Positions 1 through 64,000 of a stretch of DNA of 64,000 bases are shown piece by piece. Position 1 is the stretch's first letter, and each line of letters starts with the position of its first letter. The notes beneath the pieces are model-generated. The model was not told the origin of the DNA and ran no database searches. It saw nothing but the letters and a program-made list of their open reading frames with translations. The stretch spans positions 2,774-66,773 of the forward strand of contig WOYX01000038.1 in the NCBI GenBank assembly GCA_011620595.1. Direction: 5' to 3'. Position numbers and translations under genes: made by a program. The DNA comes from Bacteroidales bacterium. GTDB taxonomy: Bacteria; Bacteroidota; Bacteroidia; Bacteroidales; VadinHA17.

Positions 1-1599
1 ATTATATTCCCGGGTCAGATGGAGGATACTTCCAATATTGATTTCGGACAGTTCCCTCCATATTCTTTCCGGGAAGCCTGATTCTGTACCGATAACATAG
101 TTGTCGTTTTGCCTTACATACCTGGTAAACCTTACATCAGGATCTTCGATCACCGAGAGAGTAGGAGAGACTTTCCATACGATCTCCCATTTGGAATCGT
201 TGAGAGAGTGTTTTCCGTCAATCAAAAGGTTGGTGACCGAACGCTGACTGTACTCGAGGTTGTGCTGCATACCCTCGAAGATTGTTCCAAGGTCGGAGCT
301 CTTATAGTCAAACACTCCTGCTTTTGATTCACCGTTTTGCAGGTGCAATATGTTCAACCGGTATTTTGATCTCTTGGTCTTCAAGGCAAAACCTGCCAGT
401 CCGCTTACAAGGACATTACTCATGCCAACATCACCTTTCTGGAATTCACGCACCTCCATCTCGGTTATGACAGGATCGGCAGCCAGCCCGTACCTGCCAT
501 ACTCTGCATCTTTATAGAATTCCGTGCTGTTCTTATACGAAAAGCTGAAGGTATATCCGAGAGTTACTTTATTGAGTGGTTTCTGGTTGCCCAATGAGAC
601 ACCGAAACTGTAGTCCATGAAGCTCATCGTCTTCATAGCCGCCATGGTTGGATTAAAGGACCGGAGTATCTCCCTGTACCTCATGCTCAGCTCATCTTCA
701 GGGGGAAGAACCACCACTTCAGAATAAAACGGAATATTTTCAGTAGCCGGTATTCTTCTGGTTCCGTCATCAAATCCAAGAAAATCTGTTTTTCCTCCTT
801 CATAGGTAAGGAAGTCATTCCTGAAATGATAGTCAGGGTTATAGGCTCCGCTGATAAAGATATTCCCGGTTTTTTCCTCCGGGAAATCCTTTATGGCAAT
901 ATCCACCATACCTCCTGTGAAATCAGCAGGAAGATCAGCGCTGGCGGACTTGTGAATAATAATATTGTCAATGACACTTGTCGGAAAGATATCCATCTGG
1001 ATTGAATTCCTGTCGGGATCAAGTCCGGGCATATCAACTCCGTTAATGATTGTCTTTGTGTACCTGTCACCGAGTCCGCGCACATAAACATATTTTCCGC
1101 CTTCAACCGAAACTCCCGGAACTCTCTTTATGGATGAGGCAGCATCGGAGTCACCGATCTTCCTCAATCCGGCTGCGGAAATTCCATCCAGCAGTGTCGG
1201 GGATTTCCTTTTAATGGTCATTATGGCATTTTCAGTATTGCGCACCACATTGGCCGTGACCGTAACCTCCTCAAGGCCGACCGTTGTAGGCTTAAGTTGG
1301 ATATCATCCATTACCACTGTTTCTCCGTCTTCAATTGTGACATCACTTACAGTAAGTGTCTCGTATGAAACGAAGGAAAACTTCAGGTTATACTTACCGG
1401 CAGGAAGGGTAAGATTGAATTTACCATCAAGATCAGAGACCACCCCCAGGGTAGTACCCTCGGCAAATATTGTTACACCTATCATAGGCTCTCCGAGAGA
1501 GTTGTCAAAAATTGTTCCCCTGACAGTTCCCTTTTGAGCATATAACTGGCCGGATAACAATAGAACAATGACTGTTAGAATTACTTTAAATGGACGCAT
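1..1599 (-). CDS. TonB-dependent receptor, N-terminal 533 codons (3' end beyond window start)
   Basis: Minus-strand frame checked codon by codon: open from ATG at 1599 to position 1. It is absent from the ORF track because there is no stop in the window. Signal MRPFKVILTVIVLLLSGQLYAQ; CarboxypepD_reg-like GTVRGTIFDNSLGEPMIGVTI; plug region GKYVYVRGLGDRYTKTIINGVDMPGLDPDRNSIQMDIFP. Confidence 0.85.
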   Translation of the reverse strand, partial: MRPFKVILTVIVLLLSGQLYAQKGTVRGTIFDNSLGEPMIGVTIFAEGTTLGVVSDLDGKFNLTLPAGKYNLKFSFVSYETLTVSDVTIEDGETVVMDDIQLKPTTVGLEEVTVTANVVRNTENAIMTIKRKSPTLLDGISAAGLRKIGDSDAASSIKRVPGVSVEGGKYVYVRGLGDRYTKTIINGVDMPGLDPDRNSIQMDIFPTSVIDNIIIHKSASADLPADFTGGMVDIAIKDFPEEKTGNIFISGAYNPDYHFRNDFLTYEGGKTDFLGFDDGTRRIPATENIPFYSEVVVLPPEDELSMRYREILRSFNPTMAAMKTMSFMDYSFGVSLGNQKPLNKVTLGYTFSFSYKNSTEFYKDAEYGRYGLAADPVITEMEVREFQKGDVGMSNVLVSGLAGFALKTKRSKYRLNILHLQNGESKAGVFDYKSSDLGTIFEGMQHNLEYSQRSVTNLLIDGKHSLNDSKWEIVWKVSPTLSVIEDPDVRFTRYVRQNDNYVIGTESGFPERIWRELSEINIGSILHLTREYN

Positions 1600-1637
1600 G
1601 GTTGAAATTTAAAATTGTTGTTCTGTTTTAATGTTAA

Positions 1638-1668
1638 AACCCGCAGGCTTTGAAGCCTGCGAGTTTTT
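1638..1668 (-). terminator. Intrinsic-terminator-like hairpin between lipoprotein gene and TonB-dependent receptor gene
   Basis: CGCAGGCT (1642-1649) / AGCCTGCG (1654-1661) with a 4-nt loop. A-run and T-run flank it on both strands (minus strand reads ...GCCUGCGGGUUUUAAC). Confidence 0.55.
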
Positions 1669-1704
1669 GGGATTTTGCGATTTGTCAGTTATAAGTATTA
1701 TCAA

Positions 1705-3447
1705 TTAAAATGCGGCAGCTGCTGCAGCCCATGACCAGGTTTCAGTAAATACCGCGGTATTGGCACCTACCGTATTAGCACCTTCAGTTACGGCTGTAGC
1801 GTAAGCATCAGATCCTTTCAGGAAAATATCCTGCAGGGTGGCGGTGCCTGGTAACACAACCTCGAAGTGGTTGAAATCATAGGCATAGAACTTCGGAACG
1901 GCATCAAACGTCTGGTAGGGTGACGATGACTTGAGGTTGTAGAAGTAAATATTCATGAAATCGAGATATGAATCTTTACTGTCATTAGCATCATCAATGT
2001 CAACAAGGCCTTGTGCATTACCTGCTTTTACGGTTCCATTCATTATAATATGTTTGGCAGCTGGTGCAGATGAACCCTCGGGACCATCAAGCTCAAAACA
2101 TTTGTCAAATGGAGTAATGACGATGAAGTTGTCAAGTGTTCCTCCCCATGCCTGGTCAGTATCGATGGCATCGTCACCGGCATTCCATACTACAGCATTT
2201 TTTACATTCACCGTACCTCCGAACCACTCGATACCATCATCCTGGTTGGCTATTATTTCTACATTTTCAATAACAGTATTGTTACCCACGCCTCCAAGGG
2301 TCAGGCCGTTTATTTCATTTCCTTCACCGATGTTTGCTCCGCCGTGACGTATTGATACATATTTGATGACACCGGAATTGTCAGTGGGGTCTGTTCCACC
2401 GTACAGTCCGTTGGCATCAGACGGAGGAATACCTTCAATCTGTTTCGGGCTTACACTGGCAGCTATGGGGGCATTACCCAGTATCAGCAGTCCGCCCCAG
2501 AGTCCGTCGAGGTCCGGCGAAAGGTTCGGGCTGGTTACCTGGCCGGGAAGGATATTATCGGAAATGGAGGTGAAAATGATGGGAGATGTTTCAGTACCTT
2601 CAGCCATAAGTACACCGCCGCGGGCAATCAGAAGAGCCGTTGCGTTTGAACCTGTACCTGCACTTCCCTTTACAATTACACCCGGCTCAATTGTAAGTGT
2701 CACACCTGATAATACTGCAACACGCGTTTCGAGAATATAAATTTTCCCGGTTTCCCAGGTAGTGTTAGCCGATATATTCCCTGTAACCGAAATGCCTTTC
2801 TTAATATCAATAACGGCAGTTGCAGTTCCGACTTTATTATTGTTATCGGTGATTGTGATGGCAACTGAACCTGCCCCTGATTCCGTACCGGCTGTAAAGG
2901 TGACGACAACATTCCCTGATGTAGCGTTTGCAGCTGCATCTGTTTTAATAACAGCAGTACCGTTAGTGGGAACCAGGGTTGATGATTTGTATCCGCCTTC
3001 TGCAGTGAACGGGAAGGTAATATCTACCGAGTTCACCAGTATTGTGGATGAGTTACCGGGGGTGGTAACCATCGGAGCTCCCTTTTCGAACAGGGCAAGA
3101 ACAGCAGTATTCGAAGCAACCTGAGATTCAGTGTCAGTAACTGTAAGGGTCACTGATCCGGCACCAACCGTTGATCCTGCAGTAAAGGTAACTACAATCG
3201 TTCCGCTTGTAGCTCCGGCAGTACCGTCGGTTTTAATAGTAGCCGTGCCGCCGGTGGCAGTAACGGATGATTTTTCAAATCCGGCGTCAGCGGTGAAGGA
3301 GAAAGTAATATCAGTACTCTTTCCAACCTCCACATTCTGGCTTGACGGAACGGATATCGTCGGAATTTCATAATTCTTCTGGCAACCACTCAATATCGCG
3401 AGCGAAGCGATTACCGCAAAAAATAACTTTGTCTTAATTGTTTTCAT
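1705..3447 (-). CDS. Surface lipoprotein with two tandem ~96-aa N-terminal repeats and a C-terminal beta-helix-like domain
   Basis: 580-aa ORF. Lipobox LAILSGC. Gly/Asn/Thr-rich C-terminal half (GGVGNNTVIENVEIIANQDDGIEWFGGTVNVKNAVVWNAGDDAIDTD) resembles right-handed beta-helix proteins. Sits directly upstream of the TonB-dependent receptor on the same strand. Confidence 0.8.
   Translation of the reverse strand: MKTIKTKLFFAVIASLAILSGCQKNYEIPTISVPSSQNVEVGKSTDITFSFTADAGFEKSSVTATGGTATIKTDGTAGATSGTIVVTFTAGSTVGAGSVTLTVTDTESQVASNTAVLALFEKGAPMVTTPGNSSTILVNSVDITFPFTAEGGYKSSTLVPTNGTAVIKTDAAANATSGNVVVTFTAGTESGAGSVAITITDNNNKVGTATAVIDIKKGISVTGNISANTTWETGKIYILETRVAVLSGVTLTIEPGVIVKGSAGTGSNATALLIARGGVLMAEGTETSPIIFTSISDNILPGQVTSPNLSPDLDGLWGGLLILGNAPIAASVSPKQIEGIPPSDANGLYGGTDPTDNSGVIKYVSIRHGGANIGEGNEINGLTLGGVGNNTVIENVEIIANQDDGIEWFGGTVNVKNAVVWNAGDDAIDTDQAWGGTLDNFIVITPFDKCFELDGPEGSSAPAAKHIIMNGTVKAGNAQGLVDIDDANDSKDSYLDFMNIYFYNLKSSSPYQTFDAVPKFYAYDFNHFEVVLPGTATLQDIFLKGSDAYATAVTEGANTVGANTAVFTETWSWAAAAAAF
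2794..3351 (-). repeat. In-frame tandem duplication inside the lipoprotein gene (aa 33-122 vs 129-218)
   Basis: DITFSFTADAGFEKSSVTATGGTATIKTDGTAGATSGTIVVTFTAGSTVGAGSVTLTVTD aligns with DITFPFTAEGGYKSSTLVPTNGTAVIKTDAAANATSGNVVVTFTAGTESGAGSVAITITD at an offset of 96 aa. Confidence 0.8.
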
Positions 3448-3699
3448 AAATGTTTTATTTGGTTCGTATTATTAAGATTTTTTTGTTTCATAAATCACGG
3501 GACAAATCTAGATCAATAAAATCGCGGTCATGGTCAAAAACCGATTAAGAATTGATAACAAATCTGTTACAGGAATGTTACAGATGTGCAAGTAGATTTG
3601 TTTCCATATGATGATGGACTGCATCCGTCCGGCTAGATGTACATGGAGTGGGTCAGGCTTGCTCTGCCGGAGATATTGAAAATGGTTAAGGAGGAATAA

Positions 3700-3984
3700 C
3701 AATGGATATGGAATCGGCATATAAGGAGGCTTTGGCCTCTGGGCTTCCAACCCGGATCTCCCAAGAATCCTGAAAAACGGGGATCGCATGTATCGTTGCG
3801 TCATCCGGAGGCCTGCCGTATCTGCAAGGCCCTTATCGATCCGGACCTGGGAGAAACTGTCGTCATTCCTGATTTCAGGGAGCCCGACAATATCCGCCTG
3901 GAGATTACTCCCCTATGCACTACCTACACGGAGTTATTTATGGCTGTCAGGGAGATCAGGAGTGTCGTTGAAAATAAGCTCTTT
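3700..3984 (+). pseudogene. Kynureninase C-terminal fragment (gene remnant)
   Basis: Frame reads ...FQPGSPKNPEKRGSHVSLRHPEACRICKALIDPDLGETVVIPDFREPDNIRLEITPLCTTYTELFMAVREIRSVVENKL. This matches the conserved kynureninase C-terminus (RG.qlSl ... gvi.DfReP..iRf.ftPLYt.f.dvw.av). In-frame stops lie upstream at 3697-3699 and 3634-3636. There is no room for the ~350 N-terminal residues. Confidence 0.45.
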
Positions 3985-4226
3985 CTGAAATATTCTATCG
4001 AAAGAGAGCGAGTAACCTGGTCGGAGTATCCCTTGCACAGTAGTACCAGGAATCCCTGGTCAGCATTGAACTCCCTGGAGGAGTTAAGGTCAGATATCTT
4101 TGTCAGAGGTATTTTATTATCTTAGTTTCGAAATATTAAGCGCAACATGTAAAGAGTTAGTTTCGCTGCTATTATGAGCGGGAACTTTATCATTCCTGCG
4201 CACTGCAATGCTTCTGCCATTTATTG

Positions 4227-4234
4227 TAATTTTG
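4227..4234 (+). promoter_or_regulatory. Candidate Bacteroidota -7 box (TAATTTTG) for the YeeE/rhodanese genes
   Basis: Matches TAnnTTTG, 33 nt upstream of the ATG at 4267. No clear -33 TTTG. Confidence 0.35.
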
Positions 4235-4266
4235 CTATAACCTGTGAATAATAAGTAACCGAATAG

Positions 4267-4776
4267 ATGAAAAGGAATTACATGAATCCGTACCTGGCGG
4301 GGGTGCTGCTGGGATTGGTGCTGCTGTTGGCAATGGTAGTGGCCGGAAGGGGCCTCGGGGCAAGCGGAGGCATCAAATACTGCGTTGTCTCGGTTGTAGG
4401 GGCCATCAGCCCGGAACATGTCAGCCAGTCTGAATATTATTCGGGCTATTTTGAAAATGACAAGAAGCCTATCACCAACTGGCTGACAATTGAGATCTTC
4501 GGTTTAATTCTTGGGGGTTTCATCTCAGGTGCCCTGTCGGGAAGGCTGAAGCTTAAAGTGGAAAAGTCACCGCGGATCACCAATGCACGGCGACTTGCAT
4601 TTGCCTTCATGGGAGGCCTTCTCTTTGTCTATGGTGGCCAACTGGCAAGGGGATGCACCAGCGGTGCGGCTCTCTCGGGGATGGCCGTACTCTCACTGGC
4701 CGGGTTCGTGACCATGATCGCGATATTCGGTTCGGCATTCGCATTTGCATGGTTCTTCAGGAAGAACTGGATATGA
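4267..4776 (+). CDS. YeeE/YedE family sulfur-compound transporter half-protein
   Basis: 169 aa, polytopic. Motifs GRGLGASGG and ARGCTSGAALSG are typical of the Sulf_transp (YeeE/YedE) family. Confidence 0.85.
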   Translation: MKRNYMNPYLAGVLLGLVLLLAMVVAGRGLGASGGIKYCVVSVVGAISPEHVSQSEYYSGYFENDKKPITNWLTIEIFGLILGGFISGALSGRLKLKVEKSPRITNARRLAFAFMGGLLFVYGGQLARGCTSGAALSGMAVLSLAGFVTMIAIFGSAFAFAWFFRKNWI

Positions 4777-4818
4777 AGGGGGTCTGAAGGTCTGAGGTCT
4801 GAAGGCCGGGGTGAAGAA
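4774..4818. repeat. Short-period tandem repeat (GGTCTGA/GGTCTGAA units) starting in the stop codon of the first YeeE gene
   Basis: TGAAGGG GGTCTGAA GGTCTGA GGTCTGAA GGCCGGGG TGAAGAAG. Confidence 0.6.
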
Positions 4819-4877
4819 GAGCTTAAATATGACGTTCAGTAAGTAATTTGAAAACAATCATCTCTCAAAAAAAGAAA

Positions 4878-5483
4878 ATGGCACCATTATCATCATTATA
4901 TGAATTCCCCGAATGGCTGAACCTGATGACTGCCTTCATAATTGGCATTGGTTTTGGTTTCGCCCTTGAACAGGGGGGATTCTCCTCGAGCCGCAAGCTG
5001 GCAGGGATGTTCTACGGGTACGATGCCACCGTGCTGAAGGTATTCTTCACAGCAGCAATAGTTGCCCTGATAGGGGCACAGTTCCTTGGCTACTTCGGGC
5101 TGCTGAACCTGAACCAGGTCTATGTGAATGAGTTTTATGTAACCTCCTCAATCGTTGGCGGAGTGATAATGGGAGGGGGCTTTATCATGGGCGGCTTCTG
5201 CCCGGGAACGGGTCTCTGTGCCATGTCAATAGGCAAGATTGACGCAATGGTCTACATCCTGGGAGGCCTCGCAGGGGCCTTCCTGTTCGCAGAGACCTGG
5301 CCGCTGATAGAAAAGATGGCCACTGCCGGCTACAGGGGACCGGTTAAGATCAACGAGGCTCTGGGCATGTCAGCCGGCCTCTTTACCCTGATATTGGTTG
5401 CTGCTGCCGGGACAATGTTCTGGGTGGCCGAACTGGCCGAGAAGAGGTTTGCGAGACCTGATATCACCAATGAAATAAAGTGA
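4878..5483 (+). CDS. YeeE/YedE family sulfur-compound transporter half-protein (second)
   Basis: Start moved to the ATG (MAPLSSLYEF...). The ORF-track start at 4848 is TTG. Motifs FALEQGGFSSSRKL and GGFCPGTGLCA carry the conserved Cys. Confidence 0.85.
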   Translation: MAPLSSLYEFPEWLNLMTAFIIGIGFGFALEQGGFSSSRKLAGMFYGYDATVLKVFFTAAIVALIGAQFLGYFGLLNLNQVYVNEFYVTSSIVGGVIMGGGFIMGGFCPGTGLCAMSIGKIDAMVYILGGLAGAFLFAETWPLIEKMATAGYRGPVKINEALGMSAGLFTLILVAAAGTMFWVAELAEKRFARPDITNEIK

Positions 5484-5489
5484 TCTGCA

Positions 5490-6101
5490 ATGGGAACGAG
5501 GAAAAAAATTACAGTACTGCTTCTCCTGCTGAGTCTGATTCTGGCACTGCTTCCGCTGACTGCCAACCGTTCTTTCAGGGGCAGCCCTTCCGGGCTGCTT
5601 GATGAGGTACTGAGAGACGGAACTTCTTTTAGCTCAGACCAGGTGGCAGAATTTATCGTAAAGGAAACTCCTGATATTCAACTCTTCGACCTGAGACCTG
5701 CGGAAAAATACAGGGAGGCATTCATTCCCGGGGCGGTCAGTGTACCGTATGCTGATTTCATAGCATCCGACCCGGATATCTGGCTGCGCGACAGTACCAG
5801 GAGAATGATACTATATTCCGCTGATGACATTGAGTCTGCCGCGGCAATGGTATATGCCAGGGGGTTGGGCTATGACAACACCTATTTCCTCAAGGGGGGA
5901 ATAGATGAATGGGTGAAAACCGTCTCAGCCACGGAGTTTGAAGGGGAAAGAATTACAGCAAGGGAAAATGCACTACTTGAAACGAGAAGAAGGGCAGCGG
6001 ACATGTACAACGAACTGCGCAGCCTCCCTGACAGCCTGAAGACCAAATATCTTGAGTCGAAAAAATTTTCAGCACGTAAGCTTGACGGCGGTTGCCAGTA
6101 A
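5490..6101 (+). CDS. Membrane-anchored rhodanese-like protein, probably catalytically inactive
   Basis: N-terminal TM segment. Rhodanese fold (LFDLRPAEKYREAFIPGAVSVP ... FLKGGIDEW). The active-site loop reads YSADDIES, with Ser where the catalytic Cys is expected. Confidence 0.75.
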   Translation: MGTRKKITVLLLLLSLILALLPLTANRSFRGSPSGLLDEVLRDGTSFSSDQVAEFIVKETPDIQLFDLRPAEKYREAFIPGAVSVPYADFIASDPDIWLRDSTRRMILYSADDIESAAAMVYARGLGYDNTYFLKGGIDEWVKTVSATEFEGERITARENALLETRRRAADMYNELRSLPDSLKTKYLESKKFSARKLDGGCQ

Positions 6102-6112
6102 AAACCAGCAGT

Positions 6113-6526
6113 ATGAAAACGTTGAAACAATATAAATATGTCCTGGCTGCAGTCGTTGTGCTGGCAGCCCTTGCGGCGGTCCGTGCATTCAATCCGGGCA
6201 TATTCAGATATGATGCGGTAAGATGGGCTGAACCTTCGGTGAGAGGTGAAAACATGATCTCCCGTGATAAGCTCCCGACTATCGGGGGAGAGGTACTTTT
6301 TGTGATGCTTGATACTGACTGCCAGGTACCGGATTTGCCCGGTTCAGGCATACTGACAGCTGATCCTCAGGATCTGGCCTCAGGAGACTACATCGGTAAA
6401 ATCAGGAGAAACAAAGGCCCGGTGGTGCTTTGTTCCGAAGACTTGTCAATATCAGCCAGAGTATGGATGGTCCTCAGCGAGACCGGAATTAGAAATCTCT
6501 ACATCCTGAGAAAAGATCCGGCCTGA
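6113..6526 (+). CDS. Membrane-anchored rhodanese-like protein
   Basis: Start set at ATG 6113 (MKTLKQYKYVLAAVVVLAALAAV). Loop VVLCSEDLSISARVWMVL retains a Cys. Confidence 0.65.
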   Translation: MKTLKQYKYVLAAVVVLAALAAVRAFNPGIFRYDAVRWAEPSVRGENMISRDKLPTIGGEVLFVMLDTDCQVPDLPGSGILTADPQDLASGDYIGKIRRNKGPVVLCSEDLSISARVWMVLSETGIRNLYILRKDPA

Positions 6527-6647
6527 TTAACAGACCGGACCATTTTGTCAGCAGAGACTCTCATTAAAAATTTCTTCGGGTAAAGGTGCCGATTGAAGCC
6601 TGATCCGGAAATGCAGTCCCGGTAGACGCATCACCAATCCTGCAAAT

Positions 6648-7697
6648 CTACTTCTTTACCACCGGGAAATCGTTTGATTCCTCAAGAGTGAAAGGTAACC
6701 ATGAGAGGATGCTTCTCTCCTCTGTCATCTTGTTGTACATGAAGCTGTTGTTCCCGTATTTCAGAGTTCTGGCATCGTATCCGAAGAGTCTCAGGAATGC
6801 CGATGCAAATGCGGAGTTGTGGCCTGTGCCGCAGTAAACAACGGTGATTTTGTCAGTGGGTATTGTGGCCATCATATCGGGGAAGCCAAGTGTTGCTTCG
6901 GATTTGTACCGGACTGCTCCGGGAATATGTCCTGCATCATACTTGTCCTTACGCTCGAGGTTTATCACAAAGAACTCAGATGGATCAGCAAATACCTCAT
7001 CCACAGTGATAATAATATTTTCTGTTCCTTGCTCAAACAGCTTCCTGAACCGTGCGTCGCTTATCTCACTTCCGGTCTGAAGTCCTGTGCCGAGTACCGG
7101 CATGCCAGCAGGAGCCGGGGTCTCATTGGTTGAAACCTCCAGGCGATCTTCATATTTTGAGGATAATCCATGCATCCATCCGGTCCCGGCATACCTGTTA
7201 TTCCATCCTCCCATGCCCCAGCGCATAGCGAAGACATTTCCGTAGCCCATCATCCTGAGGAGTGAGGTGGTATAGCTTGATAACTGTCCGTCATCACAGA
7301 CCAGGATTATTCTGTCATATTCAAAAGGCTTTATCCCTTTCTCGAAATAATCCGGAAGCTCCCCGAACTGTTTGCTGACAGCACCCTCAATGTGACCGGC
7401 GGAATACTGGTTTGCAGCACGCAGATCAATAACCAGGTTGTTTTCTCCCAATTCTTCATAAACAATAGATGCCTTGATAAGACTTGGGAAGTACTGACTG
7501 TTGACATAGTCGCCCCTCTCTTCCAGGTCCTTCAGCAGCAGTATGGTTTCCTGGTCGATGACCGGCGTTGCGGTTTCACTTACGGCCGGGGCATCTTTTT
7601 TGTTCCCGGTTCCCTTGCCTGCACATGCTGCAACCATGAGAGAAACCAGAGTGACAGCAACAATGCCGATAAATAATCTGTTTTTCATATTTGACAT
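6648..7697 (-). CDS. Tandem-rhodanese sulfurtransferase lipoprotein
   Basis: Lipobox MVAACAG. Two rhodanese domains: first loop LVCDDGQLSS, second loop VVYCGTGHNSAFASAFL (classical CxxGxxS/R-type loop). Confidence 0.8.
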   Translation of the reverse strand: MSNMKNRLFIGIVAVTLVSLMVAACAGKGTGNKKDAPAVSETATPVIDQETILLLKDLEERGDYVNSQYFPSLIKASIVYEELGENNLVIDLRAANQYSAGHIEGAVSKQFGELPDYFEKGIKPFEYDRIILVCDDGQLSSYTTSLLRMMGYGNVFAMRWGMGGWNNRYAGTGWMHGLSSKYEDRLEVSTNETPAPAGMPVLGTGLQTGSEISDARFRKLFEQGTENIIITVDEVFADPSEFFVINLERKDKYDAGHIPGAVRYKSEATLGFPDMMATIPTDKITVVYCGTGHNSAFASAFLRLFGYDARTLKYGNNSFMYNKMTEERSILSWLPFTLEESNDFPVVKK

Positions 7698-7708
7698 GGT
7701 TCGTGGGT

Positions 7709-8773
7709 TTACCGGGCTACCGCTACCCGATCCTTATCAAACCTGAGGGTCTCGGTGCGGTTTCCCTTCTCGTCATAGTTGTACTGTGTGATAGCCACAC
7801 CGCTGTCAGGATGGTTGATGATATTGCGGTCCTTGTCCATATTCCTGACCTCAACCACTGCTCCATGCTTGTCATAGGAGTACTGAGTTACTGGAATCAT
7901 TTTCCCGGCCACATATTCATTGTCCTGGTCAAGCATGGCTGTTTCCTGAACATAGCCGTTTTCATCATAGGTGCTCACCCTGCGTGACCATCCCCAGTAG
8001 AGGTTTGACATCTGGCCTGTCGCGTTGTAGACTGAGAACATCAGCAGGTCGCCGTGCTCGTTTGATTCGAACTCGAAGTATGAAACTCCAATATCGCCGC
8101 AGTTTTCAGCTGTACAGTTGTAGAGTTTGTCATTCATGTAATTGGCCATTTCGGTTACATAGCCCTTGTCGTTGTAGCTAAACCTGAGTTCATAAAACGG
8201 GCAGAACGGGTTCATGATGGTCTCCTCCTTTGCCAGGTTATAGCGCTTTTCCTGAAGTTTGCCATCAGGGAGCATTCTCCAGACATAGTTATGTATTTTG
8301 TTTCGGTTCTCTACCGGGTTTCCGTCCCTGTCGAGGAACCTGAGGGCTATCCTGGTTCCCTGATCATCAAGTGTGTATTCATGGGTGAAGACTCCTCCTG
8401 ATTCCATGGGCTCGCCGTTCTTGTCAAAGAAGCGTTTGATCTGCAGGTTATCGATGTATTCGTAGGTGATTTTAGCGGCTCCGCCCAGTGATCCGTAGCT
8501 CAGCGGCTCGTCACCCCTGACATACTCCACGGAAACCGGCCGGCCGGCATCGTCATAGGTGAATTTGTAATTGTTGATCTCCTTTGCCTGTGCCGGGGTC
8601 AGCTCGTGTGAACCTCTTTCAGTATCCCACGGTGTTTCGCTGAAGAGGAGAGCCCTGTAATGAGCGGTACCGGTATTGGCTTCCTTTTTTGCAGGCGCCT
8701 GGTTGCAGGCTGTTACAGCAGCAACTGCCAGTGCTGCAATGACAATCATAAATTCCTTGCTTCTCGATTTCAT
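7709..8773 (-). CDS. Lipoprotein with YD-repeat-like units
   Basis: Lipobox AAVTACN. Repeated Y.YD..G motifs (FTYDDAGRPV, YEYIDNLQ, FSYNDKGYVT, STYDENGYVQ, YSYDKHGAVV, YNYDEKGNRT). Confidence 0.75.
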   Translation of the reverse strand: MKSRSKEFMIVIAALAVAAVTACNQAPAKKEANTGTAHYRALLFSETPWDTERGSHELTPAQAKEINNYKFTYDDAGRPVSVEYVRGDEPLSYGSLGGAAKITYEYIDNLQIKRFFDKNGEPMESGGVFTHEYTLDDQGTRIALRFLDRDGNPVENRNKIHNYVWRMLPDGKLQEKRYNLAKEETIMNPFCPFYELRFSYNDKGYVTEMANYMNDKLYNCTAENCGDIGVSYFEFESNEHGDLLMFSVYNATGQMSNLYWGWSRRVSTYDENGYVQETAMLDQDNEYVAGKMIPVTQYSYDKHGAVVEVRNMDKDRNIINHPDSGVAITQYNYDEKGNRTETLRFDKDRVAVAR

Positions 8774-9512
8774 GCTTCTTTATTTTTGATAAAATTACAA
8801 AAACATCAGGTTTAATAAGTTTCCGAAATATATAATTAATATCCAGTCTTCGGTTCACTTGAAGTGATAAGCATGAAGAATAGCATGAAGAGTGCCGTGG
8901 GCAGTAAGCTGCGAACTGCAGGATAATTGCCGGAGATTCTGCTGTCACCGTCCCGGGAGATGTTTGAAGGGTTCTTGAGATAAGGGATTTGTTTTCTGAA
9001 AAGTCTGTTTTCCAGAGTATGAAGGTAATAATTCTGCAGATCACTAACCATCGCGCCTGTTGTATTTCTATCGCAGATGATGAAGCTCTTGTATATGCAT
9101 CCGGGGTTGGGTAAAGCCATACCGTTTTGCAGAAAAGAGTCAGAACATTTCAGATGTCTGGCAATATTATTAATAATCAATGATATATGGCCGACAAGCT
9201 ATGGTTAACACAAAATTAACGTAAATAAAATGCAGCAACAGGGTCAGTTACCGGTCTTTATGTGGAAGACGGTCATGGACAGGGCCGGTTTTCGATTACA
9301 GTAAAAAGCATCTTGCAACTGTGTTTTTAGTCGTGAATTTGACGGGATGGACAGATCTCCCAAATTCTGCAATCAGTCTCTTTTTCTAGTTAGTGTTAAT
9401 CTGAATGCCATGGAAAGATTAAAGCTTCTCATAACTGCTATTTACGGTTTGCTGCTGACAGCACCGGCGTAGCATCTATATTTTTTTGAAAACTAACCTA
9501 AATGTAAAGCTT

Positions 9513-10023
9513 ATGAAAAAATTGCTTTTGTATTTGGTCTTTTTTGTGCTGGGGGGTTCAGCCCTGATAGCGCAGACGGGGGCAATTACGGGGTCAGTTA
9601 CTTCATCCATCGAAGGTGAGGGGACGCTTCCTGCAGTTACTGTAATTGTAAAGGGTACTGCAATCGGCACCTCAACAGATGCTGACGGCAGGTATTCCCT
9701 GTCTGTTCCCGCAGATGCGACAACCAGTATGTTGATTTTTAGCCTCGGGTCGTGACGACTATGTTGTGACCTCCAATCTCATTGATGCCATGCAGCCTAC
9801 TGATCCTGCTCCGGAGCATCATATATTAAGTGTGACAGTCACGGATCCCCGCCTTAAGTTTTATGCCATTCCTGTTGTTGGCAGTGTGCCTCCTGTCTAC
9901 AAAGGCGGAGCCCAGGGCCAGGCAAACGGATATCCGTCGTTTTCTCATGTGAACCCGATTCACCTGACGCCTGACAGGCCGCGGGTAATCATGGACTACA
10001 CCGAAGCGGAGTTCCTTATTTAA
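9513..10023 (+). pseudogene. SusC-like N-terminus fused by deletion to a SusD-like internal fragment (decayed PUL remnant)
   Basis: 9513-9755 encodes MKKLLLYLVFFVLGGSALIAQTGAITGSVTS..GTLPAVTVIVKGTAIGTSTDADGRYSLSVP..LIFSLGS*, an 80-aa signal plus CarboxypepD_reg start of a SusC/RagA receptor, then a stop. 9766-10023 encodes ...DPRLKFY...YKGGAQGQ...PRVIMDYTEAEFLI*, which resembles the distal part of SusD/RagB proteins. Confidence 0.6.
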
Positions 10024-10198
10024 GCCCTGAACGCATAGTACCCGGGCAAATGAAAAATACTGAGAGGAGTCCAGCTCTATAGCCTTCCTCCCCGTGCCTG
10101 TTAAAAGTCTTTATTAAAAATTTGTACAGGGCCAGCCAAATTTTATAAAGTCTTTATGAAAGCATTGCCAAATTTGTCCGGTTATCAGGCGGCCTGTC

Positions 10199-11776
10199 AT
10201 GTCCAATAATAAAAGTATAAATTTGGGAAAGCGAAAGGATATCACAATGAAAGGCACCTTGCCATTATTGCACCTGCCATTAAATATAAAAATCTACCAG
10301 TATCTCCTGGTTGTCATTATAATCGGGCTGACTACTTTAATCTTAAGTCCTCTTTCAAATTCACAGAGTTATCATATTGTTTCTTTCATCCTGCTATTCG
10401 TTGTTGCCATGCTTGCGGTCTTTATGGGGATAGGGCCCGTTCTGCTGGCGTCAACGATAAGTGCCATTGCCTGGAACTATTTCTTCATCCCCCCTTTTCA
10501 CACTTTTCATATTGAGAAGACCGAGGACAGGCTTATGTTTGTCTCCTTCTTTATCATTGCACTTCTGAATGGGATTTTGACCAACAGGATACGGATGCAG
10601 GAAAGGCTGGTCAGAGACAGGGAGAATCAAACGAATGCACTGTTTCAGCTTACGGAAGAGCTTTCAAAAGCCAGCGGTATTGACAACGTGCTTGAAGTGG
10701 CACGTAATGATTTCAGGAAACATTTCAATGCTGAATGCTGGTTTATCATCCGGGACGGGAACAACAAACTTGATTTTGCATCAACTGGCAAGACCGTCAA
10801 TGGAACACCTGCCATAGATAAACAGATAGTTGAGACGGTCTTCCGGGATTCGGTCAAAGCAGGCAGGTATACAGGCTCTTCCGGTGAAGCCGGCCTTACC
10901 TATCATCCTTTGACCGGAACCAGGCTAAATCCAGGAGTCATCGCCATCAGCATTGACAAGCCGGCATATATTAACAGGGAGGCTTTCTGGGACACTTATT
11001 TTACCCAGATTTCCAACGCACTTGAGCGTGAGTTCCTCGCAGAGCTGGCGGTTAAAGCGAGGATACTGGATGAATCGGACAAGTTATATGAGACATTGTT
11101 CAATCTTATCTCTCATGAATTCAGGATCCCGATTGCCACAATAATGGGAGCCTCTGACACATTGATGATTTCAGAGACATCCCTTAAAATCCGGGAGGAG
11201 TTATACAGTGAGATATTCAAGGCTACAGCGAGGCTCAATCATCTGATTGAGAATCTTCTGAATATGTCACGTCTTGAGAGCGGAAAAATTTCATTGCGTC
11301 CCGACTGGTGTGATGTAAATGATCTTGTAAACAAGGTTTGTCAGAATCTCAAACAGGATCTGGACATGTTTAATTTTAAAGCGATGATACCGGAAGATAT
11401 GCCCCTGGTCAGGGTCGATTTCGGCCTTATGGAGCATGTCCTGTACAACCTTTTGCTTAACTCATGCCAGCATTCCCCGGTTTCCGGTGATATAGAACTT
11501 AATGCAGCCTATGTGAACGGAAACTTCATTCTGAAAGTAACCGATAGCGGTCCGGGTTTTCCTCCGCATCTTCTGCCAAATGTTTTTGATAAATTTTTCA
11601 GGGTGGACGGGTCCAGGGCCGGAGGGCTGGGCCTTGGACTCTCAATAGTAAAAGGTCTGGTTGAGGCTCACAGCGGTACCGTCAGGGTCGGGAATAATCC
11701 GGAAGGGGGAGCAGCATTTACTGTCACAATTCCCTCTGATCTCCCTGATATGAATGAATTATCAGAAGTGGAATGA
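10199..11776 (+). CDS. kdpD: KdpD-type sensor histidine kinase lacking the N-terminal KdpD/Usp sensor region
   Basis: Begins directly with the four-TM DUF4118-like block. A KdpD-like linker follows (RENQTNALFQLTEELSKASG...IIRDGNNKL), then H-box LISHEFRIPIATIMG and an HATPase region (DSGPGFPP, GGLGLGLSIVKG). Confidence 0.75.
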   Translation: MSNNKSINLGKRKDITMKGTLPLLHLPLNIKIYQYLLVVIIIGLTTLILSPLSNSQSYHIVSFILLFVVAMLAVFMGIGPVLLASTISAIAWNYFFIPPFHTFHIEKTEDRLMFVSFFIIALLNGILTNRIRMQERLVRDRENQTNALFQLTEELSKASGIDNVLEVARNDFRKHFNAECWFIIRDGNNKLDFASTGKTVNGTPAIDKQIVETVFRDSVKAGRYTGSSGEAGLTYHPLTGTRLNPGVIAISIDKPAYINREAFWDTYFTQISNALEREFLAELAVKARILDESDKLYETLFNLISHEFRIPIATIMGASDTLMISETSLKIREELYSEIFKATARLNHLIENLLNMSRLESGKISLRPDWCDVNDLVNKVCQNLKQDLDMFNFKAMIPEDMPLVRVDFGLMEHVLYNLLLNSCQHSPVSGDIELNAAYVNGNFILKVTDSGPGFPPHLLPNVFDKFFRVDGSRAGGLGLGLSIVKGLVEAHSGTVRVGNNPEGGAAFTVTIPSDLPDMNELSEVE

Positions 11777-12456
11777 ATGAGAAAAAGAGCATACTGATCA
11801 TTGATGATGAGGTCCAGATCCGCAGACTGCTGGAGATTTCACTGTCGGCTTATGAGTTCAATACCTTTTTTGCAGATAACGGGCAGCAGGGACTCGTGGC
11901 AGCTGCAACGCACCATCCTTCACTCATAATTCTGGATCTGGGTTTGCCGGATATGGATGGTCTGAAACTGCTTCTCAGGTTACGGGAATGGTTTACAAAA
12001 CCGATAATTGTCCTGTCAGTCCGAAGTTCGGAGGAAGATATTGTTGCGGCTCTGGATAACGGCGCAAATGATTATTTGACAAAGCCTTTCAGAAGCGGGG
12101 AGCTTATCGCCAGAATCCGCGCAGCAATCAGGTCGAATGAGGAAATAAAAGATAATCCATTGATGGAATTCGGGTCAATCACAATCGATATGATCAGTCA
12201 CGTTGTACGAAAGAATGGAGAGATCATCAAGCTTACTTCAACAGAATTTGCCTTGCTGGCTCTTCTGGCCTCAAACAGCGGCCGTGTCCTTACTCATCAG
12301 TTCATTCTTAAAGAGATATGGGGTTATGGCTATCTGGAACAAACTCAGTATCTGCGCGTTTTTATAGCACAACTCAGAAAGAAGATTGAGGACAATCCCT
12401 CAAAACCTGTATTGCTGGTTACAGAGTCAGGCATAGGATACAGGTTTGGTAATTAG
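11773..12456 (+). CDS. kdpE: KdpE-like OmpR-family response regulator
   Basis: 4-nt overlap with the kinase gene. Receiver domain LIILDLGLPDMDG. C-terminus YLRVFIAQLRKKIEDNPSKPVLLVTESGIGYRF closely parallels E. coli KdpE (YLRIYMGHLRQKLEQDPARPRHFITETGIGYRF). Confidence 0.8.
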   Translation: MNEKKSILIIDDEVQIRRLLEISLSAYEFNTFFADNGQQGLVAAATHHPSLIILDLGLPDMDGLKLLLRLREWFTKPIIVLSVRSSEEDIVAALDNGANDYLTKPFRSGELIARIRAAIRSNEEIKDNPLMEFGSITIDMISHVVRKNGEIIKLTSTEFALLALLASNSGRVLTHQFILKEIWGYGYLEQTQYLRVFIAQLRKKIEDNPSKPVLLVTESGIGYRFGN

Positions 12457-12692
12457 CACAATAACACTTATCGTTTTCCAACCGATGCCGGCATTCAGTA
12501 CCCGGAATTTGGCTGATTCTGTCATACTGCCTCACTGGCTGGTTATCCAACAGGTGCCGTAATTCCGTGCGCCGGGTCACGCTGACCCTGTCATAATATT
12601 ACACTTATTGCCGTCCATCCGGTACTGGCATCGCATGTCCTGAGCTGCGCCGACTCTATAATTTTATATATACGACATATTATCTATACGAC

Positions 12693-12731
12693 ATCTTTAC
12701 AAAATCTTTATAATTGCAGGGCAAATCTTTA
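12693..12731 (+). promoter_or_regulatory. Three direct ATCTTTA heptamers upstream of trkH (candidate response-regulator operator/promoter)
   Basis: ATCTTTA at 12693, 12704 and 12725 (spacing 11 and 21 bp). Related GTCTTTA at 10107 and 10150 upstream of the kdpD-like gene. The 37-nt stretches TTATAAAGTCTTTATGAAAGCATTGCCAAATTTGTCC (10143-10179) and TTACAAAATCTTTATAATTGCAGGGCAAATCTTTACT (12698-12734) are about 70% identical. Confidence 0.4.
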
Positions 12732-12785
12732 CTTAATGCTTACGCTTCCTGGCTCACTTTTGTGCTGGAAATTCATTCTGCAAAG

Positions 12786-14231
12786 ATGAGATTGATAAAT
12801 CCATTGAAAATCCTCAGGATTCTAAGTACTATTCTGTTGATTGAGACCGGATTCTTCCTGCTCTGTCTTCCTGTAGCCCTCATTTACAGGGAGCCACTGC
12901 AGCCGTTTCTCATTTCTTCGTCAATCAGTGGAGTGTTGTATCTGTTGCTCCATTTTGTGGGCAGAAAGGCGGACCCCGGCATGGTAAGCAACAGAGACTC
13001 ATTTTTAATTGTAACTATCGCATGGATATCATTTTCACTTGTGGGTTCACTTCCCTATCTGATCAGCGGTAGTATACCATCATTTGTTGATGCAATCTTC
13101 GAATCGACGTCAGGATTTACAACGACAGGCTCTTCAATCCTGCAGGAGGTTGAAGTGCTCCCTTATTCAATTCTTTTCTGGAGAAGCCTTACGCACTGGA
13201 TCGGGGGAATAGGAATAATAGTTTTGGTAATACTCGTACTTCCATCTCTTAAAGTTGCCGGATACCATCTCTTCAGCCTGGAATCTTCGCTTAAGGAAAA
13301 AATCCACCCGAGAACCAGGGGTGAAGTATACCGGATTCTCTATATTTATGTTGGTCTCACTGTTATTGAAATACTTTTTCTTGTACTCGGAGGTATGAAT
13401 TTATTTGAAAGTGTCTGTCATGCCTTCGGAACAGTTGCTACGGGAGGCTTCTCACCCAAGAATACCAGTCTGGCAGGGTACTCGCCATATATTCAATATG
13501 TTGTAGCTGTTTTTATGCTTTTATCAGCAACAAGCTATGTAGTGTTTTATTATGCCCTGAAGGGGAGTTTCAGGAAGGTTTTTAAAAATGATGAGTTCTG
13601 GACCTATCTCTTTATTGTCACTGCGGGTGTGGTCTTTGTCACTCTCACACTGTATTTTAAAACAGAACGTAACTTTGAACTCTCTTTCCGGCATGCATTC
13701 TTCCAGGTTGTCTCCCAGATAACCTGTACAGGTTATGCAACATCAGATTACATGGCTTTTCCATCAATCGGGATGTTCTTTATGTTCCTGATCATGTTTT
13801 CAGGGGGGTCAACAGGGTCAACCACCGGCGGAATAAAGATTGCACGGCACCTGGTATCCATAAAGAATCTCCGGAACACTTTTATCAGGATCCATCATCC
13901 CAATGCAGTTATCCCCATCAGGCTGAACGGGAGGATAGTCCCGGAGGGGTATGCAAATCAGATGACGGTCTTTATCCTGCTCTACCTGATCATATTTGCG
14001 ACCGGCAATATAATCATGCAACTGACGGGCATCTCCGTCATGGAGGCCTCAGGAGCCAGCGCATCGTGTCTGGCAGGCATCGGCCCCGGGCTTGGGGCCT
14101 CAGGCAATATGGGCAATTATGCCCATTTCAATGATACAGCCAAGATCACAATGATGCTCCTGATGCTGATAGGCCGACTAGAGCTGTATACCTTCCTGAC
14201 CATCTTCACAAGGACATTCAGGAGAAATTGA
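12786..14231 (+). CDS. trkH: TrkH/KtrB-family potassium transporter
   Basis: Start set at ATG 12786 (MRLINPLKILRIL). Polytopic, with repeated selectivity-filter-like motifs (SGFTTTGSS, TVATGGFS, ITCTGYAT, GSTTGGIK). Confidence 0.85.
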   Translation: MRLINPLKILRILSTILLIETGFFLLCLPVALIYREPLQPFLISSSISGVLYLLLHFVGRKADPGMVSNRDSFLIVTIAWISFSLVGSLPYLISGSIPSFVDAIFESTSGFTTTGSSILQEVEVLPYSILFWRSLTHWIGGIGIIVLVILVLPSLKVAGYHLFSLESSLKEKIHPRTRGEVYRILYIYVGLTVIEILFLVLGGMNLFESVCHAFGTVATGGFSPKNTSLAGYSPYIQYVVAVFMLLSATSYVVFYYALKGSFRKVFKNDEFWTYLFIVTAGVVFVTLTLYFKTERNFELSFRHAFFQVVSQITCTGYATSDYMAFPSIGMFFMFLIMFSGGSTGSTTGGIKIARHLVSIKNLRNTFIRIHHPNAVIPIRLNGRIVPEGYANQMTVFILLYLIIFATGNIIMQLTGISVMEASGASASCLAGIGPGLGASGNMGNYAHFNDTAKITMMLLMLIGRLELYTFLTIFTRTFRRN

Positions 14232-14291
14232 CAATGCCACCTTCACGGATAGACCCACGGCAATGAATCTGAGAACCGTCAACAGAAACGT

Positions 14292-14320
14292 CAGCCCGCG
14301 GCCATCTGCGCCGCGGGCTG
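14292..14320. terminator. Hairpin between convergent trkH and prolyl oligopeptidase genes
   Basis: Perfect 10-bp stem CAGCCCGCGG / CCGCGGGCTG with a 9-nt loop. The flanking U-tract is weak (ACGUUUCUG on the minus strand). Confidence 0.5.
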
Positions 14321-14365
14321 AAAAATATGTCTGATCTGTCTCTGCTAATGTTTCGTGGCCGGCCG

Positions 14366-16510
14366 CTATCTGATTTTCTTTATACCCATATTCCACAGTG
14401 TGAAACTGTAGAGGTCAGCGGTCACCTCGATGCGCTTGTTTACCGGGGTGCCGGCGCCGTGACCAGCGCTTGTCTCGATACGGATGAGCACCGGGTTTGG
14501 CCCTGCCTGTTTCGCCTGCAGATGGGCGGCAAACTTGAATGAGTGTGCCGGTACCACCCTGTCGTCGTGGTCGGAGGTCGTCACCAGCGTTGCCGGGTAG
14601 GCAGTGCCTGCCACAACATTATGCACGGGGGAGTATTTCAGCAGGTAGCTGAACATCTCGGCACTCTCGTCGGCCGTACCGTAGTCATAGGCCCATCCTG
14701 CTCCGGCAGTGAACTTGTGGTACCTGAGCATGTCAAGCACACCGACAGCGGGAAGAGCCACCCTGAAGAGGTCGGGTCTCTGGGTCATGACCGCACCTAC
14801 AAGCAGTCCGCCGTTGGAGCCGCCCTGCATGGCGAGGTACCCGGATGAGGTGTACCCGTTTTCAATGAGATATTCTGCAGCAGCTATGAAATCGTCAAAC
14901 ACGTTCTGTTTTTTCATCTTTGTTCCGGCCAGGTGCCACTCTTCACCGTATTCACCTCCGCCACGGATGTTCGGCACCGCATAGATACCGCCCATCTCCA
15001 GCCAGCAGGCTACGGAGACCGAAAAACCGGGAGTCTCACTTATTCCGAAACCGCCATAGCCATAGAGTAGTGTGGGGTTCTTTCCGTTGAGTACGGCATC
15101 CTTGCCGTGGGTAATGATCATGGGTACCCGGGTGCCGTCCTTAGAAGTGTAGAAGACCTGTTCCGAGACATAATCTTCACTTTTGAACAGAACCGCCGGC
15201 TTCTTATATTCCGCGGTCTCACCGGTCTGAGGATCAAGCTTATAGATTGTTGAAGGATTCGTATAGTTGCTGAACGAGAAGTAAATGTCCCTGTCTTCTT
15301 TCCTGCCGTAGAATCCTCCTGCGGAGCCAATGCCCGGCAGTTCAATCTCCCTGACAAGCACGCCGTTCATGTCATACTGTTTCACGTCTGATATGGCATC
15401 TTTAAGGTAATGGGCAAAGAAGTAACCGGCGCCCGTTGAGGGTTGCAGTACATTCTCCGTTTCCGGTATGAAATCGACCCAGTTCTCAGTTCCGGGTTTC
15501 GAGACATCAACGGTGACAACCCGGCCGTTGGGAGCATTCCTGTTTGTATAGATATAGAGTCTGGATCCGTCGCTCTCAATAATCTGACTTTCGCTGTCAA
15601 AGTCAGGCACTATCACGGTGAAGTCACGCTGGTTACGCTTCAGGTCCTTGATATAGAGTTCGTTGCCAGTTGTTGATATCTGGGCGGTCACAACAAGATA
15701 CCTCTGATCATCAGTCACATGACCATAGACATACCTTCTTTTCTTATCTCCTCCGAAGACGATCTGGTCTTCAGACTGCGGGGTACCCACCTTATGCCAG
15801 AAGAGCCTGTGGTGGTCGGTCATGGCAGAGAGTTCGCTGCCCTCTGGTTTTTCATAAGTGGAATAGAAAAAGCCGTCGTTGCCAAGCCAGGAGATAGCCG
15901 TAAACTTGATGTCGACGAGTGTATCACCTATAATTTCTTTGGTATTTGCATCGAGGGTGATCACCTTGCGCCAGTCGGAGCCCCCCTCTGAGATTGCGTA
16001 TGCCATCCGGCTGCCGTCTTTTGAGAAGCCCATCTCCCGGAGCGAGGTGGTACCGTCTGCCGAAAAGGTGTTGGGGTCAAGGAATATCTCGGGCTCTTCT
16101 CCCTCTTTCTGCCTGTAGAGGATATCCTGGTTCTGGAGGCCGTCGTTCTTTGTGAAGTAGGTATATTCACCTCTGGTGAATGGTATGCCGTACTTCTCAT
16201 AGTTGAACATCTCAGTCAGGCGCTCCCTGATCTGCGCGCGGTAGGGTATCTTTTCAAGATAGGCGAAGGTAACCTCATTCTGGGCCTTGACCCATGCTGC
16301 GGTCTCTTCTGACATGTCATCCTCGAGCCAGCGGTAGGGATCTGGCACCGGCGTGCCGAAAATAGTATCAACCACGTCACCCATCCTGGTTTCAGGGTAA
16401 GTGATCTTGCTCTCCGGGTTACTGCCGCACGATCCGAGTGCAATCATGGCTGCAACGGTTACGATGATTAACGGTACTGCATTGGGGCAGCGTCTGAGTT
16501 TGTTGTACAT
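14366..16510 (-). CDS. Prolyl oligopeptidase (S9A) lipoprotein
   Basis: Start set at ATG 16510 (MYNKLRR...LGSCG lipobox). YRWLED motif, beta-propeller region, catalytic GGSNGGLL, C-terminal DDRV...HGAG. Confidence 0.9.
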   Translation of the reverse strand: MYNKLRRCPNAVPLIIVTVAAMIALGSCGSNPESKITYPETRMGDVVDTIFGTPVPDPYRWLEDDMSEETAAWVKAQNEVTFAYLEKIPYRAQIRERLTEMFNYEKYGIPFTRGEYTYFTKNDGLQNQDILYRQKEGEEPEIFLDPNTFSADGTTSLREMGFSKDGSRMAYAISEGGSDWRKVITLDANTKEIIGDTLVDIKFTAISWLGNDGFFYSTYEKPEGSELSAMTDHHRLFWHKVGTPQSEDQIVFGGDKKRRYVYGHVTDDQRYLVVTAQISTTGNELYIKDLKRNQRDFTVIVPDFDSESQIIESDGSRLYIYTNRNAPNGRVVTVDVSKPGTENWVDFIPETENVLQPSTGAGYFFAHYLKDAISDVKQYDMNGVLVREIELPGIGSAGGFYGRKEDRDIYFSFSNYTNPSTIYKLDPQTGETAEYKKPAVLFKSEDYVSEQVFYTSKDGTRVPMIITHGKDAVLNGKNPTLLYGYGGFGISETPGFSVSVACWLEMGGIYAVPNIRGGGEYGEEWHLAGTKMKKQNVFDDFIAAAEYLIENGYTSSGYLAMQGGSNGGLLVGAVMTQRPDLFRVALPAVGVLDMLRYHKFTAGAGWAYDYGTADESAEMFSYLLKYSPVHNVVAGTAYPATLVTTSDHDDRVVPAHSFKFAAHLQAKQAGPNPVLIRIETSAGHGAGTPVNKRIEVTADLYSFTLWNMGIKKIR

Positions 16511-16634
16511 AGGTAGGTGGTTTAATATGAAACATAGATTATTCACCGGTAACACCAGATCTGAAATGGATGCAGATCATAGCAACCACCGGTTTCCGTC
16601 ATAAATATACAAATATCATTGAGGTGGGACTCTC

Positions 16635-17156
16635 TCATTGTCTAATCCAGACCTTCTCAATCTCTGCAATATACAGTTTATGGAGTCCGTTGGTGGAGCT
16701 GTAGTGTTCCCTGAGCGGCCTCCCGTCAGTGAATGCATCCCTGGTGAGCATGGATGCATAAAGCTTACGGCACTCGAGCACCAGCCTGGCTTCGGTGAAG
16801 GCAGGGTAGCCGTTCTCAGTGAAACAGGGTGTCAGCCCTGTCTCGGCCACCTTGTCACAGTCGCGCCCGCTCTTTGTGCCGCACAGGTTAAGGGCATCGC
16901 GGTACTTTTCATCAAAGAAGGTAAGCGTAAAGCCCTCGGAGCTCTCTGTGAACCCGAAGGTATACCGTTCGGGACGAACAAAGACAAAGGCCACCGGTTT
17001 GTTCCAGAGGTATCCCATACCGCCCCAGTTGGCTGTCATGGTGTTGAATTTATCCCTGTTGCCGGCAGTGATCAGCATCCAGTCGGAGGCTATCAGCCTG
17101 ATAAGGTTGTCTTCTATCTCTGCCGGGTCTATACGGCTGTAACCCAGATTTCTCAT
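16635..17156 (-). CDS. Flavin reductase-like (FMN-binding split-barrel) protein
   Basis: 173 aa. MLITAGNRDKFNTMTANWGGMGYLWNKPVAFVFVRPERYT is typical of the flavin_reduct family. Confidence 0.75.
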   Translation of the reverse strand: MRNLGYSRIDPAEIEDNLIRLIASDWMLITAGNRDKFNTMTANWGGMGYLWNKPVAFVFVRPERYTFGFTESSEGFTLTFFDEKYRDALNLCGTKSGRDCDKVAETGLTPCFTENGYPAFTEARLVLECRKLYASMLTRDAFTDGRPLREHYSSTNGLHKLYIAEIEKVWIRQ

Positions 17157-17213
17157 GGTTCGAATGTCAATACGGTAAAATTACGATTATTGCAGGAACA
17201 GCAAAGCGGTTTT

Positions 17214-17645
17214 TTACTTGTTTATTACATCTGTGGGTGACAAAGAGGCATAAACCCGGAACTCCGGCGGGTCACTGATGGTCTTCTTTACCAGGCAGAG
17301 CTCAGCTGCATTGATTACTGCCGCCCTGTATTTCTCGGGGAAATCAGAAGGAAGCTGTATATCCAGGGTTATCCTGCCGGGGATCCTTTTTACGGGATCA
17401 AACTCCATGGATTGCACTATTTTGATGTTTTCTGCCGGGATGCCCCGCTGGTCGCAGAATGATTTGACATAAATGCCGGCGCAGGTTCCTATTGATGCCA
17501 GGAACAGTTCAAAAGGCTCCGGTGCGGTGCCGCCTCCTCCGTTTCTGACTGACTGATCTGTTTTTATCGACTTGCCGTTGAGATGTGCGGTGATCACCTT
17601 GCCACCGTCAAATGTTACTTCCATATGGTTTTGTTTTAATTTCAT
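17214..17645 (-). CDS. OsmC/Ohr-family protein
   Basis: 143 aa. GGGGTAPEPFELFLASIGTCAGIYVKSF and AELCLVKKT carry the two Cys typical of OsmC-like proteins. Confidence 0.8.
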   Translation of the reverse strand: MKLKQNHMEVTFDGGKVITAHLNGKSIKTDQSVRNGGGGTAPEPFELFLASIGTCAGIYVKSFCDQRGIPAENIKIVQSMEFDPVKRIPGRITLDIQLPSDFPEKYRAAVINAAELCLVKKTISDPPEFRVYASLSPTDVINK

Positions 17646-17766
17646 TAAACTGGTAAAGTCATTACCTGCACTCTCTTCCCGGCACTGTCACAGAAAGCAC
17701 TGCGGATTGCTTGTCAGTGCAGGGCCTGTCATAAGAGAGCCCCCGCACGGTTTACTGTTGTCGGCC

Positions 17767-17925
17767 CCGGCAGTGATGCCGTCATCAGGAAACTCCCGGG
17801 CCGGCTTCGGCTTCCTGTTCCGGCAGTGATTCCATCATCAGGGCTAACCCGTGCTGCCTTGTACCGCCTTTGCGGGCAGTGATGCTGTCATCAGGAACAC
17901 TTCGAACTGCTTTTTGCTGCCGTCA
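17767..17925. repeat. 53-bp tandem repeat x3 derived from the 3' end of the methyltransferase gene
   Basis: Cores CCGGCAGTGATGCCGTCATCAGGA (17767), CCGGCAGTGATTCCATCATCAGGG (17820) and CGGGCAGTGATGCTGTCATCAGGA (17873), with an exact 53-bp period. Two weaker copies lie further left (~17683-17766). Confidence 0.8.
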
Positions 17926-18488
17926 GCCATCACCTTGTCAATGACATACGCCTTTCTGTGCGAGATATCTTCAAACCCTCTCTCCTCCAGCATGGCCGAC
18001 AGCTTATCCGGCTCAAAGCCCCTGTGGCCCGTGAATCCCAGTCCATGGAACGACCCGTCTTCACTGCAGAGGTCAGCCACAGCAAGGTAGCCCCCGGGGT
18101 TGAGCATATCGCGGAATTTCCTGAAAATCTTCTCAACATCGCTGACATGATGAAGCACCATCAGGTTATAGATCAGGTCATATTTCTCATCACCGGGGTC
18201 TTCCTGTTCAAGGTCAAGGTGGAGCACCCTGAGGTTTTCAACTCCCTCTGCGGCAATCTTTTCATTCAGGACCTTCACCATTCCGGCGGAGCTGTCAATG
18301 AGGGTTATCTCTTTCAGCTGATCCTTAAGCAGCAGGCTCAGGAGTCCCGTGCCCGGACCGAATTCAAGAGCCCGCCACTCCCTGTTCAGGGGAATGACCT
18401 TCCTGATCTCCCCGGCTACAGCTGCAGCACGCTCGTGATACATCCGGTTCTTGTCCCATTCAGCTGCCTTATGATCAAATTCGTTCAT
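17844..18488 (-). CDS. Class I SAM-dependent methyltransferase
   Basis: Start set at ATG 18488 (MNEFDHKAAEWDKN). Motif I ALEFGPGTGLLS, then DLIYNLMVLHHV and LNPGGYLAV. Confidence 0.85.
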   Translation of the reverse strand: MNEFDHKAAEWDKNRMYHERAAAVAGEIRKVIPLNREWRALEFGPGTGLLSLLLKDQLKEITLIDSSAGMVKVLNEKIAAEGVENLRVLHLDLEQEDPGDEKYDLIYNLMVLHHVSDVEKIFRKFRDMLNPGGYLAVADLCSEDGSFHGLGFTGHRGFEPDKLSAMLEERGFEDISHRKAYVIDKVMADGSKKQFEVFLMTASLPAKAVQGSTG

Positions 18489-18756
18489 TGTTAAAAAATC
18501 GTTCAATATTCCATTACCTGTAAACAACAAAAATCTCCTGTACAATGTTAATTAATCCGGGGCAAAAGTAATACTCCGGGCAGAATAGCAGCACATTTGG
18601 CTTACTTTGGTCAGTATGGATGCACATTAATTATTGCCGGAAAAAAACAGGGACAGCACCTTTGTTTCAGCACTCCTGCCGCATCAGTCAGGGCAGGTGT
18701 CAGAAAATTATTATCTTTACTTTTTACAAACCTATGCAAATTAAATAAAAAACGGA

Positions 18757-19317
18757 TTGAAACTGTATATTCGGAATATGGTCTGCATCCGTTGCAAAAT
18801 GGTTGTAAAATCCGAGCTTGAAAAGCTTGGGCTGCCCTACAGTTACATTGAACTTGGTGAAGCAGAAATAGTTGGGGAGATTACTCCCGAACAGCGTCAA
18901 AAGCTCGCGGCAGCCCTGAAGAAGACAGGGCTCGAGCTGATGGAAGACAAAAAGAAGATCCTGGTTGAAAGAATAAAGACTTCTATAATTGAGCTGGTTC
19001 ACTTCAACGACGATCAGATAAAGGTTAACCTCTCCGACTACCTGAGCCAGAAACTGAATCACAACTACACTTACCTGGCCAATCTTTTCTCTGAAACAAA
19101 GGGAACGACCATAGAAAAGTATTACCTGACGCACAAAATAGAGAGAGTCAAGGAGCTGCTTGCATACGGTGAGCTAAATCTGACTGAGATAGCGTGGAAG
19201 CTTCACTATAGCAGCGTTGCACATCTGTCAAACCAGTTCAGGAAGATGACCGGGCTTACCCCGACTCAATTCAAAAACCTGAAGGGCAGGAGACCCACGT
19301 CACCTGAAAACATGTGA
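18757..19317 (+). CDS. AraC-family regulator with N-terminal HMA-like (MxCxxC) domain
   Basis: The only in-frame start after the stop at 18742 is TTG 18757. NMVCIRCKMVVKSELEKLGL is a ferredoxin-like metal-binding motif. C-terminal AraC HTH: LTEIAWKLHYSSVAHLSNQFRKMTGLTPTQF. Confidence 0.8.
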   Translation: MKLYIRNMVCIRCKMVVKSELEKLGLPYSYIELGEAEIVGEITPEQRQKLAAALKKTGLELMEDKKKILVERIKTSIIELVHFNDDQIKVNLSDYLSQKLNHNYTYLANLFSETKGTTIEKYYLTHKIERVKELLAYGELNLTEIAWKLHYSSVAHLSNQFRKMTGLTPTQFKNLKGRRPTSPENM

Positions 19318-19377
19318 ATTATGTAACATTCTCATGAAAATGTGTAAAGGTTCTCTAAATAAAGGACTCCAACTTTG
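19311..19377 (+). promoter_or_regulatory. Composite upstream element, copy a (faces kaiC)
   Basis: CATGTGAATTATGTAAC-N15-TGTAAA-N21-CAACTTTG. TGTAA cores at 19322 and 19343 (21 bp apart). The first site overlaps the AraC stop codon (19315-19317). Confidence 0.55.
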
Positions 19378-19568
19378 TAAATCGATTTGAAACTCTCCCG
19401 GCACATCTTTGCCTGAAGAGGTTGAAAATTTTGCTATTGAAACGGATTGTCCGGGACTTTAGTCACGTTGGAACATTATAATGACCGGATAAAAGCCGGA
19501 ATTAAATCTTAACGACGGGCTATTTATCTTAATTGTACCCTGATGATAGTTTATGTAATTGAAATTCA

Positions 19569-21305
19569 ATGAAAAAGGCTGAGCAAGCGTTATCACGGGC
19601 AACTCTTCAAAAGTCTCCCACCGGTATTCAGGGATTTGATGAAATAACGGCCGGCGGGTTACCTGCCGGCAGGCCAACCCTTGTCTGTGGCAGTGCAGGA
19701 TGCGGAAAGACACTTTTCGGGATTGAGTTCCTTGTCCGTGGCGCAACACTGTATAATGAACCGGGTGTGTTTATGTCATTCGAGGAGACCAATGATGAAT
19801 TGATAAAGAATGTTGCTTCTCTCGGGTTTGACCTTGAGGATCTCATTAAGCATAAAAAAATTGCACTTGACCACGTACATATAGAGCGAAGTGAAATAGA
19901 AGAGACAGGGGAATACGACCTGGAGGGGCTGTTCATACGACTTGGTTATGCCATTGACTCCATTGGTGCTAAGCGAGTTGTGCTGGACACCATTGAGTCG
20001 TTGTTTGCCGGACTGCCAAACCAGCTGATCCTGAGGGCTGAACTACGGAGGTTATTCCGCTGGTTAAAGGAAAAAGAGGTGACCGCAATTATAACAGGCG
20101 AACGCGGAGAGGAGACGCTTACAAGGCAGGGGCTGGAGGAATATGTTTCAGACTGTGTCATCATGCTTGACCACCGCGTTACCGAACAGACATCCACGCG
20201 TCGTTTAAGAGTTATAAAATACCGTGGTTCATTGCACGGGACCAATGAGTATCCTTTTCTTATTGATGAAACCGGCTTCTCAGTACTACCGGTAACCTCG
20301 CTGGGATTAGAACATAAAGTATCCAATGAAAGAATCTCCAGCGGGATAACCGAACTTGATAAAATGCTCGAAGGAAAGGGATATTACCGTGGCAGCACCG
20401 TACTTGTCTCAGGTACTGCAGGAGTGGGAAAAACCAGCCTGGCAGCTCACTTTGCCGAGGCGGCATGCAAACGAGGAGAACGGGTTCTATATTTCTGTTT
20501 CGAAGAATCACCCAGCCAGCTGATGCGCAATATGCGTTCCATAGGTATAAATTTAGAACCATGGGTGCATAAGGGGTTGCTGCAATTCCATGCCACCAGG
20601 CCAACATTTTACGGGTTGGAAATGCACCTTGCCGTAACCCACAAGGCTGTCAATGCTTACAAACCTGAGATTGTCATTATGGACCCGATAAATACTTTCA
20701 TTCTCGGGGATACAGAGAACGAAGTCAAATCGATGCTAATGCGCATTGTTGATTTCCTTAAGGGGAATCAGATTACAGCATTGTTTACAAGTCTGACTTC
20801 AAGTGAAAGCGCCCTTGAGAGTTCCGATGTGGGAATTTCCTCACTGATAGATACCTGGTTACTGCTTCGGGATATAGAATTGAACGGCGAACGCAACAGA
20901 GGGATGTATGTACTTAAATCACGGGGAATGGCAAACTCCAATCAGATCCGGGAATTTATCCTGACTGATACCGGCGTTAAACTACGGGAGGTTTATGCCG
21001 GTGCCAACGGAGTCCTGACCGGTTCTGCACGTATTGCACAGGAGGCTCATGAAAATGCCGGACTTTTAAGACAAAAACAGGATATTGAACGAAAAAGGCG
21101 TGAGCTGGAACGAAAACGAAAAGTAATGGAAGCCCGTGTTGCAGCCTTACATGCCGAATTTAAATCGCAAGAATCGGAAGCTCTTAAAAACCTGGAAGCA
21201 GAACAGGAAATTATCAGGCTGCAGAAAAGGAATAAGATGGAAATGGCGGCAAACAGAAAATCAGTCACTGAAAAGAGGAAAACGAAGAAACACACCAAAC
21301 CATAG
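19569..21305 (+). CDS. kaiC: KaiC homologue with C-terminal charged/coiled-coil-like extension
   Basis: Two RecA-like domains with Walker A motifs GSAGCGKT and GTAGVGKT. Phosphosite-equivalent segment [13 protein letters not shown] (Ser424-Ser425) aligns to the cyanobacterial SHISTITDTIILL. About 80 extra C-terminal residues are rich in heptad-like K/R/E ([49 protein letters not shown]...). Confidence 0.9.
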
Positions 21306-21310
21306 ACCCG

Positions 21311-21652
21311 ATGAACCCAATGAACGACAAATCCGAAGTAAAAACCAAAAGAAAGAAACCGCCAAAAGCAGAAGCCAACAGGTGGGTATTGCGATTATAT
21401 GTAGCAGGTCAGTCGCCAAAGGCTCTTACTGCCTTTGCCAATCTGAAGAAAATTTGTGAAGAGCAACTGGAAGGAAAATACTCCATTGAGGTAATTGATC
21501 TCTTGATAAACCCGCAGCTGGGTAATGAAGACCAGATCCTCGCCCTGCCTACATTAGTAAGGAAATTACCTGTACCGGTTCGTAAGATAATAGGTGACCT
21601 TTCAGATACTGAGCGGGTTCTTGTCGGACTAGATCTGTTTCATGTCGACTGA
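21311..21652 (+). CDS. kaiB: KaiB homologue 1 (Lys-rich N-terminal extension)
   Basis: [75 protein letters not shown] is a canonical KaiB thioredoxin-like core. Confidence 0.9.
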
Positions 21653-21683
21653 ATATTCAATCCGGCACTTTTAAGAAGTGATC

Positions 21684-22028
21684 ATGAAAAAGAAAAAGGA
21701 AGAAGCAAAAGAAACCACGGCATCGTTTGACGAGGCAATGTCCGGATTGCATGAAGGCAGATATATTTTGCGATTATTCATTACCGGTACAACCACCAAA
21801 TCGGTCCTTGCTCTTACAAACCTCAAGAAGATTTGCGAAGAGTATCTTGAAGGCAGGTATGAGCTGGAGGTGATAGACCTGTATCAGAATCCGGGTCTGG
21901 CAAAAGACGAACAGATAATTGCGGCCCCGACTCTGATCAAAAAACTGCCACTTCCGTTCCGTCGTATTATAGGCGATATGTCAGACATTGAGAAGGTACT
22001 TATGGGGCTGGAGATCAAGAAGCTGTAA
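21684..22028 (+). CDS. kaiB: KaiB homologue 2
   Basis: [75 protein letters not shown], roughly 60% identical to KaiB-1 by eye. ATG at 21684; the ORF track starts at GTG 21678. Confidence 0.9.
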
Positions 22029-22082
22029 ATCGGGCAACAGGTTGATCAAGTTAAATAAATCAGGTTTATCATAATAAAGTCA

Positions 22083-22796
22083 ATGACCAGGACAAAAGAA
22101 CAACTCATAATTGAGAATAAGGAATTGCAATCACGCCTCGCGGAAACTGAAGAGACTCTTGCAGCGATCCGGGGCGGAGAAGTAGATGCGATTATGGTAC
22201 CTGGCAGGGATGGAGAGCAGGTCTATTCCATCAGTTCTGCGGAAACTCCCTATCGCACTTTTATCGAAGAGATGAATGAGGGAGCAGTCACTCTATCCGG
22301 AGAAGGACTGGTGATATATTGTAATCAGAGATTTGCGGAGCTGGTGAACGAACCCATTGAACGGGTTATTGGTTCATACTTTAAGCGCTTCATTATTCCG
22401 AATGACAGATCCAAATTCGATAAATTGCTTGCGCATAAAAAACAAAATATAAATAATGTCCTGACGGTATCTCTTGTCAACTCATTATATCTGAAACTGT
22501 CATTTCACCTTTTACCTGCTTATCTCCAGGGTGATAATTGCATACTTGTCGCAACCGACATATCTGAAATAAAGAGGGAGGAGAAGAAACTCCTTAAGTT
22601 ATCACACTTGCTGGAACAAAAGCTGGAAATAATACAGCAATTGCGAATGCAACTGATTGAGAAAAAAATCGACTCCGATATTGAGCTAAAAAAATTGAAA
22701 AGTTCGAACAAAAAGCTGATTCAGAAGATAGCCAGACATGAGCAGGTCGAGGCAGATTTAAAGCTTAAGCTAAAGCATAAGAAGAAGACCCTCTGA
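22083..22796 (+). CDS. Stand-alone PAS protein with C-terminal coiled coil, no output domain
   Basis: The N-terminal segment ELQSRLAETEETLAAIRGGEVDAIMV..GEQVYSISSAETPYRTFIEEMNEGAVTLSGEGLVIYCNQRFAELV is typical of PAS S-box sensor proteins. The tail is K/E/L-rich heptads. No HisKA/HATPase. Confidence 0.8.
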   Translation: MTRTKEQLIIENKELQSRLAETEETLAAIRGGEVDAIMVPGRDGEQVYSISSAETPYRTFIEEMNEGAVTLSGEGLVIYCNQRFAELVNEPIERVIGSYFKRFIIPNDRSKFDKLLAHKKQNINNVLTVSLVNSLYLKLSFHLLPAYLQGDNCILVATDISEIKREEKKLLKLSHLLEQKLEIIQQLRMQLIEKKIDSDIELKKLKSSNKKLIQKIARHEQVEADLKLKLKHKKKTL

Positions 22797-22802
22797 ATTG
22801 TC

Positions 22803-24557
22803 ATGAAAGGACTATTGTTCATAATCCTTGCATTATTTTTGTTTAACGGATGCGCTTTGATGAGAATGCCTGATTTTGCCAGGGTACCTGAGAAGTCCGG
22901 CACATACCCTCAATTTACATCCGGAGATTCGCTTATAGGGCATCTCGATGAAGACCGGTCAGGCTATGACGTTTTTTTCTACGATCTGGATCTTCACCCT
23001 GACCTTGCCGGAAAGAGACTGGGAGGCAGGGTTGATATCCATTTCAGGGCAATTTCAAGTTTCAGTGAATTACGCATCGACCTGTATGATAACCTCGACA
23101 TAATCAGCCTGAAGCTTTCCGGGGATGAGATACCTTATTCGCGTAATGACCGTGCGGTGAATATCTCACTCCCTCGTCCGCTTATGTCCGGCCATGACTA
23201 CATTCTGACTGTGGAATATGAGGGCAAACCAGCGCGTGCAAAAAATCCGCCCTGGGGAGGTGGCGTTGTGTGGAGAAAAGATGATGATGGCAATCCCTGG
23301 GTGGCAGTATCATGCGAAACCGAAGGAGGAAGCCTCTGGTTTCCATGCAAGGATCACCTTTCAGACGAACCGGACAGCGTCAGGCTCCGAATGACAGTTC
23401 CGAAAGGCCTGCAGGTTGTCTCAAACGGCATAATGCAGAGTCATACATCACTTCAGGGGGAGGAAACATATACATGGCTTACGCGGTATCCTGTCAATAT
23501 TTACAACATCACCTTCTATGTTGGTAAATACGAGCATTTCAGTGATACGATGCTTACGCCACAGGGTATTCTTGACCTTGATTATTTTGTTTTGCCTCAG
23601 AACCTTGCCAGGGCCAAAAAACACTTTTTACAGGTTAAAGATGTTTTAAACCTCTATTCCGGGTTATACGGACCATACCCCTGGATGAAGGAGGGGTTCA
23701 GACTTGTCGAGTCACCCTTTGAAGGCATGGAGCATCAGACAGCCATCGCATACGGTAGCGGTTATTCAAACCGTGGCTGGCTGGGGGGTGATTATGTCAT
23801 TGTGCATGAAGCCGCGCACGAGTGGTGGGGTAACGCAGTGTCAGTCAGTGATTTCAGTGACATCTGGCTCCATGAGGGGTTTGCAACATATTCTGAGATA
23901 CTTTTTGCGGAAAGTACACTGGGCTATGAAAACTCACTGTTGTATGCCAGATACTATATAGCTGCTTCGATAAAGAACAGATTTCCCGTTGCCGGTCCGG
24001 CAGGTGTAAGCTATTGGAACTCCGGCGACAATGATGTTTACAACAAGGGAGCCATGATACTTCATACAATCCGCAATATCGTGAACGACAGCACTCTCTT
24101 TTTTGATATTCTGCAGACTTTTTATTCTGAGCACGCGGCTGCATCGCACGTCACAACGGAGGATTTCATCAGAATTGTCGAGCGTAAAACCGGGAAGGAT
24201 TGGCATGATTTCTTTGAGGTGTACCTGTACAGGCGCGAGGTACCTGTCCTGCACTGGTATTACAGCCCTGCGGGCATCGACGGAGCTGCAGGCTCGCCAT
24301 CGGGTAACGGCGGTCCGGTCATTGCTGCAAAATGGACCGGGGTTCCGGAGGGTTTCAGTATGCCGGTTGAATTATTCTGTGAGGAGCAGAATGTTACCAT
24401 CAGGATTGATGTTTCAACAGAGGCTGAACTCTTTTATGATGAGGCACTGTCTGAATGTGCCAGGCTGACCTGTAACAGGAGACTCTCTTATTTTGATCCG
24501 GTTACGGTTAAGAGCGTACTGCTCGAGGCCGCATCATACGGTCGCGGCACAGAATAA
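22803..24557 (+). CDS. M1-family metallopeptidase lipoprotein
   Basis: Lipobox LFNGC. Zinc motif HEAAHEWWGN followed by WLHEGFATY. Starts 6 nt after the PAS gene. Confidence 0.85.
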   Translation: MKGLLFIILALFLFNGCALMRMPDFARVPEKSGTYPQFTSGDSLIGHLDEDRSGYDVFFYDLDLHPDLAGKRLGGRVDIHFRAISSFSELRIDLYDNLDIISLKLSGDEIPYSRNDRAVNISLPRPLMSGHDYILTVEYEGKPARAKNPPWGGGVVWRKDDDGNPWVAVSCETEGGSLWFPCKDHLSDEPDSVRLRMTVPKGLQVVSNGIMQSHTSLQGEETYTWLTRYPVNIYNITFYVGKYEHFSDTMLTPQGILDLDYFVLPQNLARAKKHFLQVKDVLNLYSGLYGPYPWMKEGFRLVESPFEGMEHQTAIAYGSGYSNRGWLGGDYVIVHEAAHEWWGNAVSVSDFSDIWLHEGFATYSEILFAESTLGYENSLLYARYYIAASIKNRFPVAGPAGVSYWNSGDNDVYNKGAMILHTIRNIVNDSTLFFDILQTFYSEHAAASHVTTEDFIRIVERKTGKDWHDFFEVYLYRREVPVLHWYYSPAGIDGAAGSPSGNGGPVIAAKWTGVPEGFSMPVELFCEEQNVTIRIDVSTEAELFYDEALSECARLTCNRRLSYFDPVTVKSVLLEAASYGRGTE

Positions 24558-24603
24558 CATCACTTATCCATATTAAATTGGCTCTGTGACTGAAAGCTCA
24601 GTC

Positions 24604-24672
24604 AATGTGTGAATTATGTAATTTATACATGCAATTATGTAACAGTTACACAGGCCTTCCGGGGTAAATTTG
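24604..24672 (+). promoter_or_regulatory. Composite upstream element, copy b
   Basis: AATGTGTGAATTATGTAAT-N15-TGTAAC-N21-TAAATTTG. TGTAA cores at 24617 and 24638. Perfect TAnnTTTG at 24665-24672, 72 nt before the ATG at 24744. Confidence 0.65.
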
Positions 24673-24743
24673 CAGGTAATCTCTTATTAAGTCAACATGA
24701 GAATTGACAGATCCCTTATTAATACTCACATAAATCAAAGAAA

Positions 24744-25073
24744 ATGAAGAAGATCGTTCTCTGCCTGATGGCAACGGTGATGTCATTGGCGTTCATCCCG
24801 CTAGAATTAAACGCCAAACCAAAAGTTACCGCACCGCCGATCGAGGCCCCAAGTCCTGTTACTCCTGCAGAAGCAGCCAGGGCAAACGAATTGCTGCTAA
24901 GATTGGACGAAATCAAGAAGTCTGACAAATCAGATCTTAAAGCTTCCGAAAAGAAAGAGCTGCGAAGTGAAGTACGTGCAATAAACAGTGAGCTCAAGGC
25001 TATTGGAAATGGTGTATACATTTCAGGTGCAGCAGTGATTGTTATCATCATATTACTTATCGTCCTCCTTTAA
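24744..25073 (+). CDS. Small secreted/tail-anchored coiled-coil protein
   Basis: 109 aa. Signal peptide, Pro-rich linker, charged helical segment, C-terminal TM AAVIVIIILLIVLL. Confidence 0.65.
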   Translation: MKKIVLCLMATVMSLAFIPLELNAKPKVTAPPIEAPSPVTPAEAARANELLLRLDEIKKSDKSDLKASEKKELRSEVRAINSELKAIGNGVYISGAAVIVIIILLIVLL

Positions 25074-25093
25074 GAAATTAAAATCCAACATTC

Positions 25094-25255
25094 ATGAAAA
25101 ACTTACTTTACATAATTGCGGTTGTACTTGTTATTGCATGGGCAATAGGCTTTTTTGGGTTTAGAGCGGGAGGCCTGATACATGTGCTTTTGGTCATTGC
25201 CGCCATTGTAATTCTGGTCAGGATCATCCAGGGGAGAAGAATCCTCGGAGACTGA
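25094..25255 (+). CDS. lmo0937-like small membrane protein (53 aa, below ORF-track cutoff)
   Basis: Hand-translated: MKNLLYIIAVVLVIAWAIGFFGFRAGGLIHVLLVIAAIVILVRIIQGRRILGD*. Two TM helices with the G..IH.LLVIA.I..I pattern of this widespread small-protein family. Confidence 0.7.
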   Translation: MKNLLYIIAVVLVIAWAIGFFGFRAGGLIHVLLVIAAIVILVRIIQGRRILGD

Positions 25256-25377
25256 TGTCAGATAAAATCATTAATCGCTCCGGGGTATCCGAAGTTCATC
25301 GTGCATGCCTGAAAACAAACAGATCAGTTATGGGCAGCCCGATGCCGGATATCCGGAGCAGGCTTTAAAAACAGGAA

Positions 25378-25824
25378 ATGGACACCGAAACCAACATACT
25401 GAGATCACCTGGTGCAGGAGAACTGCCAGCTGATGCTTCATCAGCTCTCAGGCAGGATCTTCCGGATTTAATCCGCAACATGAAACTAAGCAATGCATGG
25501 ATAAGGGGGAATCTCAATTCTATGATTCTTGTAAAAAATACCGAAAAGAATGTTATGCTGGTTGCATTGCATGAGGGGACGGAGATTGTTTCATACCAGT
25601 CAAATGATTCCATCACCTTTCAGATTATTGAAGGGAAGCTGGAATTTTATACAAGGAAAACTTCAGCTGCTATCGGCATGGGAGAGGTGTTGACTCTGAA
25701 TGACAAAGTGAAGTACCGGTTTACAGCCAGCGAAGAGACTGTTCTGCTTCTCTCTATTGCAAAGGATCGTGCCGGGAGTGCCATGACCACATGGAACAGG
25801 GAAGAAGCCATGGATGATTTATGA
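25378..25824 (+). CDS. Hypothetical protein, possibly cupin-fold
   Basis: 148-aa ORF. The beta-rich segment VMLVALHEGTEIVSYQSNDSITFQIIEGKLEFYTRKTSAAIGMGEVLTLNDKVKYRFTA resembles a cupin barrel. Start uncertain. Confidence 0.5.
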   Translation: MDTETNILRSPGAGELPADASSALRQDLPDLIRNMKLSNAWIRGNLNSMILVKNTEKNVMLVALHEGTEIVSYQSNDSITFQIIEGKLEFYTRKTSAAIGMGEVLTLNDKVKYRFTASEETVLLLSIAKDRAGSAMTTWNREEAMDDL

Positions 25825-25912
25825 CAGAAGCGTTATAGTGATAATTCACAAAAACCCGGTTTAACCATTAGATAAATAACCTGATGAGAGCATCAGATAA
25901 AATCATACTGAA

Positions 25913-26116
25913 ATGAGAATAAACAACAATCTTTCCAGACTGAAAATACGCGACTTTTCCCCCAGGCAACAATCACGCGATTTTCCTTTCAGGCTTAAAT
26001 TACCCAACTATCCTTCACGGCTTAAATTACGCAACTATAGGCTGAAGCTGTTTATGGAATCCCTGGTCATTGCCACGGCTGCAGTACTGCTGATGGTTAT
26101 TTTACTTTCCTCCTGA
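25913..26116 (+). CDS. Possible 67-aa protein: four 9-aa basic repeats plus a C-terminal TM helix
   Basis: MRINNNLSRLKIRDFSPRQQS/RDFPFRLKL/PNYPSRLKL/RNYRLKLFM/ESLVIATAAVLLMVILLSS. The repeats derive from a 27-bp DNA repeat, so coding status is uncertain. Confidence 0.3.
   Translation: MRINNNLSRLKIRDFSPRQQSRDFPFRLKLPNYPSRLKLRNYRLKLFMESLVIATAAVLLMVILLSS
25946..26053. repeat. Degenerate 27-bp tandem repeat x4
   Basis: Units start at 25946, 25973, 26000 and 26027. GGCTTAAATTAC(C/G)CAACTAT occurs at 25992 and 26019. Neighbouring units share 12-20 nt. Confidence 0.65.
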
Positions 26117-26200
26117 CAATGGACCGTTGCTGTAAGGCTGCCCGGATTATGGAGGCAGGCCTTGCAGGCTTTATAACATTTAAAATAAAAACAGATACAC

Positions 26201-26410
26201 ATGAAAAAAGCAGCTATTATCATTCTGATCATTGGACTGGCGTTGACGATTTTTACAACGGTCACTTACTTTACCAAAGAAAAAGTTGTTGATCTGGGAG
26301 AACTGGAGATCACGGCGAACAAGCGCCATAACCTTAACTGGTCGCCTTTTATTGGTCTTGGTGTAATGGCAGTGGGAGGAGTCTTGATGCTGGTTCCGTT
26401 CAAAAAGTAG
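26201..26410 (+). CDS. Small two-TM membrane protein
   Basis: 69 aa: MKKAAIIILIIGLALTIFTTV...FIGLGVMAVGGVLMLVPFKK. Followed by a strong terminator. Confidence 0.6.
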   Translation: MKKAAIIILIIGLALTIFTTVTYFTKEKVVDLGELEITANKRHNLNWSPFIGLGVMAVGGVLMLVPFKK

Positions 26411-26440
26411 GCTGAGCCCGGTTCCGTGCATTGAGTACAA

Positions 26441-26478
26441 AGCCTGGACTGCAAGTATTAAGCAGTCCGGGCTTTTTG
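26441..26478 (+). terminator. Intrinsic terminator after the 69-aa membrane protein gene
   Basis: 12-bp stem AGCCTGGACTGC / GCAGTCCGGGCT (one G-U pair) followed by TTTTT. The loop contains the stop codon of the convergent gene 26458-27078. Confidence 0.7.
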
Positions 26479-27078
26479 CGCATGGAAATAGGTCAGTCCG
26501 TTCAGCACGGTCATATCCATTACTTTAAACCCGTAATCCTGTAGCAATAATGAAACACTGCTCTGTGACATCCGGGTATTGGTTCTTGAATCCAGAAAGC
26601 TGTATAACCTGTTGATGAATGGAACACTCGAGTATATCGCGTTTTCAATGTCGTCAAAATAATCCCCGTCAGAAAATGCAGAAGTGCTGTTGTTCAGTTT
26701 ATATCTGTCAATTTCCTTATTGTCAATGAAACGCCCCAGCAGGTTGCTTTTCTGTGGCATGATGTGGTAACATGACCGGATAAAGTCTGTAATCCCCCTT
26801 ATCTTATTCAGTTCCGTCAGGTTCACAAGGGTCCTTGCCCTCTTCATCTCTTCGGCATCAAAATAGAAATGCTGCCTGAATGAAAGTACTACCATATCCT
26901 GCTCCTGTGCGAGGCCAAGCTTGCTGACATAATCAAGGAAAGCCGATCCGCCTTCAGCGACCAGGGTGTCGAGAATGCTGCCGGTAACCTGCAGGTTTAC
27001 CGGCCTGCTGTGCATGCTTGTGCTTCCATTTGGGTAAGAGAAAGCATCCGTCTTGTCAACCGGTAAATAATTTTTCAT
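26458..27078 (-). CDS. Hypothetical protein (206 aa)
   Basis: Long ORF with balanced composition and no motif I can name. Preceded by element copy c. Confidence 0.6.
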   Translation of the reverse strand: MKNYLPVDKTDAFSYPNGSTSMHSRPVNLQVTGSILDTLVAEGGSAFLDYVSKLGLAQEQDMVVLSFRQHFYFDAEEMKRARTLVNLTELNKIRGITDFIRSCYHIMPQKSNLLGRFIDNKEIDRYKLNNSTSAFSDGDYFDDIENAIYSSVPFINRLYSFLDSRTNTRMSQSSVSLLLQDYGFKVMDMTVLNGLTYFHAQKARTA

Positions 27079-27109
27079 GCAAGAATCTTTTTAGATAGAA
27101 TTTGTTCTG

Positions 27110-27179
27110 TAAAGATGAACATCAACCTGGCCGAAAGTGTTACATCATTCAGTATATTAGTTACATGATTCACACATGA
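27110..27179 (-). promoter_or_regulatory. Composite upstream element, copy c
   Basis: Minus strand reads TCATGTGTGAATCATGTAAC-N15-TGTAAC-N21-CATCTTTA. TGTAA cores start at 27165 and 27144. The -7-like box ends 32 nt before the start at 27078. Confidence 0.6.
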
Positions 27180-27266
27180 GAAGTAATGACATGCGTGAGC
27201 TGGACTGCAGCACAAAAAAAGAGCTGTCCCATTTCCGGGACAGCCCCTTGCAGTATAAGCATTTTG

Positions 27267-27965
27267 CTAAAAACGGTATCCCAAAGAGAGACCGTAACCT
27301 GTATTCCTGTATGCGGTCTGGTCATCAGAGATCCAGGCATACTCCGGATTGATTTTCAGCAATCCAAGCTGCGCATTCAGATGAATGAACACTCCCATCG
27401 CAAGTTCATAACCGAACAGGATATTGGCGCCGGCATCAAATGGCCTGTAATAAGCATTCTCAACCAGATCGGTCCAGTCATCAACAGAATTTTTAAATTT
27501 CACCGTTCGTTCAGTCGATACCGAATTGTACCGGGTGGTCTCCTTGCCTGAAATCCCGAAGGCCAGATAAGGTCCGAACCCGAGCAACAGATGCCCGTTG
27601 CCCAATTGTGGTCTGTACAGCAGGGTTAACGGCAACTCGACATAGGAGAGTCTGGTTGTCGTGGTATAATCACCGGAGGCCTTTGTAGGAGGGGTATAGA
27701 ATTCATTCTTTGACCCCTTGACGGAAAAGAGTAGTCCGGGCTGAAAGTCGAAATTGGGTGCTACAGGAATATTAACATTCAACCCGGCATGAAAACCTGT
27801 CAGGAGCCCATTCTCAAGCTTATCCCCGTTACTGTTCGTCCCGTTAATATTCTGGAAGTTAACCCCGCCCAGAAGACTAATGCCAATCTGAGCCTGCATC
27901 GCCAGTGATGACAGGATAAGGATTACGGATAATGTCAGAAACTTCATTTTCATTTTCATTTTCAT
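27267..27965 (-). CDS. Outer-membrane beta-barrel protein (OMP_b-brl-type porin family)
   Basis: Signal peptide ending AMQAQ, alternating beta-strand pattern, C-terminal GYGLSLGYRF. The N-terminus MKMKMKMK is encoded by (ATGAAA)x3 followed by ATGAAG. Confidence 0.8.
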   Translation of the reverse strand: MKMKMKMKFLTLSVILILSSLAMQAQIGISLLGGVNFQNINGTNSNGDKLENGLLTGFHAGLNVNIPVAPNFDFQPGLLFSVKGSKNEFYTPPTKASGDYTTTTRLSYVELPLTLLYRPQLGNGHLLLGFGPYLAFGISGKETTRYNSVSTERTVKFKNSVDDWTDLVENAYYRPFDAGANILFGYELAMGVFIHLNAQLGLLKINPEYAWISDDQTAYRNTGYGLSLGYRF

Positions 27966-28008
27966 ATAGTATTAAGATTTCTAATTTATTGAATTGATAC
28001 AGATACTA

Positions 28009-28680
28009 CTATTGGTTTGCTGCTTTTTCAGCTTCAGCTATCATCTTCTCATTGGCGGTGATCAGGAACTCCACCCTGCGGTTCTCGGTTCTCCCTTCAG
28101 CCGTATTGTTTTCGTATTTGGGAGTGGTTTCTCCATACCCTTTAATTGTAAGGCGGCTGGCTGCTGTGCCCTGGCCTTCAAGATAACCTGAAACTACTGC
28201 GGCACGCCTTTCAGACAATGCCTGGTTGTAAGCTATGCTGCCCTTGCTGTCGGTATGACCCTGTATCTCAATATCCGTATCGGGATAGGCGTCAAGCACC
28301 TTAATAAGTTTATCAAGGCTTGTTCTGGCTTCGGCTGACAATGTCGACTCGTCAAATCCGAACAGGACATTACTGTTGAATTCAACAATTATACCTTCTC
28401 CGACGCGTTCAACTTTCGCATCAGGAACGGTTTTCATTATTTCCTCAGCCTGTTTGTCCATCTGATTCCCAATTATCGCACCCGTGGCACCGCCTACCGT
28501 GGCACCGATAATAGCACCCAGGGCAGTGTTTCCCGACACTCTTCCAATAACGGCTCCCATGGCACCTCCCGTAGCAGTCCCTACAACAGCACCCTTCTGG
28601 GTCTTGTTCCAGGATGCACAGCCTGATATCATCATTACCATGCTGACAATCATGATTAAACTCACTCTCGACGTTCTCAT
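28009..28680 (-). CDS. OmpA-family lipoprotein with glycine-zipper N-terminal region
   Basis: Lipobox MISGCAS. Gly-zipper GAVVGTATGGAMGAVIGRVSGNTALGAIIGATVGGATGAIIG. OmpA_C motifs FGFDESTL, GHTDSKGS..YNQALSERRA, NRRVEF. Confidence 0.9.
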   Translation of the reverse strand: MRTSRVSLIMIVSMVMMISGCASWNKTQKGAVVGTATGGAMGAVIGRVSGNTALGAIIGATVGGATGAIIGNQMDKQAEEIMKTVPDAKVERVGEGIIVEFNSNVLFGFDESTLSAEARTSLDKLIKVLDAYPDTDIEIQGHTDSKGSIAYNQALSERRAAVVSGYLEGQGTAASRLTIKGYGETTPKYENNTAEGRTENRRVEFLITANEKMIAEAEKAANQ

Positions 28681-28736
28681 AATTAATTATTTAGATGTTT
28701 ATTAATATTCAATTTGAATAATCGGAGATATATTGA

Positions 28737-28807
28737 TAAAGGTAGACATGAAGGCGACGGTCAGCGTTACATAACTTTGTAAATGAGTTACATGATTCAC
28801 ACATGAG
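28737..28807 (-). promoter_or_regulatory. Composite upstream element, copy d (faces OmpA gene)
   Basis: Minus strand reads CTCATGTGTGAATCATGTAAC-N15-TGTAAC-N21-TACCTTTA. TGTAA cores at 28792 and 28771. The first 21 nt are identical to copy c. Confidence 0.6.
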
Positions 28808-28816
28808 ACAAGCGAT

Positions 28817-28860
28817 GATGTGTGAATTGTGTAATTCTTAATTGTCATTGTGATTGTTGT
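28817..28860 (+). promoter_or_regulatory. Partial copy e of the element (first site only), inverted relative to copy d
   Basis: GATGTGTGAATTGTGTAAT. The position +21 reads TGATT instead of TGTAA, and there is no -7 box at the expected offset. Confidence 0.35.
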
Positions 28861-29070
28861 GATAGTCTGGCTACTTAAGTTATTCGGAGCATTTGAATAC
28901 CTGAGCAACATTCAGCTTTAGCACCTGCCTCTGAACCCGGCATGGACAATCTGTGTAAATTATTGCTTGTGATTGGTGGTAAAACAACTGCCATTACATG
29001 CTCTATATGGTAATTTATTCTTTATTTTGTGTGATATTTAATTGTAAATGACACGGTTTCAAAATAAAGT

Positions 29071-32010
29071 ATGGCAGTCGTAACAAAAAAAACAAAATCA
29101 CAGGTTTCATCTGCCGGGAAAACCCCAAGAAAGGTTCCTGAAATGTTTCCGATAGTTGGAATTGGTGCTTCAGCCGGAGGGCTGGAGGCACTGGAGCAGT
29201 TTTTGGGTAACGTACCTGACAAAAGCGGGATGGCCTATGTTGTCATCCAGCATCTTGACCCTACCCAGAAGGGCATGTTGCCGGACCTGCTCCAGAGGAT
29301 CACTTCAATGAAGGTTTACCAGGCAGCAGACCGTATGCCGGTAAAGGTAAATTCCGTATACGTCATTCCTCCGAATAAAAGCATGTCAATACTCAACGGG
29401 GTTCTTCACCTGTTTGAGCCCGTTGAAACCAGGGGTATGCGTCTCCCGATCGACTTTTTCCTCCGCTCCCTGGCAGATGACAGACAGGATCTCAGCATCG
29501 GGGTCATCCTTTCAGGAATGGGTTCAGACGGAAGCACCGGCCTCAAGGCTATAAAGGAAAAAAACGGGATAGTGGTTGTGCAGGATCCTGCAGATGCAAA
29601 ATTCGACAGCATGCCCCGCAGCGCTATCGAGTTTGTGCTGGTGGATATCATAGCTGCAGCACGTGAGCTGCCGGGCAGAATCATGGAATTTCTTAAGCAC
29701 ATCCCTGCCATAAGATCAGATCTGAACACGGAAATAAAGGACAAGAGTTCGCTGGATAAAATAATTATCCTATTGCGGACTTATACCGGAAACGATTTCT
29801 CCCAGTATAAGAAAAATACCCTTTATCGCCGGATTGAAAGACGCATGTCCGTGCATAAGATAGATAAAATTGTCACTTATGTGCACTTTCTCCAGGGAAA
29901 TCCGAAGGAGGTGGAGATTCTTTTCAAGGAGTTGCTGATAGGGGTGACCGGTTTCTTCCGCGATCCCGCAGTCTGGGTAAAGCTGAAAGAAGCTCTTTTG
30001 CCGGAAGTACTTTCCGGGATGCAACCAGGCACTGTTTTGAGAGCCTGGGTCCCGGGCTGCTCCACAGGAGAAGAGGCATATTCTCTGGCAATTGTATTCG
30101 GGGAGGCACTTGAAAAGTTAAATCAGCATAGCGGCACCGCCCTGCAGATTTTTGCTACTGATATTGATCCCGATGCAATTGATATCGCCAGGAAAGGGTT
30201 GTATCCGGCAAATATTGCTGCCGATATTTCGGCCGACCGCCTCAACAGGTATTTTATTCCCACCGAAGAGGGATACCGGATCAAGACCGAGATCAGGGAA
30301 ATGGTTGTGTTTGCACAGCATAATATTATCCTGCACCCTCCTTTTACAAAGCTTGACATATTATCATGCCGCAACCTGCTGATATATATGGACCCTGAGT
30401 TGCAGAAGAAACTCATAGGGTTGTTTTACTACAGCATAAATCCTGACGGTATATTGCTGCTGGGAGGGTCCGAGACCCTTGGTAACCAGAACCACCTGTT
30501 TACTCCGGTCGACACTAAATTGAAAATATACAAACGAACACGGAGCAGTCATCTGCCTGCATATTTTGATTTTCCCTCCTCATTTTCCAGGTCAAAATCA
30601 TCAGCGATCAAAGACCTCATTCCTGACACCAGGGATCTTAATTTTCAGGCGCTTGCCGACCGTCTTCTGCTTGATTACTATACACCTGCCGGTGTACTTG
30701 TAAATGATTATGGCGATGTGATTTACATCCACGGCCATACGGGCAGATATCTTGAACCGGCTGCCGGCAAGGCGAACATGAACATCTTTGCCATGTTGCG
30801 TGAAGGGCTTCGTAATGAATTTCATCATGCCTTCCGCAGGGCTGTCACAAATAAGGAGACGGTTGTTTTGCACAACCTCCGGATCAACGTCAATGGCAAT
30901 TCACAATTAGTAGATATTGAGATCAGGTGGATAGACAAGCCGGATCTCCTGTACGGCACCTTAATGATCATCTTTGCCGAGGTGAAGGAGGTCGCTGCCA
31001 TCAGCCCTGTTTCAAAGTCAAGGGGGCATTCCAAAGACTCAACGAGGGAGCAAGAGTTGGAAACCGAGTTACAACGGATGCGTGAGGTAATGCAGAACTC
31101 TCTCGAGGAGGTTCAGACTTCACAGGAGGAGCTGCGGTCAACCAACGAGGAACTCCAGTCCACCAATGAAGAGCTGCAATCGACAAATGAAGAGCTCACA
31201 ACATCAAAGGAAGAGATGCAGAGCCTGAATGAGGAGCTTCAGACAGTGAATGCTGAATTGCAGGCCAAGGTAGATGATTACTCCAGGGTTAACAATGACA
31301 TGAAGAACCTGCTTAACAGCACTGAAATTGCCACCCTGTTTCTCGACAAGGAATTAAACATCAGACGCTTTACTCTTCAGGCCACAAAGATATTCAAACT
31401 CATTAAAAGTGACATCGGCCGGCCATTTACCGACCAGGTATCAGACCTTGATTATCCCGGACTGGCTGAAGATGCACGCGAAGTATTAAGGACTCTGATT
31501 TTTATCCAGAAAGAGATCCCGGCTGTTGACGGCCGCTGGTTCCTGGTACGCATAATGCCCTATCGTACTTTCGATGACAGGATTGACGGCCTTGTAATTA
31601 CTTTTATCAATATATCCGAGCATAAAAGAACCGAACAGAAATTGCTCCTGAGCGAAAAGAAAAACAGAATCCTGTTGAATGCCACCACTGAAGTTAAAAT
31701 AGTCCTGGCGGATGACAGTTCAGTAATGGACCTCAGCCCGGAAGCCGAATCTTTTTTCGGGAAGAACAGGGAGGAGTGTTTAAATAAAGACTTTGTCACG
31801 ATGTTTGTTCCTGAAAAATATCACAGAAGTGTTGAAAGGGATATTAAAGCGTTGCTCAGCAAGGGTTCGGGCGGGAGAATTAAAATGAGGGTTCTGACCG
31901 CAGCAGGAGAGATGCAGGTTGTAGATTTTTTTGTTAACTTATCGCTGAATAAAATGAAAAAGGCAGAAGGATTGATCCTGTCTATAAACATGCAACAGAA
32001 CAATGAATAA
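29071..32010 (+). CDS. CheB methylesterase-CheR methyltransferase-PAS multidomain protein without kinase domain
   Basis: 979 aa. CheB-like IVGIGASAGGLEALEQFL...VVIQHLDP. CheR-like FFRDPAVW...WVPGCSTGEEAYSLAI...ATDID...CRNLLIY. Heptad block STNEELQSTNEELQSTNEEL, then PAS regions. No HisKA/HATPase. Confidence 0.9.
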   Translation: MAVVTKKTKSQVSSAGKTPRKVPEMFPIVGIGASAGGLEALEQFLGNVPDKSGMAYVVIQHLDPTQKGMLPDLLQRITSMKVYQAADRMPVKVNSVYVIPPNKSMSILNGVLHLFEPVETRGMRLPIDFFLRSLADDRQDLSIGVILSGMGSDGSTGLKAIKEKNGIVVVQDPADAKFDSMPRSAIEFVLVDIIAAARELPGRIMEFLKHIPAIRSDLNTEIKDKSSLDKIIILLRTYTGNDFSQYKKNTLYRRIERRMSVHKIDKIVTYVHFLQGNPKEVEILFKELLIGVTGFFRDPAVWVKLKEALLPEVLSGMQPGTVLRAWVPGCSTGEEAYSLAIVFGEALEKLNQHSGTALQIFATDIDPDAIDIARKGLYPANIAADISADRLNRYFIPTEEGYRIKTEIREMVVFAQHNIILHPPFTKLDILSCRNLLIYMDPELQKKLIGLFYYSINPDGILLLGGSETLGNQNHLFTPVDTKLKIYKRTRSSHLPAYFDFPSSFSRSKSSAIKDLIPDTRDLNFQALADRLLLDYYTPAGVLVNDYGDVIYIHGHTGRYLEPAAGKANMNIFAMLREGLRNEFHHAFRRAVTNKETVVLHNLRINVNGNSQLVDIEIRWIDKPDLLYGTLMIIFAEVKEVAAISPVSKSRGHSKDSTREQELETELQRMREVMQNSLEEVQTSQEELRSTNEELQSTNEELQSTNEELTTSKEEMQSLNEELQTVNAELQAKVDDYSRVNNDMKNLLNSTEIATLFLDKELNIRRFTLQATKIFKLIKSDIGRPFTDQVSDLDYPGLAEDAREVLRTLIFIQKEIPAVDGRWFLVRIMPYRTFDDRIDGLVITFINISEHKRTEQKLLLSEKKNRILLNATTEVKIVLADDSSVMDLSPEAESFFGKNREECLNKDFVTMFVPEKYHRSVERDIKALLSKGSGGRIKMRVLTAAGEMQVVDFFVNLSLNKMKKAEGLILSINMQQNNE

Positions 32011-32554
32011 GAAGGAGCCAAATCTAACAGAAAGTCAGTTACTCCGGTTAAAGGCTGAAGAGAAGCTGAAGAAGAAACGAAGGAAAATACCGTCAGAGAT
32101 TCCGGAAGCTGACGCGAAAAAACTTCTCCATGAACTTCAGGTTCATCAGATAGAACTGGAGATGCAGAATGAGGAGTTGAGGCAGGCAAATGCTATTGCC
32201 GAAGAGGCTCTCAGGCGTTATACCATGCTATATGATTTTGCACCCATGGGCTACTTTATCCTGGAGAGTGACGGCAGCATCGCGGATCTCAATTTCACCG
32301 GCGCCGAGATTTTGGGCGATAAGCGTTTCAGCCTTCTTAACAGTAACTTTAAGCTGTTCATTGCCGATTCCTACAAGCCGGTATTCAATAAGTTCTTCAG
32401 GAAAGTCTATACAAGTACCGCGAAGGAGTCATGTGAGCTTGTTCTCGCATACAATGGCAGGACTCCCCGTCATGTATATGTCGAAGGAGTCGTCACCGGG
32501 GATGAACGGCAATGCCTCCTTTCTGTAGTCGATATCTCGGGATTTAAAAGGTGA
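32003..32554 (+). CDS. Stand-alone PAS protein (overlaps the CheB-CheR-PAS gene by 8 nt)
   Basis: LLHELQVHQIELEMQNEELRQANAIAEEALRRYTMLYDFAPMGYFILESDGSI... is the linker-plus-PAS module usually found inside long PAS/kinase proteins. Confidence 0.8.
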   Translation: MNKKEPNLTESQLLRLKAEEKLKKKRRKIPSEIPEADAKKLLHELQVHQIELEMQNEELRQANAIAEEALRRYTMLYDFAPMGYFILESDGSIADLNFTGAEILGDKRFSLLNSNFKLFIADSYKPVFNKFFRKVYTSTAKESCELVLAYNGRTPRHVYVEGVVTGDERQCLLSVVDISGFKR

Positions 32555-32620
32555 TCATCTCCATTACCTGATATCCGGCTTACCTTGCCGGATATCTGAG
32601 ATTCCGATACCACCGGTCAA

Positions 32621-32790
32621 CGGGGGCTCCCGGTTCTTAGCCCGGGTTTTCTCCTCTTAACTGACGCGGGTTTTCACCTGATTTTTAGCACGGGGTTTTC
32701 TCCTCTTAACTGACACGGCCACCTCCTACCTTCTTGCACGGGTTTTCCACCCTTTTCTGACGTGGGAGTTATCCTCTTTCCCCGGGTGTG
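32621..32790. repeat. Degenerate ~24-bp-period tandem array (7-8 units headed by GGGTTTTC)
   Basis: GGGTTTTC at 32644, 32668, 32693 and 32740, with weaker heads at 32621, 32717, 32763 and 32784. The perfect 22-mer GGGTTTTCTCCTCTTAACTGAC occurs at 32644 and 32693. Confidence 0.7.
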
Positions 32791-32851
32791 AATTATATAA
32801 TTCTTTGCCGGAATTGTGTAATGGTTCTGTTGATGAAAAAATGAATCTTTG
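32784..32851 (+). promoter_or_regulatory. Composite upstream element, copy f
   Basis: GGGTGTGAATTATATAAT-N15-TGTAAT-N21-AATCTTTG. Cores at 32796 (TATAA) and 32817 (TGTAA). The -7-like box is at 32844-32851, 67 nt before the ATG at 32919. Confidence 0.55.
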
Positions 32852-32918
32852 ACTGGTACGAAATCAATTGGCAATATGATGCTGATTGACCTTACACCAT
32901 CACATAAATAACGATAAA

Positions 32919-33323
32919 ATGAAAACAAAAATTTTTACACTCACCCTGTTCATTCTGATTGCTTTCTGGTTCACCTCCTGCTCCAATAAGACATTTTTCC
33001 TTCAGTCATCAGTACTACCGGCAGCTGAAGGTTATGTAGAAGTATCCAGAGATAAGTCCGAGAACTATAAAATTAAGCTGGAATTAAAGAATTTTGCCGG
33101 GGCCGACAGACTGGATCCTTCAAACCTGACCTATGTGGTCTGGATGGTCACAGCAAAGGAAGAAGCAGTAAATATTGGACGGATAAGTACATCGAATTCG
33201 CTGAAAGTATCTTTTGAGACACTAAGTTCCTTCAAGCCGGTTAAGATATTTATTACGGCCGAAGAACAGGAGAATGTCAGATATCCGGGTCCCATGGTGA
33301 TCCTGACAACTGACAGGTTTTAG
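32919..33323 (+). CDS. Hypothetical lipoprotein (134 aa)
   Basis: Start set at ATG 32919 (MKTKIFTLTLFILIAFWFTSCS lipobox). Beta-rich mature part. Confidence 0.7.
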   Translation: MKTKIFTLTLFILIAFWFTSCSNKTFFLQSSVLPAAEGYVEVSRDKSENYKIKLELKNFAGADRLDPSNLTYVVWMVTAKEEAVNIGRISTSNSLKVSFETLSSFKPVKIFITAEEQENVRYPGPMVILTTDRF

Positions 33324-33400
33324 TCCGCAAGGTGCACGGGTTGCTTATATAGCCGGCAGGGATGAAGTAATACCTGATAATATTAATCAAGGACAAGGAT

Positions 33401-33811
33401 ATGAAAGCTGAAGAACATTCCGGGTCCGGCTCTTTTGACTGGACTATTGTAAAGGATGCATTGAGACGTGCATTGCCATCAGGGGCAAAACCTTCATGGA
33501 GAAGTGGTCTGCCGTTTAAAAACTGTAATGTTGAGATATCTGTTTTGATCAATGATATCTTCGGAGGCAAAATCCTGAGAAAACGCAACGGAAGGAGCTG
33601 GCATTTTTATAACTGCATCAATGATGAATGCGTTGATCTTACCGGGCATGAAGAAACCATCTCATGTGATGATTCCGCCTTCAAAAAAAACGCTGACGTT
33701 CCGGCGAATAGTTCCGGTAATTTCGGGCAGAATGATTATACAACGCTCTTCCTGAGGTTTGTAAGTGCCTTTGAGGAGACAGTCGGCCTGGGGAAATACC
33801 AGAGCGCATAA
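33401..33811 (+). CDS. Hypothetical protein (136 aa)
   Basis: ORF with normal composition, followed by a very strong terminator. No recognisable motif. Confidence 0.55.
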   Translation: MKAEEHSGSGSFDWTIVKDALRRALPSGAKPSWRSGLPFKNCNVEISVLINDIFGGKILRKRNGRSWHFYNCINDECVDLTGHEETISCDDSAFKKNADVPANSSGNFGQNDYTTLFLRFVSAFEETVGLGKYQSA

Positions 33812-33822
33812 GCAATTGATTC

Positions 33823-33862
33823 CTGTGCAGGTGCGCCCCACCGGGGCGCACCTGCACAGTTT
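33823..33862 (+). terminator. Intrinsic terminator
   Basis: Perfect 17-bp stem CTGTGCAGGTGCGCCCC / GGGGCGCACCTGCACAG with a 3-nt loop, followed by TTT. Confidence 0.75.
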
Positions 33863-34031
33863 GCCCTGTAACACTTCTCTCTCCGGCGGATCAGAGCTAA
33901 TCCTGCTTTTCCCGACCTGCCGCTCTCTTTCTCTTCACGGCTAGCCCCCTGACCGGATTTTATCCCTTTGTCCGGCTCAAATCTTGCAACATTTTCTTAC
34001 ATTGCTTTCAAAATTTACAAACACATATCCC

Positions 34032-35663
34032 ATGAAGGCACGGATCATTTACACATTCATGATTATGCTGTCAATATTATTGGCAGGATGCAATTCCGAG
34101 GAGAAAAAACTTACAGAAGAGATGAAAGCTAACCTTGCAAAGTTCAAAGAGGTGACCCTGACCACTGACCTGGGCTGGCTCACCAGCCAGGAGAGGGAAA
34201 TCATCGGCATACTTACCGATGTTGCCGCCATAATGGATGACATCTACTGGAAGGAGGCCTATGGCGACAGGGAGGAGCTATTTGCCGGTATCGAAAATGA
34301 ATATGCAAAGGAATATGTTAAGATACACTACGGTCCGTGGGACAGGCTGAACGGCAATGCACCGTTTATTCCCGGTTTCGGTGAGAAGCCTGCCGGGGCT
34401 CAGTTCTACCCGGAAGATATGACTGTAGAGGAATTCGAAGCGTGGGATGACCCCGCCAGGACAAGCCTCTATACCATTATCAGGCGTGATGCGGAGGGTA
34501 AGCTCATGGCAGTTCCCTATTCCGATGCGTTCCAGGAGGAGCACTCACAGGCTGCCGGGCTCATGCATAAGGCTGCCGGTCTGGCTGAGGATGAGGGCCT
34601 GAAGAAGTACCTTACCATGAGAGCCGAAGCGCTGCTCAGCAATGAATACCAGCCCAGCGATTTTGCCTGGATGGAGATGAAGAACACGAACATCGACTTT
34701 GTCGTGGGGCCCATAGAGAATTATGAAGATGCACTCTTCGGTTACAAGGCTGCACATGAGGCCTTTGTCCTTGTCAAGGACCCTGAATGGAGTGCCCGTC
34801 TGGCGAAGTATAATGCCATGCTTCCCGACCTGCAGGCAGGCCTCCCGGTTGCAGCAGAATACAAGGCTGAGAAGCCGGGCACCGATGCCGACATGAATGT
34901 TTATGATGCCATCTATTATGCGGGCGACTGCAATGCCGGCAGCAAGACCATAGCCATCAACCTGCCCAACGATCCGGAGATACACCTTGCCGTCGGGAGC
35001 CGCAAGCTTCAGCTGAAGAACTCGATGAGGGCCAAGTTTGACAACATACTGATGCCCATTGCTGAGATGCTGATAGACGAGAGCCAGCGTCAGCACATCA
35101 CCTTCGATGCCTTCTTTGAAAACACCACCTTCCATGAGGTGTCACACGGCATGGGTGTCAAAAACACCATCAACGGCAGCGGCCCGGTCAGGGAGGCGCT
35201 GAAGGAGCAGTACTCAGCACTTGAGGAGGCCAAGGCCGACATCATGGGGCTCTACCTTGTCACGAAGCTGTATGAGATGGGAGAGATCACCAGCGGCGAG
35301 GTGATAAACAACTATGTCACCTTCTTTGCCGGCATCTTCCGCTCCAGCCGCTTCGGCGCCTCCAGTGCACATGGCAAGGCCAACATGCTCAGCATGAAGT
35401 ATTTTGCCGATAACGGAGCATTCATATTACAGGAGAACGGATATTACAAGGTCAATCTCTACGAAATGAAGACTGCGGTGGTGTCGCTGGTTGAAAAGAT
35501 ACTCACGGTCCAGGGCAACGGCGACTATGAGGCAGCCAAAGCGTGGGTCGAGAGTGACGGTGTGATGACCGAAGACCTTCGTGCGGCTCTGGACAGAGTC
35601 AATGCCGCAGGAATACCCGTCGACATCGTCTTCAGGCAGGGCAAAGAGGTCCTGGGACTATAA
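34032..35663 (+). CDS. Dipeptidyl-peptidase III-like zinc hydrolase (M49, atypical HExxH subgroup) lipoprotein
   Basis: Start set at ATG 34032 (MKARIIYTFMIMLSILLAGC). Motifs FHEVSHGMG and EEAKADIMG correspond to the HExxH / EExKA(E/D) pair of atypical DPP III enzymes. Confidence 0.75.
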   Translation: MKARIIYTFMIMLSILLAGCNSEEKKLTEEMKANLAKFKEVTLTTDLGWLTSQEREIIGILTDVAAIMDDIYWKEAYGDREELFAGIENEYAKEYVKIHYGPWDRLNGNAPFIPGFGEKPAGAQFYPEDMTVEEFEAWDDPARTSLYTIIRRDAEGKLMAVPYSDAFQEEHSQAAGLMHKAAGLAEDEGLKKYLTMRAEALLSNEYQPSDFAWMEMKNTNIDFVVGPIENYEDALFGYKAAHEAFVLVKDPEWSARLAKYNAMLPDLQAGLPVAAEYKAEKPGTDADMNVYDAIYYAGDCNAGSKTIAINLPNDPEIHLAVGSRKLQLKNSMRAKFDNILMPIAEMLIDESQRQHITFDAFFENTTFHEVSHGMGVKNTINGSGPVREALKEQYSALEEAKADIMGLYLVTKLYEMGEITSGEVINNYVTFFAGIFRSSRFGASSAHGKANMLSMKYFADNGAFILQENGYYKVNLYEMKTAVVSLVEKILTVQGNGDYEAAKAWVESDGVMTEDLRAALDRVNAAGIPVDIVFRQGKEVLGL

Positions 35664-35691
35664 GCAAATCGTCAATCCAATAATTTGAGTT

Positions 35692-37557
35692 ATGAAGAAG
35701 ACAATTATCCTGATCAGCATGTTAAGCCTGTTTATTATGTCACATGCCCAGTCATTCAATACATTCCCCGTGACCACACAGAAGCCGCCGTTGCACGGCA
35801 GGCACTGGATGGCTGTCACGGGCAAGCCCCTGGCCGCCACCGCCGGGGCCATGATCTTTGACCGCGGCGGCAACGCTGTTGATGCGGCATGCGCCATGCT
35901 TGCGGCTACCTGCACCATGTGGGATGTCCTCAGCTGGGGCGGTGAGACCCAGGCGCTCATCTACAATCCCAACACCGGCAAGGTCATTGCCATCAATGCA
36001 CTGGGCGTGGCACCTACGGGGGCCACTGCGGAGTTCTTCCGCAACAGGGAGATGAAGTACCCGCCCGAGTACGGTCCGCTGGCGGCGGTGACGCCCGGCA
36101 CCCCCGGGGGACTTATGACCATGCTTGCCGAGTACGGCACCATGAGCCTTAAGGAGGTACTGGCCCCGGCGATGCAGATGGCCGAAGGGTACCCCATAGA
36201 GGCACAGACAGCCAACTCCATTGAGAGGAACAAGCGCCGGATCAAAGAGTGGCCCTACTCGGCAAAAGTGTTCCTGCCTCATGCCGGTGAGGAGCGCGAG
36301 GCACCGTCGGCAGGTGAGATATTTGTGCAGCAGGATCTGCTTGCCACACTGACCAGGCTGGTGGAGGCCGAGCAGCAGGCACTGAAGAAGAGGAAGTCGA
36401 GAAAAGAAGCTATCTACGCCGCCTACGAGCGCTTTTACAGGGGCGACATAGGTGCTGAGTTCGCCAGGGGATGCCAGGAGCAGGGGGGACTGATCACCGC
36501 AGAGGACCTGGCCAACTGGCAGGTGAAGATCGAAGAGCCACTGATGACCACCTACAGGGGTATAGAGGTCTATAAGCTGCAGCAGTGGACACAGGGGCCG
36601 GTGATGCTGCAGACACTCAACATACTTGAAAACTTCGACCTGCAGGAGATGGGTTACAACTCCGTAAGGTACATCCATACCCTCTACCAGGCGATGAACC
36701 TGGCCTATGCTGACCGGGATTTCTACTACGGTGATCCGGCCTATCCCCCTGAGGAGCCTATGCAGGGGCTGCTGTCTAAGGAGTATGCCCGGGAGCGGAG
36801 CAAGCTGATAGACCCCGACCGCAATGATCCCGGTGTCACCCCGGGTGACCCGTATCCCTATGAGGGAAAAGTCAATCCGTTCGTCACCCTCCTGAAAGCA
36901 TGGCAGGCGTCAGCACGTAACATCTATCCGTCTGATGATCCGCAGGAGTATGAGCGATTTCTGGGCTCATTCCAGTCGGGCACCACCTCCATAGAGGCCG
37001 CTGATGAGGAGGGATGGGTTGTCTCCGTCACTCCCAGTGGCGGCTGGATACCGGCATGCATAGCCGGCAACACCGGTATCGGCATGAGCCAGCGGATGCA
37101 GAGCTTCGTGGTGGATGAAAAGGAGAATCCCTATAACGTTGTCGAGCCCGGCAAGAGGCCGCGGGTGACGCTGACGCCCTCACTGGTGATGAAGGATGGC
37201 AAACCGTGGTTCGCCTTTGCCAAGCAGGGCGGTGATGAGCAGGATCAGTTGCTGCTGCAGTTCTTCCTCAATGTTGCCGAGTTCGGTATGACGGTGCAGG
37301 AGGCATGCGAGGCGCCGTCGTTCAAGACGCTGCAGATGTACTCGAGTTTCGGTGACCATCAGAAGGTTGCAGGGGGACTGGTGCTGAACAACAGCACACC
37401 GCCATGGATGCGGAAGGAGCTGGCGTCAATGGGTTACCGGCTCTCATTCCAGGAGCGAACCTCGGGGCCGGTGAACGCCATCGGTTTCGACTTTGACCAC
37501 GGAACCTTCTGGGGCGGGTCAAGCAACTACGGAGAAGATTACGGCATCGGGTGGTAG
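35692..37557 (+). CDS. ggt: Gamma-glutamyltransferase family protein
   Basis: 621 aa with a signal peptide. Autoprocessing/nucleophile motif QSGTTSIEAAD and GGDEQDQ near the C-terminus are typical of the GGT (Ntn-hydrolase) family. Confidence 0.85.
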   Translation: MKKTIILISMLSLFIMSHAQSFNTFPVTTQKPPLHGRHWMAVTGKPLAATAGAMIFDRGGNAVDAACAMLAATCTMWDVLSWGGETQALIYNPNTGKVIAINALGVAPTGATAEFFRNREMKYPPEYGPLAAVTPGTPGGLMTMLAEYGTMSLKEVLAPAMQMAEGYPIEAQTANSIERNKRRIKEWPYSAKVFLPHAGEEREAPSAGEIFVQQDLLATLTRLVEAEQQALKKRKSRKEAIYAAYERFYRGDIGAEFARGCQEQGGLITAEDLANWQVKIEEPLMTTYRGIEVYKLQQWTQGPVMLQTLNILENFDLQEMGYNSVRYIHTLYQAMNLAYADRDFYYGDPAYPPEEPMQGLLSKEYARERSKLIDPDRNDPGVTPGDPYPYEGKVNPFVTLLKAWQASARNIYPSDDPQEYERFLGSFQSGTTSIEAADEEGWVVSVTPSGGWIPACIAGNTGIGMSQRMQSFVVDEKENPYNVVEPGKRPRVTLTPSLVMKDGKPWFAFAKQGGDEQDQLLLQFFLNVAEFGMTVQEACEAPSFKTLQMYSSFGDHQKVAGGLVLNNSTPPWMRKELASMGYRLSFQERTSGPVNAIGFDFDHGTFWGGSSNYGEDYGIGW

Positions 37558-37567
37558 AAAACCAGTT

Positions 37568-37705
37568 ATAAAGTCGGAAGTCCGTAAAGTCGGAAGTCCG
37601 TAAAGTCCGTAAAGTCCGTAAAGTCCATAAAGTCCGTAAAGTCGGAAGTCCGTAAAGTCCGTAAAGTCCATAAAGTCGGAAGTCCGTAAAGTTAAAAGTC
37701 GAAAG
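37568..37705. repeat. Tandem array of ~17 units of 8-9 nt (AAGTCCGTA / AAGTCGGA) starting 11 nt after the ggt stop
   Basis: AAAGTCGG AAGTCCGT AAAGTCGG AAGTCCGT AAAGTCCGT AAAGTCCGT AAAGTCCAT ... This is the source of the spurious LRTLRTLRTSDFTDFRLYGLYGLYG ORFs. Confidence 0.85.
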
Positions 37706-37770
37706 GCAGAGGGACTGAGGTATGAAGGACATGCAGTCTCATAGCCTGTAATCATAACAGGCTGATTATC

Positions 37771-37819
37771 AATTCTTAATTCATAATTCATAATTCTTAA
37801 TTCATAATTCATAATTCCT
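37771..37819. repeat. Seven tandem 7-mers (AATTCTT/AATTCAT), i.e. a 21-nt unit x2.3
   Basis: AATTCTT AATTCAT AATTCAT AATTCTT AATTCAT AATTCAT AATTCCT. Preceded by the hairpin AGCCTGT-N7-ACAGGCT (37743-37763). Confidence 0.85.
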
Positions 37820-37861
37820 CACTACTTCCTACTGCCCTCGCCTTCAATCAGGCTGCTCCCT

Positions 37862-37886
37862 AAAATGACCCACCGGGTCATTTATT
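37862..37886 (+). terminator. Hairpin with U-tract between ggt repeats and the M23 peptidase gene
   Basis: AAATGACCC (37863-37871) / GGGTCATTT (37875-37883) with a 3-nt loop, followed by ATT. Symmetric A/T flanks. Confidence 0.5.
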
Positions 37887-37956
37887 GACGCTCGCCCCTC
37901 TACTGCCTGATATTTCACATTCATTATTATCTTTGTCCCTTCTTAAGCACTTACCA

Positions 37957-38820
37957 ATGGCCGAGAACAAAAAACGGAGAGGGAAGTGGCGCGACAGGTT
38001 CCGTTTTGCCATTTTCAATGACACCACATATGAAGAGGTCTGGCGTCTGCGCATGACCAAGTCCAATGCTCTTCTTGCTGCTGCCATGCTGTTTCTGCTT
38101 ATCATCGGCATCAACACCTCGCTGATAGCCTTCACCAACCTGCGTGAGTTCATCCCCGGCTATCCCGATGTGACACTGAGGCGCAACATCATCATGAATG
38201 CCATACTGCTTGACTCACTTGAGAGGGAGCTTGAGATCCGTGACAAGTATTTCCATGATCTCAATGCTGTCATCTCAGGCAGGCAGCCCATAGAACATAT
38301 TACTGTACGTGACACCAGCCGCGACTACAGCAATATAGTCTTCAGGCGGTCGGTTGAAGACTCTATCTTCAGGGCCCGCATCGAGCAGGAGGAGCAGTAT
38401 ACTCTCTTAGCCCGCGCTGAAGGGCCGGAGCGGGGCACCAGCCTGGCCAGCATTCATTTCTTTCCGCCGGTGAAGGGCATCGTCTCCAGCAACTTCGACA
38501 TGCGCACCAGGCATTATGCCACTGATATCGTGACACAGCCCAAGGCTGTGGTATCGTCGACTCTTGACGGCACGGTGATAATGACGGGCTGGACCATGGA
38601 GACGGGCTTTGTGATGATGATACAGCACAGCAACAACATAATCTCGGTCTACAAGCACAACGCCAGGCTCCTGAAGGAGATGGGTGAAAAGGTGTGGGCC
38701 GGGGAGGCGATCTCGATAGTGGGGGACTCCGGCGAGCTTTACACCTCCGGGCCTCATCTTCATTTTGAGCTGTGGCACAACGGTGAGCCTCTGGACCCGA
38801 CACAATATATCTTTTTCTGA
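37957..38820 (+). CDS. M23-family peptidoglycan metalloendopeptidase
   Basis: Start set at ATG 37957 (MAENKKRRGKW). TM anchor. Catalytic region HYATDIV...GDSGELYTSGPHLHFELWHNGEPLDP. Confidence 0.85.
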   Translation: MAENKKRRGKWRDRFRFAIFNDTTYEEVWRLRMTKSNALLAAAMLFLLIIGINTSLIAFTNLREFIPGYPDVTLRRNIIMNAILLDSLERELEIRDKYFHDLNAVISGRQPIEHITVRDTSRDYSNIVFRRSVEDSIFRARIEQEEQYTLLARAEGPERGTSLASIHFFPPVKGIVSSNFDMRTRHYATDIVTQPKAVVSSTLDGTVIMTGWTMETGFVMMIQHSNNIISVYKHNARLLKEMGEKVWAGEAISIVGDSGELYTSGPHLHFELWHNGEPLDPTQYIFF

Positions 38821-38834
38821 CAGGAGGCGCAAGG

Positions 38835-40001
38835 ATGCATAAACGACTGGCAATCCTCGGCTCGACAGGCTCGATAGGCACTCAGACCCTCGGCATAGTC
38901 TCGCTGTATCCCGATCTGTTTACTGTTGACACCCTCGCTGCCGGCAGCAACGCTGTGCTGCTGGCTGAGCAGGCGAAGCTCTACCGGCCGGCCAGGGTGA
39001 TAATAGGCCAGGAAGCCTTTTACGCAATGCTCAGCAGCGAGTTGTCAGGGATGGGCATAGAGGTTCTTGCCGGACAGGATGCCATTGAGGAGTCGGTCAG
39101 GGCTGACACGGTTGATACCGTTGTTGCAGCCATGGTGGGCTTCGCAGGGTTGCGCCCCACAGCCACGGCGGTGGCAGCCGGCAAGGAGGTGGCCCTGGCA
39201 AACAAGGAGACACTGGTCGTTGCCGGCGAGATGATAACACGCCTTGCGACATCAACGGGCAGCCTTCTGCTGCCGGTAGACTCGGAGCATTCGGCCATAA
39301 TGCAGTGCCTCAACGGTGAACCTGAGGGCTCGGTGGAAAAAATAATACTTACGGCGTCGGGAGGCCCCTTCCGCAATACACCTGCACACCGGCTGGCCAA
39401 AATGACGCCCCTGGAAGCACTTCGTCATCCCAACTGGAGCATGGGCAGCAAGATAACCATCGACTCGGCTACTTTGATGAACAAAGGGCTGGAGGTGATA
39501 GAGGCACATTGGCTCTTCGGCACTCCCGAAGATAAGATAGAGGTGATCATACACCCCCAGTCCATCATTCATTCACTGGTACAGTTCACCGACGGGTCAG
39601 TCAAGGCACAGCTGGGGGTGCCCGACATGAGGCTGCCCATTATCTACGCCCTGACATACCCTGAGAGGGTTGCCACCGGGCTGCCGCGGCCGTCGCTGAC
39701 GGAGACAGGCTCACTCACATTCGAGGAGCCCGACATGGAACGCTTTCGCTGCCTGCCACTGGCACGGGCAGCACTGAAGAGAGGAGGCAACATGCCATGT
39801 GCCCTCAATGCTGCCAATGAAGTGGCAGTGGCTGCATTCCTTCATGAGGAGATAGGATTTAACAATATAGCAGGCACCGTTGAAAATGTGCTTGAAAAAA
39901 CAGAGTTTGAGAGCAGGGCTTCACTTGAGGTTTATGAGGAGACTGACAGGAGAAGCAGAAGCCTTGCCACTGAATACATAAGTAAACTGAAGAAAAAATG
40001 A
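38835..40001 (+). CDS. dxr: 1-deoxy-D-xylulose 5-phosphate reductoisomerase
   Basis: LAILGSTGSIGTQTL (NADPH site), LANKETLV, DSEHSAIMQC, HPNWSMGSKITIDSATLMNKGLEVIEAH. Confidence 0.95.
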   Translation: MHKRLAILGSTGSIGTQTLGIVSLYPDLFTVDTLAAGSNAVLLAEQAKLYRPARVIIGQEAFYAMLSSELSGMGIEVLAGQDAIEESVRADTVDTVVAAMVGFAGLRPTATAVAAGKEVALANKETLVVAGEMITRLATSTGSLLLPVDSEHSAIMQCLNGEPEGSVEKIILTASGGPFRNTPAHRLAKMTPLEALRHPNWSMGSKITIDSATLMNKGLEVIEAHWLFGTPEDKIEVIIHPQSIIHSLVQFTDGSVKAQLGVPDMRLPIIYALTYPERVATGLPRPSLTETGSLTFEEPDMERFRCLPLARAALKRGGNMPCALNAANEVAVAAFLHEEIGFNNIAGTVENVLEKTEFESRASLEVYEETDRRSRSLATEYISKLKKK

Positions 40002-41323
40002 CTGTTCTTATTAAGATACTGCAGCTGCTGCTGTCACTTTCAATACTTGTAATCGTTCATGAGTTCGGACATTTTCTTTTTGCCCGGATTTTCAAGACAC
40101 GGGTGGAAAAGTTCTATCTCTTCTTTGACTGGCCTTTTGCTATCTTCAAACACAAGTGGGGAGAGACGGAGTACGGTATCGGGATGATACCCCTGGGAGG
40201 GTATGTCAAGATCTCGGGCATGATTGACGAGTCTATGGACAAGGAGCAGATGAAGCAGCCCCCGCAGCCTTACGAATTCCGTTCCAAGAAGTCGTGGCAG
40301 CGACTGATAATAATGCTCGGAGGGGTCTTCTTCAATTTCATCCTCGCACTGCTGATCTATGTGGCAGTGCTGAGCCTCTGGGGAGAGACCTACCTCGCTG
40401 CCCGCGATGTCAAATACGGAATACTGACCGACTCCACCGGTTATGCCATGGGACTGCGCAACGGCGACCGTATCATTGCGGTTGACGGCGAGGAACCGGA
40501 AAACTTCTACGGCATCATCCCTGATATTTTGCTCAATGAGCGCAAGGTCATTACTGTTGACCGCGAGGGTGAGATAATCGATATACCCGTGGAACGGAAG
40601 TTCATCCCCCTGCTTCTTAAAAAACCCGATGTAATTGATGCCAGGATACCCTTCGGACCGTTTGTCATTGCCAGTGTCATGGAAGAGTCGCCGGCAATGA
40701 ACGCCGGCCTGGCCCCCGGTGACGAGATCATAGCCATTGACAGCCTCTCATTCAAGTGGTACGATGAGTTCCAGGGATACCTGGCCTCGCATAAGGGGCA
40801 GCCGATCAACGTCACCGTCAAAAGGAAGGAGGCGCTGGTCGATTTCACCGTCACAACCACCGGGGAAGGCATCCTGGGCGTTTCCAGGGAGATAGGGAAT
40901 ATCTTAGAGATAAGCACCAGACACTACAGCTTCGTCGAGGCAATACCTGCAGGCATTGCAAAGGGATGGAACACCACCGCGGATTACCTGAAACAGTTCA
41001 AACTGATATTCTCGAAGGAGACAAAGGCGTATGAATCACTGGGCGGATTCATAACCATTGGGAGCATCTTCCCGGGTAAATGGAACTGGCAGTCGTTCTG
41101 GAATCTCACTGCCTTCCTTTCACTCATTCTGGCAGTGATGAACATTCTTCCCATACCTGCACTCGACGGCGGCCATGTGATGTTCCTGATCTTCGAGGTG
41201 ATCACGGGCAGAAAGCCCAGTGACAAGTTCCTGGAGTATGCACAGATAACAGGCATGATCATTCTCCTCGCATTGCTTATCTTTGCAAACGGGAATGATA
41301 TCCTCAAACTGATAAGAAAATGA
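39998..41323 (+). CDS. rseP: RIP metalloprotease RseP (M50)
   Basis: HEFGHFLFAR zinc motif, PDZ region, NILPIPALDGGH. 4-nt overlap with dxr. Confidence 0.9.
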   Translation: MTVLIKILQLLLSLSILVIVHEFGHFLFARIFKTRVEKFYLFFDWPFAIFKHKWGETEYGIGMIPLGGYVKISGMIDESMDKEQMKQPPQPYEFRSKKSWQRLIIMLGGVFFNFILALLIYVAVLSLWGETYLAARDVKYGILTDSTGYAMGLRNGDRIIAVDGEEPENFYGIIPDILLNERKVITVDREGEIIDIPVERKFIPLLLKKPDVIDARIPFGPFVIASVMEESPAMNAGLAPGDEIIAIDSLSFKWYDEFQGYLASHKGQPINVTVKRKEALVDFTVTTTGEGILGVSREIGNILEISTRHYSFVEAIPAGIAKGWNTTADYLKQFKLIFSKETKAYESLGGFITIGSIFPGKWNWQSFWNLTAFLSLILAVMNILPIPALDGGHVMFLIFEVITGRKPSDKFLEYAQITGMIILLALLIFANGNDILKLIRK

Positions 41324-41390
41324 TTAATCAGCGGATTATGGTGGCTGATATGAAAGAATTCGTACATTTGTGTAATAAAAACAGAGAGCT

Positions 41391-41570
41391 ATGGGAAAGA
41401 TCGGTCCAACAGAAATAATCCTTATCCTGGTGGTTGTGGTACTGCTCTTCGGCGGGCGTAAGATACCCGAACTGATGAAAGGGATAGGTCAGGGAATGAA
41501 GGAGTTCAGGAAAGCCAAAGGCACTGATAGCACTGACGCCTCAAAGAAGGGTGTTGAGGAGGAGAGTTAA
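41391..41570 (+). CDS. tatA: Twin-arginine translocase subunit TatA/E (59 aa, below ORF-track cutoff)
   Basis: Hand-translated: [59 protein letters not shown]. Canonical FGxxKxPEL...F(R/K)KA pattern. Confidence 0.85.
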
Positions 41571-41591
41571 AAGCGACATATGATCACTTTC

Positions 41592-41620
41592 AGCCTGCAT
41601 GTGAATGCGGGCTTTTTATT
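41592..41620 (+). terminator. Intrinsic terminator after tatA
   Basis: AGCCTGCAT-GTGA-ATGCGGGCT (one G-U pair) followed by TTTTTATTT. Confidence 0.65.
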
Positions 41621-41636
41621 TAAAAATCAGACCATT

Positions 41637-42623
41637 ATGAGATTAAACCTGATTCTTCCGACAGTTCTGATGCTGCTGCTGACGTCATCCTGCGGTGACA
41701 CATCACTCACACGCACACTGCCCAACGTCACCGGCTCCACCGGTGAGGTCATGGTTGTCATGGAGAGGGCACGGTGGGAGGGCGCTGCCGGAGCAGCTGT
41801 CAGGGAGCATGTAGGTGCAACCCTCATCGGGATGCCCCAGCCTGAACCGGCCTTCAGCCTGATGCCTGTCAATCCTGAGGGCTTCCGCGACATCTATGTC
41901 GCTCACCGCAATGTCATCATTGTCAAAATTGATGATGAGAAGAGCGGGCCGGAGGTCACCTTCTCACGTAACCGGTGGGCAGAGACACAGCTGGTAATTG
42001 AAGTCGCTGCTCCTGACACAGTCTCCCTGGCAGCTGCCATCAGGGACAATGGGGAGGTTATCAGGCAGAAGATAAATGATGTTGAACGTGAGAGGCTTAC
42101 GGCGTGGCTGACTAAGTCGGCAGGCAAGGAGCGCAGTCGCCTCACCACGGATAACGGCAGCTGGGAGCTTCTGTTGCCGGCAGGGTACAAGCCTGACTTT
42201 AACCGCAGGGGAGTCATGATGATATCCGCCGAGACCCCCACCACAACACAGTCGGTCATCGTATCGGTAAGTGACAGGAGGATGTCACGGATGGATTGTT
42301 TTGAGCTTGCCGATCTCACCGAGAAACTGATCTCTGCAGAGGTGAGCGGCCCTGAACCGGGGTCATTCATGGTCATAGAAAAGAGGGCGCTGACGAGCTG
42401 CCGCTCTTTCCGGCGTGACAGCACCGACTACATAGAGATGCGCGGTCTCTGGACCCTCGAGGGAGGATTCATGGGAGGACCCTTCATTTCGTATGCCTTC
42501 ATAGATCAGAAGAGCTCCCTGCCGGTGGTGGTGACCGGCTTCGTCTATGCTCCGGGGGATGACAAGAGAGAGCTGCTGCGGCAGGTTGAGGCGCTCATGT
42601 ACACGCTGAAAAAGACTTCCTGA
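41637..42623 (+). CDS. Lipoprotein, DUF4837-like
   Basis: Start set at ATG 41637 (MRLNLILPTVLMLLLTSSCG). LPNVTGSTGEVMVVMERARWEGAAG...GMPQPEPAFSLMPVNPEGF...HRNVIIV resembles the Bacteroidota DUF4837 family. The family name is from memory. Confidence 0.7.
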   Translation: MRLNLILPTVLMLLLTSSCGDTSLTRTLPNVTGSTGEVMVVMERARWEGAAGAAVREHVGATLIGMPQPEPAFSLMPVNPEGFRDIYVAHRNVIIVKIDDEKSGPEVTFSRNRWAETQLVIEVAAPDTVSLAAAIRDNGEVIRQKINDVERERLTAWLTKSAGKERSRLTTDNGSWELLLPAGYKPDFNRRGVMMISAETPTTTQSVIVSVSDRRMSRMDCFELADLTEKLISAEVSGPEPGSFMVIEKRALTSCRSFRRDSTDYIEMRGLWTLEGGFMGGPFISYAFIDQKSSLPVVVTGFVYAPGDDKRELLRQVEALMYTLKKTS

Positions 42624-42805
42624 CGACTTAAAGTGAACGGCCTTGCAGGGTCTTACGACTGGTTATTGAGGCGACTAAACTGCAAGGTCATAATGTCACC
42701 CTTTCACTCTTCCTCAACGTGTAAATGGTGCTCGTCGTGAGGCCAATAGGATATCCTCTTCCTTCACGGGTATATATTTTATAGCCAGGTATTTCATATC
42801 TCTCC

Positions 42806-43897
42806 CTACTCTACGGGCATATAACGCTGGTCGCGCCGCACGGGTATGAAACCGGCATCCCTGATTATCTCCCTGACGGTATCGGGGTCCACCCGGAAGG
42901 GATCTCCTGCTGCGCTCACCACGTTTTCCTCTATCATAACCGACCCCAGATCGTTGGCGCCGGCGTGAAGCGATACCATTGCGGTCTCTTTGCCTACGGT
43001 GAGGATTGATGACTGTATGTTGGAGATGTTATCAAGCATCAGCCTGCTGATGGCTGTAAGCCTGAGATATTCGGCTGCGGTCACCGTGCTGCGTATGCCG
43101 TCACGCTCTGCCAGGAGGGTGCCGCGGTCCATGAAGGGCCATGCAATGAATGTGATGAATCCGTCATGACCTTCGGGTTTCTCATCCTGAAGATCGCGCA
43201 GCCTGACCAGGTGTTCCATCCTCTCAGCCACCGTCTCGGCATGTCCGAACATCATCGTCGCCGAGGTGGGAAGGTTAAGCCTGTGAGCCTCGCGCATGAC
43301 ACCCAGCCATTCATCAACGGTGGCTTTTGCCGGCGAGACGACCTGCCTGACCCTGTCTGAGAGTATCTCCGCTCCTGCTCCCGGCAGGGAGTCGAGCCCG
43401 GCATCATGCAGCGCAACAAGCACCTCGCGGAAACCCATCTTCTCTTTCCTGGCCAGAAAGGCCACCTCAGGAGGACCGAGGGCGTGCAGTTTAAGTTGCG
43501 GCCACCGCTGCTTCAGCCTGCTGAAGAGTGAGGTATAGAAATCGAGTCCCAGGGCAGGGTTCATGCCTCCCTGCAGCAGCAGCTGGTCGCCACCGAGAGC
43601 TACCAGTTCACGGATCCTGAGGTCATACTCTTCATCGGTTGTCACATAGGCGTCATCACTCTTTGCCGTGCGGCAGAAGTTGCAGAAGCGGCACTGCGAG
43701 AAGCATATGTTTGTGATGTTTACATTACGGTCTATCATCCACCCGACTTTGTTGTCAGGGTGCAACCTTCGCCTGACGCCGTCAGCAAGAAATATCAGGG
43801 TTGCCAGTGGTGCCTCCTCCCAGAGGGTGAGGGCCTCCTCCGCAGTGATCCGCAGACCCTCCGCCACCTTCATGTATAAATGTTCTGTGACACCCAT
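42806..43897 (-). CDS. Radical SAM enzyme of the CofH/MqnC/MqnE (futalosine-pathway menaquinone) family
   Basis: Start set at ATG 43897 (MGVTEHLYMKV...). The 450-aa track ORF runs through the pdxA promoter and 5' end. NITNICFSQCRFCNF CxxxCxxC cluster, LLLQGGMNP, TATMMFGH, GFITFIAWPF. Confidence 0.8.
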   Translation of the reverse strand: MGVTEHLYMKVAEGLRITAEEALTLWEEAPLATLIFLADGVRRRLHPDNKVGWMIDRNVNITNICFSQCRFCNFCRTAKSDDAYVTTDEEYDLRIRELVALGGDQLLLQGGMNPALGLDFYTSLFSRLKQRWPQLKLHALGPPEVAFLARKEKMGFREVLVALHDAGLDSLPGAGAEILSDRVRQVVSPAKATVDEWLGVMREAHRLNLPTSATMMFGHAETVAERMEHLVRLRDLQDEKPEGHDGFITFIAWPFMDRGTLLAERDGIRSTVTAAEYLRLTAISRLMLDNISNIQSSILTVGKETAMVSLHAGANDLGSVMIEENVVSAAGDPFRVDPDTVREIIRDAGFIPVRRDQRYMPVE

Positions 43898-44024
43898 TAT
43901 TTCGCATTGTGCGCGTTGCCGCAACAGACCGCAAAGGTAATACTTAAAAGCTAAATCATTCAATAATTTGATTAACTTTGAGGCGCTGAACAGCCTCTGA
44001 GCTGTTCGCCATGGAGGAATCACA

Positions 44025-45137
44025 ATGGAAAACAAACCCGTCATAGTCGGTATTACGCAGGGAGACATCAATGGCATCGGATATGAGGTCATCATGAAAG
44101 CTCTGGATGACGCTTCCGTCACCGATCTCTGTACACCGGTTATATACGGCTCTCCCAAGGTCGCCGCATATCACCGCAAGGTACTGGATATCAATAATAT
44201 CAATTTCAACAATATCAAGTCGTCCAGTGAAGCTCATCCCAGGAAGTTTAACCTGGTCAACTGCCTCGATGATGAGGTGCGGGTTGAGCTTGGCAGGTCA
44301 ACCCCTGAGAGTGGTGCTGCTGCCCTTGCTGCCCTTGAGTGTGCTGCCAGTGACCTGCTTGGCGGCCGGATTGATGTGCTGGTGACGGCGCCGATAGACA
44401 AGCACGGCATTCAGTCCGACAAGTTCCGGTTTGCCGGTCACACTGACTGGCTAAGGTCGAAGGTAAACGCCCCCGATGTGCTGATGCTTATGCTGAGTGA
44501 GAGTATGAAGATCGGGTTTGCCACCGGCCATCTGCCGTTGAAGGATGTTGCAGGAGCCATCACCGTGCCCCTGGTGCTGGGTAAGATCAGACTGCTGAAC
44601 AGGTCACTGCTTCAGGACTTTGCCATCCGAGGGCCGCGAATAGCCGTTCTGAGTCTCAATCCCCACGCCGGCGACGGAGGTCTGCTCGGGGCTGAGGAGA
44701 ATGAGGTCATCATCCCTGCCATTGCAAAGGCTGAAGAGGAGGGCATACTTGCTTTCGGACCCTATGCGGCAGACGGTTTCTTCGGTTCGGGGGCCTTCAG
44801 CCGTTTCGATGCCGTGCTGGCCATGTACCATGATCAGGGTATGAGCGCCTTCAAGGCCCTGGCCTTTGACACCGGCGTCAACTACACCGCAGGGCTGCCC
44901 GTTGTCAGAACCTCACCGGCACACGGCACGGCCTTTGACATCACCGGCAGGAACGAAGCATCAGGCACCTCAATGCGTCACGCCATCTATGCGGCATGTG
45001 ATATATTCCGCAACAGGAAGATGTATGATGAACTGCTGCAGAACCCGCTGCAGCCGCAGAAGATAGAGATATATGCCGATCACGACCATGTTGACGAGCT
45101 GCCTCCAGAACCTGAAAACTACGACCAGGATTTATGA
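44025..45137 (+). CDS. pdxA: 4-hydroxythreonine-4-phosphate dehydrogenase
   Basis: GITQGDINGIGYEVIMKAL, VTAPIDK, FAGHTDWL, LNPHAGDGG, MYHDQG, VRTSPAHGTAFDI. Confidence 0.9.
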   Translation: MENKPVIVGITQGDINGIGYEVIMKALDDASVTDLCTPVIYGSPKVAAYHRKVLDINNINFNNIKSSSEAHPRKFNLVNCLDDEVRVELGRSTPESGAAALAALECAASDLLGGRIDVLVTAPIDKHGIQSDKFRFAGHTDWLRSKVNAPDVLMLMLSESMKIGFATGHLPLKDVAGAITVPLVLGKIRLLNRSLLQDFAIRGPRIAVLSLNPHAGDGGLLGAEENEVIIPAIAKAEEEGILAFGPYAADGFFGSGAFSRFDAVLAMYHDQGMSAFKALAFDTGVNYTAGLPVVRTSPAHGTAFDITGRNEASGTSMRHAIYAACDIFRNRKMYDELLQNPLQPQKIEIYADHDHVDELPPEPENYDQDL

Positions 45138-45715
45138 TCGATTTTATCACGGGCAGAGTGACCGAGCTGAATCCCGCCTTTGCGGTGGTTGAGTGCAACG
45201 GCATCGGTTACAGCATCAACATATCACTCAACACCTATGCTGTCCTTGAGCGGGCTGACAGCTGCAAGATTCTGATACACGAAGCCATACGGGAAGATGC
45301 TTACATCCTCTACGGTTTTGCCGATGCCGACGAGCGTGATCTCTTCCGGCATCTTATCTCTGTCTCCGGGGTGGGAGCAGGCACGGCACGGATGGTACTC
45401 TCATCAATGAAGCCGACTGATCTCCGGCAGGCCATCACCGAAGGTGATGTCAATATTATCAAGGCGGTCAAGGGCATAGGCCTGAAGACGGCCCAGAGGA
45501 TCATCGTTGACCTGAAAGACAAAATTGGAAAACATACCGGTTCCGGTGAAATAATTGCATTTTCCGACAATACCGCGCGCGAAGAAGCGTTATCTGCATT
45601 AGTGATGCTTGGATTTGCCAGGAACAGCGCCGGGAAGGCTGTGGACAACCTCCTGAAGGAGGAAAAGTCACTGCCTGTGGAGGAGATAGTGAGGAGGGCG
45701 CTCAAACTGTTATAA
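45134..45715 (+). CDS. ruvA: Holliday junction branch-migration complex subunit RuvA
   Basis: MIDFITGRV...VECNGIGY..., helix-hairpin-helix LISVSGVGAGTARMVLS and VKGIGLKTAQRII. 4-nt overlap with pdxA. Confidence 0.9.
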   Translation: MIDFITGRVTELNPAFAVVECNGIGYSINISLNTYAVLERADSCKILIHEAIREDAYILYGFADADERDLFRHLISVSGVGAGTARMVLSSMKPTDLRQAITEGDVNIIKAVKGIGLKTAQRIIVDLKDKIGKHTGSGEIIAFSDNTAREEALSALVMLGFARNSAGKAVDNLLKEEKSLPVEEIVRRALKLL

Positions 45716-45729
45716 ACAGACGTGCCGGA

Positions 45730-48700
45730 TTGCCTTTTTCATTACGAAATAGAGATCTTCTGATCAGGGTTGCACTATTTGCCATCCTGCTTATATTTTC
45801 CGATGCCATATCGGCTCAGACTACTGCCGGTGACACTCTCCTGAGACTCAATGCCGATCCTTCCTATCCCTGGAATGCGAAGCCCTCATCACCCCTCTTC
45901 CTCAACAAGCCATCCAACATCACTACGAGGGTTGACTACGACGGACGCAACAACCAGTACATTATCTACCAGAAGGTTGGCAGCCTCGATTACCGCAAGC
46001 CTGTTTACATGAATGCCGACGAATACCGCAGGTATGAGTTCGAACAGGCCATGCGTGAATACTGGGATGCGGGTCTCAGGGGAGATGCCTCCGGTTACCG
46101 GTCATCACTGATACCGCAGATAGAGGTGGGAGGGGAGACCTTCGACCGCATCTTCGGCAGCAACATCATCAACATCGTACCGCAGGGTTCTGCTGAGCTC
46201 ATCTTCGGCATCAACATCTCGCACACCGAGAACCCCACTCTCTCCGAGAGGCTGCGCACCATCCCCACCTTCGACTTTCAGGAGAAGATACAGATGAACG
46301 TCACCGGCACCATCGGCGACAAGATGCAGTTGGGTATCAACTACAACACGGAGGCCATGTTCGAGTTTGAGAACAGGACCAAGCTCGAGTATTCAGGCAA
46401 GGAGGACGAGATCATCAAAAAGATTGAGGCGGGCGACGTGACGCTGCCGCTCAACGGCACCCTTATCACCGGCAGCTACAGCCTCTTCGGGCTTAAGACC
46501 GAGCTGCAGTTCGGCAAGCTAAACATAACCACCGTCTTTTCTCAACAGAAGGGCGAGTCGTCGGTGGTGGAGGTCAAGGGCGGGTCGCAGCTCACCGACT
46601 ACAGCATCACTGCCGATGCCTACGAGGCCAACCGTCACTTCTTCCTCTCGCAGCACTTCAGGGACAATTTTGACGAAGCCCTTTCCAACCTCCCGATTGT
46701 GAGCACCGGGCTGAACATTGAGAAGATCGAGGTCTGGATCACCAATGAGACCAGTAGGTTTGAGGATGTCAGCAACCGCAACATAGTTGCCTTTCTTGAC
46801 CTTGCCGAGAGCCAGGAGAACATCTACAACACTGTTACGGAGTTTCAGGGCATTCCGGGCACACCCATCAATCCCTCCAACAACTCCAATGGTCTTTATG
46901 AGCAGCTAAACACTGCATACGCCGGTGTCAGGAACATTGACCAGGTGGCTGACGCCTTTGTTCCCCTCTATCCGGCTTTCCAGATAGGGCGCGACTATGA
47001 GAAGATTGAGAATGCCCGCAAGCTTACCGAGCGTGAATATACCGTCAACAGGCAGCTGGGGTACATCTCCCTCAACATAGCGCTGAACAATGACGAGGTG
47101 CTGGCTGTGGCCTATGAATACACCTTCAACGGCCAGGTCTTCAAGGTGGGAGAGTTCTCCACCGACGGTATCACGGCTCCCGACGCTCTTATCCTCAAGC
47201 TTATCAAGGGTACTACCCTGAGCCCCCAGATACCCACCTGGGATCTCATGATGAAGAACATCTACAACATCGGGTCAGGGCGCATTGGGCCGAAGGACTT
47301 TAAGGTAAACATACTATACGAGGATGACAGGACCGGCAACGCACTCAATTACCTTCCCGGAACGCCTCTTGACGGGCAGGTTCTGCTGCAGGCCCTGGGC
47401 CTTGACCAGCTCAACTCACAGCTTGACAGGGAGCCCGACGGACTCTTTGATTTCGTCGAAGGCGTAACCGTCATGGCAGAGCGGGGCAGGATAATCTTTC
47501 CCGTGCTTGAGCCCTTCGGCCGGCACCTGCTGAAATACCTGACCGACCCCGGGCAGATTGAGAAGTATGTCTTCACGGAGCTGTATGACTCAACCCAGAC
47601 GGTGGCGAGGCAGATGGCCGAGAAGAACAAATATCTGCTCAGCGGACAGTTCACCTCAGCCACCGGCTCCGAGATAAGGCTCAATGTGGCAAACATACCT
47701 GCGGGCTCGGTAAAGGTCACTGCCGGTGGGGTCACCCTCACCGAGAACGTTGACTATACGGTTGACTATAACATGGGTTCCGTAAAGATCATCAACACGG
47801 CTATCATCGAATCACAGACACCCGTCCAGGTATCACTGGAGAGCAACCAGTTCTTCGGTCTGCAGACCAAGACGCTGGTTGGCACCCACCTGAACTACAG
47901 GTTCTCCGAGAGGTTCAACCTGGGGGGCACGGTGCTGCGTCTTACCGAGAGGCCCTACACCCAGAAGGTCACCTACGGCGAAGATCCCATCTCCAACACC
48001 ATATACGGTTTTGATGCTTCATACCGTACTGAATCACAGTTTCTTACCAATGCCATCGACTGGCTGCCGTTCATTGAGACCAGCACCCCCTCCTCTATCA
48101 ATTTCTTCGGTGAGTTTGCACATCTCATACCCGGCCACAGCAAGGCCATCACCTCTGAGGGAGCGGTTTACATTGACGACTTCGAGGCAAGTGAGATATC
48201 CCTTGACCTGCGTGCCTTCAATGCCTGGTCACTCTCAAGCGTACCGCAGGGGCAGGATCACTTCTTCCCGGAGGCAAGGCTGAGCAAGGATATCACTTCA
48301 GGCTTCAACAGGGCACGGCTGGCATGGTATGTCATCGATCCGCTCTTCCTTCGCAACGGATCTACCACTCCCGACCATATCAAGGCCAATGCCGACCTGC
48401 AGTCAAGCCATTTCGTCAGGGAGATATACGAGACGGAGATATTTCCCTTCAAGGAGTCAGCCAGCGGCATACCTACCAACATCTCGGTGCTGAATATAGC
48501 CTTCTATCCATATGAGAGGGGTCCCTACAACTTTGACGTGCTGCCCGGATTATATTCTGCCGGCCTCGGCGCCGACGGACTCCTCAATTCACCCCGCACA
48601 CGGTGGGGCGGGATGATGCGTGAGCTGCTGACTAACGACTTTGAGTCGGCCAATATTCAGTACCTCAAGTTCTGGGTCATGGATCCCTTCGTGGAGGACC

Positions 48701-51700
48701 CCCTGCATGAAGGAGGCGATCTGTACTTCAACCTCGGCAATATTTCGGAAGATATACTGCGCGACTCGCGCAAGCAGTTTGAGAACGGGCTGCCCACCTC
48801 GCCGCTGGTGGTTAACGTTGATACCACCGTCTGGGGCAGGGTTCCCAACGTACAGGCCGTGGTACAGGCCTTCGACAACAATATCGACTCACGCCGATAC
48901 CAGGATGTGGGGCTTGACGGGCTGGGCAATGAAGACGAGGTCTCCTTCTTCGACAGTTACCTGCAGGCTGTCGGGGCCGTGGTCAGCCCGGAGGTGCTGG
49001 ATATGATCTTCAGAGACCCTGCCAATGACGATTTCCATTATTTCAGAGGCTCAGACTACGACCTTCTTCATCTGGGCATCCTGGAGAGATATAAGAAATT
49101 CAACGGCACGGACGGCAACTCGCCCACTTCGGAGATGTCAACGGAGTCCTATCCCACCAGCGGTTCTACGCTGCCTGATATGGAGGACATCAACCGTGAC
49201 AACACCCTGAGTGAAACCGAGAGCTACTACCAGTACCATGTGAGCCTGAGGCCTGAGGATATGGTCGTCGGAAAGAACTTCATCGTTGATGAGCTTGAAT
49301 ATACTGCCACCTTTGCCAACGGCGAGAAGTCACCGGTGAAGTGGTACCAGTTCAAGATACCCGTTACCGATTATGAGAGGGTGGTGGGCTCGATCCGTGA
49401 TTTCAAGTCGATCAGGTTCCTCCGCATGTTCATGCGCAACTTTGACCAGGAGATCATCATGCGTTTTGCCCGTCTCGAGCTTGTCAGGTCGGAATGGCGC
49501 AAGTACAACCTCACCTTCTTCGAGGGTGGTGAGCGCATCACCATACCCGAAGAGGATGATGGCACCTTTGAGATCAGCTCGGTGAGCATTGAGGAGAATG
49601 CAGGCAAGGAGCCTGTGAACTATGTTCTCCCTCCCGGCTTTGACCGTGTCATTGACCCTGCCAATCCGCAGCTCCGGCAGCTCAATGAGCAGTCTATGGT
49701 TCTTCGTGTGAGGGAGCTTGCCGACGGCGATGCCAGGGCTACCTACAAGAATGTCACCCTTGACATGCGGCAGTACCGCAGGCTGAAGATGGAGGTTCAT
49801 GCCGAGGCGCTGATAGGCCAGCCGCTTCTTAATGACGAGGTAACGGTCTTCGTCAGGCTGGGGTCAGACTACAAGAGCAACTTCTATGAGTACGAGATAC
49901 CGCTGAAGCTGACACCCTATGGCAGGTACAGCAATGATGACGAGGATGACAGGACGATTGTCTGGCCCGAGGAAAACAAGCTGGACATCGATCTCTCGTT
50001 GCTGCTTGATGCCAAGCAGGAGCGTGATGCGGCCATGAGGGTGGCGGGGTCATCGATCAGCGAGGCGGACATATATACCATCACCGTGGGTGACGCCCGC
50101 ATCTCCGTCAGCGGCAGCCCCAACCTGAGCAACGTGAGGGTGGTGATGGCCGGTGTACGTAACCCCATCAGGACACGTGACCCGGCAAACGATGACGGCG
50201 CACCAAAGTCGGCGGAGGTATGGATCAACGAGCTCCGGCTGAGCGACTTCCGCGAGGAGGGAGGATGGGCTGCCAACGCCCAGATGCAGGCACGGCTGGC
50301 TGACCTCGGGACGCTCAACCTGGTCGGGCAGACGAGTACCCCGGGTTGGGGCAGCATCGATAAGAACGTCAGTCAGCGCAGCATGGAACAGGTGATACAG
50401 TACGATCTCTCGTCGAACCTTGAGCTGGGCAAGTTCTTCCCCGAGAAGGCGGGCATCAGGATACCTGTCTACATGGGTTACTCCGAAAACCGCATCAGGC
50501 CGCAGTATGACCCGCTCAATCCCGACATACTGCTTGATGAGTCGCTCGACAATACCGAGACAAAGAGGGAGAGGGACTCTTTGCTCAACATGGCGGAGGA
50601 GTACTCGAGGCGGCGCACGCTTACCGTCAGCAATGCCGGCATTACCAGGAGGGGTGAGAAGCCTCATGCCTGGGACCCGGCAAACGTCACCGTCAGCTAT
50701 GCCTTTAACGAGGTTTACAACAGCGATCCCCGTACGGAGGTGGATGTGGAGCGGACCTACAGGGGGGGCATCGCCTACGACTTCGACGCCATGCCGAAGA
50801 ATTTTTCCCCGTTCCAGAAATCAAGGCTGCTCAGCTCCCCGGCCTTCAGGCTGATCAGGGATTTCAACGTCTATCTCTTTCCAAAGCACATCACTGTGCG
50901 TACCGACCTCTACAGGTATTACAACGAGGTCAGGACGCGCAACATCAATAACCCTGATTTGCTTATCGACCCTGTCTTTACCAAGGACTTTCAGTGGACC
51001 CGGTTTTACGATATCAAATATGACATCACCAGGCAGCTGAAGGCGGACTTCACCGCCAGCAGCATTGCCAGGATTGACGAGCCGGCGGGAGGTGCTGACC
51101 GCAGGCGCTACCCGGAGCTGTTTGACACCTGGCGTGATTCGGTCATGGCCAACCTGGGTGACCTTGGCCGCACCACCAACTACTACCATCTGCTGAACGT
51201 AAACTACAATGTGCCTGTCAATAAGCTGCCGCTGCTCTCATGGGTAACCTCCAACGCGCGTTACAGTGCACGGTATGACTGGCTGGCGGGCACCATCTTC
51301 CCTGATTCGGTGAACATAAAGCCCGGCAATACCATAAAGAATTCGAACAACGGACAGTTTACGGTGCAGGCCAACCTCACCAACCTCTACGGCAAGGTTA
51401 AGTTTCTGAAGGAGATAGAGGCCGGCACGCAGCCGGGGGCGAAGCGTCGCATGAGCCTCGGCTACGAGGAGGTGACACACAACAGGCGGGGGCTGATACT
51501 CAAAGCCGGTAAGCCGCGTATCATCAACCACAACCTGGGCACCAGGGATGTGACGGTGACAGTCACCGACCGTGACGGTGCTCCCGTGAGCGGTAAGTTC
51601 AACATTGTCTCTGACGACCGGATTGACTATATCGCTGATGCTGATGTCTCCAATGTCAGCGTCTCCATTAAGGGCAGGGTGGAGAAGAAACCCGGCGTTG

Positions 51701-53136
51701 CCAGTATGGCAGGGCGCTATCTTGTACGCGGACTCATGGCATTGCGCAATGTCTCAGGCACCTATACCATCGAGCAGGGGCATATCCTTCCGGGCTATCT
51801 CCCCGGTACCACCTTCCTGGGTCAGGAGAACTACGGGGGCATGTCGTCTCCCGGCTGGCGCTTCCTGGTCGGGCTTACTGACGAACGCTTCTTTGATGAG
51901 GCCGTCATCAACGGCTGGATCACCACGGACACTCTGCTCAACAATGCCGCTTCATACAGCAGACGCGAACAATTCAACATCAGGGCCAATGTGGAGCCGT
52001 TTCCGGGCTTGCGGCTCGATCTGACAGCTGACAGGCGCTACTCAGAGACGGTGGCATCATACCTGCGCGCCGACCGCAACGGCCACTTCCCGGACAGCAC
52101 CCGTAACACGCGTATCACGGGCAACTTCACCATCTCGGTGGTCTCATGGGGCACTGCCTTTGAGAAGATACCCAAAACGGGCGACTATATCTCCCCGACA
52201 TTCGAGAGGTTCAAGGAGTACACCACGGTCATTTCACAGCGGAGGGGCAATGAGCGGCGCCTTGCTGACAACAGTTATGACCCGTGGTTTGACCCTGTCA
52301 CCGGCGAGCAGATAACGGGCCCCTATATGAGCGGATACGGTCAGACCTCGGCCGAGGTGCTTGTGCCGGCCTTCCTCGCTGCCTATACCAGGAGGGACCC
52401 GGATAAGATCACCCTGTCACCCTTCCCCTCGATGATGCATATGATGCCCAACTGGAGAATCAATTTCGAAGGGCTGACAAAGTTCGAGGCAGTGCGCAAG
52501 GTATTCAACTCGGTGAGCCTCTCACACCAGTACAGGTCAACTTACACCATCGGCTCATTCAATACCAGTCTCTACTATGACCCTGATGCATCGGGAATAA
52601 GCAGGATTCGTGACCTGCAGTCGAACTTCATTCCGCACTATGAGATCAACACGGTGACCATCAACGAGCAGTTCAGTCCCTTAATAAACATAGACCTGGG
52701 ATGGAAGAACTCGCTGACCACCAGGATAGAATACCGGAAGTCGCGCACGGTGACCCTCAACCTGGCCAGCAACCAGGTGGCTGACATCAGGAATGAAGAG
52801 ATCACCATAGGAGCAGGGTACCGGTTTGATGATGTGGCCATCACCCTGAGCTCGCGCACAGGCCAGCGTGCCCTGAAGAGCGACCTCAACCTGAAGGTGG
52901 ACCTCTCCATCAGGGACAACAAGACGCTGGCGCGGAAGCTGGTGGAGGCGGTGAACCAGCCTGTGGCAGGACAGCGGGTCTTTACCGTGGGTGCCACGGC
53001 AGACTATGTGCTGAGCGACAGGTTCAACCTGCAGATCTATGCTGACCATTCGATGAACGACCCGTTTGTTGCAAACACCTTCATGACCTCCAACACCAAC
53101 TTCGGATTCAGCCTGCGCTTCACCCTTGTACAGTGA
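45730..53136 (+). CDS. sprA: Type IX secretion system translocon SprA
   Basis: 2468-aa ORF with a signal peptide and giant beta-barrel-type composition. Its size and its position after ruvA match Bacteroidota SprA/Sov. Only a TTG start is available (45730). Confidence 0.9.
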   Translation: MPFSLRNRDLLIRVALFAILLIFSDAISAQTTAGDTLLRLNADPSYPWNAKPSSPLFLNKPSNITTRVDYDGRNNQYIIYQKVGSLDYRKPVYMNADEYRRYEFEQAMREYWDAGLRGDASGYRSSLIPQIEVGGETFDRIFGSNIINIVPQGSAELIFGINISHTENPTLSERLRTIPTFDFQEKIQMNVTGTIGDKMQLGINYNTEAMFEFENRTKLEYSGKEDEIIKKIEAGDVTLPLNGTLITGSYSLFGLKTELQFGKLNITTVFSQQKGESSVVEVKGGSQLTDYSITADAYEANRHFFLSQHFRDNFDEALSNLPIVSTGLNIEKIEVWITNETSRFEDVSNRNIVAFLDLAESQENIYNTVTEFQGIPGTPINPSNNSNGLYEQLNTAYAGVRNIDQVADAFVPLYPAFQIGRDYEKIENARKLTEREYTVNRQLGYISLNIALNNDEVLAVAYEYTFNGQVFKVGEFSTDGITAPDALILKLIKGTTLSPQIPTWDLMMKNIYNIGSGRIGPKDFKVNILYEDDRTGNALNYLPGTPLDGQVLLQALGLDQLNSQLDREPDGLFDFVEGVTVMAERGRIIFPVLEPFGRHLLKYLTDPGQIEKYVFTELYDSTQTVARQMAEKNKYLLSGQFTSATGSEIRLNVANIPAGSVKVTAGGVTLTENVDYTVDYNMGSVKIINTAIIESQTPVQVSLESNQFFGLQTKTLVGTHLNYRFSERFNLGGTVLRLTERPYTQKVTYGEDPISNTIYGFDASYRTESQFLTNAIDWLPFIETSTPSSINFFGEFAHLIPGHSKAITSEGAVYIDDFEASEISLDLRAFNAWSLSSVPQGQDHFFPEARLSKDITSGFNRARLAWYVIDPLFLRNGSTTPDHIKANADLQSSHFVREIYETEIFPFKESASGIPTNISVLNIAFYPYERGPYNFDVLPGLYSAGLGADGLLNSPRTRWGGMMRELLTNDFESANIQYLKFWVMDPFVEDPLHEGGDLYFNLGNISEDILRDSRKQFENGLPTSPLVVNVDTTVWGRVPNVQAVVQAFDNNIDSRRYQDVGLDGLGNEDEVSFFDSYLQAVGAVVSPEVLDMIFRDPANDDFHYFRGSDYDLLHLGILERYKKFNGTDGNSPTSEMSTESYPTSGSTLPDMEDINRDNTLSETESYYQYHVSLRPEDMVVGKNFIVDELEYTATFANGEKSPVKWYQFKIPVTDYERVVGSIRDFKSIRFLRMFMRNFDQEIIMRFARLELVRSEWRKYNLTFFEGGERITIPEEDDGTFEISSVSIEENAGKEPVNYVLPPGFDRVIDPANPQLRQLNEQSMVLRVRELADGDARATYKNVTLDMRQYRRLKMEVHAEALIGQPLLNDEVTVFVRLGSDYKSNFYEYEIPLKLTPYGRYSNDDEDDRTIVWPEENKLDIDLSLLLDAKQERDAAMRVAGSSISEADIYTITVGDARISVSGSPNLSNVRVVMAGVRNPIRTRDPANDDGAPKSAEVWINELRLSDFREEGGWAANAQMQARLADLGTLNLVGQTSTPGWGSIDKNVSQRSMEQVIQYDLSSNLELGKFFPEKAGIRIPVYMGYSENRIRPQYDPLNPDILLDESLDNTETKRERDSLLNMAEEYSRRRTLTVSNAGITRRGEKPHAWDPANVTVSYAFNEVYNSDPRTEVDVERTYRGGIAYDFDAMPKNFSPFQKSRLLSSPAFRLIRDFNVYLFPKHITVRTDLYRYYNEVRTRNINNPDLLIDPVFTKDFQWTRFYDIKYDITRQLKADFTASSIARIDEPAGGADRRRYPELFDTWRDSVMANLGDLGRTTNYYHLLNVNYNVPVNKLPLLSWVTSNARYSARYDWLAGTIFPDSVNIKPGNTIKNSNNGQFTVQANLTNLYGKVKFLKEIEAGTQPGAKRRMSLGYEEVTHNRRGLILKAGKPRIINHNLGTRDVTVTVTDRDGAPVSGKFNIVSDDRIDYIADADVSNVSVSIKGRVEKKPGVASMAGRYLVRGLMALRNVSGTYTIEQGHILPGYLPGTTFLGQENYGGMSSPGWRFLVGLTDERFFDEAVINGWITTDTLLNNAASYSRREQFNIRANVEPFPGLRLDLTADRRYSETVASYLRADRNGHFPDSTRNTRITGNFTISVVSWGTAFEKIPKTGDYISPTFERFKEYTTVISQRRGNERRLADNSYDPWFDPVTGEQITGPYMSGYGQTSAEVLVPAFLAAYTRRDPDKITLSPFPSMMHMMPNWRINFEGLTKFEAVRKVFNSVSLSHQYRSTYTIGSFNTSLYYDPDASGISRIRDLQSNFIPHYEINTVTINEQFSPLINIDLGWKNSLTTRIEYRKSRTVTLNLASNQVADIRNEEITIGAGYRFDDVAITLSSRTGQRALKSDLNLKVDLSIRDNKTLARKLVEAVNQPVAGQRVFTVGATADYVLSDRFNLQIYADHSMNDPFVANTFMTSNTNFGFSLRFTLVQ

Positions 53137-53198
53137 ACCCTGCCGCCCGTACCGCAGATAAAAATGAGGCAACCGGCCTATAAATCTGAAAAAAGATG

Positions 53199-53206
53199 TA
53201 TTTTTG
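53199..53206 (+). promoter_or_regulatory. Candidate -7 box (TATTTTTG) for gcvH
   Basis: Matches TAnnTTTG, 47 nt upstream of the ATG at 53253. Confidence 0.4.
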
Positions 53207-53252
53207 ACATTCTGACAACAAGATCTGAAGTCTAACAAAAAAATATCAAGTG

Positions 53253-53633
53253 ATGAATGTTCCGGCAAACCTGAAGTACACCAAGGATCATGAGTGGGTC
53301 CGCATCAACGGCAATGAAGCAGTAGTGGGTATTACTGATTTTGCACAGCATGAGCTGGGCGACATAGTATTTATTGAGATCGAGACCGTGGGCGATAAAC
53401 TCGGGCACGGCGAGGTCTTCGGCACGGTGGAAGCCGTCAAGACTGTATCAGATCTCTTCATGCCTCTCAGCGGTACTGTCACCGAAAAGAATGCAGAGCT
53501 TGACGCGTCTGCGGAGCTGGTCAACAATGATCCCTACGGACAGGGTTGGATGATCAAGGTCGATCTCACTGACCCTTCAGAGGCAGACAGTCTCCTTGAT
53601 GCCGAAGCATATAAGAAGCTTATAGGTGCGTGA
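53253..53633 (+). CDS. gcvH: Glycine cleavage system protein H
   Basis: [25 protein letters not shown], lipoyl-Lys motif [18 protein letters not shown]. Confidence 0.95.
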
Positions 53634-53652
53634 CTGACAATATAATAAGCAC

Positions 53653-53682
53653 AAAAAAAGCTGCAGGGATGCAGCTTTTTTT
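53653..53682. terminator. Bidirectional intrinsic terminator between convergent gcvH and infB
   Basis: AAAAAAA-AGCTGCA-GGGA-TGCAGCT-TTTTTTT. Confidence 0.8.
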
Positions 53683-53790
53683 ATTTTCGATTTCAGATTT
53701 GCGATTTTCGATTTAATTGACGATTTCTGATGTGCGAATGTCGATTAAAAAATTTCTCAATCGCAAATCGCACATCGCAAATCGAAAATC
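53683..53790. repeat. Inverted arrays of 7-mer repeats (CGATTTT/GCGATTT vs AATCGCA) abutting the infB stop codon
   Basis: Left arm ATTTTCGATTTCAGATTTGCGATTTTCGATTT (53683-53715). Right arm AATCGCAAATCGCACATCGCAAATCGAAAATC (53757-53790), whose reverse complement GATTTTCGATTTGCGATGTGCGATTTGCGATT matches the left arm and the central CGATTTCTGATGTGCGAATGTCGATT. Confidence 0.8.
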
Positions 53791-56673
53791 CTATAACGTC
53801 TTCTTGACCTGCACGGTCTGGTATCCTTCGATGACATCTCCGACCTTGATGTCGTTGAAGCCTTCGATATTAAGTCCGCACTCATATCCTGCAGAGACCT
53901 CCCTGACGTCATCCTTGAAGCGTTTGAGTGAACCCAGTTCGCCGGTGTAGATGACAATACCGTCACGTATCACCCTCACCCTGGTATTCCGTGTCATCTT
54001 TCCGTCGCGGACGAAGCATCCGGCGATGGTGCCAACCTTACCTATCTTGAATACCTCGCGTACTTCAACGGTAGAGACGATCTCCTCCTTGATCTCGGGA
54101 GAGAGCATACCCTCCATGGCTGACCTGATCTCCTCGATGGCGTCATAGATGATTGAGTAAAGGCGTATGTCAATGCCCTCCTTCTCTGCCAGTTTCCTGG
54201 CGCTGAGCGAAGGCCTCACCTGGAAGCCCACAACTACGGCGTTGGAGGCGGCAGCCAGGAGGATATCGGATTCGGATATCTGACCTACGGCCTTGTGGAT
54301 GATGTTGACCTGTATCTCTTCCGTGGAGAGCTTGATCAGTGAGTCGCTCAGCGCCTCCACCGATCCGTCGACGTCACCCTTGACGATGATGTTGAGCTCC
54401 TGGAAGTTGCCGATGGCAATACGGCGGCCGATCTCATCGAGGGTAATGTGCTTCTGCGTACGCAGTCCCTGCTCACGCTGCAGCTGTGCCCTCTTGGTTG
54501 CGATATCCTTGGCCTCCTTGTCGGACTCCATCACATTGAACTTGTCGCCTGCCTGCGGGGCCCCGTTGAGTCCCAGGATAAGCACCGGCATTGAGGGTCC
54601 GGCCTCGCTGATCTTCTGGTTGCGCTCATTGTACATGGCCTTCACATGGCCGTAGTAGCTGCCTGCGATCACCACATCGCCCAGCCTGAGGGTGCCTGCC
54701 TTGACGAGTATGGTAGCCACGAAACCACGTCCCTTGTCGAGAGATGATTCAATCACCGTTCCGAGAGCCAGCTTATCAGGGTTGGCCTTCAGCTCAAGAA
54801 GCTCAGCCTGCAGCAGCACCTTCTCCAGGAGCAGATCTATGTTCACACCGTTCTTGGCTGAGATCTCCTGCGACTGATATTTGCCTCCCCACTCTTCAAC
54901 CAGGAAGTTCATGGCTGCAAGCTCTTCGCGTATTTTGTCAGGGTTGGCGGTGGGCTTGTCAATCTTGTTTATTGCGAATATTATCGGCACGCCGGCGGCA
55001 TGGGCATGGTTGATGGCCTCGCGCGTCTGCGGCATTACACCGTCATCGGCCGCGACAACGATGATTACAATATCAGTTATCTGTGCACCCCTGGCGCGCA
55101 TGGCGGTGAAAGCCTCGTGGCCGGGCGTATCAAGGAAGGTGATTATCTTACCGTCCTCGAGTGAGACGGTGTAGGCGCCTATATGCTGTGTAATACCGCC
55201 GGCCTCACCCGCGATGACGTTGGTGTTGCGTATGTGGTCAAGCAACTTGGTCTTACCGTGGTCAACGTGTCCCATGACGGTGACAATAGGCGGACGGGGC
55301 AGGAGGGTGGATTCATCATCTTGCTCTTCCCTGACGGCTTCCTGCAGCTCTGCGCTGACGAACTCCACGCTGAAGCCGAACTCTTCAGCAAGCATAGCCA
55401 TGGTCTCGGCATCGAGCCTCTGGTTGATCGATACGATGAGCCCCAGGCTCATGCATGTCGAAATGATTTCAACGACAGGCACATTCATCATGGTGGCAAG
55501 CTCATTCACGGAGACGAACTCGGTGACCTTGAGGGTGCTCTTTTCAAGTTCCTGCTTTTCGGTCTCATCCTTCATCCGCTGGCTGACGGCATCTCTCTTG
55601 TCACGGCGGTGCCGTGCCACCTTCGACTTGCTCTTGCTCATCAGCAGGTTGACATCCCTGATGTTCTTGTCAACATCGTCCCTGTCAACTTCGGGCCTGA
55701 GTGCGCGGAACGACTTCTTCTTATCGCCTCCGCGGTGATCCCTCTGCCCTGGCTTCTTGTCCTTCTTCTGTTCGGGCGCTGCCTGTCCGGGTGCAGCATC
55801 CAGGGCGACCTTCTCACGGCTCTTGGGCTTGATGCGCTCACGCTTCTTCTTGTCGTCGCGCTTCTGACGCCCTTCGGCTGACTGATCCTTGCTTCTCTTG
55901 ACCTCGGGCACTAGTTCAATCTTGTCTATGATCTTTATGCCCGACAGCTTCTCAAATCCCGGACGGTATATCTCTGTTTCCTTCGGCTCGGGTGGTCCGG
56001 CAACGACCGGTGTCTCCTCAGGAGCTTCCTCCCTGGCTGCCGGCTTCTCCTCTGCAGGTGCAGGGGCAGCCTTCTCTTCTTTCGTCTCGCTCTTTTTGGC
56101 AACACTCTTTTTCGGGCTCTTCTCTTTTTTGGGTGTCAGGGCCTCAAGATCTACCTTTCCGACCACCTTTGGCTTCCTTGCCTCAACAACAGGGGTCTGG
56201 GTTATGACAGGCTCATCAGTATCAGGGGAATCAATCTTTGCAGGGGCAGCCTCGGGCTCCCCGGGTTTGGCTTTGGCCGCGGGAGCAGCCTCTTCTCTGG
56301 GCCTGGGCTCAGGTTTGGAGATCTCAGTGAGAACATCCAGATGCTTCTTGTTGCCGGAGATATCCGTTATGAGGAACTCTTCGTCAGGCTCACCGGAGTC
56401 GCCGCTATGCCCTGCTTCAAGATCCTCAATCGAGAGAGACTTCTTCGGAGTTATCTTCTCCTTGAGAGCCAGTTTCTCGGCATCCTTCTTGACACTGAGG
56501 TCGCCACTGTATTCCTTGACTATCAGTGTATAAGCCTCAGGAGGAATCTTGCAGTTGGGGTCAGTGCTAATCTCGAATCCCTTTTTGTGAAGAAACTCGA
56601 CAATAGTCTGGATCCCAACATTGAATTCGCGGGCTGCCTTGCTTAAACGTATGGCTTTCTTCTCTTCTGTCAT
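53791..56673 (-). CDS. infB: Translation initiation factor IF-2
   Basis: 960 aa. K/E/P-rich N-terminal region, G domain [28 protein letters not shown]. Confidence 0.97.
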
Positions 56674-56733
56674 ATATCTTAACGAAATCCTCTGATTTAA
56701 TATATCGTTGCTTCTCCGGGGGGAAGCTGGTTG

Positions 56734-57975
56734 TTACTTTTCAAATTCCGATCTCAGGATATTGACCACTTCCTTTATAGTCTCCTCTTCGAGGTCGGTA
56801 CGCTTGACCAGGTCATGCACCGTCAGCCGCAGCACACTGCGTGCGGTGTCGCAACCGATCGCCTTCAGCTCATCAATGATCCATCCTTCGATCTCATCGG
56901 CGAATTCATCAAGCGAGACATCCTCCTCATCCTCATTGTCAGGCTCGCGGTAGACCTCTATGTCATACCCGGTAAGCTGCCCGGCAAGCTTGATGTTCAG
57001 ACCACCCTTGCCGATTGCCAGCGAGACCTCGCTGGGCTTGAGATAAATCTCTGCCTTCTTGTCAGCCTCAAAAAGCTTAATGGAGGTGATCTTTGCGGGG
57101 TTGAGGGCCCTGGTGATGAAGAGCTGGATGTTTGAAGTATAATTGATGACGTCGATGTTCTCGTTGCGCAGCTCACGGACGATGCCGTGGATGCGTGATC
57201 CCTTCATGCCCACGCAGGCACCGACGGGGTCAATGCGCTCGTCGTACGACTCCACGGCCACCTTGGCTCTCTCACCGGGTACCCTGACGATCTTGCGTAT
57301 GGTGATCAGCCCGTCGAATATCTCAGGCACCTCGAGCTCAAACAGCCTCTCCAGAAATACCGGAGAGGTACGGCTGAGGATGATGTTGGGAGTGTTGTTC
57401 TTCATCTCTACCCTGATGACCACGGCACGGATGGTGTCTCCCTTGCGGAAATGATCCGACGGGATCTGCTCACCCTTGGGAAGTATCAGCTCATTGCCGT
57501 CGTCGTCAAGCACCAGCGTCTCACGCTTCCACACCTGGTACACCTCACCGGTGACGATATCCCCGATGCGGTCCTTGTACTTGAGGTAGATGTTGTTCTT
57601 TTCCAGATCGAGTATGCGCGACACGAGGTTCTGCCTCAGCGCCAGGATGGCCCTGCGGCCGAAGTCGAGAAACTTCACCTCATCCGAAACCTCTTCTCCT
57701 ACCTCATAATCTTCATCTATCTTGTGTGCCTCGGAGAGGGGTATCTGCGTGTTGGGATCAGTAAACTCCTCGTCATCAACCACCTCCCGGTTACGCCATA
57801 TCTCAAAGTCCCCCTTGTCAATGTTGACGATGATGTCAAAATTATCGGCCGAGCCATATTTCTTGGCGAGCATACCCCTGAATACATCCTCCAGCACACT
57901 CATCATGGTAGGCCTGTCGATATTCTTCAGCTCCTTGAACTCTGAAAAAGTATCTATAAGATTAACGTTTTCCAT
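56734..57975 (-). CDS. nusA: Transcription termination/antitermination factor NusA
   Basis: 413 aa. N-terminal domain, S1 (GDIVTGEVYQ), two KH domains (GACVGMKGSRIHGIVREL; AIGKGGLNIKLA). Sits upstream of infB. Confidence 0.95.
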   Translation of the reverse strand: MENVNLIDTFSEFKELKNIDRPTMMSVLEDVFRGMLAKKYGSADNFDIIVNIDKGDFEIWRNREVVDDEEFTDPNTQIPLSEAHKIDEDYEVGEEVSDEVKFLDFGRRAILALRQNLVSRILDLEKNNIYLKYKDRIGDIVTGEVYQVWKRETLVLDDDGNELILPKGEQIPSDHFRKGDTIRAVVIRVEMKNNTPNIILSRTSPVFLERLFELEVPEIFDGLITIRKIVRVPGERAKVAVESYDERIDPVGACVGMKGSRIHGIVRELRNENIDVINYTSNIQLFITRALNPAKITSIKLFEADKKAEIYLKPSEVSLAIGKGGLNIKLAGQLTGYDIEVYREPDNEDEEDVSLDEFADEIEGWIIDELKAIGCDTARSVLRLTVHDLVKRTDLEEETIKEVVNILRSEFEK

Positions 57976-57992
57976 TTTGACAATCTGTTCTG

Positions 57993-58445
57993 TTATTTAA
58001 ATGATATTATTACTTTAACTGTCTTTAAATCTTCATAATTGAACGACCTGACCACGGTTTCAGTCTCTCCCTTACTGATCTTTTTCTCGCTGCTGAGTTC
58101 AAAGCCACCCCGGGTGACGTTCATGAGGGTGCCCTTCAATGCTTCGCCTGCAGCGGTAACCACCTCTACCATCCTTCCCTCATTCTTCAGGTATTGCTCA
58201 TAAACCAGGAACGGCATGTCAAGACCCGGTGAAGAAACATTCAGATCATAATCACCTATCTCTTCGCCCACCTCAGTGCTGACTGCCTTGCTCAGCGATG
58301 CACAGTCGTCAATGGTCACACCCTCGGGCCTGTCAATCAGGACAGTTATCCGTCCGGTGCTGCTCAGCCTCACGTCGACGAGGAAGATACCGGTTCCCTT
58401 TATGTGGCTTTCGGCAACTCTTCTTATCTGCTCTTTTGTGACCAT
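57993..58445 (-). CDS. rimP: Ribosome maturation factor RimP
   Basis: 150 aa. Position ahead of nusA. GIFLVDV...ITVLIDRPEGVTIDDCASLSKAV pattern. Confidence 0.85.
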   Translation of the reverse strand: MVTKEQIRRVAESHIKGTGIFLVDVRLSSTGRITVLIDRPEGVTIDDCASLSKAVSTEVGEEIGDYDLNVSSPGLDMPFLVYEQYLKNEGRMVEVVTAAGEALKGTLMNVTRGGFELSSEKKISKGETETVVRSFNYEDLKTVKVIISFK

Positions 58446-58459
58446 AGTATTTCTTTTGA

Positions 58460-58487
58460 TAACAAAATAGGGGACTTTTGTCCCCTA
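58460..58487 (-). terminator. Terminator-like hairpin inside the rimP-nusA-infB leader
   Basis: Minus strand reads UAGGGGAC-AAAA-GUCCCCUA followed by UUUUGUUAUC. The U-tract ends about 14 nt upstream of the rimP ATG (58445). Confidence 0.5.
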
Positions 58488-58514
58488 GGCCATTCATACC
58501 CTTCTGTTCGGGTG

Positions 58515-58546
58515 CAAAGATAATATCATTTTTTCAATTGACAATG
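58515..58546 (-). promoter_or_regulatory. Candidate promoter of the rimP-nusA-infB operon
   Basis: Minus strand reads TTG-N19-TATCTTTG. The -7 box is at 58522-58515. Confidence 0.45.
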
Positions 58547-58624
58547 GACCGGAGAGATGAAAAATGATTGACTGCCTTGTATCTGAAGCTTTTCTGACAT
58601 GATTTTGGTAATTATTCCATAAAT

Positions 58625-59878
58625 TTGCATGCATCAAATCTGCGACTTTTGACCAACTGGAGAAAGATCATCAATGACCCGGTGTACGGATTTATCAGTA
58701 TGCCGAGTGATCTTGTCTTTGACCTGGTGAGCCATCCGTGGTTTCAGCGGCTCAGGAACATAAGGCAGCTGGGGCTGACAAGCTATGTTTACCCGGGAGC
58801 TGTTCACAGTCGTTTTCAGCACAGTCTGGGGGCGATGTACCTGACAGGACTGGCGGTTCAGACACTGAGGTCGAAGGGGGTGGAGATATCGCCCGCCGAG
58901 GAGGAGGCGGTGCTGGTGGCAATACTGTTGCATGACATCGGCCACGGTCCCTTCTCGCATGCGCTGGAACACTCGCTCATTACCGACGTGCCTCATGAGC
59001 AGATGTCGCTGCTGATCATGGATGAGCTTAACAGCCAGTCGGGAGGCAGGCTTACAGACGCCATCTCGGTTTTCCGGGGCAGATACCCTCGGCAGTTTTT
59101 GCATGACCTGCTGAGCGGGCAGATGGATATGGACAGGATGGATTATCTGCGGCGCGACAGCTTTTTCACCGGAGTGATAGAGGGGTCTGTGGGCTCTGAC
59201 AGGATCATCAGGATGCTCAATGTGTCAGATGACAGGCTGGTGGTGGATGAGAAGGGGATCTACTCGGTAGAGAAATTCTTGATTGCCAGGCGTATGATGT
59301 ACTGGCAGGTTTACAACCACCGTACCGTTGTCTCAGCCGAGAGGCTGATCACCAGCCTGCTGGTCAGAGCCCGCGAGCTGACGGCTGCCGGTGCCGATCT
59401 CTTTGCCACGCCGGCATTGAAATACTTTTTGCAGCATCGGGATCTGGCCGGCACCGGCGATGACAGTGAACTACTGGTGAAGCATTTCACCATGCTCGAC
59501 GAGAGCGATATCATCTCGGCAACAAAGGTGTGGATGGAGTGCGGCGACAGGGTGCTGGCCGACCTCTGCAGACGTTTTGTCTACCGCGATCTGCTGGGGA
59601 TAGAACTGCAGAGGAAACCCTTTGACAGCCACAGGGTGGAGGAGATGAGTGCACGGGCACAGGAGAAGCTGGGGCTGCAGAACGACGAGGTGCGGTTTTA
59701 TGTAAACACGGGCGACGTCTACAACCAGACCTACGCCCCGGGCACACCTGAGGTCCGGATTTTGCTGAAGAACGGAACCACCAGGGACATTACCGCAGTT
59801 TCCGACCTGTTTGACAGGGAGACGCTGTCAGAAAAAGTAACAAAGTATTACCTCTGCTATCCTAAAGAGATATTGTAA
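58625..59878 (+). CDS. HD-domain phosphohydrolase (dGTPase-like)
   Basis: RFQHSLGAMYL...LLHDIGHGPFSH...DMDRMDYLRRDS. Start uncertain: TTG at 58625 overlaps a TAAATTTG -7-like box (58620-58627), and an alternative TTG lies at 58649. Confidence 0.85.
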   Translation: MHASNLRLLTNWRKIINDPVYGFISMPSDLVFDLVSHPWFQRLRNIRQLGLTSYVYPGAVHSRFQHSLGAMYLTGLAVQTLRSKGVEISPAEEEAVLVAILLHDIGHGPFSHALEHSLITDVPHEQMSLLIMDELNSQSGGRLTDAISVFRGRYPRQFLHDLLSGQMDMDRMDYLRRDSFFTGVIEGSVGSDRIIRMLNVSDDRLVVDEKGIYSVEKFLIARRMMYWQVYNHRTVVSAERLITSLLVRARELTAAGADLFATPALKYFLQHRDLAGTGDDSELLVKHFTMLDESDIISATKVWMECGDRVLADLCRRFVYRDLLGIELQRKPFDSHRVEEMSARAQEKLGLQNDEVRFYVNTGDVYNQTYAPGTPEVRILLKNGTTRDITAVSDLFDRETLSEKVTKYYLCYPKEIL

Positions 59879-59898
59879 GATTAAAAACAGAGAAAACA

Positions 59899-60936
59899 AT
59901 GGAATATACAGCTGAGATGATAGCCCGGTTGCTGAACGGGACGGTTGAAGGGGATCCCGGAACGAAGGTGAATACGATAGCCAAGATTGAGGAGGGGAAA
60001 CCCGGAGCCCTCTCCTTCCTTTCCAACCTGAAATATGAACAGTATATATACACTACCGGCTCGTCGGTAGTGCTGGTGCGGAACGAATTCAGGCCTGCCA
60101 GGGAGGTCAGGGCCACCCTCATCAGGGTGGATGACCCGTACCAGTCGGTGGCCCGGCTACTGCAGATCTATGAGGCAGCGCGACCGGCACCAAAGGGGAT
60201 ACATCCTGCTGCAGTCATAGACGAGACGGCCTCGGTAGGGGAGGATGTCTACCTGGGGGCCTACGTCGTGGTCTCGGCAAATGCGGTGATAGGAAGCGGC
60301 AGCAGCATCTATCCCCACACCTATGTCGGGGATGGCGTAAAAGTGGGGAAGAACTGCACCCTGCATGCGGGGGTCAAGGTGTACAGCGACTGTGTAATAG
60401 GCGACAACTGCATTCTTCATGCCGGGGCAGTCATAGGTGCTGACGGTTTTGGGTTTGCACCCGTGGCTGACAGTAATTTCATGAAGATACCGCAGATAGG
60501 TAACGTGGTGATTGAAGATAACGTTGAAATAGGTGCCAATACATGCATTGACAGGGCCACGATGGGCTCCACCGTGATTCAGTGCGGCGTGAAGCTTGAC
60601 AACCTCGTGCAGGTTGGCCATAATGTGGTGATCGGAGAGAATACGGTTATTGCCGCACAGTCGGGCATTGCCGGTTCAACAAAGATAGGGAGGAACTGCA
60701 TGATAGGAGGACAGGTGGGCTTTGCCGGCCACCTGAGCATCGCTGACGGATGCAAGATAGGCGCCCAGTCGGGCATCATGAGCACCGTCAGCCAGGAGAA
60801 CGCTGTCATGCTGGGTTATCCTGCCATTGACAGCAAGCAGTTCCTGAAGAGTTTTGTCTACTTCAGGAAATTGCCCGACATGAGCAGCAAACTGGACGCC
60901 CTTGCAAAATCAGTGGGATCATTAAAAGACAGATAA
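59899..60936 (+). CDS. lpxD: UDP-3-O-acylglucosamine N-acyltransferase
   Basis: 345 aa. Left-handed beta-helix hexapeptide repeats, G(A)DGFGFA motif, position before lpxC/fabZ. Confidence 0.92.
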   Translation: MEYTAEMIARLLNGTVEGDPGTKVNTIAKIEEGKPGALSFLSNLKYEQYIYTTGSSVVLVRNEFRPAREVRATLIRVDDPYQSVARLLQIYEAARPAPKGIHPAAVIDETASVGEDVYLGAYVVVSANAVIGSGSSIYPHTYVGDGVKVGKNCTLHAGVKVYSDCVIGDNCILHAGAVIGADGFGFAPVADSNFMKIPQIGNVVIEDNVEIGANTCIDRATMGSTVIQCGVKLDNLVQVGHNVVIGENTVIAAQSGIAGSTKIGRNCMIGGQVGFAGHLSIADGCKIGAQSGIMSTVSQENAVMLGYPAIDSKQFLKSFVYFRKLPDMSSKLDALAKSVGSLKDR

Positions 60937-61049
60937 TTCCGTTTTGACAGTCTAAAGGAAATTATTTGAACATCACAGAGATGTGAGGGTTTCTGTTGTG
61001 TCATTCGGAAAATTTTATTTTTCTTTGCAGGACTTTAACCCTATCAGAA

Positions 61050-62447
61050 ATGAGCCAAAAGCAAACGACGCTGGCTAAGGAGGTGAGCCTCAAAGGCAAA
61101 GGACTCCATTCCGGCATAGACGTCACTGTTACATTCAAGCCCGCACCTGCAAACCACGGATATAAGTTCTGCCGCACTGACCTGCCGGGCTCCCCGGTGA
61201 TTGATGCCGTTGCTGACCATGTGACAGAGACATCAAGAGGCACTACGCTGGTGCAGGGTGAGGCCTCCGTGGCCACAATAGAGCATGTGCTTGCAGCTTT
61301 TTACGGCATGCGTGTTGACAACGCCCTGATTGATATAGACGGTCCCGAGGCTCCCATAATGGGCGGCAGTGCCAGGATGTTCGTTGAGGCCATCAAGAAG
61401 GCTGGTATAAAAGTGCTTGACGAGGAGCGCAACTATTATGTCATTAAGGAGAAGATTGCCTTTTCGGACGAGGAGCATGGTGTTGACCTGATCATCTATC
61501 CCGATGACCATTTCAGTGCTCACGTGCTGATTGACTACAACTCAAAGATACTCGGGAACCAGTATGCCATCCTTAATCATATTGACGACTTTGAAAACGA
61601 AATAGCCGGCAGCCGGACATTTGTTTTTTTCCATGAGCTGGAGCCGCTGTTCAGGATGGGCCTGATAAAGGGCGGCGACATGGAGAATGCGGTGGTGATA
61701 CTTGAGCGCGAGGTGGAGCAGGAGGAGATAGACCGCATAGCGAAGATGTTCAACAAGCCTGGTATTACCGAGCATCATGCCGGCGTTCTGAACAATACCA
61801 AGCTGAGGTATCCCAATGAACCTGCCAGGCACAAGCTGCTCGACCTGATGGGCGATCTTGCGCTGGTGGGTCAGCCTCTCAAGGGTAAGGTGGTGGCCAC
61901 ACGGCCGGGTCATTATTCGAACACCAGGCTTGCCAGGCTGGTACGGCAGCAGATCAAGAGGCAGATGACCAAGAAGGAGATACCTCTTCTTGATACCACC
62001 AAGCCGGCGGTGATGGATATACAGCAGATAAAAAAGCTTCTGCCGCACCGCTTCCCCTTCCTGATGGTTGACCGCATCCTGGAGCTGACTGACAGCCATA
62101 TCATTGGCATCAAGAACACTACCTACAACGAAGCTTTTTTTCAGGGTCACTTTGAGCAGGAGCATGTCTTTCCCGGTGTGCTGCTGGTGGAGACCATGGC
62201 GCAGGTGGGAGGGATACTGGTTCTCAGTAACGTCGATGAGCCTGAGAAGTATTCGACATACTTCCTCAAGATAGACAGGATGAAGTTCAAGCATAAGGTA
62301 ATACCGGGCGACACGATTGTTGTAAGGAGCGATCTTATAGAACCCATACGGCGCAACATCGTGATCATGTACTCGCAGGCATTCGTGGGGGAGAAGCTCG
62401 TTGCCGAGGGAGAGATGACGGCACAGGTTATCAGGAACAAACAGTAA
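61050..62447 (+). CDS. lpxC-fabZ: Bifunctional UDP-3-O-acyl-GlcNAc deacetylase / 3-hydroxyacyl-ACP dehydratase
   Basis: Start set at ATG 61050 (MSQKQTTL). LpxC motifs (TIEHVLAA, HKLLDLMGDL). C-terminal FabZ hot-dog (LPHRFPFLMVDRI, FFQGHF, PGVLLVE). Confidence 0.93.
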   Translation: MSQKQTTLAKEVSLKGKGLHSGIDVTVTFKPAPANHGYKFCRTDLPGSPVIDAVADHVTETSRGTTLVQGEASVATIEHVLAAFYGMRVDNALIDIDGPEAPIMGGSARMFVEAIKKAGIKVLDEERNYYVIKEKIAFSDEEHGVDLIIYPDDHFSAHVLIDYNSKILGNQYAILNHIDDFENEIAGSRTFVFFHELEPLFRMGLIKGGDMENAVVILEREVEQEEIDRIAKMFNKPGITEHHAGVLNNTKLRYPNEPARHKLLDLMGDLALVGQPLKGKVVATRPGHYSNTRLARLVRQQIKRQMTKKEIPLLDTTKPAVMDIQQIKKLLPHRFPFLMVDRILELTDSHIIGIKNTTYNEAFFQGHFEQEHVFPGVLLVETMAQVGGILVLSNVDEPEKYSTYFLKIDRMKFKHKVIPGDTIVVRSDLIEPIRRNIVIMYSQAFVGEKLVAEGEMTAQVIRNKQ

Positions 62448-62450
62448 TAT

Positions 62451-63224
62451 ATGATTTCCGCCTTAGCATTTATTGATCCGAAGGCTCAGATTGGCACTGG
62501 TGTGACCTTAGAGCCATTTGCCGTAATTCACGGTGATGTGGTTATAGGTGACGGCACCTGGATAGGATCGGGTGCGGTGATCTATGACGGTGCCAGGATA
62601 GGCAGGAACTGCCGCATCTTCAACGGAGCATCCATCTCGGCTATACCGCAGGATCTTAAGTTCAGCGGGGAGGAGACCGTACTTGAAATTGGTGACAACA
62701 CCACTGTCAGGGAGTTCGCGACGCTGAACAGGGGTACGCGCGCCAGGGGCAGGACCACCATCGGTAAAAACTGCCTGCTGATGGCTTATGTGCATGTGGC
62801 TCATGACTGCCAGCTGGGTGACAATGTGATAATGGTTGCACAATCAGGGATTGCGGGTGAGGTTGAGCTTGGCGACTGGGTGACGCTGGGAGGAGGGGCG
62901 ATGGTTCACCAGTTCGTCCGCATTGGTGCCCACTCCATTATCGGCGGCGGAGCGAAGGTACGCATGGATGTGCCTCCCTACATCAAGGCGGACAGGGATC
63001 CGCTGGCGTTTATGGGTTTGAACATCGTGGGTCTGGAGAGGCGCGGATTCATGAAGGAGAAGATACACGAGCTGCATGAGATATACAGGGCTTATTACAA
63101 CATGGGGATGAACGGAGGCAAGGCCCTGGATTATATAGCCGACAATTTCGAAGCCACCTCCGAACGCAACAATATCATAGAGTTTATCAAAGGGTCAGCA
63201 AGGGGAGTTATCAGGGGACGGTAG
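62451..63224 (+). CDS. lpxA: Acyl-ACP-UDP-GlcNAc O-acyltransferase
   Basis: 257 aa. Hexapeptide repeats, HVAHDCQLGDNV, C-terminal helical domain. Confidence 0.93.
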   Translation: MISALAFIDPKAQIGTGVTLEPFAVIHGDVVIGDGTWIGSGAVIYDGARIGRNCRIFNGASISAIPQDLKFSGEETVLEIGDNTTVREFATLNRGTRARGRTTIGKNCLLMAYVHVAHDCQLGDNVIMVAQSGIAGEVELGDWVTLGGGAMVHQFVRIGAHSIIGGGAKVRMDVPPYIKADRDPLAFMGLNIVGLERRGFMKEKIHELHEIYRAYYNMGMNGGKALDYIADNFEATSERNNIIEFIKGSARGVIRGR

Positions 63225-63370
63225 ACTGCTCTTTTCCGCAAGCTCCCGGAAGAATTATGCTGTGACGGGTTCCTGCCTGCAGATGTTTTTTTCTTATCGG
63301 GTGGCGGAGCAATGTTCCTGTGGCGGTTACCGGAAAAAAAATCGCAGCAGCAGCGACCTGTATAAAACAC

Positions 63371-63961
63371 GAATGGGAACCATACTTACGTAGTAGTTCC
63401 CATTCCGGCGAATGACAGCCATGACCGTCATTGCCGCCATGCTACCGTTATTGCAGTCGGTTCATCTCTCTTACTCCTCCCTTTCCGAAGCCTGTCGGTA
63501 TCTGCCGGATGGCAGACTGCTGACTTTGTTCCGGTGTCCTTTCTGCTCTCTTTCAATACCTTGCGGTTTTGTCTGTCGGCTTACCGGGACGCGGAGCTAT
63601 GAACCCTTGAAGCATGACACTCCCCGAAGGGAAAGCTGCTGTCATGCCCGGGTCATCTCCATCCTATCCTCGCCGGTTTGGCTGGCCTGATGACCCTCTC
63701 TCTGAACGGACACATTTGCTGCACTATCAGCTTTGGCATTGCATCTGTGTTGCTCTCTTCGCCCGGGTGTTATCCCGTTTGAAAATTGCTCCGTCAGACC
63801 GCCAGGATGGGGAAGGCTTCCAAGCCTGCATCCGTGACGGACGCTTTGAGACCGTAGTCTCTCTGCGTGAGACTCTGAAGTCTGATGTTAATTCAGAGTG
63901 ATAATTAAACCATTCGAAAGAACCTTCTTACCTCAGAGCGACTCTTTATCGCTCACATGGT
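63371..63961 (-). ncRNA. Candidate ~590-nt structured non-coding RNA of unknown family
   Basis: No minus-strand ORF >=60 aa in the 630 nt from 63371 to the window end, and only two implausible + strand ORFs. Consensus promoter at 63998-63967 (minus). Oriented terminator hairpin at 63371-63405 followed by GUGUUUUAUA. At least eight stable helices, including a UUCG-closed hairpin (63612-63647) and a UACG-closed one (63848-63861). Confidence 0.45.
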
Positions 63962-63966
63962 ATCTA

Positions 63967-63998
63967 CAAATATAACAGGTAAAAGGTACCGTGTCAAA
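63967..63998 (-). promoter_or_regulatory. Consensus Bacteroidota sigma-A promoter (TTTG-N20-TATATTTG) driving the candidate ncRNA
   Basis: Minus strand: TTTG at 63998-63995, a 20-nt spacer, TATATTTG at 63974-63967. The only ATG just downstream is followed immediately by TGA. Confidence 0.55.
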
Positions 63999-64000
63999 TT

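Follow-up and report, generated by a model that had tools for sequence, protein, structure and literature searches.

The window, meaning the whole 64-kb stretch of DNA that was analysed, carries a repeated upstream element whose first copy begins inside the 3' end of a 186-aa AraC-family gene and precedes a kaiC operon (Table 1). Searching the window for the 15-mer TGTGAATYRTRTAAY with at most one mismatch returned six matches, all between 19.3 and 32.9 kb, in comparison to 0.07 expected, and none of 100 shuffled sequences reached six (0/100). The TGTGAAT of copies a to f starts at 19313 (+), 24608 (+), 27174 (-), 28801 (-), 28821 (+) and 32787 (+), respectively, in agreement with the original prediction, which had all six coordinates and strands correct. 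Its description of the geometry also held: the second TGTAAy core lies exactly 21 bp past the first in copies a, b, c, d and f, a -7 box follows after 21 intervening nt in the same five, and the -33 position of these five full promoters is without TTTG. As it further described, copies c and d have the stretch TCATGTGTGAATCATGTAACT in common, the first core of copy f reads TATAA, and copy e is without a second core, with TGATTG at that position. In the five full copies the second site reads (A)ATYRTGTAAY and the -7 box is of nAnnTTTR type, the overall layout being TGTG-N5-TGTAAC-N6-nnnn-N5-TGTAAC.

A scoring matrix of 69 positions, trained on loci L009-L085 only, all of them from other genomes, gave 47.3 to 67.2 bits for the five full copies, -11.4 for copy e and less than -12 for the rest of the 64 kb, in comparison to a maximum of -15.5 for random sequence, and the scan found no further copy in the window. 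The repeated unit is larger than first described. The distal site has about 19 conserved bp, ATGTGTGAATnATGTAACt, and 178 unique sites showed conserved positions beyond the search pattern at fixed offsets, namely the proximal consensus AATTgTGTAAC at +26..+36 and tAcCTTTg at +58..+65. The candidate regulator-bound sites may be written ATGTGTGAATnATGTAAC and AATTGTGTAAC.

Table 1. Candidate regulator, predicted promoter modules and their putative target genes in the window
Feature	Position	Strand	Basis or remark
Candidate activator gene, 186 aa	18757..19317	+	Pfam, AF2 model, Foldseek
Module a	19310..19377	+	matrix 55.4 bits; invariant blocks in six species
a, distal site	19310-19328	+	ACATGTGAATTATGTAACA
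a, proximal site	19338-19348	+	AAATGTGTAAA
a, -7 box	19370-19377	+	CAACTTTG
a, predicted TSS	near 19382	+	
Target operon a	19569..24557	+	Pfam, NCBIfam (KaiB PRK09301, 112, cutoff 110); behind the module likewise in L001, L002, L007, L008, L010
kaiC	19569-21305	+	Pfam; NCBIfam KaiC PRK09302, 750 bits (cutoff 408)
kaiB	21311-21652	+	Pfam
kaiB	21678-22028	+	Pfam
PAS protein	22083-22796	+	Pfam
M1 peptidase	22803-24557	+	Pfam
Module b	24605..24672	+	64.4 bits; kept in L001, L002, L007, L008, L010
b, distal site	24605-24623	+	
b, proximal site	24633-24643	+	AATTATGTAAC
b, -7 box	24665-24672	+	TAAATTTG
b, predicted TSS	near 24677	+	
Target operon b	24744..25824	+	Pfam, NCBIfam
109-aa tail-anchored protein	24744-25073	+	module <=400 bp upstream in 11/12 homologues
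lmo0937-family/DUF5670 membrane protein	25094-25255	+	
148-aa cupin-like protein	25378-25824	+	
Module c	27110..27177	-	65.1 bits
c, distal site	27177-27159	-	
c, proximal site	27149-27139	-	AATGATGTAAC
c, -7 box	27117-27110	-	CATCTTTA
c, predicted TSS	near 27105	-	
Target c, 206-aa protein	26458..27078	-	no match in Pfam or NCBIfam; module precedes homologues in L007, L010, L028, L091
Module d	28737..28804	-	67.2 bits; back to back with relic e
d, distal site	28804-28786	-	
d, proximal site	28776-28766	-	AGTTATGTAAC
d, -7 box	28744-28737	-	TACCTTTA
d, predicted TSS	near 28732	-	
Target operon d	27267..28680	-	Pfam OmpA, Gly-zipper_Omp, OMP_b-brl_2
glycine-zipper OmpA protein	28680-28009	-	module upstream in 12/18 OmpA homologues
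outer-membrane beta-barrel protein	27965-27267	-	
Relic e	28818..28921	+	alignment with L001, L007, L008; matrix -11.4
e, distal site (whole)	28818-28836	+	
e, deletion junction	~28841-28852	+	within short repeat ATTGTCrTTGTG
Module f	32784..32851	+	47.3 bits
f, distal site	32784-32802	+	TATAA variant
f, proximal site	32812-32822	+	AATTGTGTAAT
f, -7 box	32844-32851	+	AATCTTTG
f, predicted TSS	near 32856	+	
Target f, 134-aa predicted lipoprotein	32919..33323	+	no family in Pfam or NCBIfam; module <=400 bp upstream in 5/7 homologues from other loci

Copy e, which had been taken for a one-site promoter facing cheB-cheR, proved to be a deletion relic when aligned with L001, L007 and L008, where an intact module and a gene for a 61-aa membrane protein (PF28077 family) stand at the same position. 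A deletion of 173 bp has taken away the proximal site and -7 box together with about 38 codons of the 61-aa gene, leaving the distal site and the tail of the gene (..IVWLLKLFGAFEYLSNIQL followed by the stop), which ends at 28921; judged from this alignment, copy e is a dead promoter.

The AraC-family gene runs into the distal box of module a, which contains its last codon and stop (ATG TGA, 19312-19317); the original prediction had not tied this gene to the element. In its product, residues 1-62 form an HMA-like N-terminal domain with the loop NMVCIRC, followed by a linker helix and then an AraC/XylS DNA-binding domain (Pfam HTH_18, 3.6e-17; HTH_AraC, 1.3e-7). The AF2 model (pLDDT 87) has a beta-alpha-beta-beta-alpha-beta N-terminus, and Foldseek matched it to MarA, SoxS, AraC and AdpA and to the HMA proteins TTHA1718, GolB, CopZ and HAH1; Pfam HMA spans the entire N-terminal domain at E=0.16, far under threshold. 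Both helix-turn-helix motifs are near-invariant across orthologues at 60-93% identity, and the DNA motif is invariant to an equal degree. The regulator probably receives its signal and dimerises through the HMA-like domain, whose near-invariant cysteine may act as a thiol or metal switch; the classical metal-binding reading is weakened by the SxxC that stands in place of CxxC in about 40% of family members. The matrix scan found no module in the regulator's own upstream region in the window, and thus no autoregulation signal ties the regulator to the motif.

Among species-level orthologue loci, 75 of 80 had a module within 10 kb (at least one site above 30 bits) and five had no site within that distance, the density of sites being highest in the first kilobase past the regulator 3' end. 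In 52 of 120 regulator orthologues the gene ends, as here, with its stop codon within the distal box (RTG-TGA-AT), and a further 10 have a site within 300 bp. From the opposite direction, 27 of 120 metagenome fragments selected on the motif alone encode the regulator, as do 16 of the 47 motif-selected fragments of at least 5 kb. Cultured carriers include Alkalitalea saponilacus, Draconibacterium aestuarii and Flavihumibacter fluminis. Some genomes have two or three regulator paralogues with indistinguishable site preference. Across the phylum the AraC-type gene and the motif go together, with a link from both directions in four Bacteroidota classes; this link is one of position and co-occurrence only, and the gene could be a passenger or a target.

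The sites themselves showed both orientation bias and intergenic placement, with 6% falling in a long open frame in comparison to 68% of random positions, and they face a downstream ATG whose median distance is about 41 nt. Orthologous promoters retain the element but not the sequence of its spacers, and the same promoters bear it in genomes with proteins at 60-90% identity. The -33 TTTG was present in 32 of 416 unique sites over all loci and absent in 92%. The sequence comparisons thus favour the fixed-geometry, activator-type promoters lacking a -33 element that had been proposed, and the proposed inclusion of kaiC was borne out by a module upstream in 8 of 8 kaiC-containing species-level loci, in three differing gene arrangements.

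We therefore consider it likely, with a probability of about three in four, that the AraC/XylS-type regulator activates these housekeeping-sigma promoters through two direct-repeat sites. Each element would make up the upstream half of a promoter at which the Bacteroidota housekeeping sigma factor depends on an activator, with a good -7 box (nAnCTTTG) and, in place of the -33 TTTG, two direct-repeat sites whose 21-bp spacing would put both on one helix face. Mapped Flavobacterium promoters have the -7 box at -12..-5 (PMC9723704), which would place the 15-mers at -69/-55 and -48/-34. The distal site, at about -69 to -55, would be the strong one (15-19 bp, boxes TGTG-N5-TGTAAC), and the proximal site, at about -48 to -34 beside the position of sigma region 4, the weaker one, keeping only AAT-N2-TGTAAC. 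Each site would accommodate one protomer, with a helix-turn-helix motif for each of the two boxes, and recruitment of RNA polymerase would fall to the protomer on the proximal site, in class II style, as for XylS, AraC, MekR and MtlR.

The 21-bp direct-repeat register with a proximal site over the -35 is the classical AraC/XylS layout, exemplified by the XylS site TGCA-N6-GGNTA-N6-TGCA-N6-GGNTA and the MekR site CACC-N5-CTTCAA-N6-CACC-N5-CTTCAA; XylS, MekR and MtlR place one protomer on each site via two helix-turn-helix motifs for class II activation, and the weaker proximal block makes the MtlR promoter inducible (PMC4514859, PMC5481539). The modules match the sites of XylS (Pm, TOL plasmid), MekR and MtlR in having two 15-bp direct-repeat half-sites on a 21-bp register, 5' and 3' boxes about one helical turn apart and a proximal site that would abut or overlap the -35, and those of MtlR also in the inequality of the distal and proximal sites. 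They differ in box sequence (TGTG-N5-TGTAAC), in a degenerate proximal site without recognisable box A, in a Bacteroidota-type promoter with the -7 box TAnnTTTG, in a 186-aa regulator whose HMA-like domain has about 60 residues in comparison to about 200 for a cupin-type effector/dimerisation domain, and in dozens of small stress-type genes, predicted from sequence, rather than one catabolic operon. At E. coli araI1-araI2 the distal I1 is strong and the proximal I2, which overlaps the -35, is weak, occupancy of I2 being the regulated step. The modules share this strong-distal, weak-proximal arrangement of direct-repeat half-sites 21 bp apart (araI half-sites quoted in PMC4514859), but show no sign of a distant O2-type looping site, and the candidate regulator has a different sensor domain and would serve many promoters. 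MarA, SoxS and Rob are likewise small AraC-family proteins with a dispersed stress regulon and an asymmetric two-box site of about 20 bp, and the regulator matches SoxS and MarA in structure. MarA and SoxS, however, act as monomers without a sensor domain on a single site in either orientation, whereas the modules invariably pair two sites that face the same way at a set distance, and the candidate regulator has an N-terminal domain.

The original prediction had named LytTR- or OmpR-type regulators, and an unlinked LytTR or OmpR/PhoB-type protein could bind the modules with the AraC-type gene as a mere co-located member or passenger, which we regard as unlikely. The window does encode an OmpR-type regulator and histidine kinase (10199-12456), the island contains a CheB-CheR-PAS protein and PAS proteins, and the AraC-type regulator's own promoter is missing a module. 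LytTR response regulators (AgrA, ComE, AlgR) likewise act upstream of the promoters they activate, at direct repeats with a register of about 21 bp. Their repeats, however, are about 9 bp long, and the 19 contiguous conserved bp and two boxes of the distal site suit a two-helix-turn-helix AraC domain better. Neither the window ORFs tested nor the gene tables for L001, L002 and L005 contained a LytTR domain, and no other conserved regulator was found in the neighbourhoods examined; the window's sole OmpR-type regulator (11773-12456) has no syntenic counterpart in relatives, and the regulator-kinase pair is missing from the syntenic region of L002. The two-directional link of the AraC-type gene to the motif also argues against an unlinked regulator, and the regulon is most likely activated, on this comparative evidence, by the adjacent uncharacterised AraC-type regulator and not by a LytTR or OmpR protein.

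Some AraC-family proteins repress, and the protein might bind here as a repressor or anti-activator that blocks RNA polymerase at -33 until a signal arrives, as the overlap of the proximal site with the polymerase contact region would allow. We think this quite improbable and infer activation, since 92% of the 416 promoters are without the -33 TTTG and would be weak unless helped, the distance from site to -7 box is rigid, which an operator does not need, and the positions match the class II activator sites of XylS, MekR and MtlR (PMC4514859, PMC5481539). There is very little to recommend reading the TGTAAC core and downstream box as the -35 and -10 of an alternative, ECF-type sigma factor. 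The -35 elements of ECF sigma factors are of GAAC type, which TGTAAC resembles, and ECF sigma genes are among the downstream genes, but the box is the canonical housekeeping TAnnTTTG (PMC9723704) and not a CGT-type -10, the 21 nt from core to box are too long for ECF promoters, and nothing in this reading accounts for the distal site, the stronger of the two, 21 bp upstream. Finally, six near-identical 15-mers within 14 kb, one of them adjoining a deletion, could recall a non-regulatory dispersed repeat (a miniature mobile element or recombination site), a hardly credible reading that was rejected because it is contradicted by the orientation bias, the intergenic placement (94% of sites outside long open frames, close to a start codon) and the conservation at orthologous genes, and because conservation is limited to three boxes with freely varying spacers and no terminal inverted repeats.

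With the AraC-type activator as the preferred reading, the six repeated elements are, as far as sequence can tell, the real promoter signature of a Bacteroidota-wide regulon, of which no published description was found in the literature. The earlier guess of a stress-type output fits its wider targets, which comprise CsbD, YtxH, the lmo0937 family, glycine-zipper OmpA, DJ-1/PfpI, SPFH and ECF sigma proteins, as well as cupins and, in eight genomes, kaiC. With its CsbD, YtxH, lmo0937-family membrane, OmpA/glycine-zipper, DJ-1/PfpI, bacterioferritin-like and YceI-like proteins, the target set resembles those of the sigma-B (Bacillus/Listeria) and alphaproteobacterial EcfG regulons, which are governed by an alternative sigma factor, whereas a transcription activator at housekeeping-sigma promoters is proposed here. 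The predicted regulon is kept across Bacteroidia, Chitinophagia, Cytophagia and Sphingobacteriia and consists mainly of small envelope and general-stress-type proteins, and in the lineage of the window the kaiC-kaiB-kaiB-PAS-M1 peptidase operon is one of its members.

The six copies of an upstream element reported in the original prediction were all recovered when the window was scanned with the pattern TGTGAATYRTRTAAY, against a chance expectation of 0.07 matches, and in none of 100 shuffles did the count reach six. When the copies were aligned on the first T, the five full elements (modules a, b, c, d and f, each made up of a distal site, a proximal site and a -7 box) all carried a second (A)ATYRTGTAAY and, after 21 intervening nt, an nAnnTTTR box, and the TGTAAC cores were spaced exactly 21 bp apart in 5/5; both the spacing and the box sequences agree with those first quoted. 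Copy e, the incomplete sixth element, has the first site only, and its second core is absent, as had been noted. A 69-position matrix, with training sites taken solely from other genomes (loci L009-L085), gave 47-67 bits for the full copies and -11.4 for copy e, with the remainder of the 64 kb below -12 and a random-sequence maximum of -15.5, so that complete modules number exactly five in the window, with one fragment besides, all inside 14 kb. One further near-match with two mismatches was dropped, being at noise level under the full matrix. At the gathering threshold no Rfam match was obtained over the entire window, which means that neither the modules nor the kaiC leader correspond to a known RNA.

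Coordinates of the elements, genes and side features in the window and in loci from other genomes (L numbers); for the modules and copy e the position is that of the match to TGTGAATYRTRTAAY
Feature	Position and strand	Description
KdpDE-like pair	10199-12456	DUF4118 kinase and OmpR-type response regulator, adjoining TrkH
OmpR-type gene	11773-12456	sole OmpR gene of the window
Kinase/response regulator/TrkH cluster	10199-14231
Near-match	8128	dropped
Regulator gene	18757-19317 (+)	186-aa AraC/XylS-type protein
Module a	19313 (+)	downstream: kaiC, two kaiB, PAS protein, M1 peptidase
kaiC leader	19378-19568	~190 nt past predicted TSS
Module b	24608 (+)	downstream: 109-aa tail-anchored protein, lmo0937-family protein (DUF5670), 148-aa cupin-like protein
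Module c	27174 (-)	downstream: 206-aa protein, no family
Module d	28801 (-)	downstream: glycine-zipper OmpA, outer-membrane beta-barrel protein
Copy e	28821 (+)	distal site and tail of 61-aa gene
Distal sites of d and e	28786-28836	~13 bp apart
TCACA...TGTGA	28790-28825	formed by the adjoining, divergent modules d and e
Site of the 173-bp deletion	28836-28921	between short direct repeats ATTGTCrTTGTG
Module f	32787 (+)	downstream: 134-aa lipoprotein
Tandem-repeat array	37600-37692	9-bp unit GTAAAGTCC x 10.8
Tandem-repeat array	37771-37817	7/21-bp unit AATTCAT
Long ORF	45730-53136	single 2468-aa ORF
L015 kaiC site	9855 (-)	50.5 bits
L015 kaiC cassette	7721-12474
L017 kaiC site	17459 (-)	44 bits
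L017 kaiC cassette	15631-17459
L007 kaiC leader	10640-10995	~430 nt
L010 kaiC leader	10640-10982	~430 nt
Regulator paralogues, L175	6624-8854
Regulator paralogues, L131	6578-10706
Regulator paralogues, L079	10557 onward
Regulator paralogues, L039 and L040		same MAG
ECF sigma factor gene, L023	10613 (+)	first gene behind module
ECF sigma factor gene, L073	11556 (+)	first gene behind module

Most gene calls of the original prediction were confirmed by Pfam and NCBIfam (see the table for the genes downstream of each module), and the regulator gene upstream of module a, which it had left unconnected, ends within that module: the final codon and stop (ATG TGA) form part of the TGTGAAT box. The 148-aa cupin-like protein behind module b was ruled out as a relative of the commonest downstream family of ~115 aa (BLASTP E=0.25), and on visual inspection a 134-aa Cupin_2-type target seems the nearer match. 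The remainder of the window consists of housekeeping genes together with the DUF4118 histidine kinase and OmpR-type response regulator, a KdpDE-like pair clustered with the potassium transporter TrkH. The single long ORF lies in the housekeeping half, and the two tandem-repeat arrays are both intergenic, between the gamma-glutamyltranspeptidase and M23 peptidase genes.

The regulator has thousands of close homologues, mostly annotated as Bacteroidales or Bacteroidia MAGs. In orthologous loci at 75-93% identity the same promoters were found to carry the same modules and the spacer DNA has diverged, which is the conservation upstream of orthologous genes that was looked for. A scan with one genome per species gave 80 loci with orthologues at 60-92% identity from Bacteroidales MAGs, Prolixibacteraceae, Draconibacterium, Mariniphaga, Carboxylicivirga, Ancylomarina, Alkalitalea, Saccharicrinis, Chitinophagaceae, Lacihabitans and Mucilaginibacter. 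In 1.33 Mb there were 182 matches to a loose pattern in which 11 bases are fixed, where by our own estimate about 0.6 matches would arise by chance (2 x 1.33 Mb / 4^11). Among the 178 unique sites, the bases left free by the pattern were strongly conserved at fixed offsets, namely A-T-G ahead of the first box, AATTgTGTAAC at +26..+36 and tAcCTTTg at +58..+65, so that hundreds of promoters in many genera share the fixed geometry. In this profile the distal site has the boxes TGTG at positions 1-4 and TGTAAC at 10-15, the latter recurring at 31-36, and the proximal site retains AAT together with box B, with low information at positions 19-25; TGTGA and TGTAA are 9 bp apart and the whole unit recurs at 21 bp. 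With about 40 informative positions the motif is highly specific and can be scored in any genome.

The placement of the sites is that of promoters. Only 6% of 420 sites above 30 bits fell inside open frames of at least 150 codons, compared with 68% for random positions in the same loci, and an ATG-initiated ORF began within 350 nt downstream in 128/136 full sites, at a median of about 41 nt past the box. A dispersed repeat or miniature mobile element is ruled out by this avoidance of long frames together with the orientation to start codons and the unconserved spacers; the distribution is the opposite of copies scattered without orientation and inside genes. The -7 box has the consensus tAcCTTTg, with A59 in 401/416 sites, TTT in 378/416 and a final G or A in 386/416. 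This matches TAnnTTTG, the Bacteroidota housekeeping -7 element, which TSS mapping in Flavobacterium psychrophilum puts at -12 to -5 (PMC9723704). If the box is set at -12..-5, the predicted spans of the sites are about -69 to -55 for the distal 15-mer and about -48 to -34 for the proximal one, so that, relative to the predicted -7 box, the proximal site would take the place of the -33 element. TTTG was present anywhere in the -33 interval in just 32/416 unique sites (absent in 92%), and none was found at the five window promoters, as the original prediction had it. The comparative evidence supports its proposal, in which the modules would be activator-dependent promoters and kaiC would belong to the regulon they define.

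Copy e had been described as facing cheB-cheR-PAS, with the first site only. At the same position, three relatives (L001, L007 and L008) have a complete module followed by a gene for a 61-aa membrane protein of the PF28077 family, and alignment with them showed that 173 bp between two short direct repeats have been deleted from the window. Lost with this DNA were the proximal site, the -7 box and some 38 codons of the 61-aa gene, while the distal site and the tail of that gene are left. Copy e is therefore a deletion relic and not a one-site promoter of cheB-cheR. Modules d and e stand back to back with closely spaced distal sites, and this divergent arrangement is kept at the same position in L001, L002, L007 and L008; the pair could hold four protomers on one short region.

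A module precedes kaiC in 8/8 of the species-level loci in the sample that contain this gene, as the original assignment of kaiC to the regulon implies. In six of the eight the regulator gene is followed directly by kaiC; in L015 the two genes are divergent and in L017 kaiC is 7 kb away, each with its own site. When six kaiC promoters were aligned, the invariant blocks were the two sites and CAACTTTGT. Within this clade kaiC is thus a conserved regulon member, and not phylum-wide. The position of the kaiC cassette relative to the regulator varies, and since in L015 the M1 peptidase gene lies directly behind the regulator, it is suggested that a kaiC-kaiB-kaiB-PAS block was inserted between promoter and M1 peptidase in the lineage of the window. 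The kaiC leader is long, and conservation of one stretch of it, TTTTGCTATTGAAACGGATTGTCCGGGACTTTAG, extends to L001 and L008; in L007 and L010 the leader is instead about 430 nt long, with a 47-49-aa ORF inside. Rfam searches with the kaiC leaders gave no match. The Kai proteins of Bacteroidetes are of the KaiB2/KaiC2 type only, and outside cyanobacteria systems of the KaiC2 type have been connected with stress (PMC5520375), with which the presence of kaiC in this regulon would be consistent.

As to the protein that binds, the modules, which read TGTG-N5-TGTAAC-N6-nnnn-N5-TGTAAC, resemble the sites of dimeric AraC/XylS regulators, with two half-sites of about 15-17 bp in direct repeat on a 21-bp register. 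XylS recognizes TGCA-N6-GGNTA-N6-TGCA-N6-GGNTA, MekR recognizes CACC-N5-CTTCAA-N6-CACC-N5-CTTCAA and AraC binds two half-sites of 17 bp (PMC4514859); the XylS site consists of two 15-bp direct repeats, each with a box A and a box B that are read by two recognition helices (PMC5481539). Starting from the regulator, at least one site above 30 bits was found within 10 kb in 75/80 species-level loci, site density was maximal in the first kilobase past the regulator 3' end, and the stop codon lies within the distal box (RTG TGA AT) in 52/120 regulator genes, with a site within 300 bp in ten more. Starting from the motif, metagenome contigs were scanned with a pattern blind to the regulator, yielding 120 fragments of mean length ~5.5 kb; a full-length regulator homologue (50-72% identity) was present in 27/120 of these, and in 16/47 of those of at least 5 kb, where by our own estimate well under 1% of fragments would be expected to carry a gene present at one or few copies per genome. 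Both HTH motifs are nearly invariant across the regulator family, and the motif is likewise near-invariant. This two-way linkage, together with the shared invariance, points to the adjacent regulator, with its HMA-like and AraC domains, as the best candidate, acting in a XylS/AraC-like manner at the two direct repeats, and we put the probability of this assignment at roughly three in four. With this protein as the regulator, the system would follow the AraC/XylS mechanism, with a sensor domain that is new and a widely distributed, hitherto undescribed regulon.

The original prediction had proposed a LytTR-type or an OmpR/PhoB-type regulator for the elements, and neither proposal was supported. 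Regulators of the LytTR type bind imperfect 9-bp direct repeats with a gap of 12-13 bp; the register fits, and the distal block is 19 bp with a second box that is unrepeated proximally. No LytTR protein was found among the Pfam-scanned ORFs of the window or among the genes tabulated for L001, L002 and L005. An OmpR/PhoB-type site would call for tandem direct repeats of 10-11-bp periodicity and for a winged-helix response regulator that tracks with the modules, and the spacings here are 9 and 21 bp; the sole OmpR gene in the window is missing, with its DUF4118 kinase partner, from the syntenic region of L002. A CRP/FNR-type site is ruled out as single modules are non-palindromic, the TCACA...TGTGA in the window being formed by modules d and e.

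The AraC/XylS-type regulator itself has Pfam matches to HTH_18 (3.6e-17) and HTH_AraC (1.3e-7). Its AlphaFold model (mean pLDDT 87) consists of a beta-alpha-beta-beta-alpha-beta domain at residues 1-62 (E2-6, H11-23, E28-32, E35-38, H44-56, E60-62; pLDDT ~90), then a linker helix, and an AraC domain of seven helices. Foldseek searches returned MarA, SoxS, AraC, AdpA, Rns and ToxT for the C-terminal half, and for the N-terminal domain the heavy-metal-associated proteins TTHA1718, GolB, CopZ and HAH1 (25-29% identity, E 0.05-0.2, target TM 0.57-0.68), which places the modelled N-terminal domain in the HMA ferredoxin-like fold. The Pfam HMA model spans the whole of this domain with a weak match (E=0.16, 12.8 bits vs a cutoff of 24.8). 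The loop NMVCIRC of the window regulator occupies the place of the HMA MxCxxC. Among 115 unique family members the loop is CxxC in ~68 and SxxC in ~46, the second Cys being nearly invariant, and because of the SxxC members a classical two-cysteine metal site, as judged from these sequences, cannot be general to the family; the domain may act through one reactive thiol, or may serve in structure or dimerisation only. The CxxC and SxxC subfamilies showed no difference in preferred motif variants. The family comprises ~921 clusters at 50% identity (E <= 1e-30), nearly all of ~186 aa. No NCBIfam model for the regulator was found, only below-cutoff matches to the DNA-binding domain; a PDB sequence search likewise gave matches to this domain only and no solved structure of the family. 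In the literature no description of the motif, regulator or regulon was found, only background on XylS geometry and the -7 box. Some genomes have two or three regulator paralogues, sometimes in tandem (see the table), and in several loci a paralogue is the first gene behind a module, an arrangement that hints at cross-regulation or at a cascade of regulators.

Near the regulator, the first genes behind the modules encode ~115-aa cupin-like proteins (24), tail-anchored 109-aa proteins (12), OmpA/glycine-zipper proteins (9), 61-aa membrane proteins (8), lmo0937-family proteins (8), B12/radical-SAM proteins (5) and KaiC (4), and also CsbD, YtxH, ECF sigma factor, DJ-1/PfpI, SPFH, glycosyltransferase, fatty-acid desaturase, PAP2 and regulator paralogue. 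The metagenome sample, having been selected by motif, is less biased to the regulator neighbourhood; in it CsbD (24) was most frequent, followed by the lmo0937 family (16), glycine-zipper OmpA (15), Ig-like lipoprotein (13), MlaE-like permease (10) and cupin-like protein (7), and next in order by YtxH, regulator paralogues, histidine kinases, bacterioferritin-like and YceI-like proteins; the labels Ig-like lipoprotein, MlaE-like, bacterioferritin-like and YceI-like were given by eye from the sequences and the others by Pfam or NCBIfam. Content of this kind is typical of stress regulons, general or envelope. In two of the loci (L023 and L073) the first genes behind modules include ones for ECF sigma factors, so that the regulon may switch on secondary sigma-factor regulons.

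Gene regulation in Bacteroidota beyond polysaccharide use is poorly charted. We know of no RpoS, sigma-B or EcfG-type system in this phylum, and to our knowledge it is without a defined general stress regulator. A tentative and rather doubtful proposal is that the regulator and module might be the long-missing master switch of the general or envelope stress response in Bacteroidota, which would sense redox or metal via the single conserved cysteine of the HMA-like domain and activate dozens of housekeeping-sigma promoters (CsbD, YtxH, lmo0937-type, OmpA, cupin, DJ-1, secondary ECF sigma factors and its own paralogues), and in some lineages a KaiC-KaiB timer as well, by which a Kai hourglass would be linked to the stress programme. 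With a promoter signature and a candidate regulator in hand, the control of many small proteins of unknown function becomes testable, as do the signal read by the unusual HMA-like sensor and the purpose of KaiC/KaiB in a non-photosynthetic, anaerobe-type lineage, and the signature provides an annotation rule by which a gene with a module upstream can be marked as a member of the regulon.

Follow-up and report, generated by a model that had tools for sequence, protein, structure and literature searches.

The Kai locus studied here lies in a 64-kb window (the whole stretch of DNA analysed) from a Bacteroidales bacterium and raises the question of how a Kai system without KaiA might operate and by what route it would act. 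The preliminary description had placed a run of kaiC, two kaiB genes, a PAS protein gene and an M1 peptidase gene at this site, and we found all five open reading frames where claimed (Table 1). The intergenic distances, from kaiC to the M1 gene, are 5, 25 (31 if the alternative ATG of kaiB2 is used), 54 and 6 nt, matching the 5-nt and roughly 30-nt gaps described before the kaiB genes and the 6-nt gap before the M1 gene. A domain search of all sizeable open reading frames of the window detected no KaiA, SasA-like or CikA-like domain, as the description had also held. SprA and an LpxC–FabZ fusion, both encoded within the window, speak for a Bacteroidota origin, as do relatives among Bacteroidales metagenome-assembled genomes (MAGs) with the same synteny and a KaiC that is 96% identical.

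Table 1 Features of the kai locus (coordinates within the window)
Feature	Coordinates	Strand	Description and basis
Upstream repeats and promoter-like site	19313..19377	+	Motif counts; function inferred
kaiC	19569..21305	+	578 aa, KaiC2 type; ORF, Pfam/NCBIfam
KaiC C-terminal extension, residues 486–578	21024..21302	+	Charged helix, aligned to RsKaiC coiled coil
kaiB1	21311..21652	+	113 aa; ORF, Pfam/NCBIfam
kaiB2	21678..22028	+	116 aa, GTG start; alternative ATG at 21684
PAS-cc gene	22083..22796	+	237 aa; ORF, Pfam/NCBIfam
M1 peptidase gene	22803..24557	+	584 aa; Peptidase_M1 by Pfam/NCBIfam

A four-gene cassette that excludes the M1 peptidase

All 80 genome loci for which sufficient DNA was available keep the order kaiC–kaiB1–kaiB2–PAS (locus L071 with a truncated PAS gene), and the four-gene cassette is invariant across about 70 genomes. 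The M1 gene, described earlier as part of the run, does not share this conservation: only some 13 of 81 loci have it next to the cassette. One could read the five genes as an operon with the M1 metallopeptidase lipoprotein as functional Kai output, given the short gap after the PAS gene, the shared strand, the lack of a terminator-like site between the two genes and the repetition of the order in the closest relatives (L001–L005, L012, L014, L023, L026 and L038). However, L009 and L016 carry M1 on the other side of the cassette, on the opposite strand and beside an AraC gene, other loci lack it, and it is missing from alphaproteobacterial and metagenomic cassettes. The protein's signal peptide, with its Cys lipobox, also predicts an extracytoplasmic location, whereas Kai proteins are cytoplasmic. 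An M1 output is thus extremely unlikely, and we conclude that the M1 peptidase is a lineage-specific downstream neighbour outside the cassette.

KaiC resembles the KaiA-independent protein of Rhodobacter sphaeroides

KaiC matched PF06745 twice (Pfam) and scored 750 bits against NF006799 (NCBIfam; cutoff 408), with a score against TIGR02655, the cyanobacterial KaiC model, under that model's cutoff; it did not group with RadA-type ATPases. Both Walker A motifs of the preliminary description are present, in CI and CII, as is a catalytic EE pair in each domain. In the segment GISSLIDTW, Ser424 and Ser425 (nt 20838–20843) align to S431/T432 of Synechococcus elongatus KaiC (sequence checked against 1U9I) and to S413/S414 of R. 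sphaeroides KaiC (RsKaiC), which bears out the Ser–Ser phosphosite pair proposed before; Ser419 is the equivalent of S. elongatus T426. KaiC shares 57% identity with RsKaiC and 35% with S. elongatus KaiC. The top match in the PDB is RsKaiC (8DBA; 690 bits), with residues 13–546 aligned including the coil, and cyanobacterial KaiC chains reached at most 373 bits. The dN/dS of the KaiC core is 0.05.

The C-terminal extension is real, but its excess over S. elongatus KaiC is about 60 residues rather than the 80 first given. Its heptad hydrophobics (L499, I506, L513, M520 and L527, plus V524 and F531) share register with the R. sphaeroides coil in the alignment, in keeping with the heptad spacing noted earlier. 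AF2 models the tail as one helix over residues 486–573, not as disorder, with a pLDDT of 71–85 across residues 500–560; these predictions were single-chain, and both models have a low overall pLDDT (52–54) and shallow alignments. The tail is under purifying selection (dN/dS 0.26) and occurs in all homologues of about 577–581 aa.

The hallmarks of a KaiA-less, hourglass-type KaiBC system that the preliminary description drew from R. sphaeroides are therefore found here, in the top match to 8DBA, the sub-cutoff TIGR02655 score and the heptads in register. The KaiBC system of R. (Cereibacter) sphaeroides KD131 (8DBA, 8FWI and 8FWJ) shares with this locus the aligned Ser–Ser pair, a C-terminal extension that there forms a dodecamer-building coiled coil, the absence of KaiA, a kaiB directly downstream of kaiC and, after kaiB, a gene starting with the same N-terminal helix and PAS module. 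It differs in having one KaiB, with Asn where both Bacteroidales KaiBs keep Gly88 (S. elongatus numbering), and in being plasmid-borne in an alphaproteobacterial phototroph, whereas the present locus is chromosomal; the Bacteroidales KaiC falls in a sister clade, and its partner protein has a coiled coil at the C terminus and neither the second PAS domain nor the HWE kinase. The resemblance to S. elongatus KaiABC is more general: a double-domain KaiC with intact Walker A motifs, EE pairs and T426 equivalent, a KaiB of fold-switch type with the three prolines, and the common principle that a sensor protein reads out the state of the Kai proteins. In contrast to that system, the Bacteroidales locus has no KaiA, Ser–Ser in place of Ser–Thr, a longer KaiC tail, and a partner with the helix–PAS module instead of a KaiB-like (SasA) or PsR (CikA) domain.

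The R. sphaeroides mechanism and the clade-wide C-terminal extension have been described (Pitsawong et al. 2023, PMC10076222), and Bacteroidetes have been found to encode only KaiB2/KaiC2-like proteins, KaiC2 having two serines (Schmelling et al. 2017, PMC5520375). KaiA-independent autophosphorylation has been reported for members of the KaiB2/KaiC2-type systems, which include the KaiBC proteins of Rhodopseudomonas palustris and Legionella pneumophila. Because earlier work (PMC10076222, PMC5520375) already presents the Ser–Ser pair and the tail as general features of the KaiC2 clade, these hallmarks are less novel than the preliminary description implied. Schmelling et al. (PMC5520375) describe neither the two KaiBs in tandem nor a partner without a kinase, nor the structure of the cassette.

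An old duplication yielded two conserved KaiB proteins

The products of kaiB1 and kaiB2 each score as KaiB (Pfam, NCBIfam) and have RsKaiB as their best match in the PDB; Legionella KaiB (4KUN) is a far weaker match. Rather than the roughly 60% described before, their identity is 56% within the KaiB domain (87 aa) and 45% over the full length. KaiB1 is the paralogue nearer to RsKaiB (65% identity), whereas KaiB2 is diverged and has its own signature beginning ITGxTxx. Both keep the three fold-switch prolines and are under strong purifying selection in the KaiB domain (dN/dS 0.04 for KaiB1 and 0.06 for KaiB2), which speaks against pseudogenization of either. The Lys-rich N-terminal extensions noted earlier are present but weakly constrained (dN/dS 0.33–0.48): that of KaiB1 is basic, poorly conserved and 25 residues long (dN/dS 0.33), and that of KaiB2 contains a conserved F-[DE]-x-[SA]-[LM] motif.

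KaiB orthologues are 69–74% identical and paralogues 47%, which indicates that the duplication is old. In the KaiC tree, the two-KaiB loci form a clade (bootstrap 89) with the one-KaiB clade of the Rhodobacter type as sister (bootstrap 100). Plasmid p3 of Pararhizobium qamdonense (NZ_CP119568.1, annotated only) carries the same four-gene order, with a KaiC at 59% identity and KaiB proteins matching KaiB1 at 69% and KaiB2 at 56% (against 46%); its second KaiB is orthologous to KaiB2. The fourth protein there is different, a 563-aa PAS–kinase–receiver hybrid. We know of no experimental work on this Pararhizobium locus. On these comparisons KaiB1 appears to be the counterpart of RsKaiB, and KaiB2 would be a second, separately conserved binder, speculatively an adaptor or a binder with different kinetics.

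Two KaiB proteins might also sustain a KaiA-free oscillator, one acting as a brake and the other supplying the delayed antagonism that arises in cyanobacteria from KaiA and its sequestration by KaiB. The age of the duplication, the strong conservation and paralogue-specific signatures of both copies, the separate KaiC clade of two-KaiB loci and the presence of a third kaiB at some loci fit this idea. We nevertheless consider it very unlikely: a KaiB fold is not expected to provide KaiA-like activity, the coiled-coil tail gives KaiC the architecture of a constitutive autokinase, which yields an hourglass in R. sphaeroides (PMC10076222), and the two-KaiB clade offers no experimental hint of oscillation.

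The partner protein is a kinase-less homologue of Kai-linked sensors

The PAS-plus-coiled-coil (PAS-cc) protein consists of an N-terminal helix (residues 5–30) with the motif ETEETLAAIRGGEVDA, a PAS domain (about 36–165) and a C-terminal coiled coil (160–236). Searches with Pfam and NCBIfam found no transmitter or output domain, as previously noted. Its N-terminal module is homologous to kinases whose genes follow kaiB in R. sphaeroides, Rhizobium and Pararhizobium: identity is 42.5% over 87 aa with the HWE kinase of KD131, the product of the gene after kaiB, and 40% across 167 aa with the protein from Pararhizobium. Elsewhere the helix–PAS module forms the N terminus of proteins of 146–1975 aa with varied outputs, serving as the input domain of histidine kinases, hybrid kinases or GGDEF–EAL proteins. 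When metagenome loci were picked by the module alone, 63 of 68 had kaiB no more than 1.2 kb upstream. We conclude that, across bacteria, the helix–PAS module and kaiBC are linked reciprocally. The output route, earlier called not obvious, is thus clearer in one respect: the partner is now recognizable as a kinase-less homologue of the sensor module of the Rhodobacter kai-linked kinase.

Could the PAS-cc gene be what is left of a histidine kinase gene, decaying and without function? Relatives of other lineages encode full kinases, and the L071 copy stops short at 84 aa. Decay is hardly credible, however, since length is steady (229–245 aa in about 69 loci with 48–96% identity), dN/dS is 0.13–0.20 in all three parts, with the coil (0.16) much like the PAS domain (0.13), and the coil holds invariant residues along its whole length. 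In Bacteroidales a conserved coiled coil of 75 residues stands in place of the kinase.

An upstream repeat motif shared by kaiC and envelope genes

Upstream of kaiC lie three same-face repeats (TGTGAAT-T-ATGTAAC, 15 nt, TGTAA) at 19313–19347, followed by a Bacteroidetes −7-like sequence, CAACTTTG, at 19370–19377. With at most one mismatch the motif occurs six times in the window (0.05 expected); with at most two, 61 of 74 loci carry it on the + strand no more than 600 nt before kaiC, most often at about −150. This element probably serves the kai cassette as operator and promoter. The motif also precedes neighbouring envelope genes, encoding OmpA/Gly-zipper, OMP beta-barrel and small membrane proteins.

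This shared motif bears on a reading in which the cassette keeps no time, KaiC phosphorylation reporting ATP/ADP or redox status and tuning an envelope or stress regulon. The hosts, uncultured Bacteroidales of sediments, fens and groundwater, are probably non-phototrophic, which suits such a role; a cultured carrier of the genes is Paucihalobacter ruber (L064). Work cited in PMC5520375 has tied KaiC2 homologues to stress response in Legionella. A reporting role of this kind has been proposed for Legionella KaiBC. Against it, the three prolines that mark slow fold switching are retained in both KaiB proteins, and the strong constraint on the phosphosite, the T426 equivalent and the coiled coil exceeds the needs of a simple sensor. 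We regard a module without time-keeping as possible but rather unlikely, and biochemically the two roles are not mutually exclusive.

A proposed hourglass timer

We favour, with a probability of roughly 0.6, a KaiA-independent four-gene Kai cassette of the KaiC2 group and its two-KaiB subclade that would act as an hourglass reset by the environment, or as an energy-state timer, rather than as a free-running clock. KaiC double-ring hexamers would pair tail to tail through the C-terminal coiled coil, holding the A-loop region exposed, so that KaiC would autophosphorylate Ser424 and Ser425 without KaiA. Once KaiC is phosphorylated and carries ADP, KaiB would bind its CI ring after a slow, proline-limited fold switch, raise the ATPase activity of KaiC and drive dephosphorylation when ATP/ADP falls. 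The hourglass behaviour itself is extrapolated from a 57%-identical protein.

Given the kaiBC linkage of the helix–PAS module and its use elsewhere as an input domain of kinases and GGDEF–EAL proteins, the PAS-cc protein would most probably read the KaiBC state, or feed a signal into it, and relay it. As a coiled coil takes the place of the transmitter, signalling would run through protein–protein contacts with a partner. A day–night role is uncertain, because the hosts are probably non-phototrophic. What the locus adds to the known Kai systems is an invariant four-gene cassette with an old KaiB duplication, in a two-KaiB clade sister to the Rhodobacter type, and a partner whose N-terminal module is homologous to a kai-linked kinase, is tied to kaiB in a reverse search and, in Bacteroidales, is joined to a coiled coil in place of the kinase.

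Gene content of the kai locus

The preliminary description had reported a run of five genes, namely kaiC, two kaiB genes, a gene for a PAS-plus-coiled-coil protein (PAS-cc) and an M1 metallopeptidase lipoprotein gene, and this run was reproduced on the forward strand in our ORF list with intergenic gaps of 5, 25, 54 and 6 nt. As also reported, none of the sizeable ORFs of the 64-kb window encodes KaiA or has a SasA-like (KaiB-domain kinase) or CikA-like architecture. The sole complete two-component pair in the window, a DUF4118–HisKA kinase with an OmpR-type regulator, lies beside TrkH. The presence of SprA and of an LpxC–FabZ fusion, together with Bacteroidales MAG relatives that have alike synteny and a 96% identical KaiC, identifies the stretch as part of a Bacteroidota chromosome. 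We rejected a defence system, as PADLOC gave a generic P-loop match of KaiC to mad8 and nothing else. A sigma-70 promoter and terminator scan, which is uninformative for Bacteroidota, returned counts at chance level.

Features of the window (window coordinates)
Feature	Position	Strand	Description
kaiC	19569-21305	+	578 aa; PF06745 twice, NF006799 (Pfam, NCBIfam)
kaiB1	21311-21652	+	113 aa; KaiB, PF07689
kaiB2	21678-22028	+	116 aa; KaiB, PF07689
PAS-cc	22083-22796	+	237 aa; PAS families alone in Pfam
M1 peptidase	22803-24557	+	584 aa; Peptidase_M1 and its N-domain
AraC-family regulator	18757-19317	+	N-terminal CxxC (HMA-like) domain; 250 nt upstream of kaiC
Operator-like element	19313-19377		TGTGAATnATGTAAC, 15 nt, TGTAA; also at 24608, 27161 (-), 28788 (-), 28821 and 32787; putative function
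orf24744	24744-25073	+	109 aa; signal peptide, C-terminal transmembrane helix; no Pfam match
Two-component pair	10199-12456		DUF4118–HisKA kinase, OmpR-type regulator
Sulphur-transport cluster	4267-7697		Sulf_transp (two ORFs) and rhodanese-domain genes
CheB–CheR fusion	29071-32010	+	979 aa; long EELxxxNEEL coiled coil, two PAS domains
ORF overlapping the end of the fusion	32003-32554	+	183 aa; no Pfam match
Conserved ORF	1705-3447	-	no Pfam match
Conserved ORF	25378-25824	+	no Pfam match
Conserved ORF	26458-27078	-	no Pfam match
Conserved ORF	32886-33323	+	no Pfam match
Low-GC stretch	18001-34000		GC 44-46% across the kai region

The GC content of the kai region is lower than the 51–57% of the flanking housekeeping stretches (14–18 kb and 34–64 kb), as would fit an accessory or transferred segment. 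Among the conserved ORFs without a Pfam match near the cassette, the two at 25 and 26 kb have orthologues that accompany the closest relatives of the window. The split of Sulf_transp into two ORFs may reflect either a frameshift or a transporter encoded by two genes. A fusion similar to the CheB–CheR–PAS protein adjoins the cassette in one other genome locus (L078), yet such fusions are not recurrent neighbours, and we rejected this protein as a kai partner.

KaiC groups with the Rhodobacter sphaeroides protein

The window KaiC is a double-domain KaiC that scores 750 bits against NF006799 (cutoff 408). The closest solved relative found by phmmer is KaiC of R. (Cereibacter) sphaeroides (RsKaiC; 8DBA), with 690 bits over residues 13–546, through the coiled coil, whereas no cyanobacterial KaiC chain scores above 373 bits. 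In a three-protein alignment, in which the Synechococcus elongatus sequence (SeKaiC) was identical to 1U9I, the window protein shares 57% identity with RsKaiC and 35% with SeKaiC. Bit scores, models and a neighbour-joining tree with S. elongatus as sole outgroup all group it with RsKaiC, not with cyanobacterial KaiC. Walker A motifs and catalytic Glu-Glu pairs are intact in both CI (GSAGCGKT with FEET) and CII (GTAGVGKT with FEES). The segment GISSLID aligns with GLSSLMD of RsKaiC, such that Ser424 and Ser425 correspond to S413 and S414 of RsKaiC and to S431 and T432 of SeKaiC; both serines are invariant across 26 homologues, and Ser419 aligns with T426 of SeKaiC. The locus differs from the cyanobacterial KaiABC system in having no KaiA, SasA or CikA in the window, in this Ser-Ser rather than Ser-Thr pair, and in a score against the cyanobacterial equivalog TIGR02655 (355.6) that falls below the cutoff of 546.

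The C-terminal extension with heptad spacing that had been described is present, although it runs about 60 residues beyond the end of SeKaiC rather than about 80. A single Gly and a single Pro occur among the 92 residues of the tail, which has five clean heptads (L499, I506, L513, M520 and L527, plus V524 and F531) whose positions coincide with hydrophobic positions of the RsKaiC coil. A single-chain AlphaFold2 (AF2) model places residues 486–573 in one helix, with pLDDT 71–85 over residues 500–560. The models of KaiC and PAS-cc have low overall confidence (pLDDT 52 and 54, respectively) and were built from shallow alignments, such that their long helices alone are usable. Purifying selection is weaker on the tail than on the core (dN/dS 0.26 versus 0.05). 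At the sequence level, this extension of at least about 50 residues is predicted to form a coiled coil. Heptads, helix, purifying selection and affinity to RsKaiC together argue against a disordered tail without heptad register and against a RadA-like ATPase.

These properties agree with the resemblance to the KaiA-independent KaiBC of R. sphaeroides that had been proposed from the Ser-Ser pair and the coiled-coil tail. In a large KaiC clade the C-terminal tail extends about 50 residues further, a feature seen predominantly in the kaiC2 subgroup with two serines (Pitsawong et al. 2023, PMC10076222), and a group of organisms, all Bacteroidetes, has KaiB2/KaiC2-like proteins only (Schmelling et al. 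2017, PMC5520375). The hallmarks of the window KaiC are therefore expected rather than new. KaiC relatives of 577–581 aa are abundant in Bacteroidales MAGs.

Two anciently diverged KaiB proteins

Over the KaiB domain, KaiB1 and KaiB2 of the window share 56% identity. In a comparison of 54 loci, identity is 74% among KaiB1 orthologues and 69% among KaiB2 orthologues, whereas between paralogues it is 47%, equally within and between loci, which shows that the duplication is old and has proceeded without gene conversion. Each paralogue has an invariant signature: in KaiB1, W followed by 13 residues (not shown) and GDLS; in KaiB2, Y-xLRLYITGxTxxS, QIIAAPTL and GDMS. The N-terminal extension of KaiB2 keeps an F-[DE]-x-[SA]-[LM] motif across phyla. 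With dN/dS of 0.04–0.06 in both KaiB domains, neither gene is a pseudogene. KaiB of R. sphaeroides (RsKaiB) is the top PDB match of both proteins and is nearer to KaiB1 (65%) than to KaiB2 (57%). [quoted passage not shown] These C-terminal prolines (P58, P65 and P67 in RsKaiB) are present in both window proteins, both of which match PF07689, and on these grounds KaiB1 and KaiB2 are predicted to be of the fold-switching type.

In the KaiC tree, which has limited sampling and S. elongatus as sole outgroup, the two-KaiB loci form a clade (bootstrap 89) that is sister to a one-KaiB Rhodobacter/Rhizobium clade (bootstrap 100). Members of the two-KaiB clade include Pararhizobium and the window itself, as well as MAGs that carry the labels Proteobacteria, Anaerolineaceae and Balneolaceae. 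Among annotated loci of cultured bacteria, those of C. sphaeroides KD131, Rhizobium BG4, Sinorhizobium B11 and Falsirhodobacter consist of kaiC, a single kaiB and a gene for a PAS (HWE) kinase, and PAS histidine kinases beside kaiBC are described in purple bacteria (PMC10931921). The window, with two kaiB genes and a 237-aa kinase-less protein, is thus a variant of the KD131 arrangement rather than the same layout. In Pararhizobium qamdonense, kaiC is accompanied by two kaiB genes, which match KaiB1 and KaiB2, respectively, and by a gene for a 563-aa PAS–kinase–receiver protein. The cassette is plasmid-borne in Alphaproteobacteria. Some metagenomic cassettes have a third, stand-alone kaiB directly after an N-module histidine kinase (L149, positions 7188–7526; also L118, L148, L153 and L159). 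Within the library covered by our literature searches, neither tandem kaiB genes nor a partner lacking a kinase had been described for Bacteroidota, although absence there is not proof.

A four-gene cassette without the M1 peptidase

Searches by tblastn followed by clustering showed that the order kaiC–kaiB1–kaiB2–PAS is constant in 80 genome loci wherever the contig is long enough. The sole apparent exception, in Bacteroidetes bacterium GWA2_40_15 (L071, positions 10508–10762), has a PAS gene truncated to 84 aa beside intact kaiC and kaiB genes. Every part of the cassette is under purifying selection. Some single MAGs contain two or three complete cassettes (L013/L043/L044; L049/L060; L062/L067/L074) with KaiCs 82–97% identical, which represent either genuine paralogous cassettes or bins that mix strains.

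The M1 peptidase gene, previously counted in the run, does not belong to the cassette. It adjoins the cassette in about 13 of 81 loci, all of them closest relatives, lies upstream on the opposite strand beside the AraC-family gene in two loci (L009 and L016), and is absent elsewhere. Its product, with a signal peptide ending in Cys and a zinc motif HEAAHEWWG...E, is extracytoplasmic. The gene is therefore a neighbour and not a component.

PAS-cc has a module shared with Kai-linked kinases

PAS-cc carries its PAS domain between an N-terminal helix and a C-terminal helix of 77 residues (residues 160–236, one helix in the AF2 model). Pfam searches detected no transmitter domain (HisKA/HWE/HisKA_3, receiver or GGDEF–EAL) in it. 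Over its first 97–170 residues, PAS-cc shows homology to the N-terminal part of the post-kaiB kinases of three Alphaproteobacteria: the R. sphaeroides KD131 kinase (42.5% identity over 87 aa, 5e-16), the Rhizobium BG4 kinase (39% over 79 aa, 2e-14) and the 563-aa Pararhizobium protein (40% over 167 aa, 5e-34). All have L-x-x-R-L-x-E-A-E-E-T-L-x-A-I-R-x-G-E-V-D-A. Directly after kaiB, the window encodes an N-terminal helix with the more general motif L-x-x-R-L-x-E-x-E-E-x-L-x-A-I-R-x-G-E-V-D-A followed by PAS, which we call the N-module; for its carriers, which have no curated family, we use the working name Kai-linked N-helix/PAS sensor proteins. Distant two-KaiB loci have other outputs fused to the N-module: in L075 a 1006-aa hybrid kinase, in L079 a HisKA_3 kinase, in L073 a HisKA remnant and in L078 a second PAS domain.

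Residues 1–170, used as query against 1.84 billion cluster representatives, matched 4,525 proteins at E≤1e-10. Among these matches the N-module lies at the extreme N-terminus of proteins of 146–1975 aa, including multi-PAS kinases, hybrids and one GGDEF–EAL protein; short proteins are a minority. In the reverse direction, we selected 80 metagenome loci by a non-Bacteroidales N-module alignment alone (a narrower alignment, the broad one being too diverse). Upstream DNA extended to 450 nt or more in 68 of these loci, and 63 of the 68 had a kaiB gene within 1.2 kb upstream; 50 of the 63 had two kaiB genes, with kaiC beyond where the contig permits. We conclude from this linkage that KaiC2-type cassettes have a dedicated partner in the N-module.

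The C-terminal transmitter of a modular signalling protein is under the control of its N-terminal domain. The simplest inference is hence that the N-module would sense the state of KaiBC and, as a functional analogue of SasA, serve as output adaptor; a CikA-like input role is also conceivable. In Bacteroidales a coiled coil stands in place of the transmitter. This coil is as constrained as the PAS domain (dN/dS 0.16 versus 0.13) and has no conserved His, which argues that it is functional and must signal through protein contacts. We rejected a DHp remnant, given the missing His and the end of similarity to kinases beyond residue 170. The identity of a partner for the coil is a matter of speculation.

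An operator-like motif upstream of kaiC and envelope genes

About 150–250 nt upstream of kaiC lies an operator-like element (TGTGAAT-n-ATGTAAC, 15 nt, TGTAA) of three repeats on one face of the DNA, followed by a -7-like CAACTTTG. The TGTGAATnATGTAAC repeat occurs six times in the window versus 0.05 expected, all within the 19–33 kb low-GC stretch. With up to two mismatches, the motif is present upstream of kaiC in 61 of 74 loci, and 148 of 157 copies across related loci are intergenic. It also precedes genes of the orf24744 family and genes for OmpA/Gly-zipper, OMP β-barrel and small membrane proteins. The motif is thus not specific to kaiC, and its distribution suggests a shared regulon. At least 15 loci have a member of the orf24744 family close to the kai cassette, in varied arrangements, with the motif before 13 of 15. 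In 25 of 81 loci, an orthologue of the AraC-family regulator (58–92% identity) is encoded no more than 8 kb from the cassette, in varied positions and orientations, and this protein is a candidate binder or regulator of the motif.

A promoter motif common to kaiC and envelope genes also fits the main rival to a timer, in which the locus is a purely physiological stress or energy switch that keeps no time; the non-phototrophic hosts likewise fit such a switch.

Implications for KaiA-independent KaiBC systems

The gene run first noticed here is confirmed, and our analysis supports its interpretation as a KaiA-independent system, more precisely as a two-KaiB subtype of KaiC2-type KaiBC with a kinase-less partner. 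By analogy with Rhodobacter (PMC10076222), KaiC would form a coiled-coil dodecamer and autophosphorylate independently of KaiA, and its dephosphorylation would be driven by KaiB and ADP, giving hourglass behaviour. A division of labour between KaiB1 and KaiB2 is speculative.

A joint reading of the timer, as a whole unlikely (roughly 15%), is that the helix/PAS module is the long-sought generic coupling device of KaiA-less KaiBC that binds KaiC or KaiB–KaiC directly. KaiB1 would then be a CI-binding brake, and KaiB2 would bridge KaiC to the PAS partner through F-[DE]-x-[SA]-[LM]. In Bacteroidales, the kinase-less coiled-coil form would pass the state of the timer to an unlinked regulator through partner switching, with possible control of the envelope regulon that shares the TGTGAATnATGTAAC operator.

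To our knowledge, KaiA-independent KaiBC is far more widespread than the cyanobacterial clock, the R. sphaeroides system is the only one with a known mechanism, and nothing is known of how such timers talk to the cell. The sister subtype with two anciently diverged KaiBs is carried by a large, mostly uncultured group of Bacteroidales and also occurs in scattered Proteobacteria, Chloroflexota and Balneolota. Its sensor module lies almost always directly after kaiB, whatever the output domain, which makes it a testable candidate for the link between KaiBC and its input or output. Experimental carriers are at hand in the cultured Paucihalobacter ruber (L064) and in the plasmid-borne Pararhizobium versions. 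The locus is valuable mainly as a pointer to a Kai-coupled sensor module that is widely conserved and directly testable.
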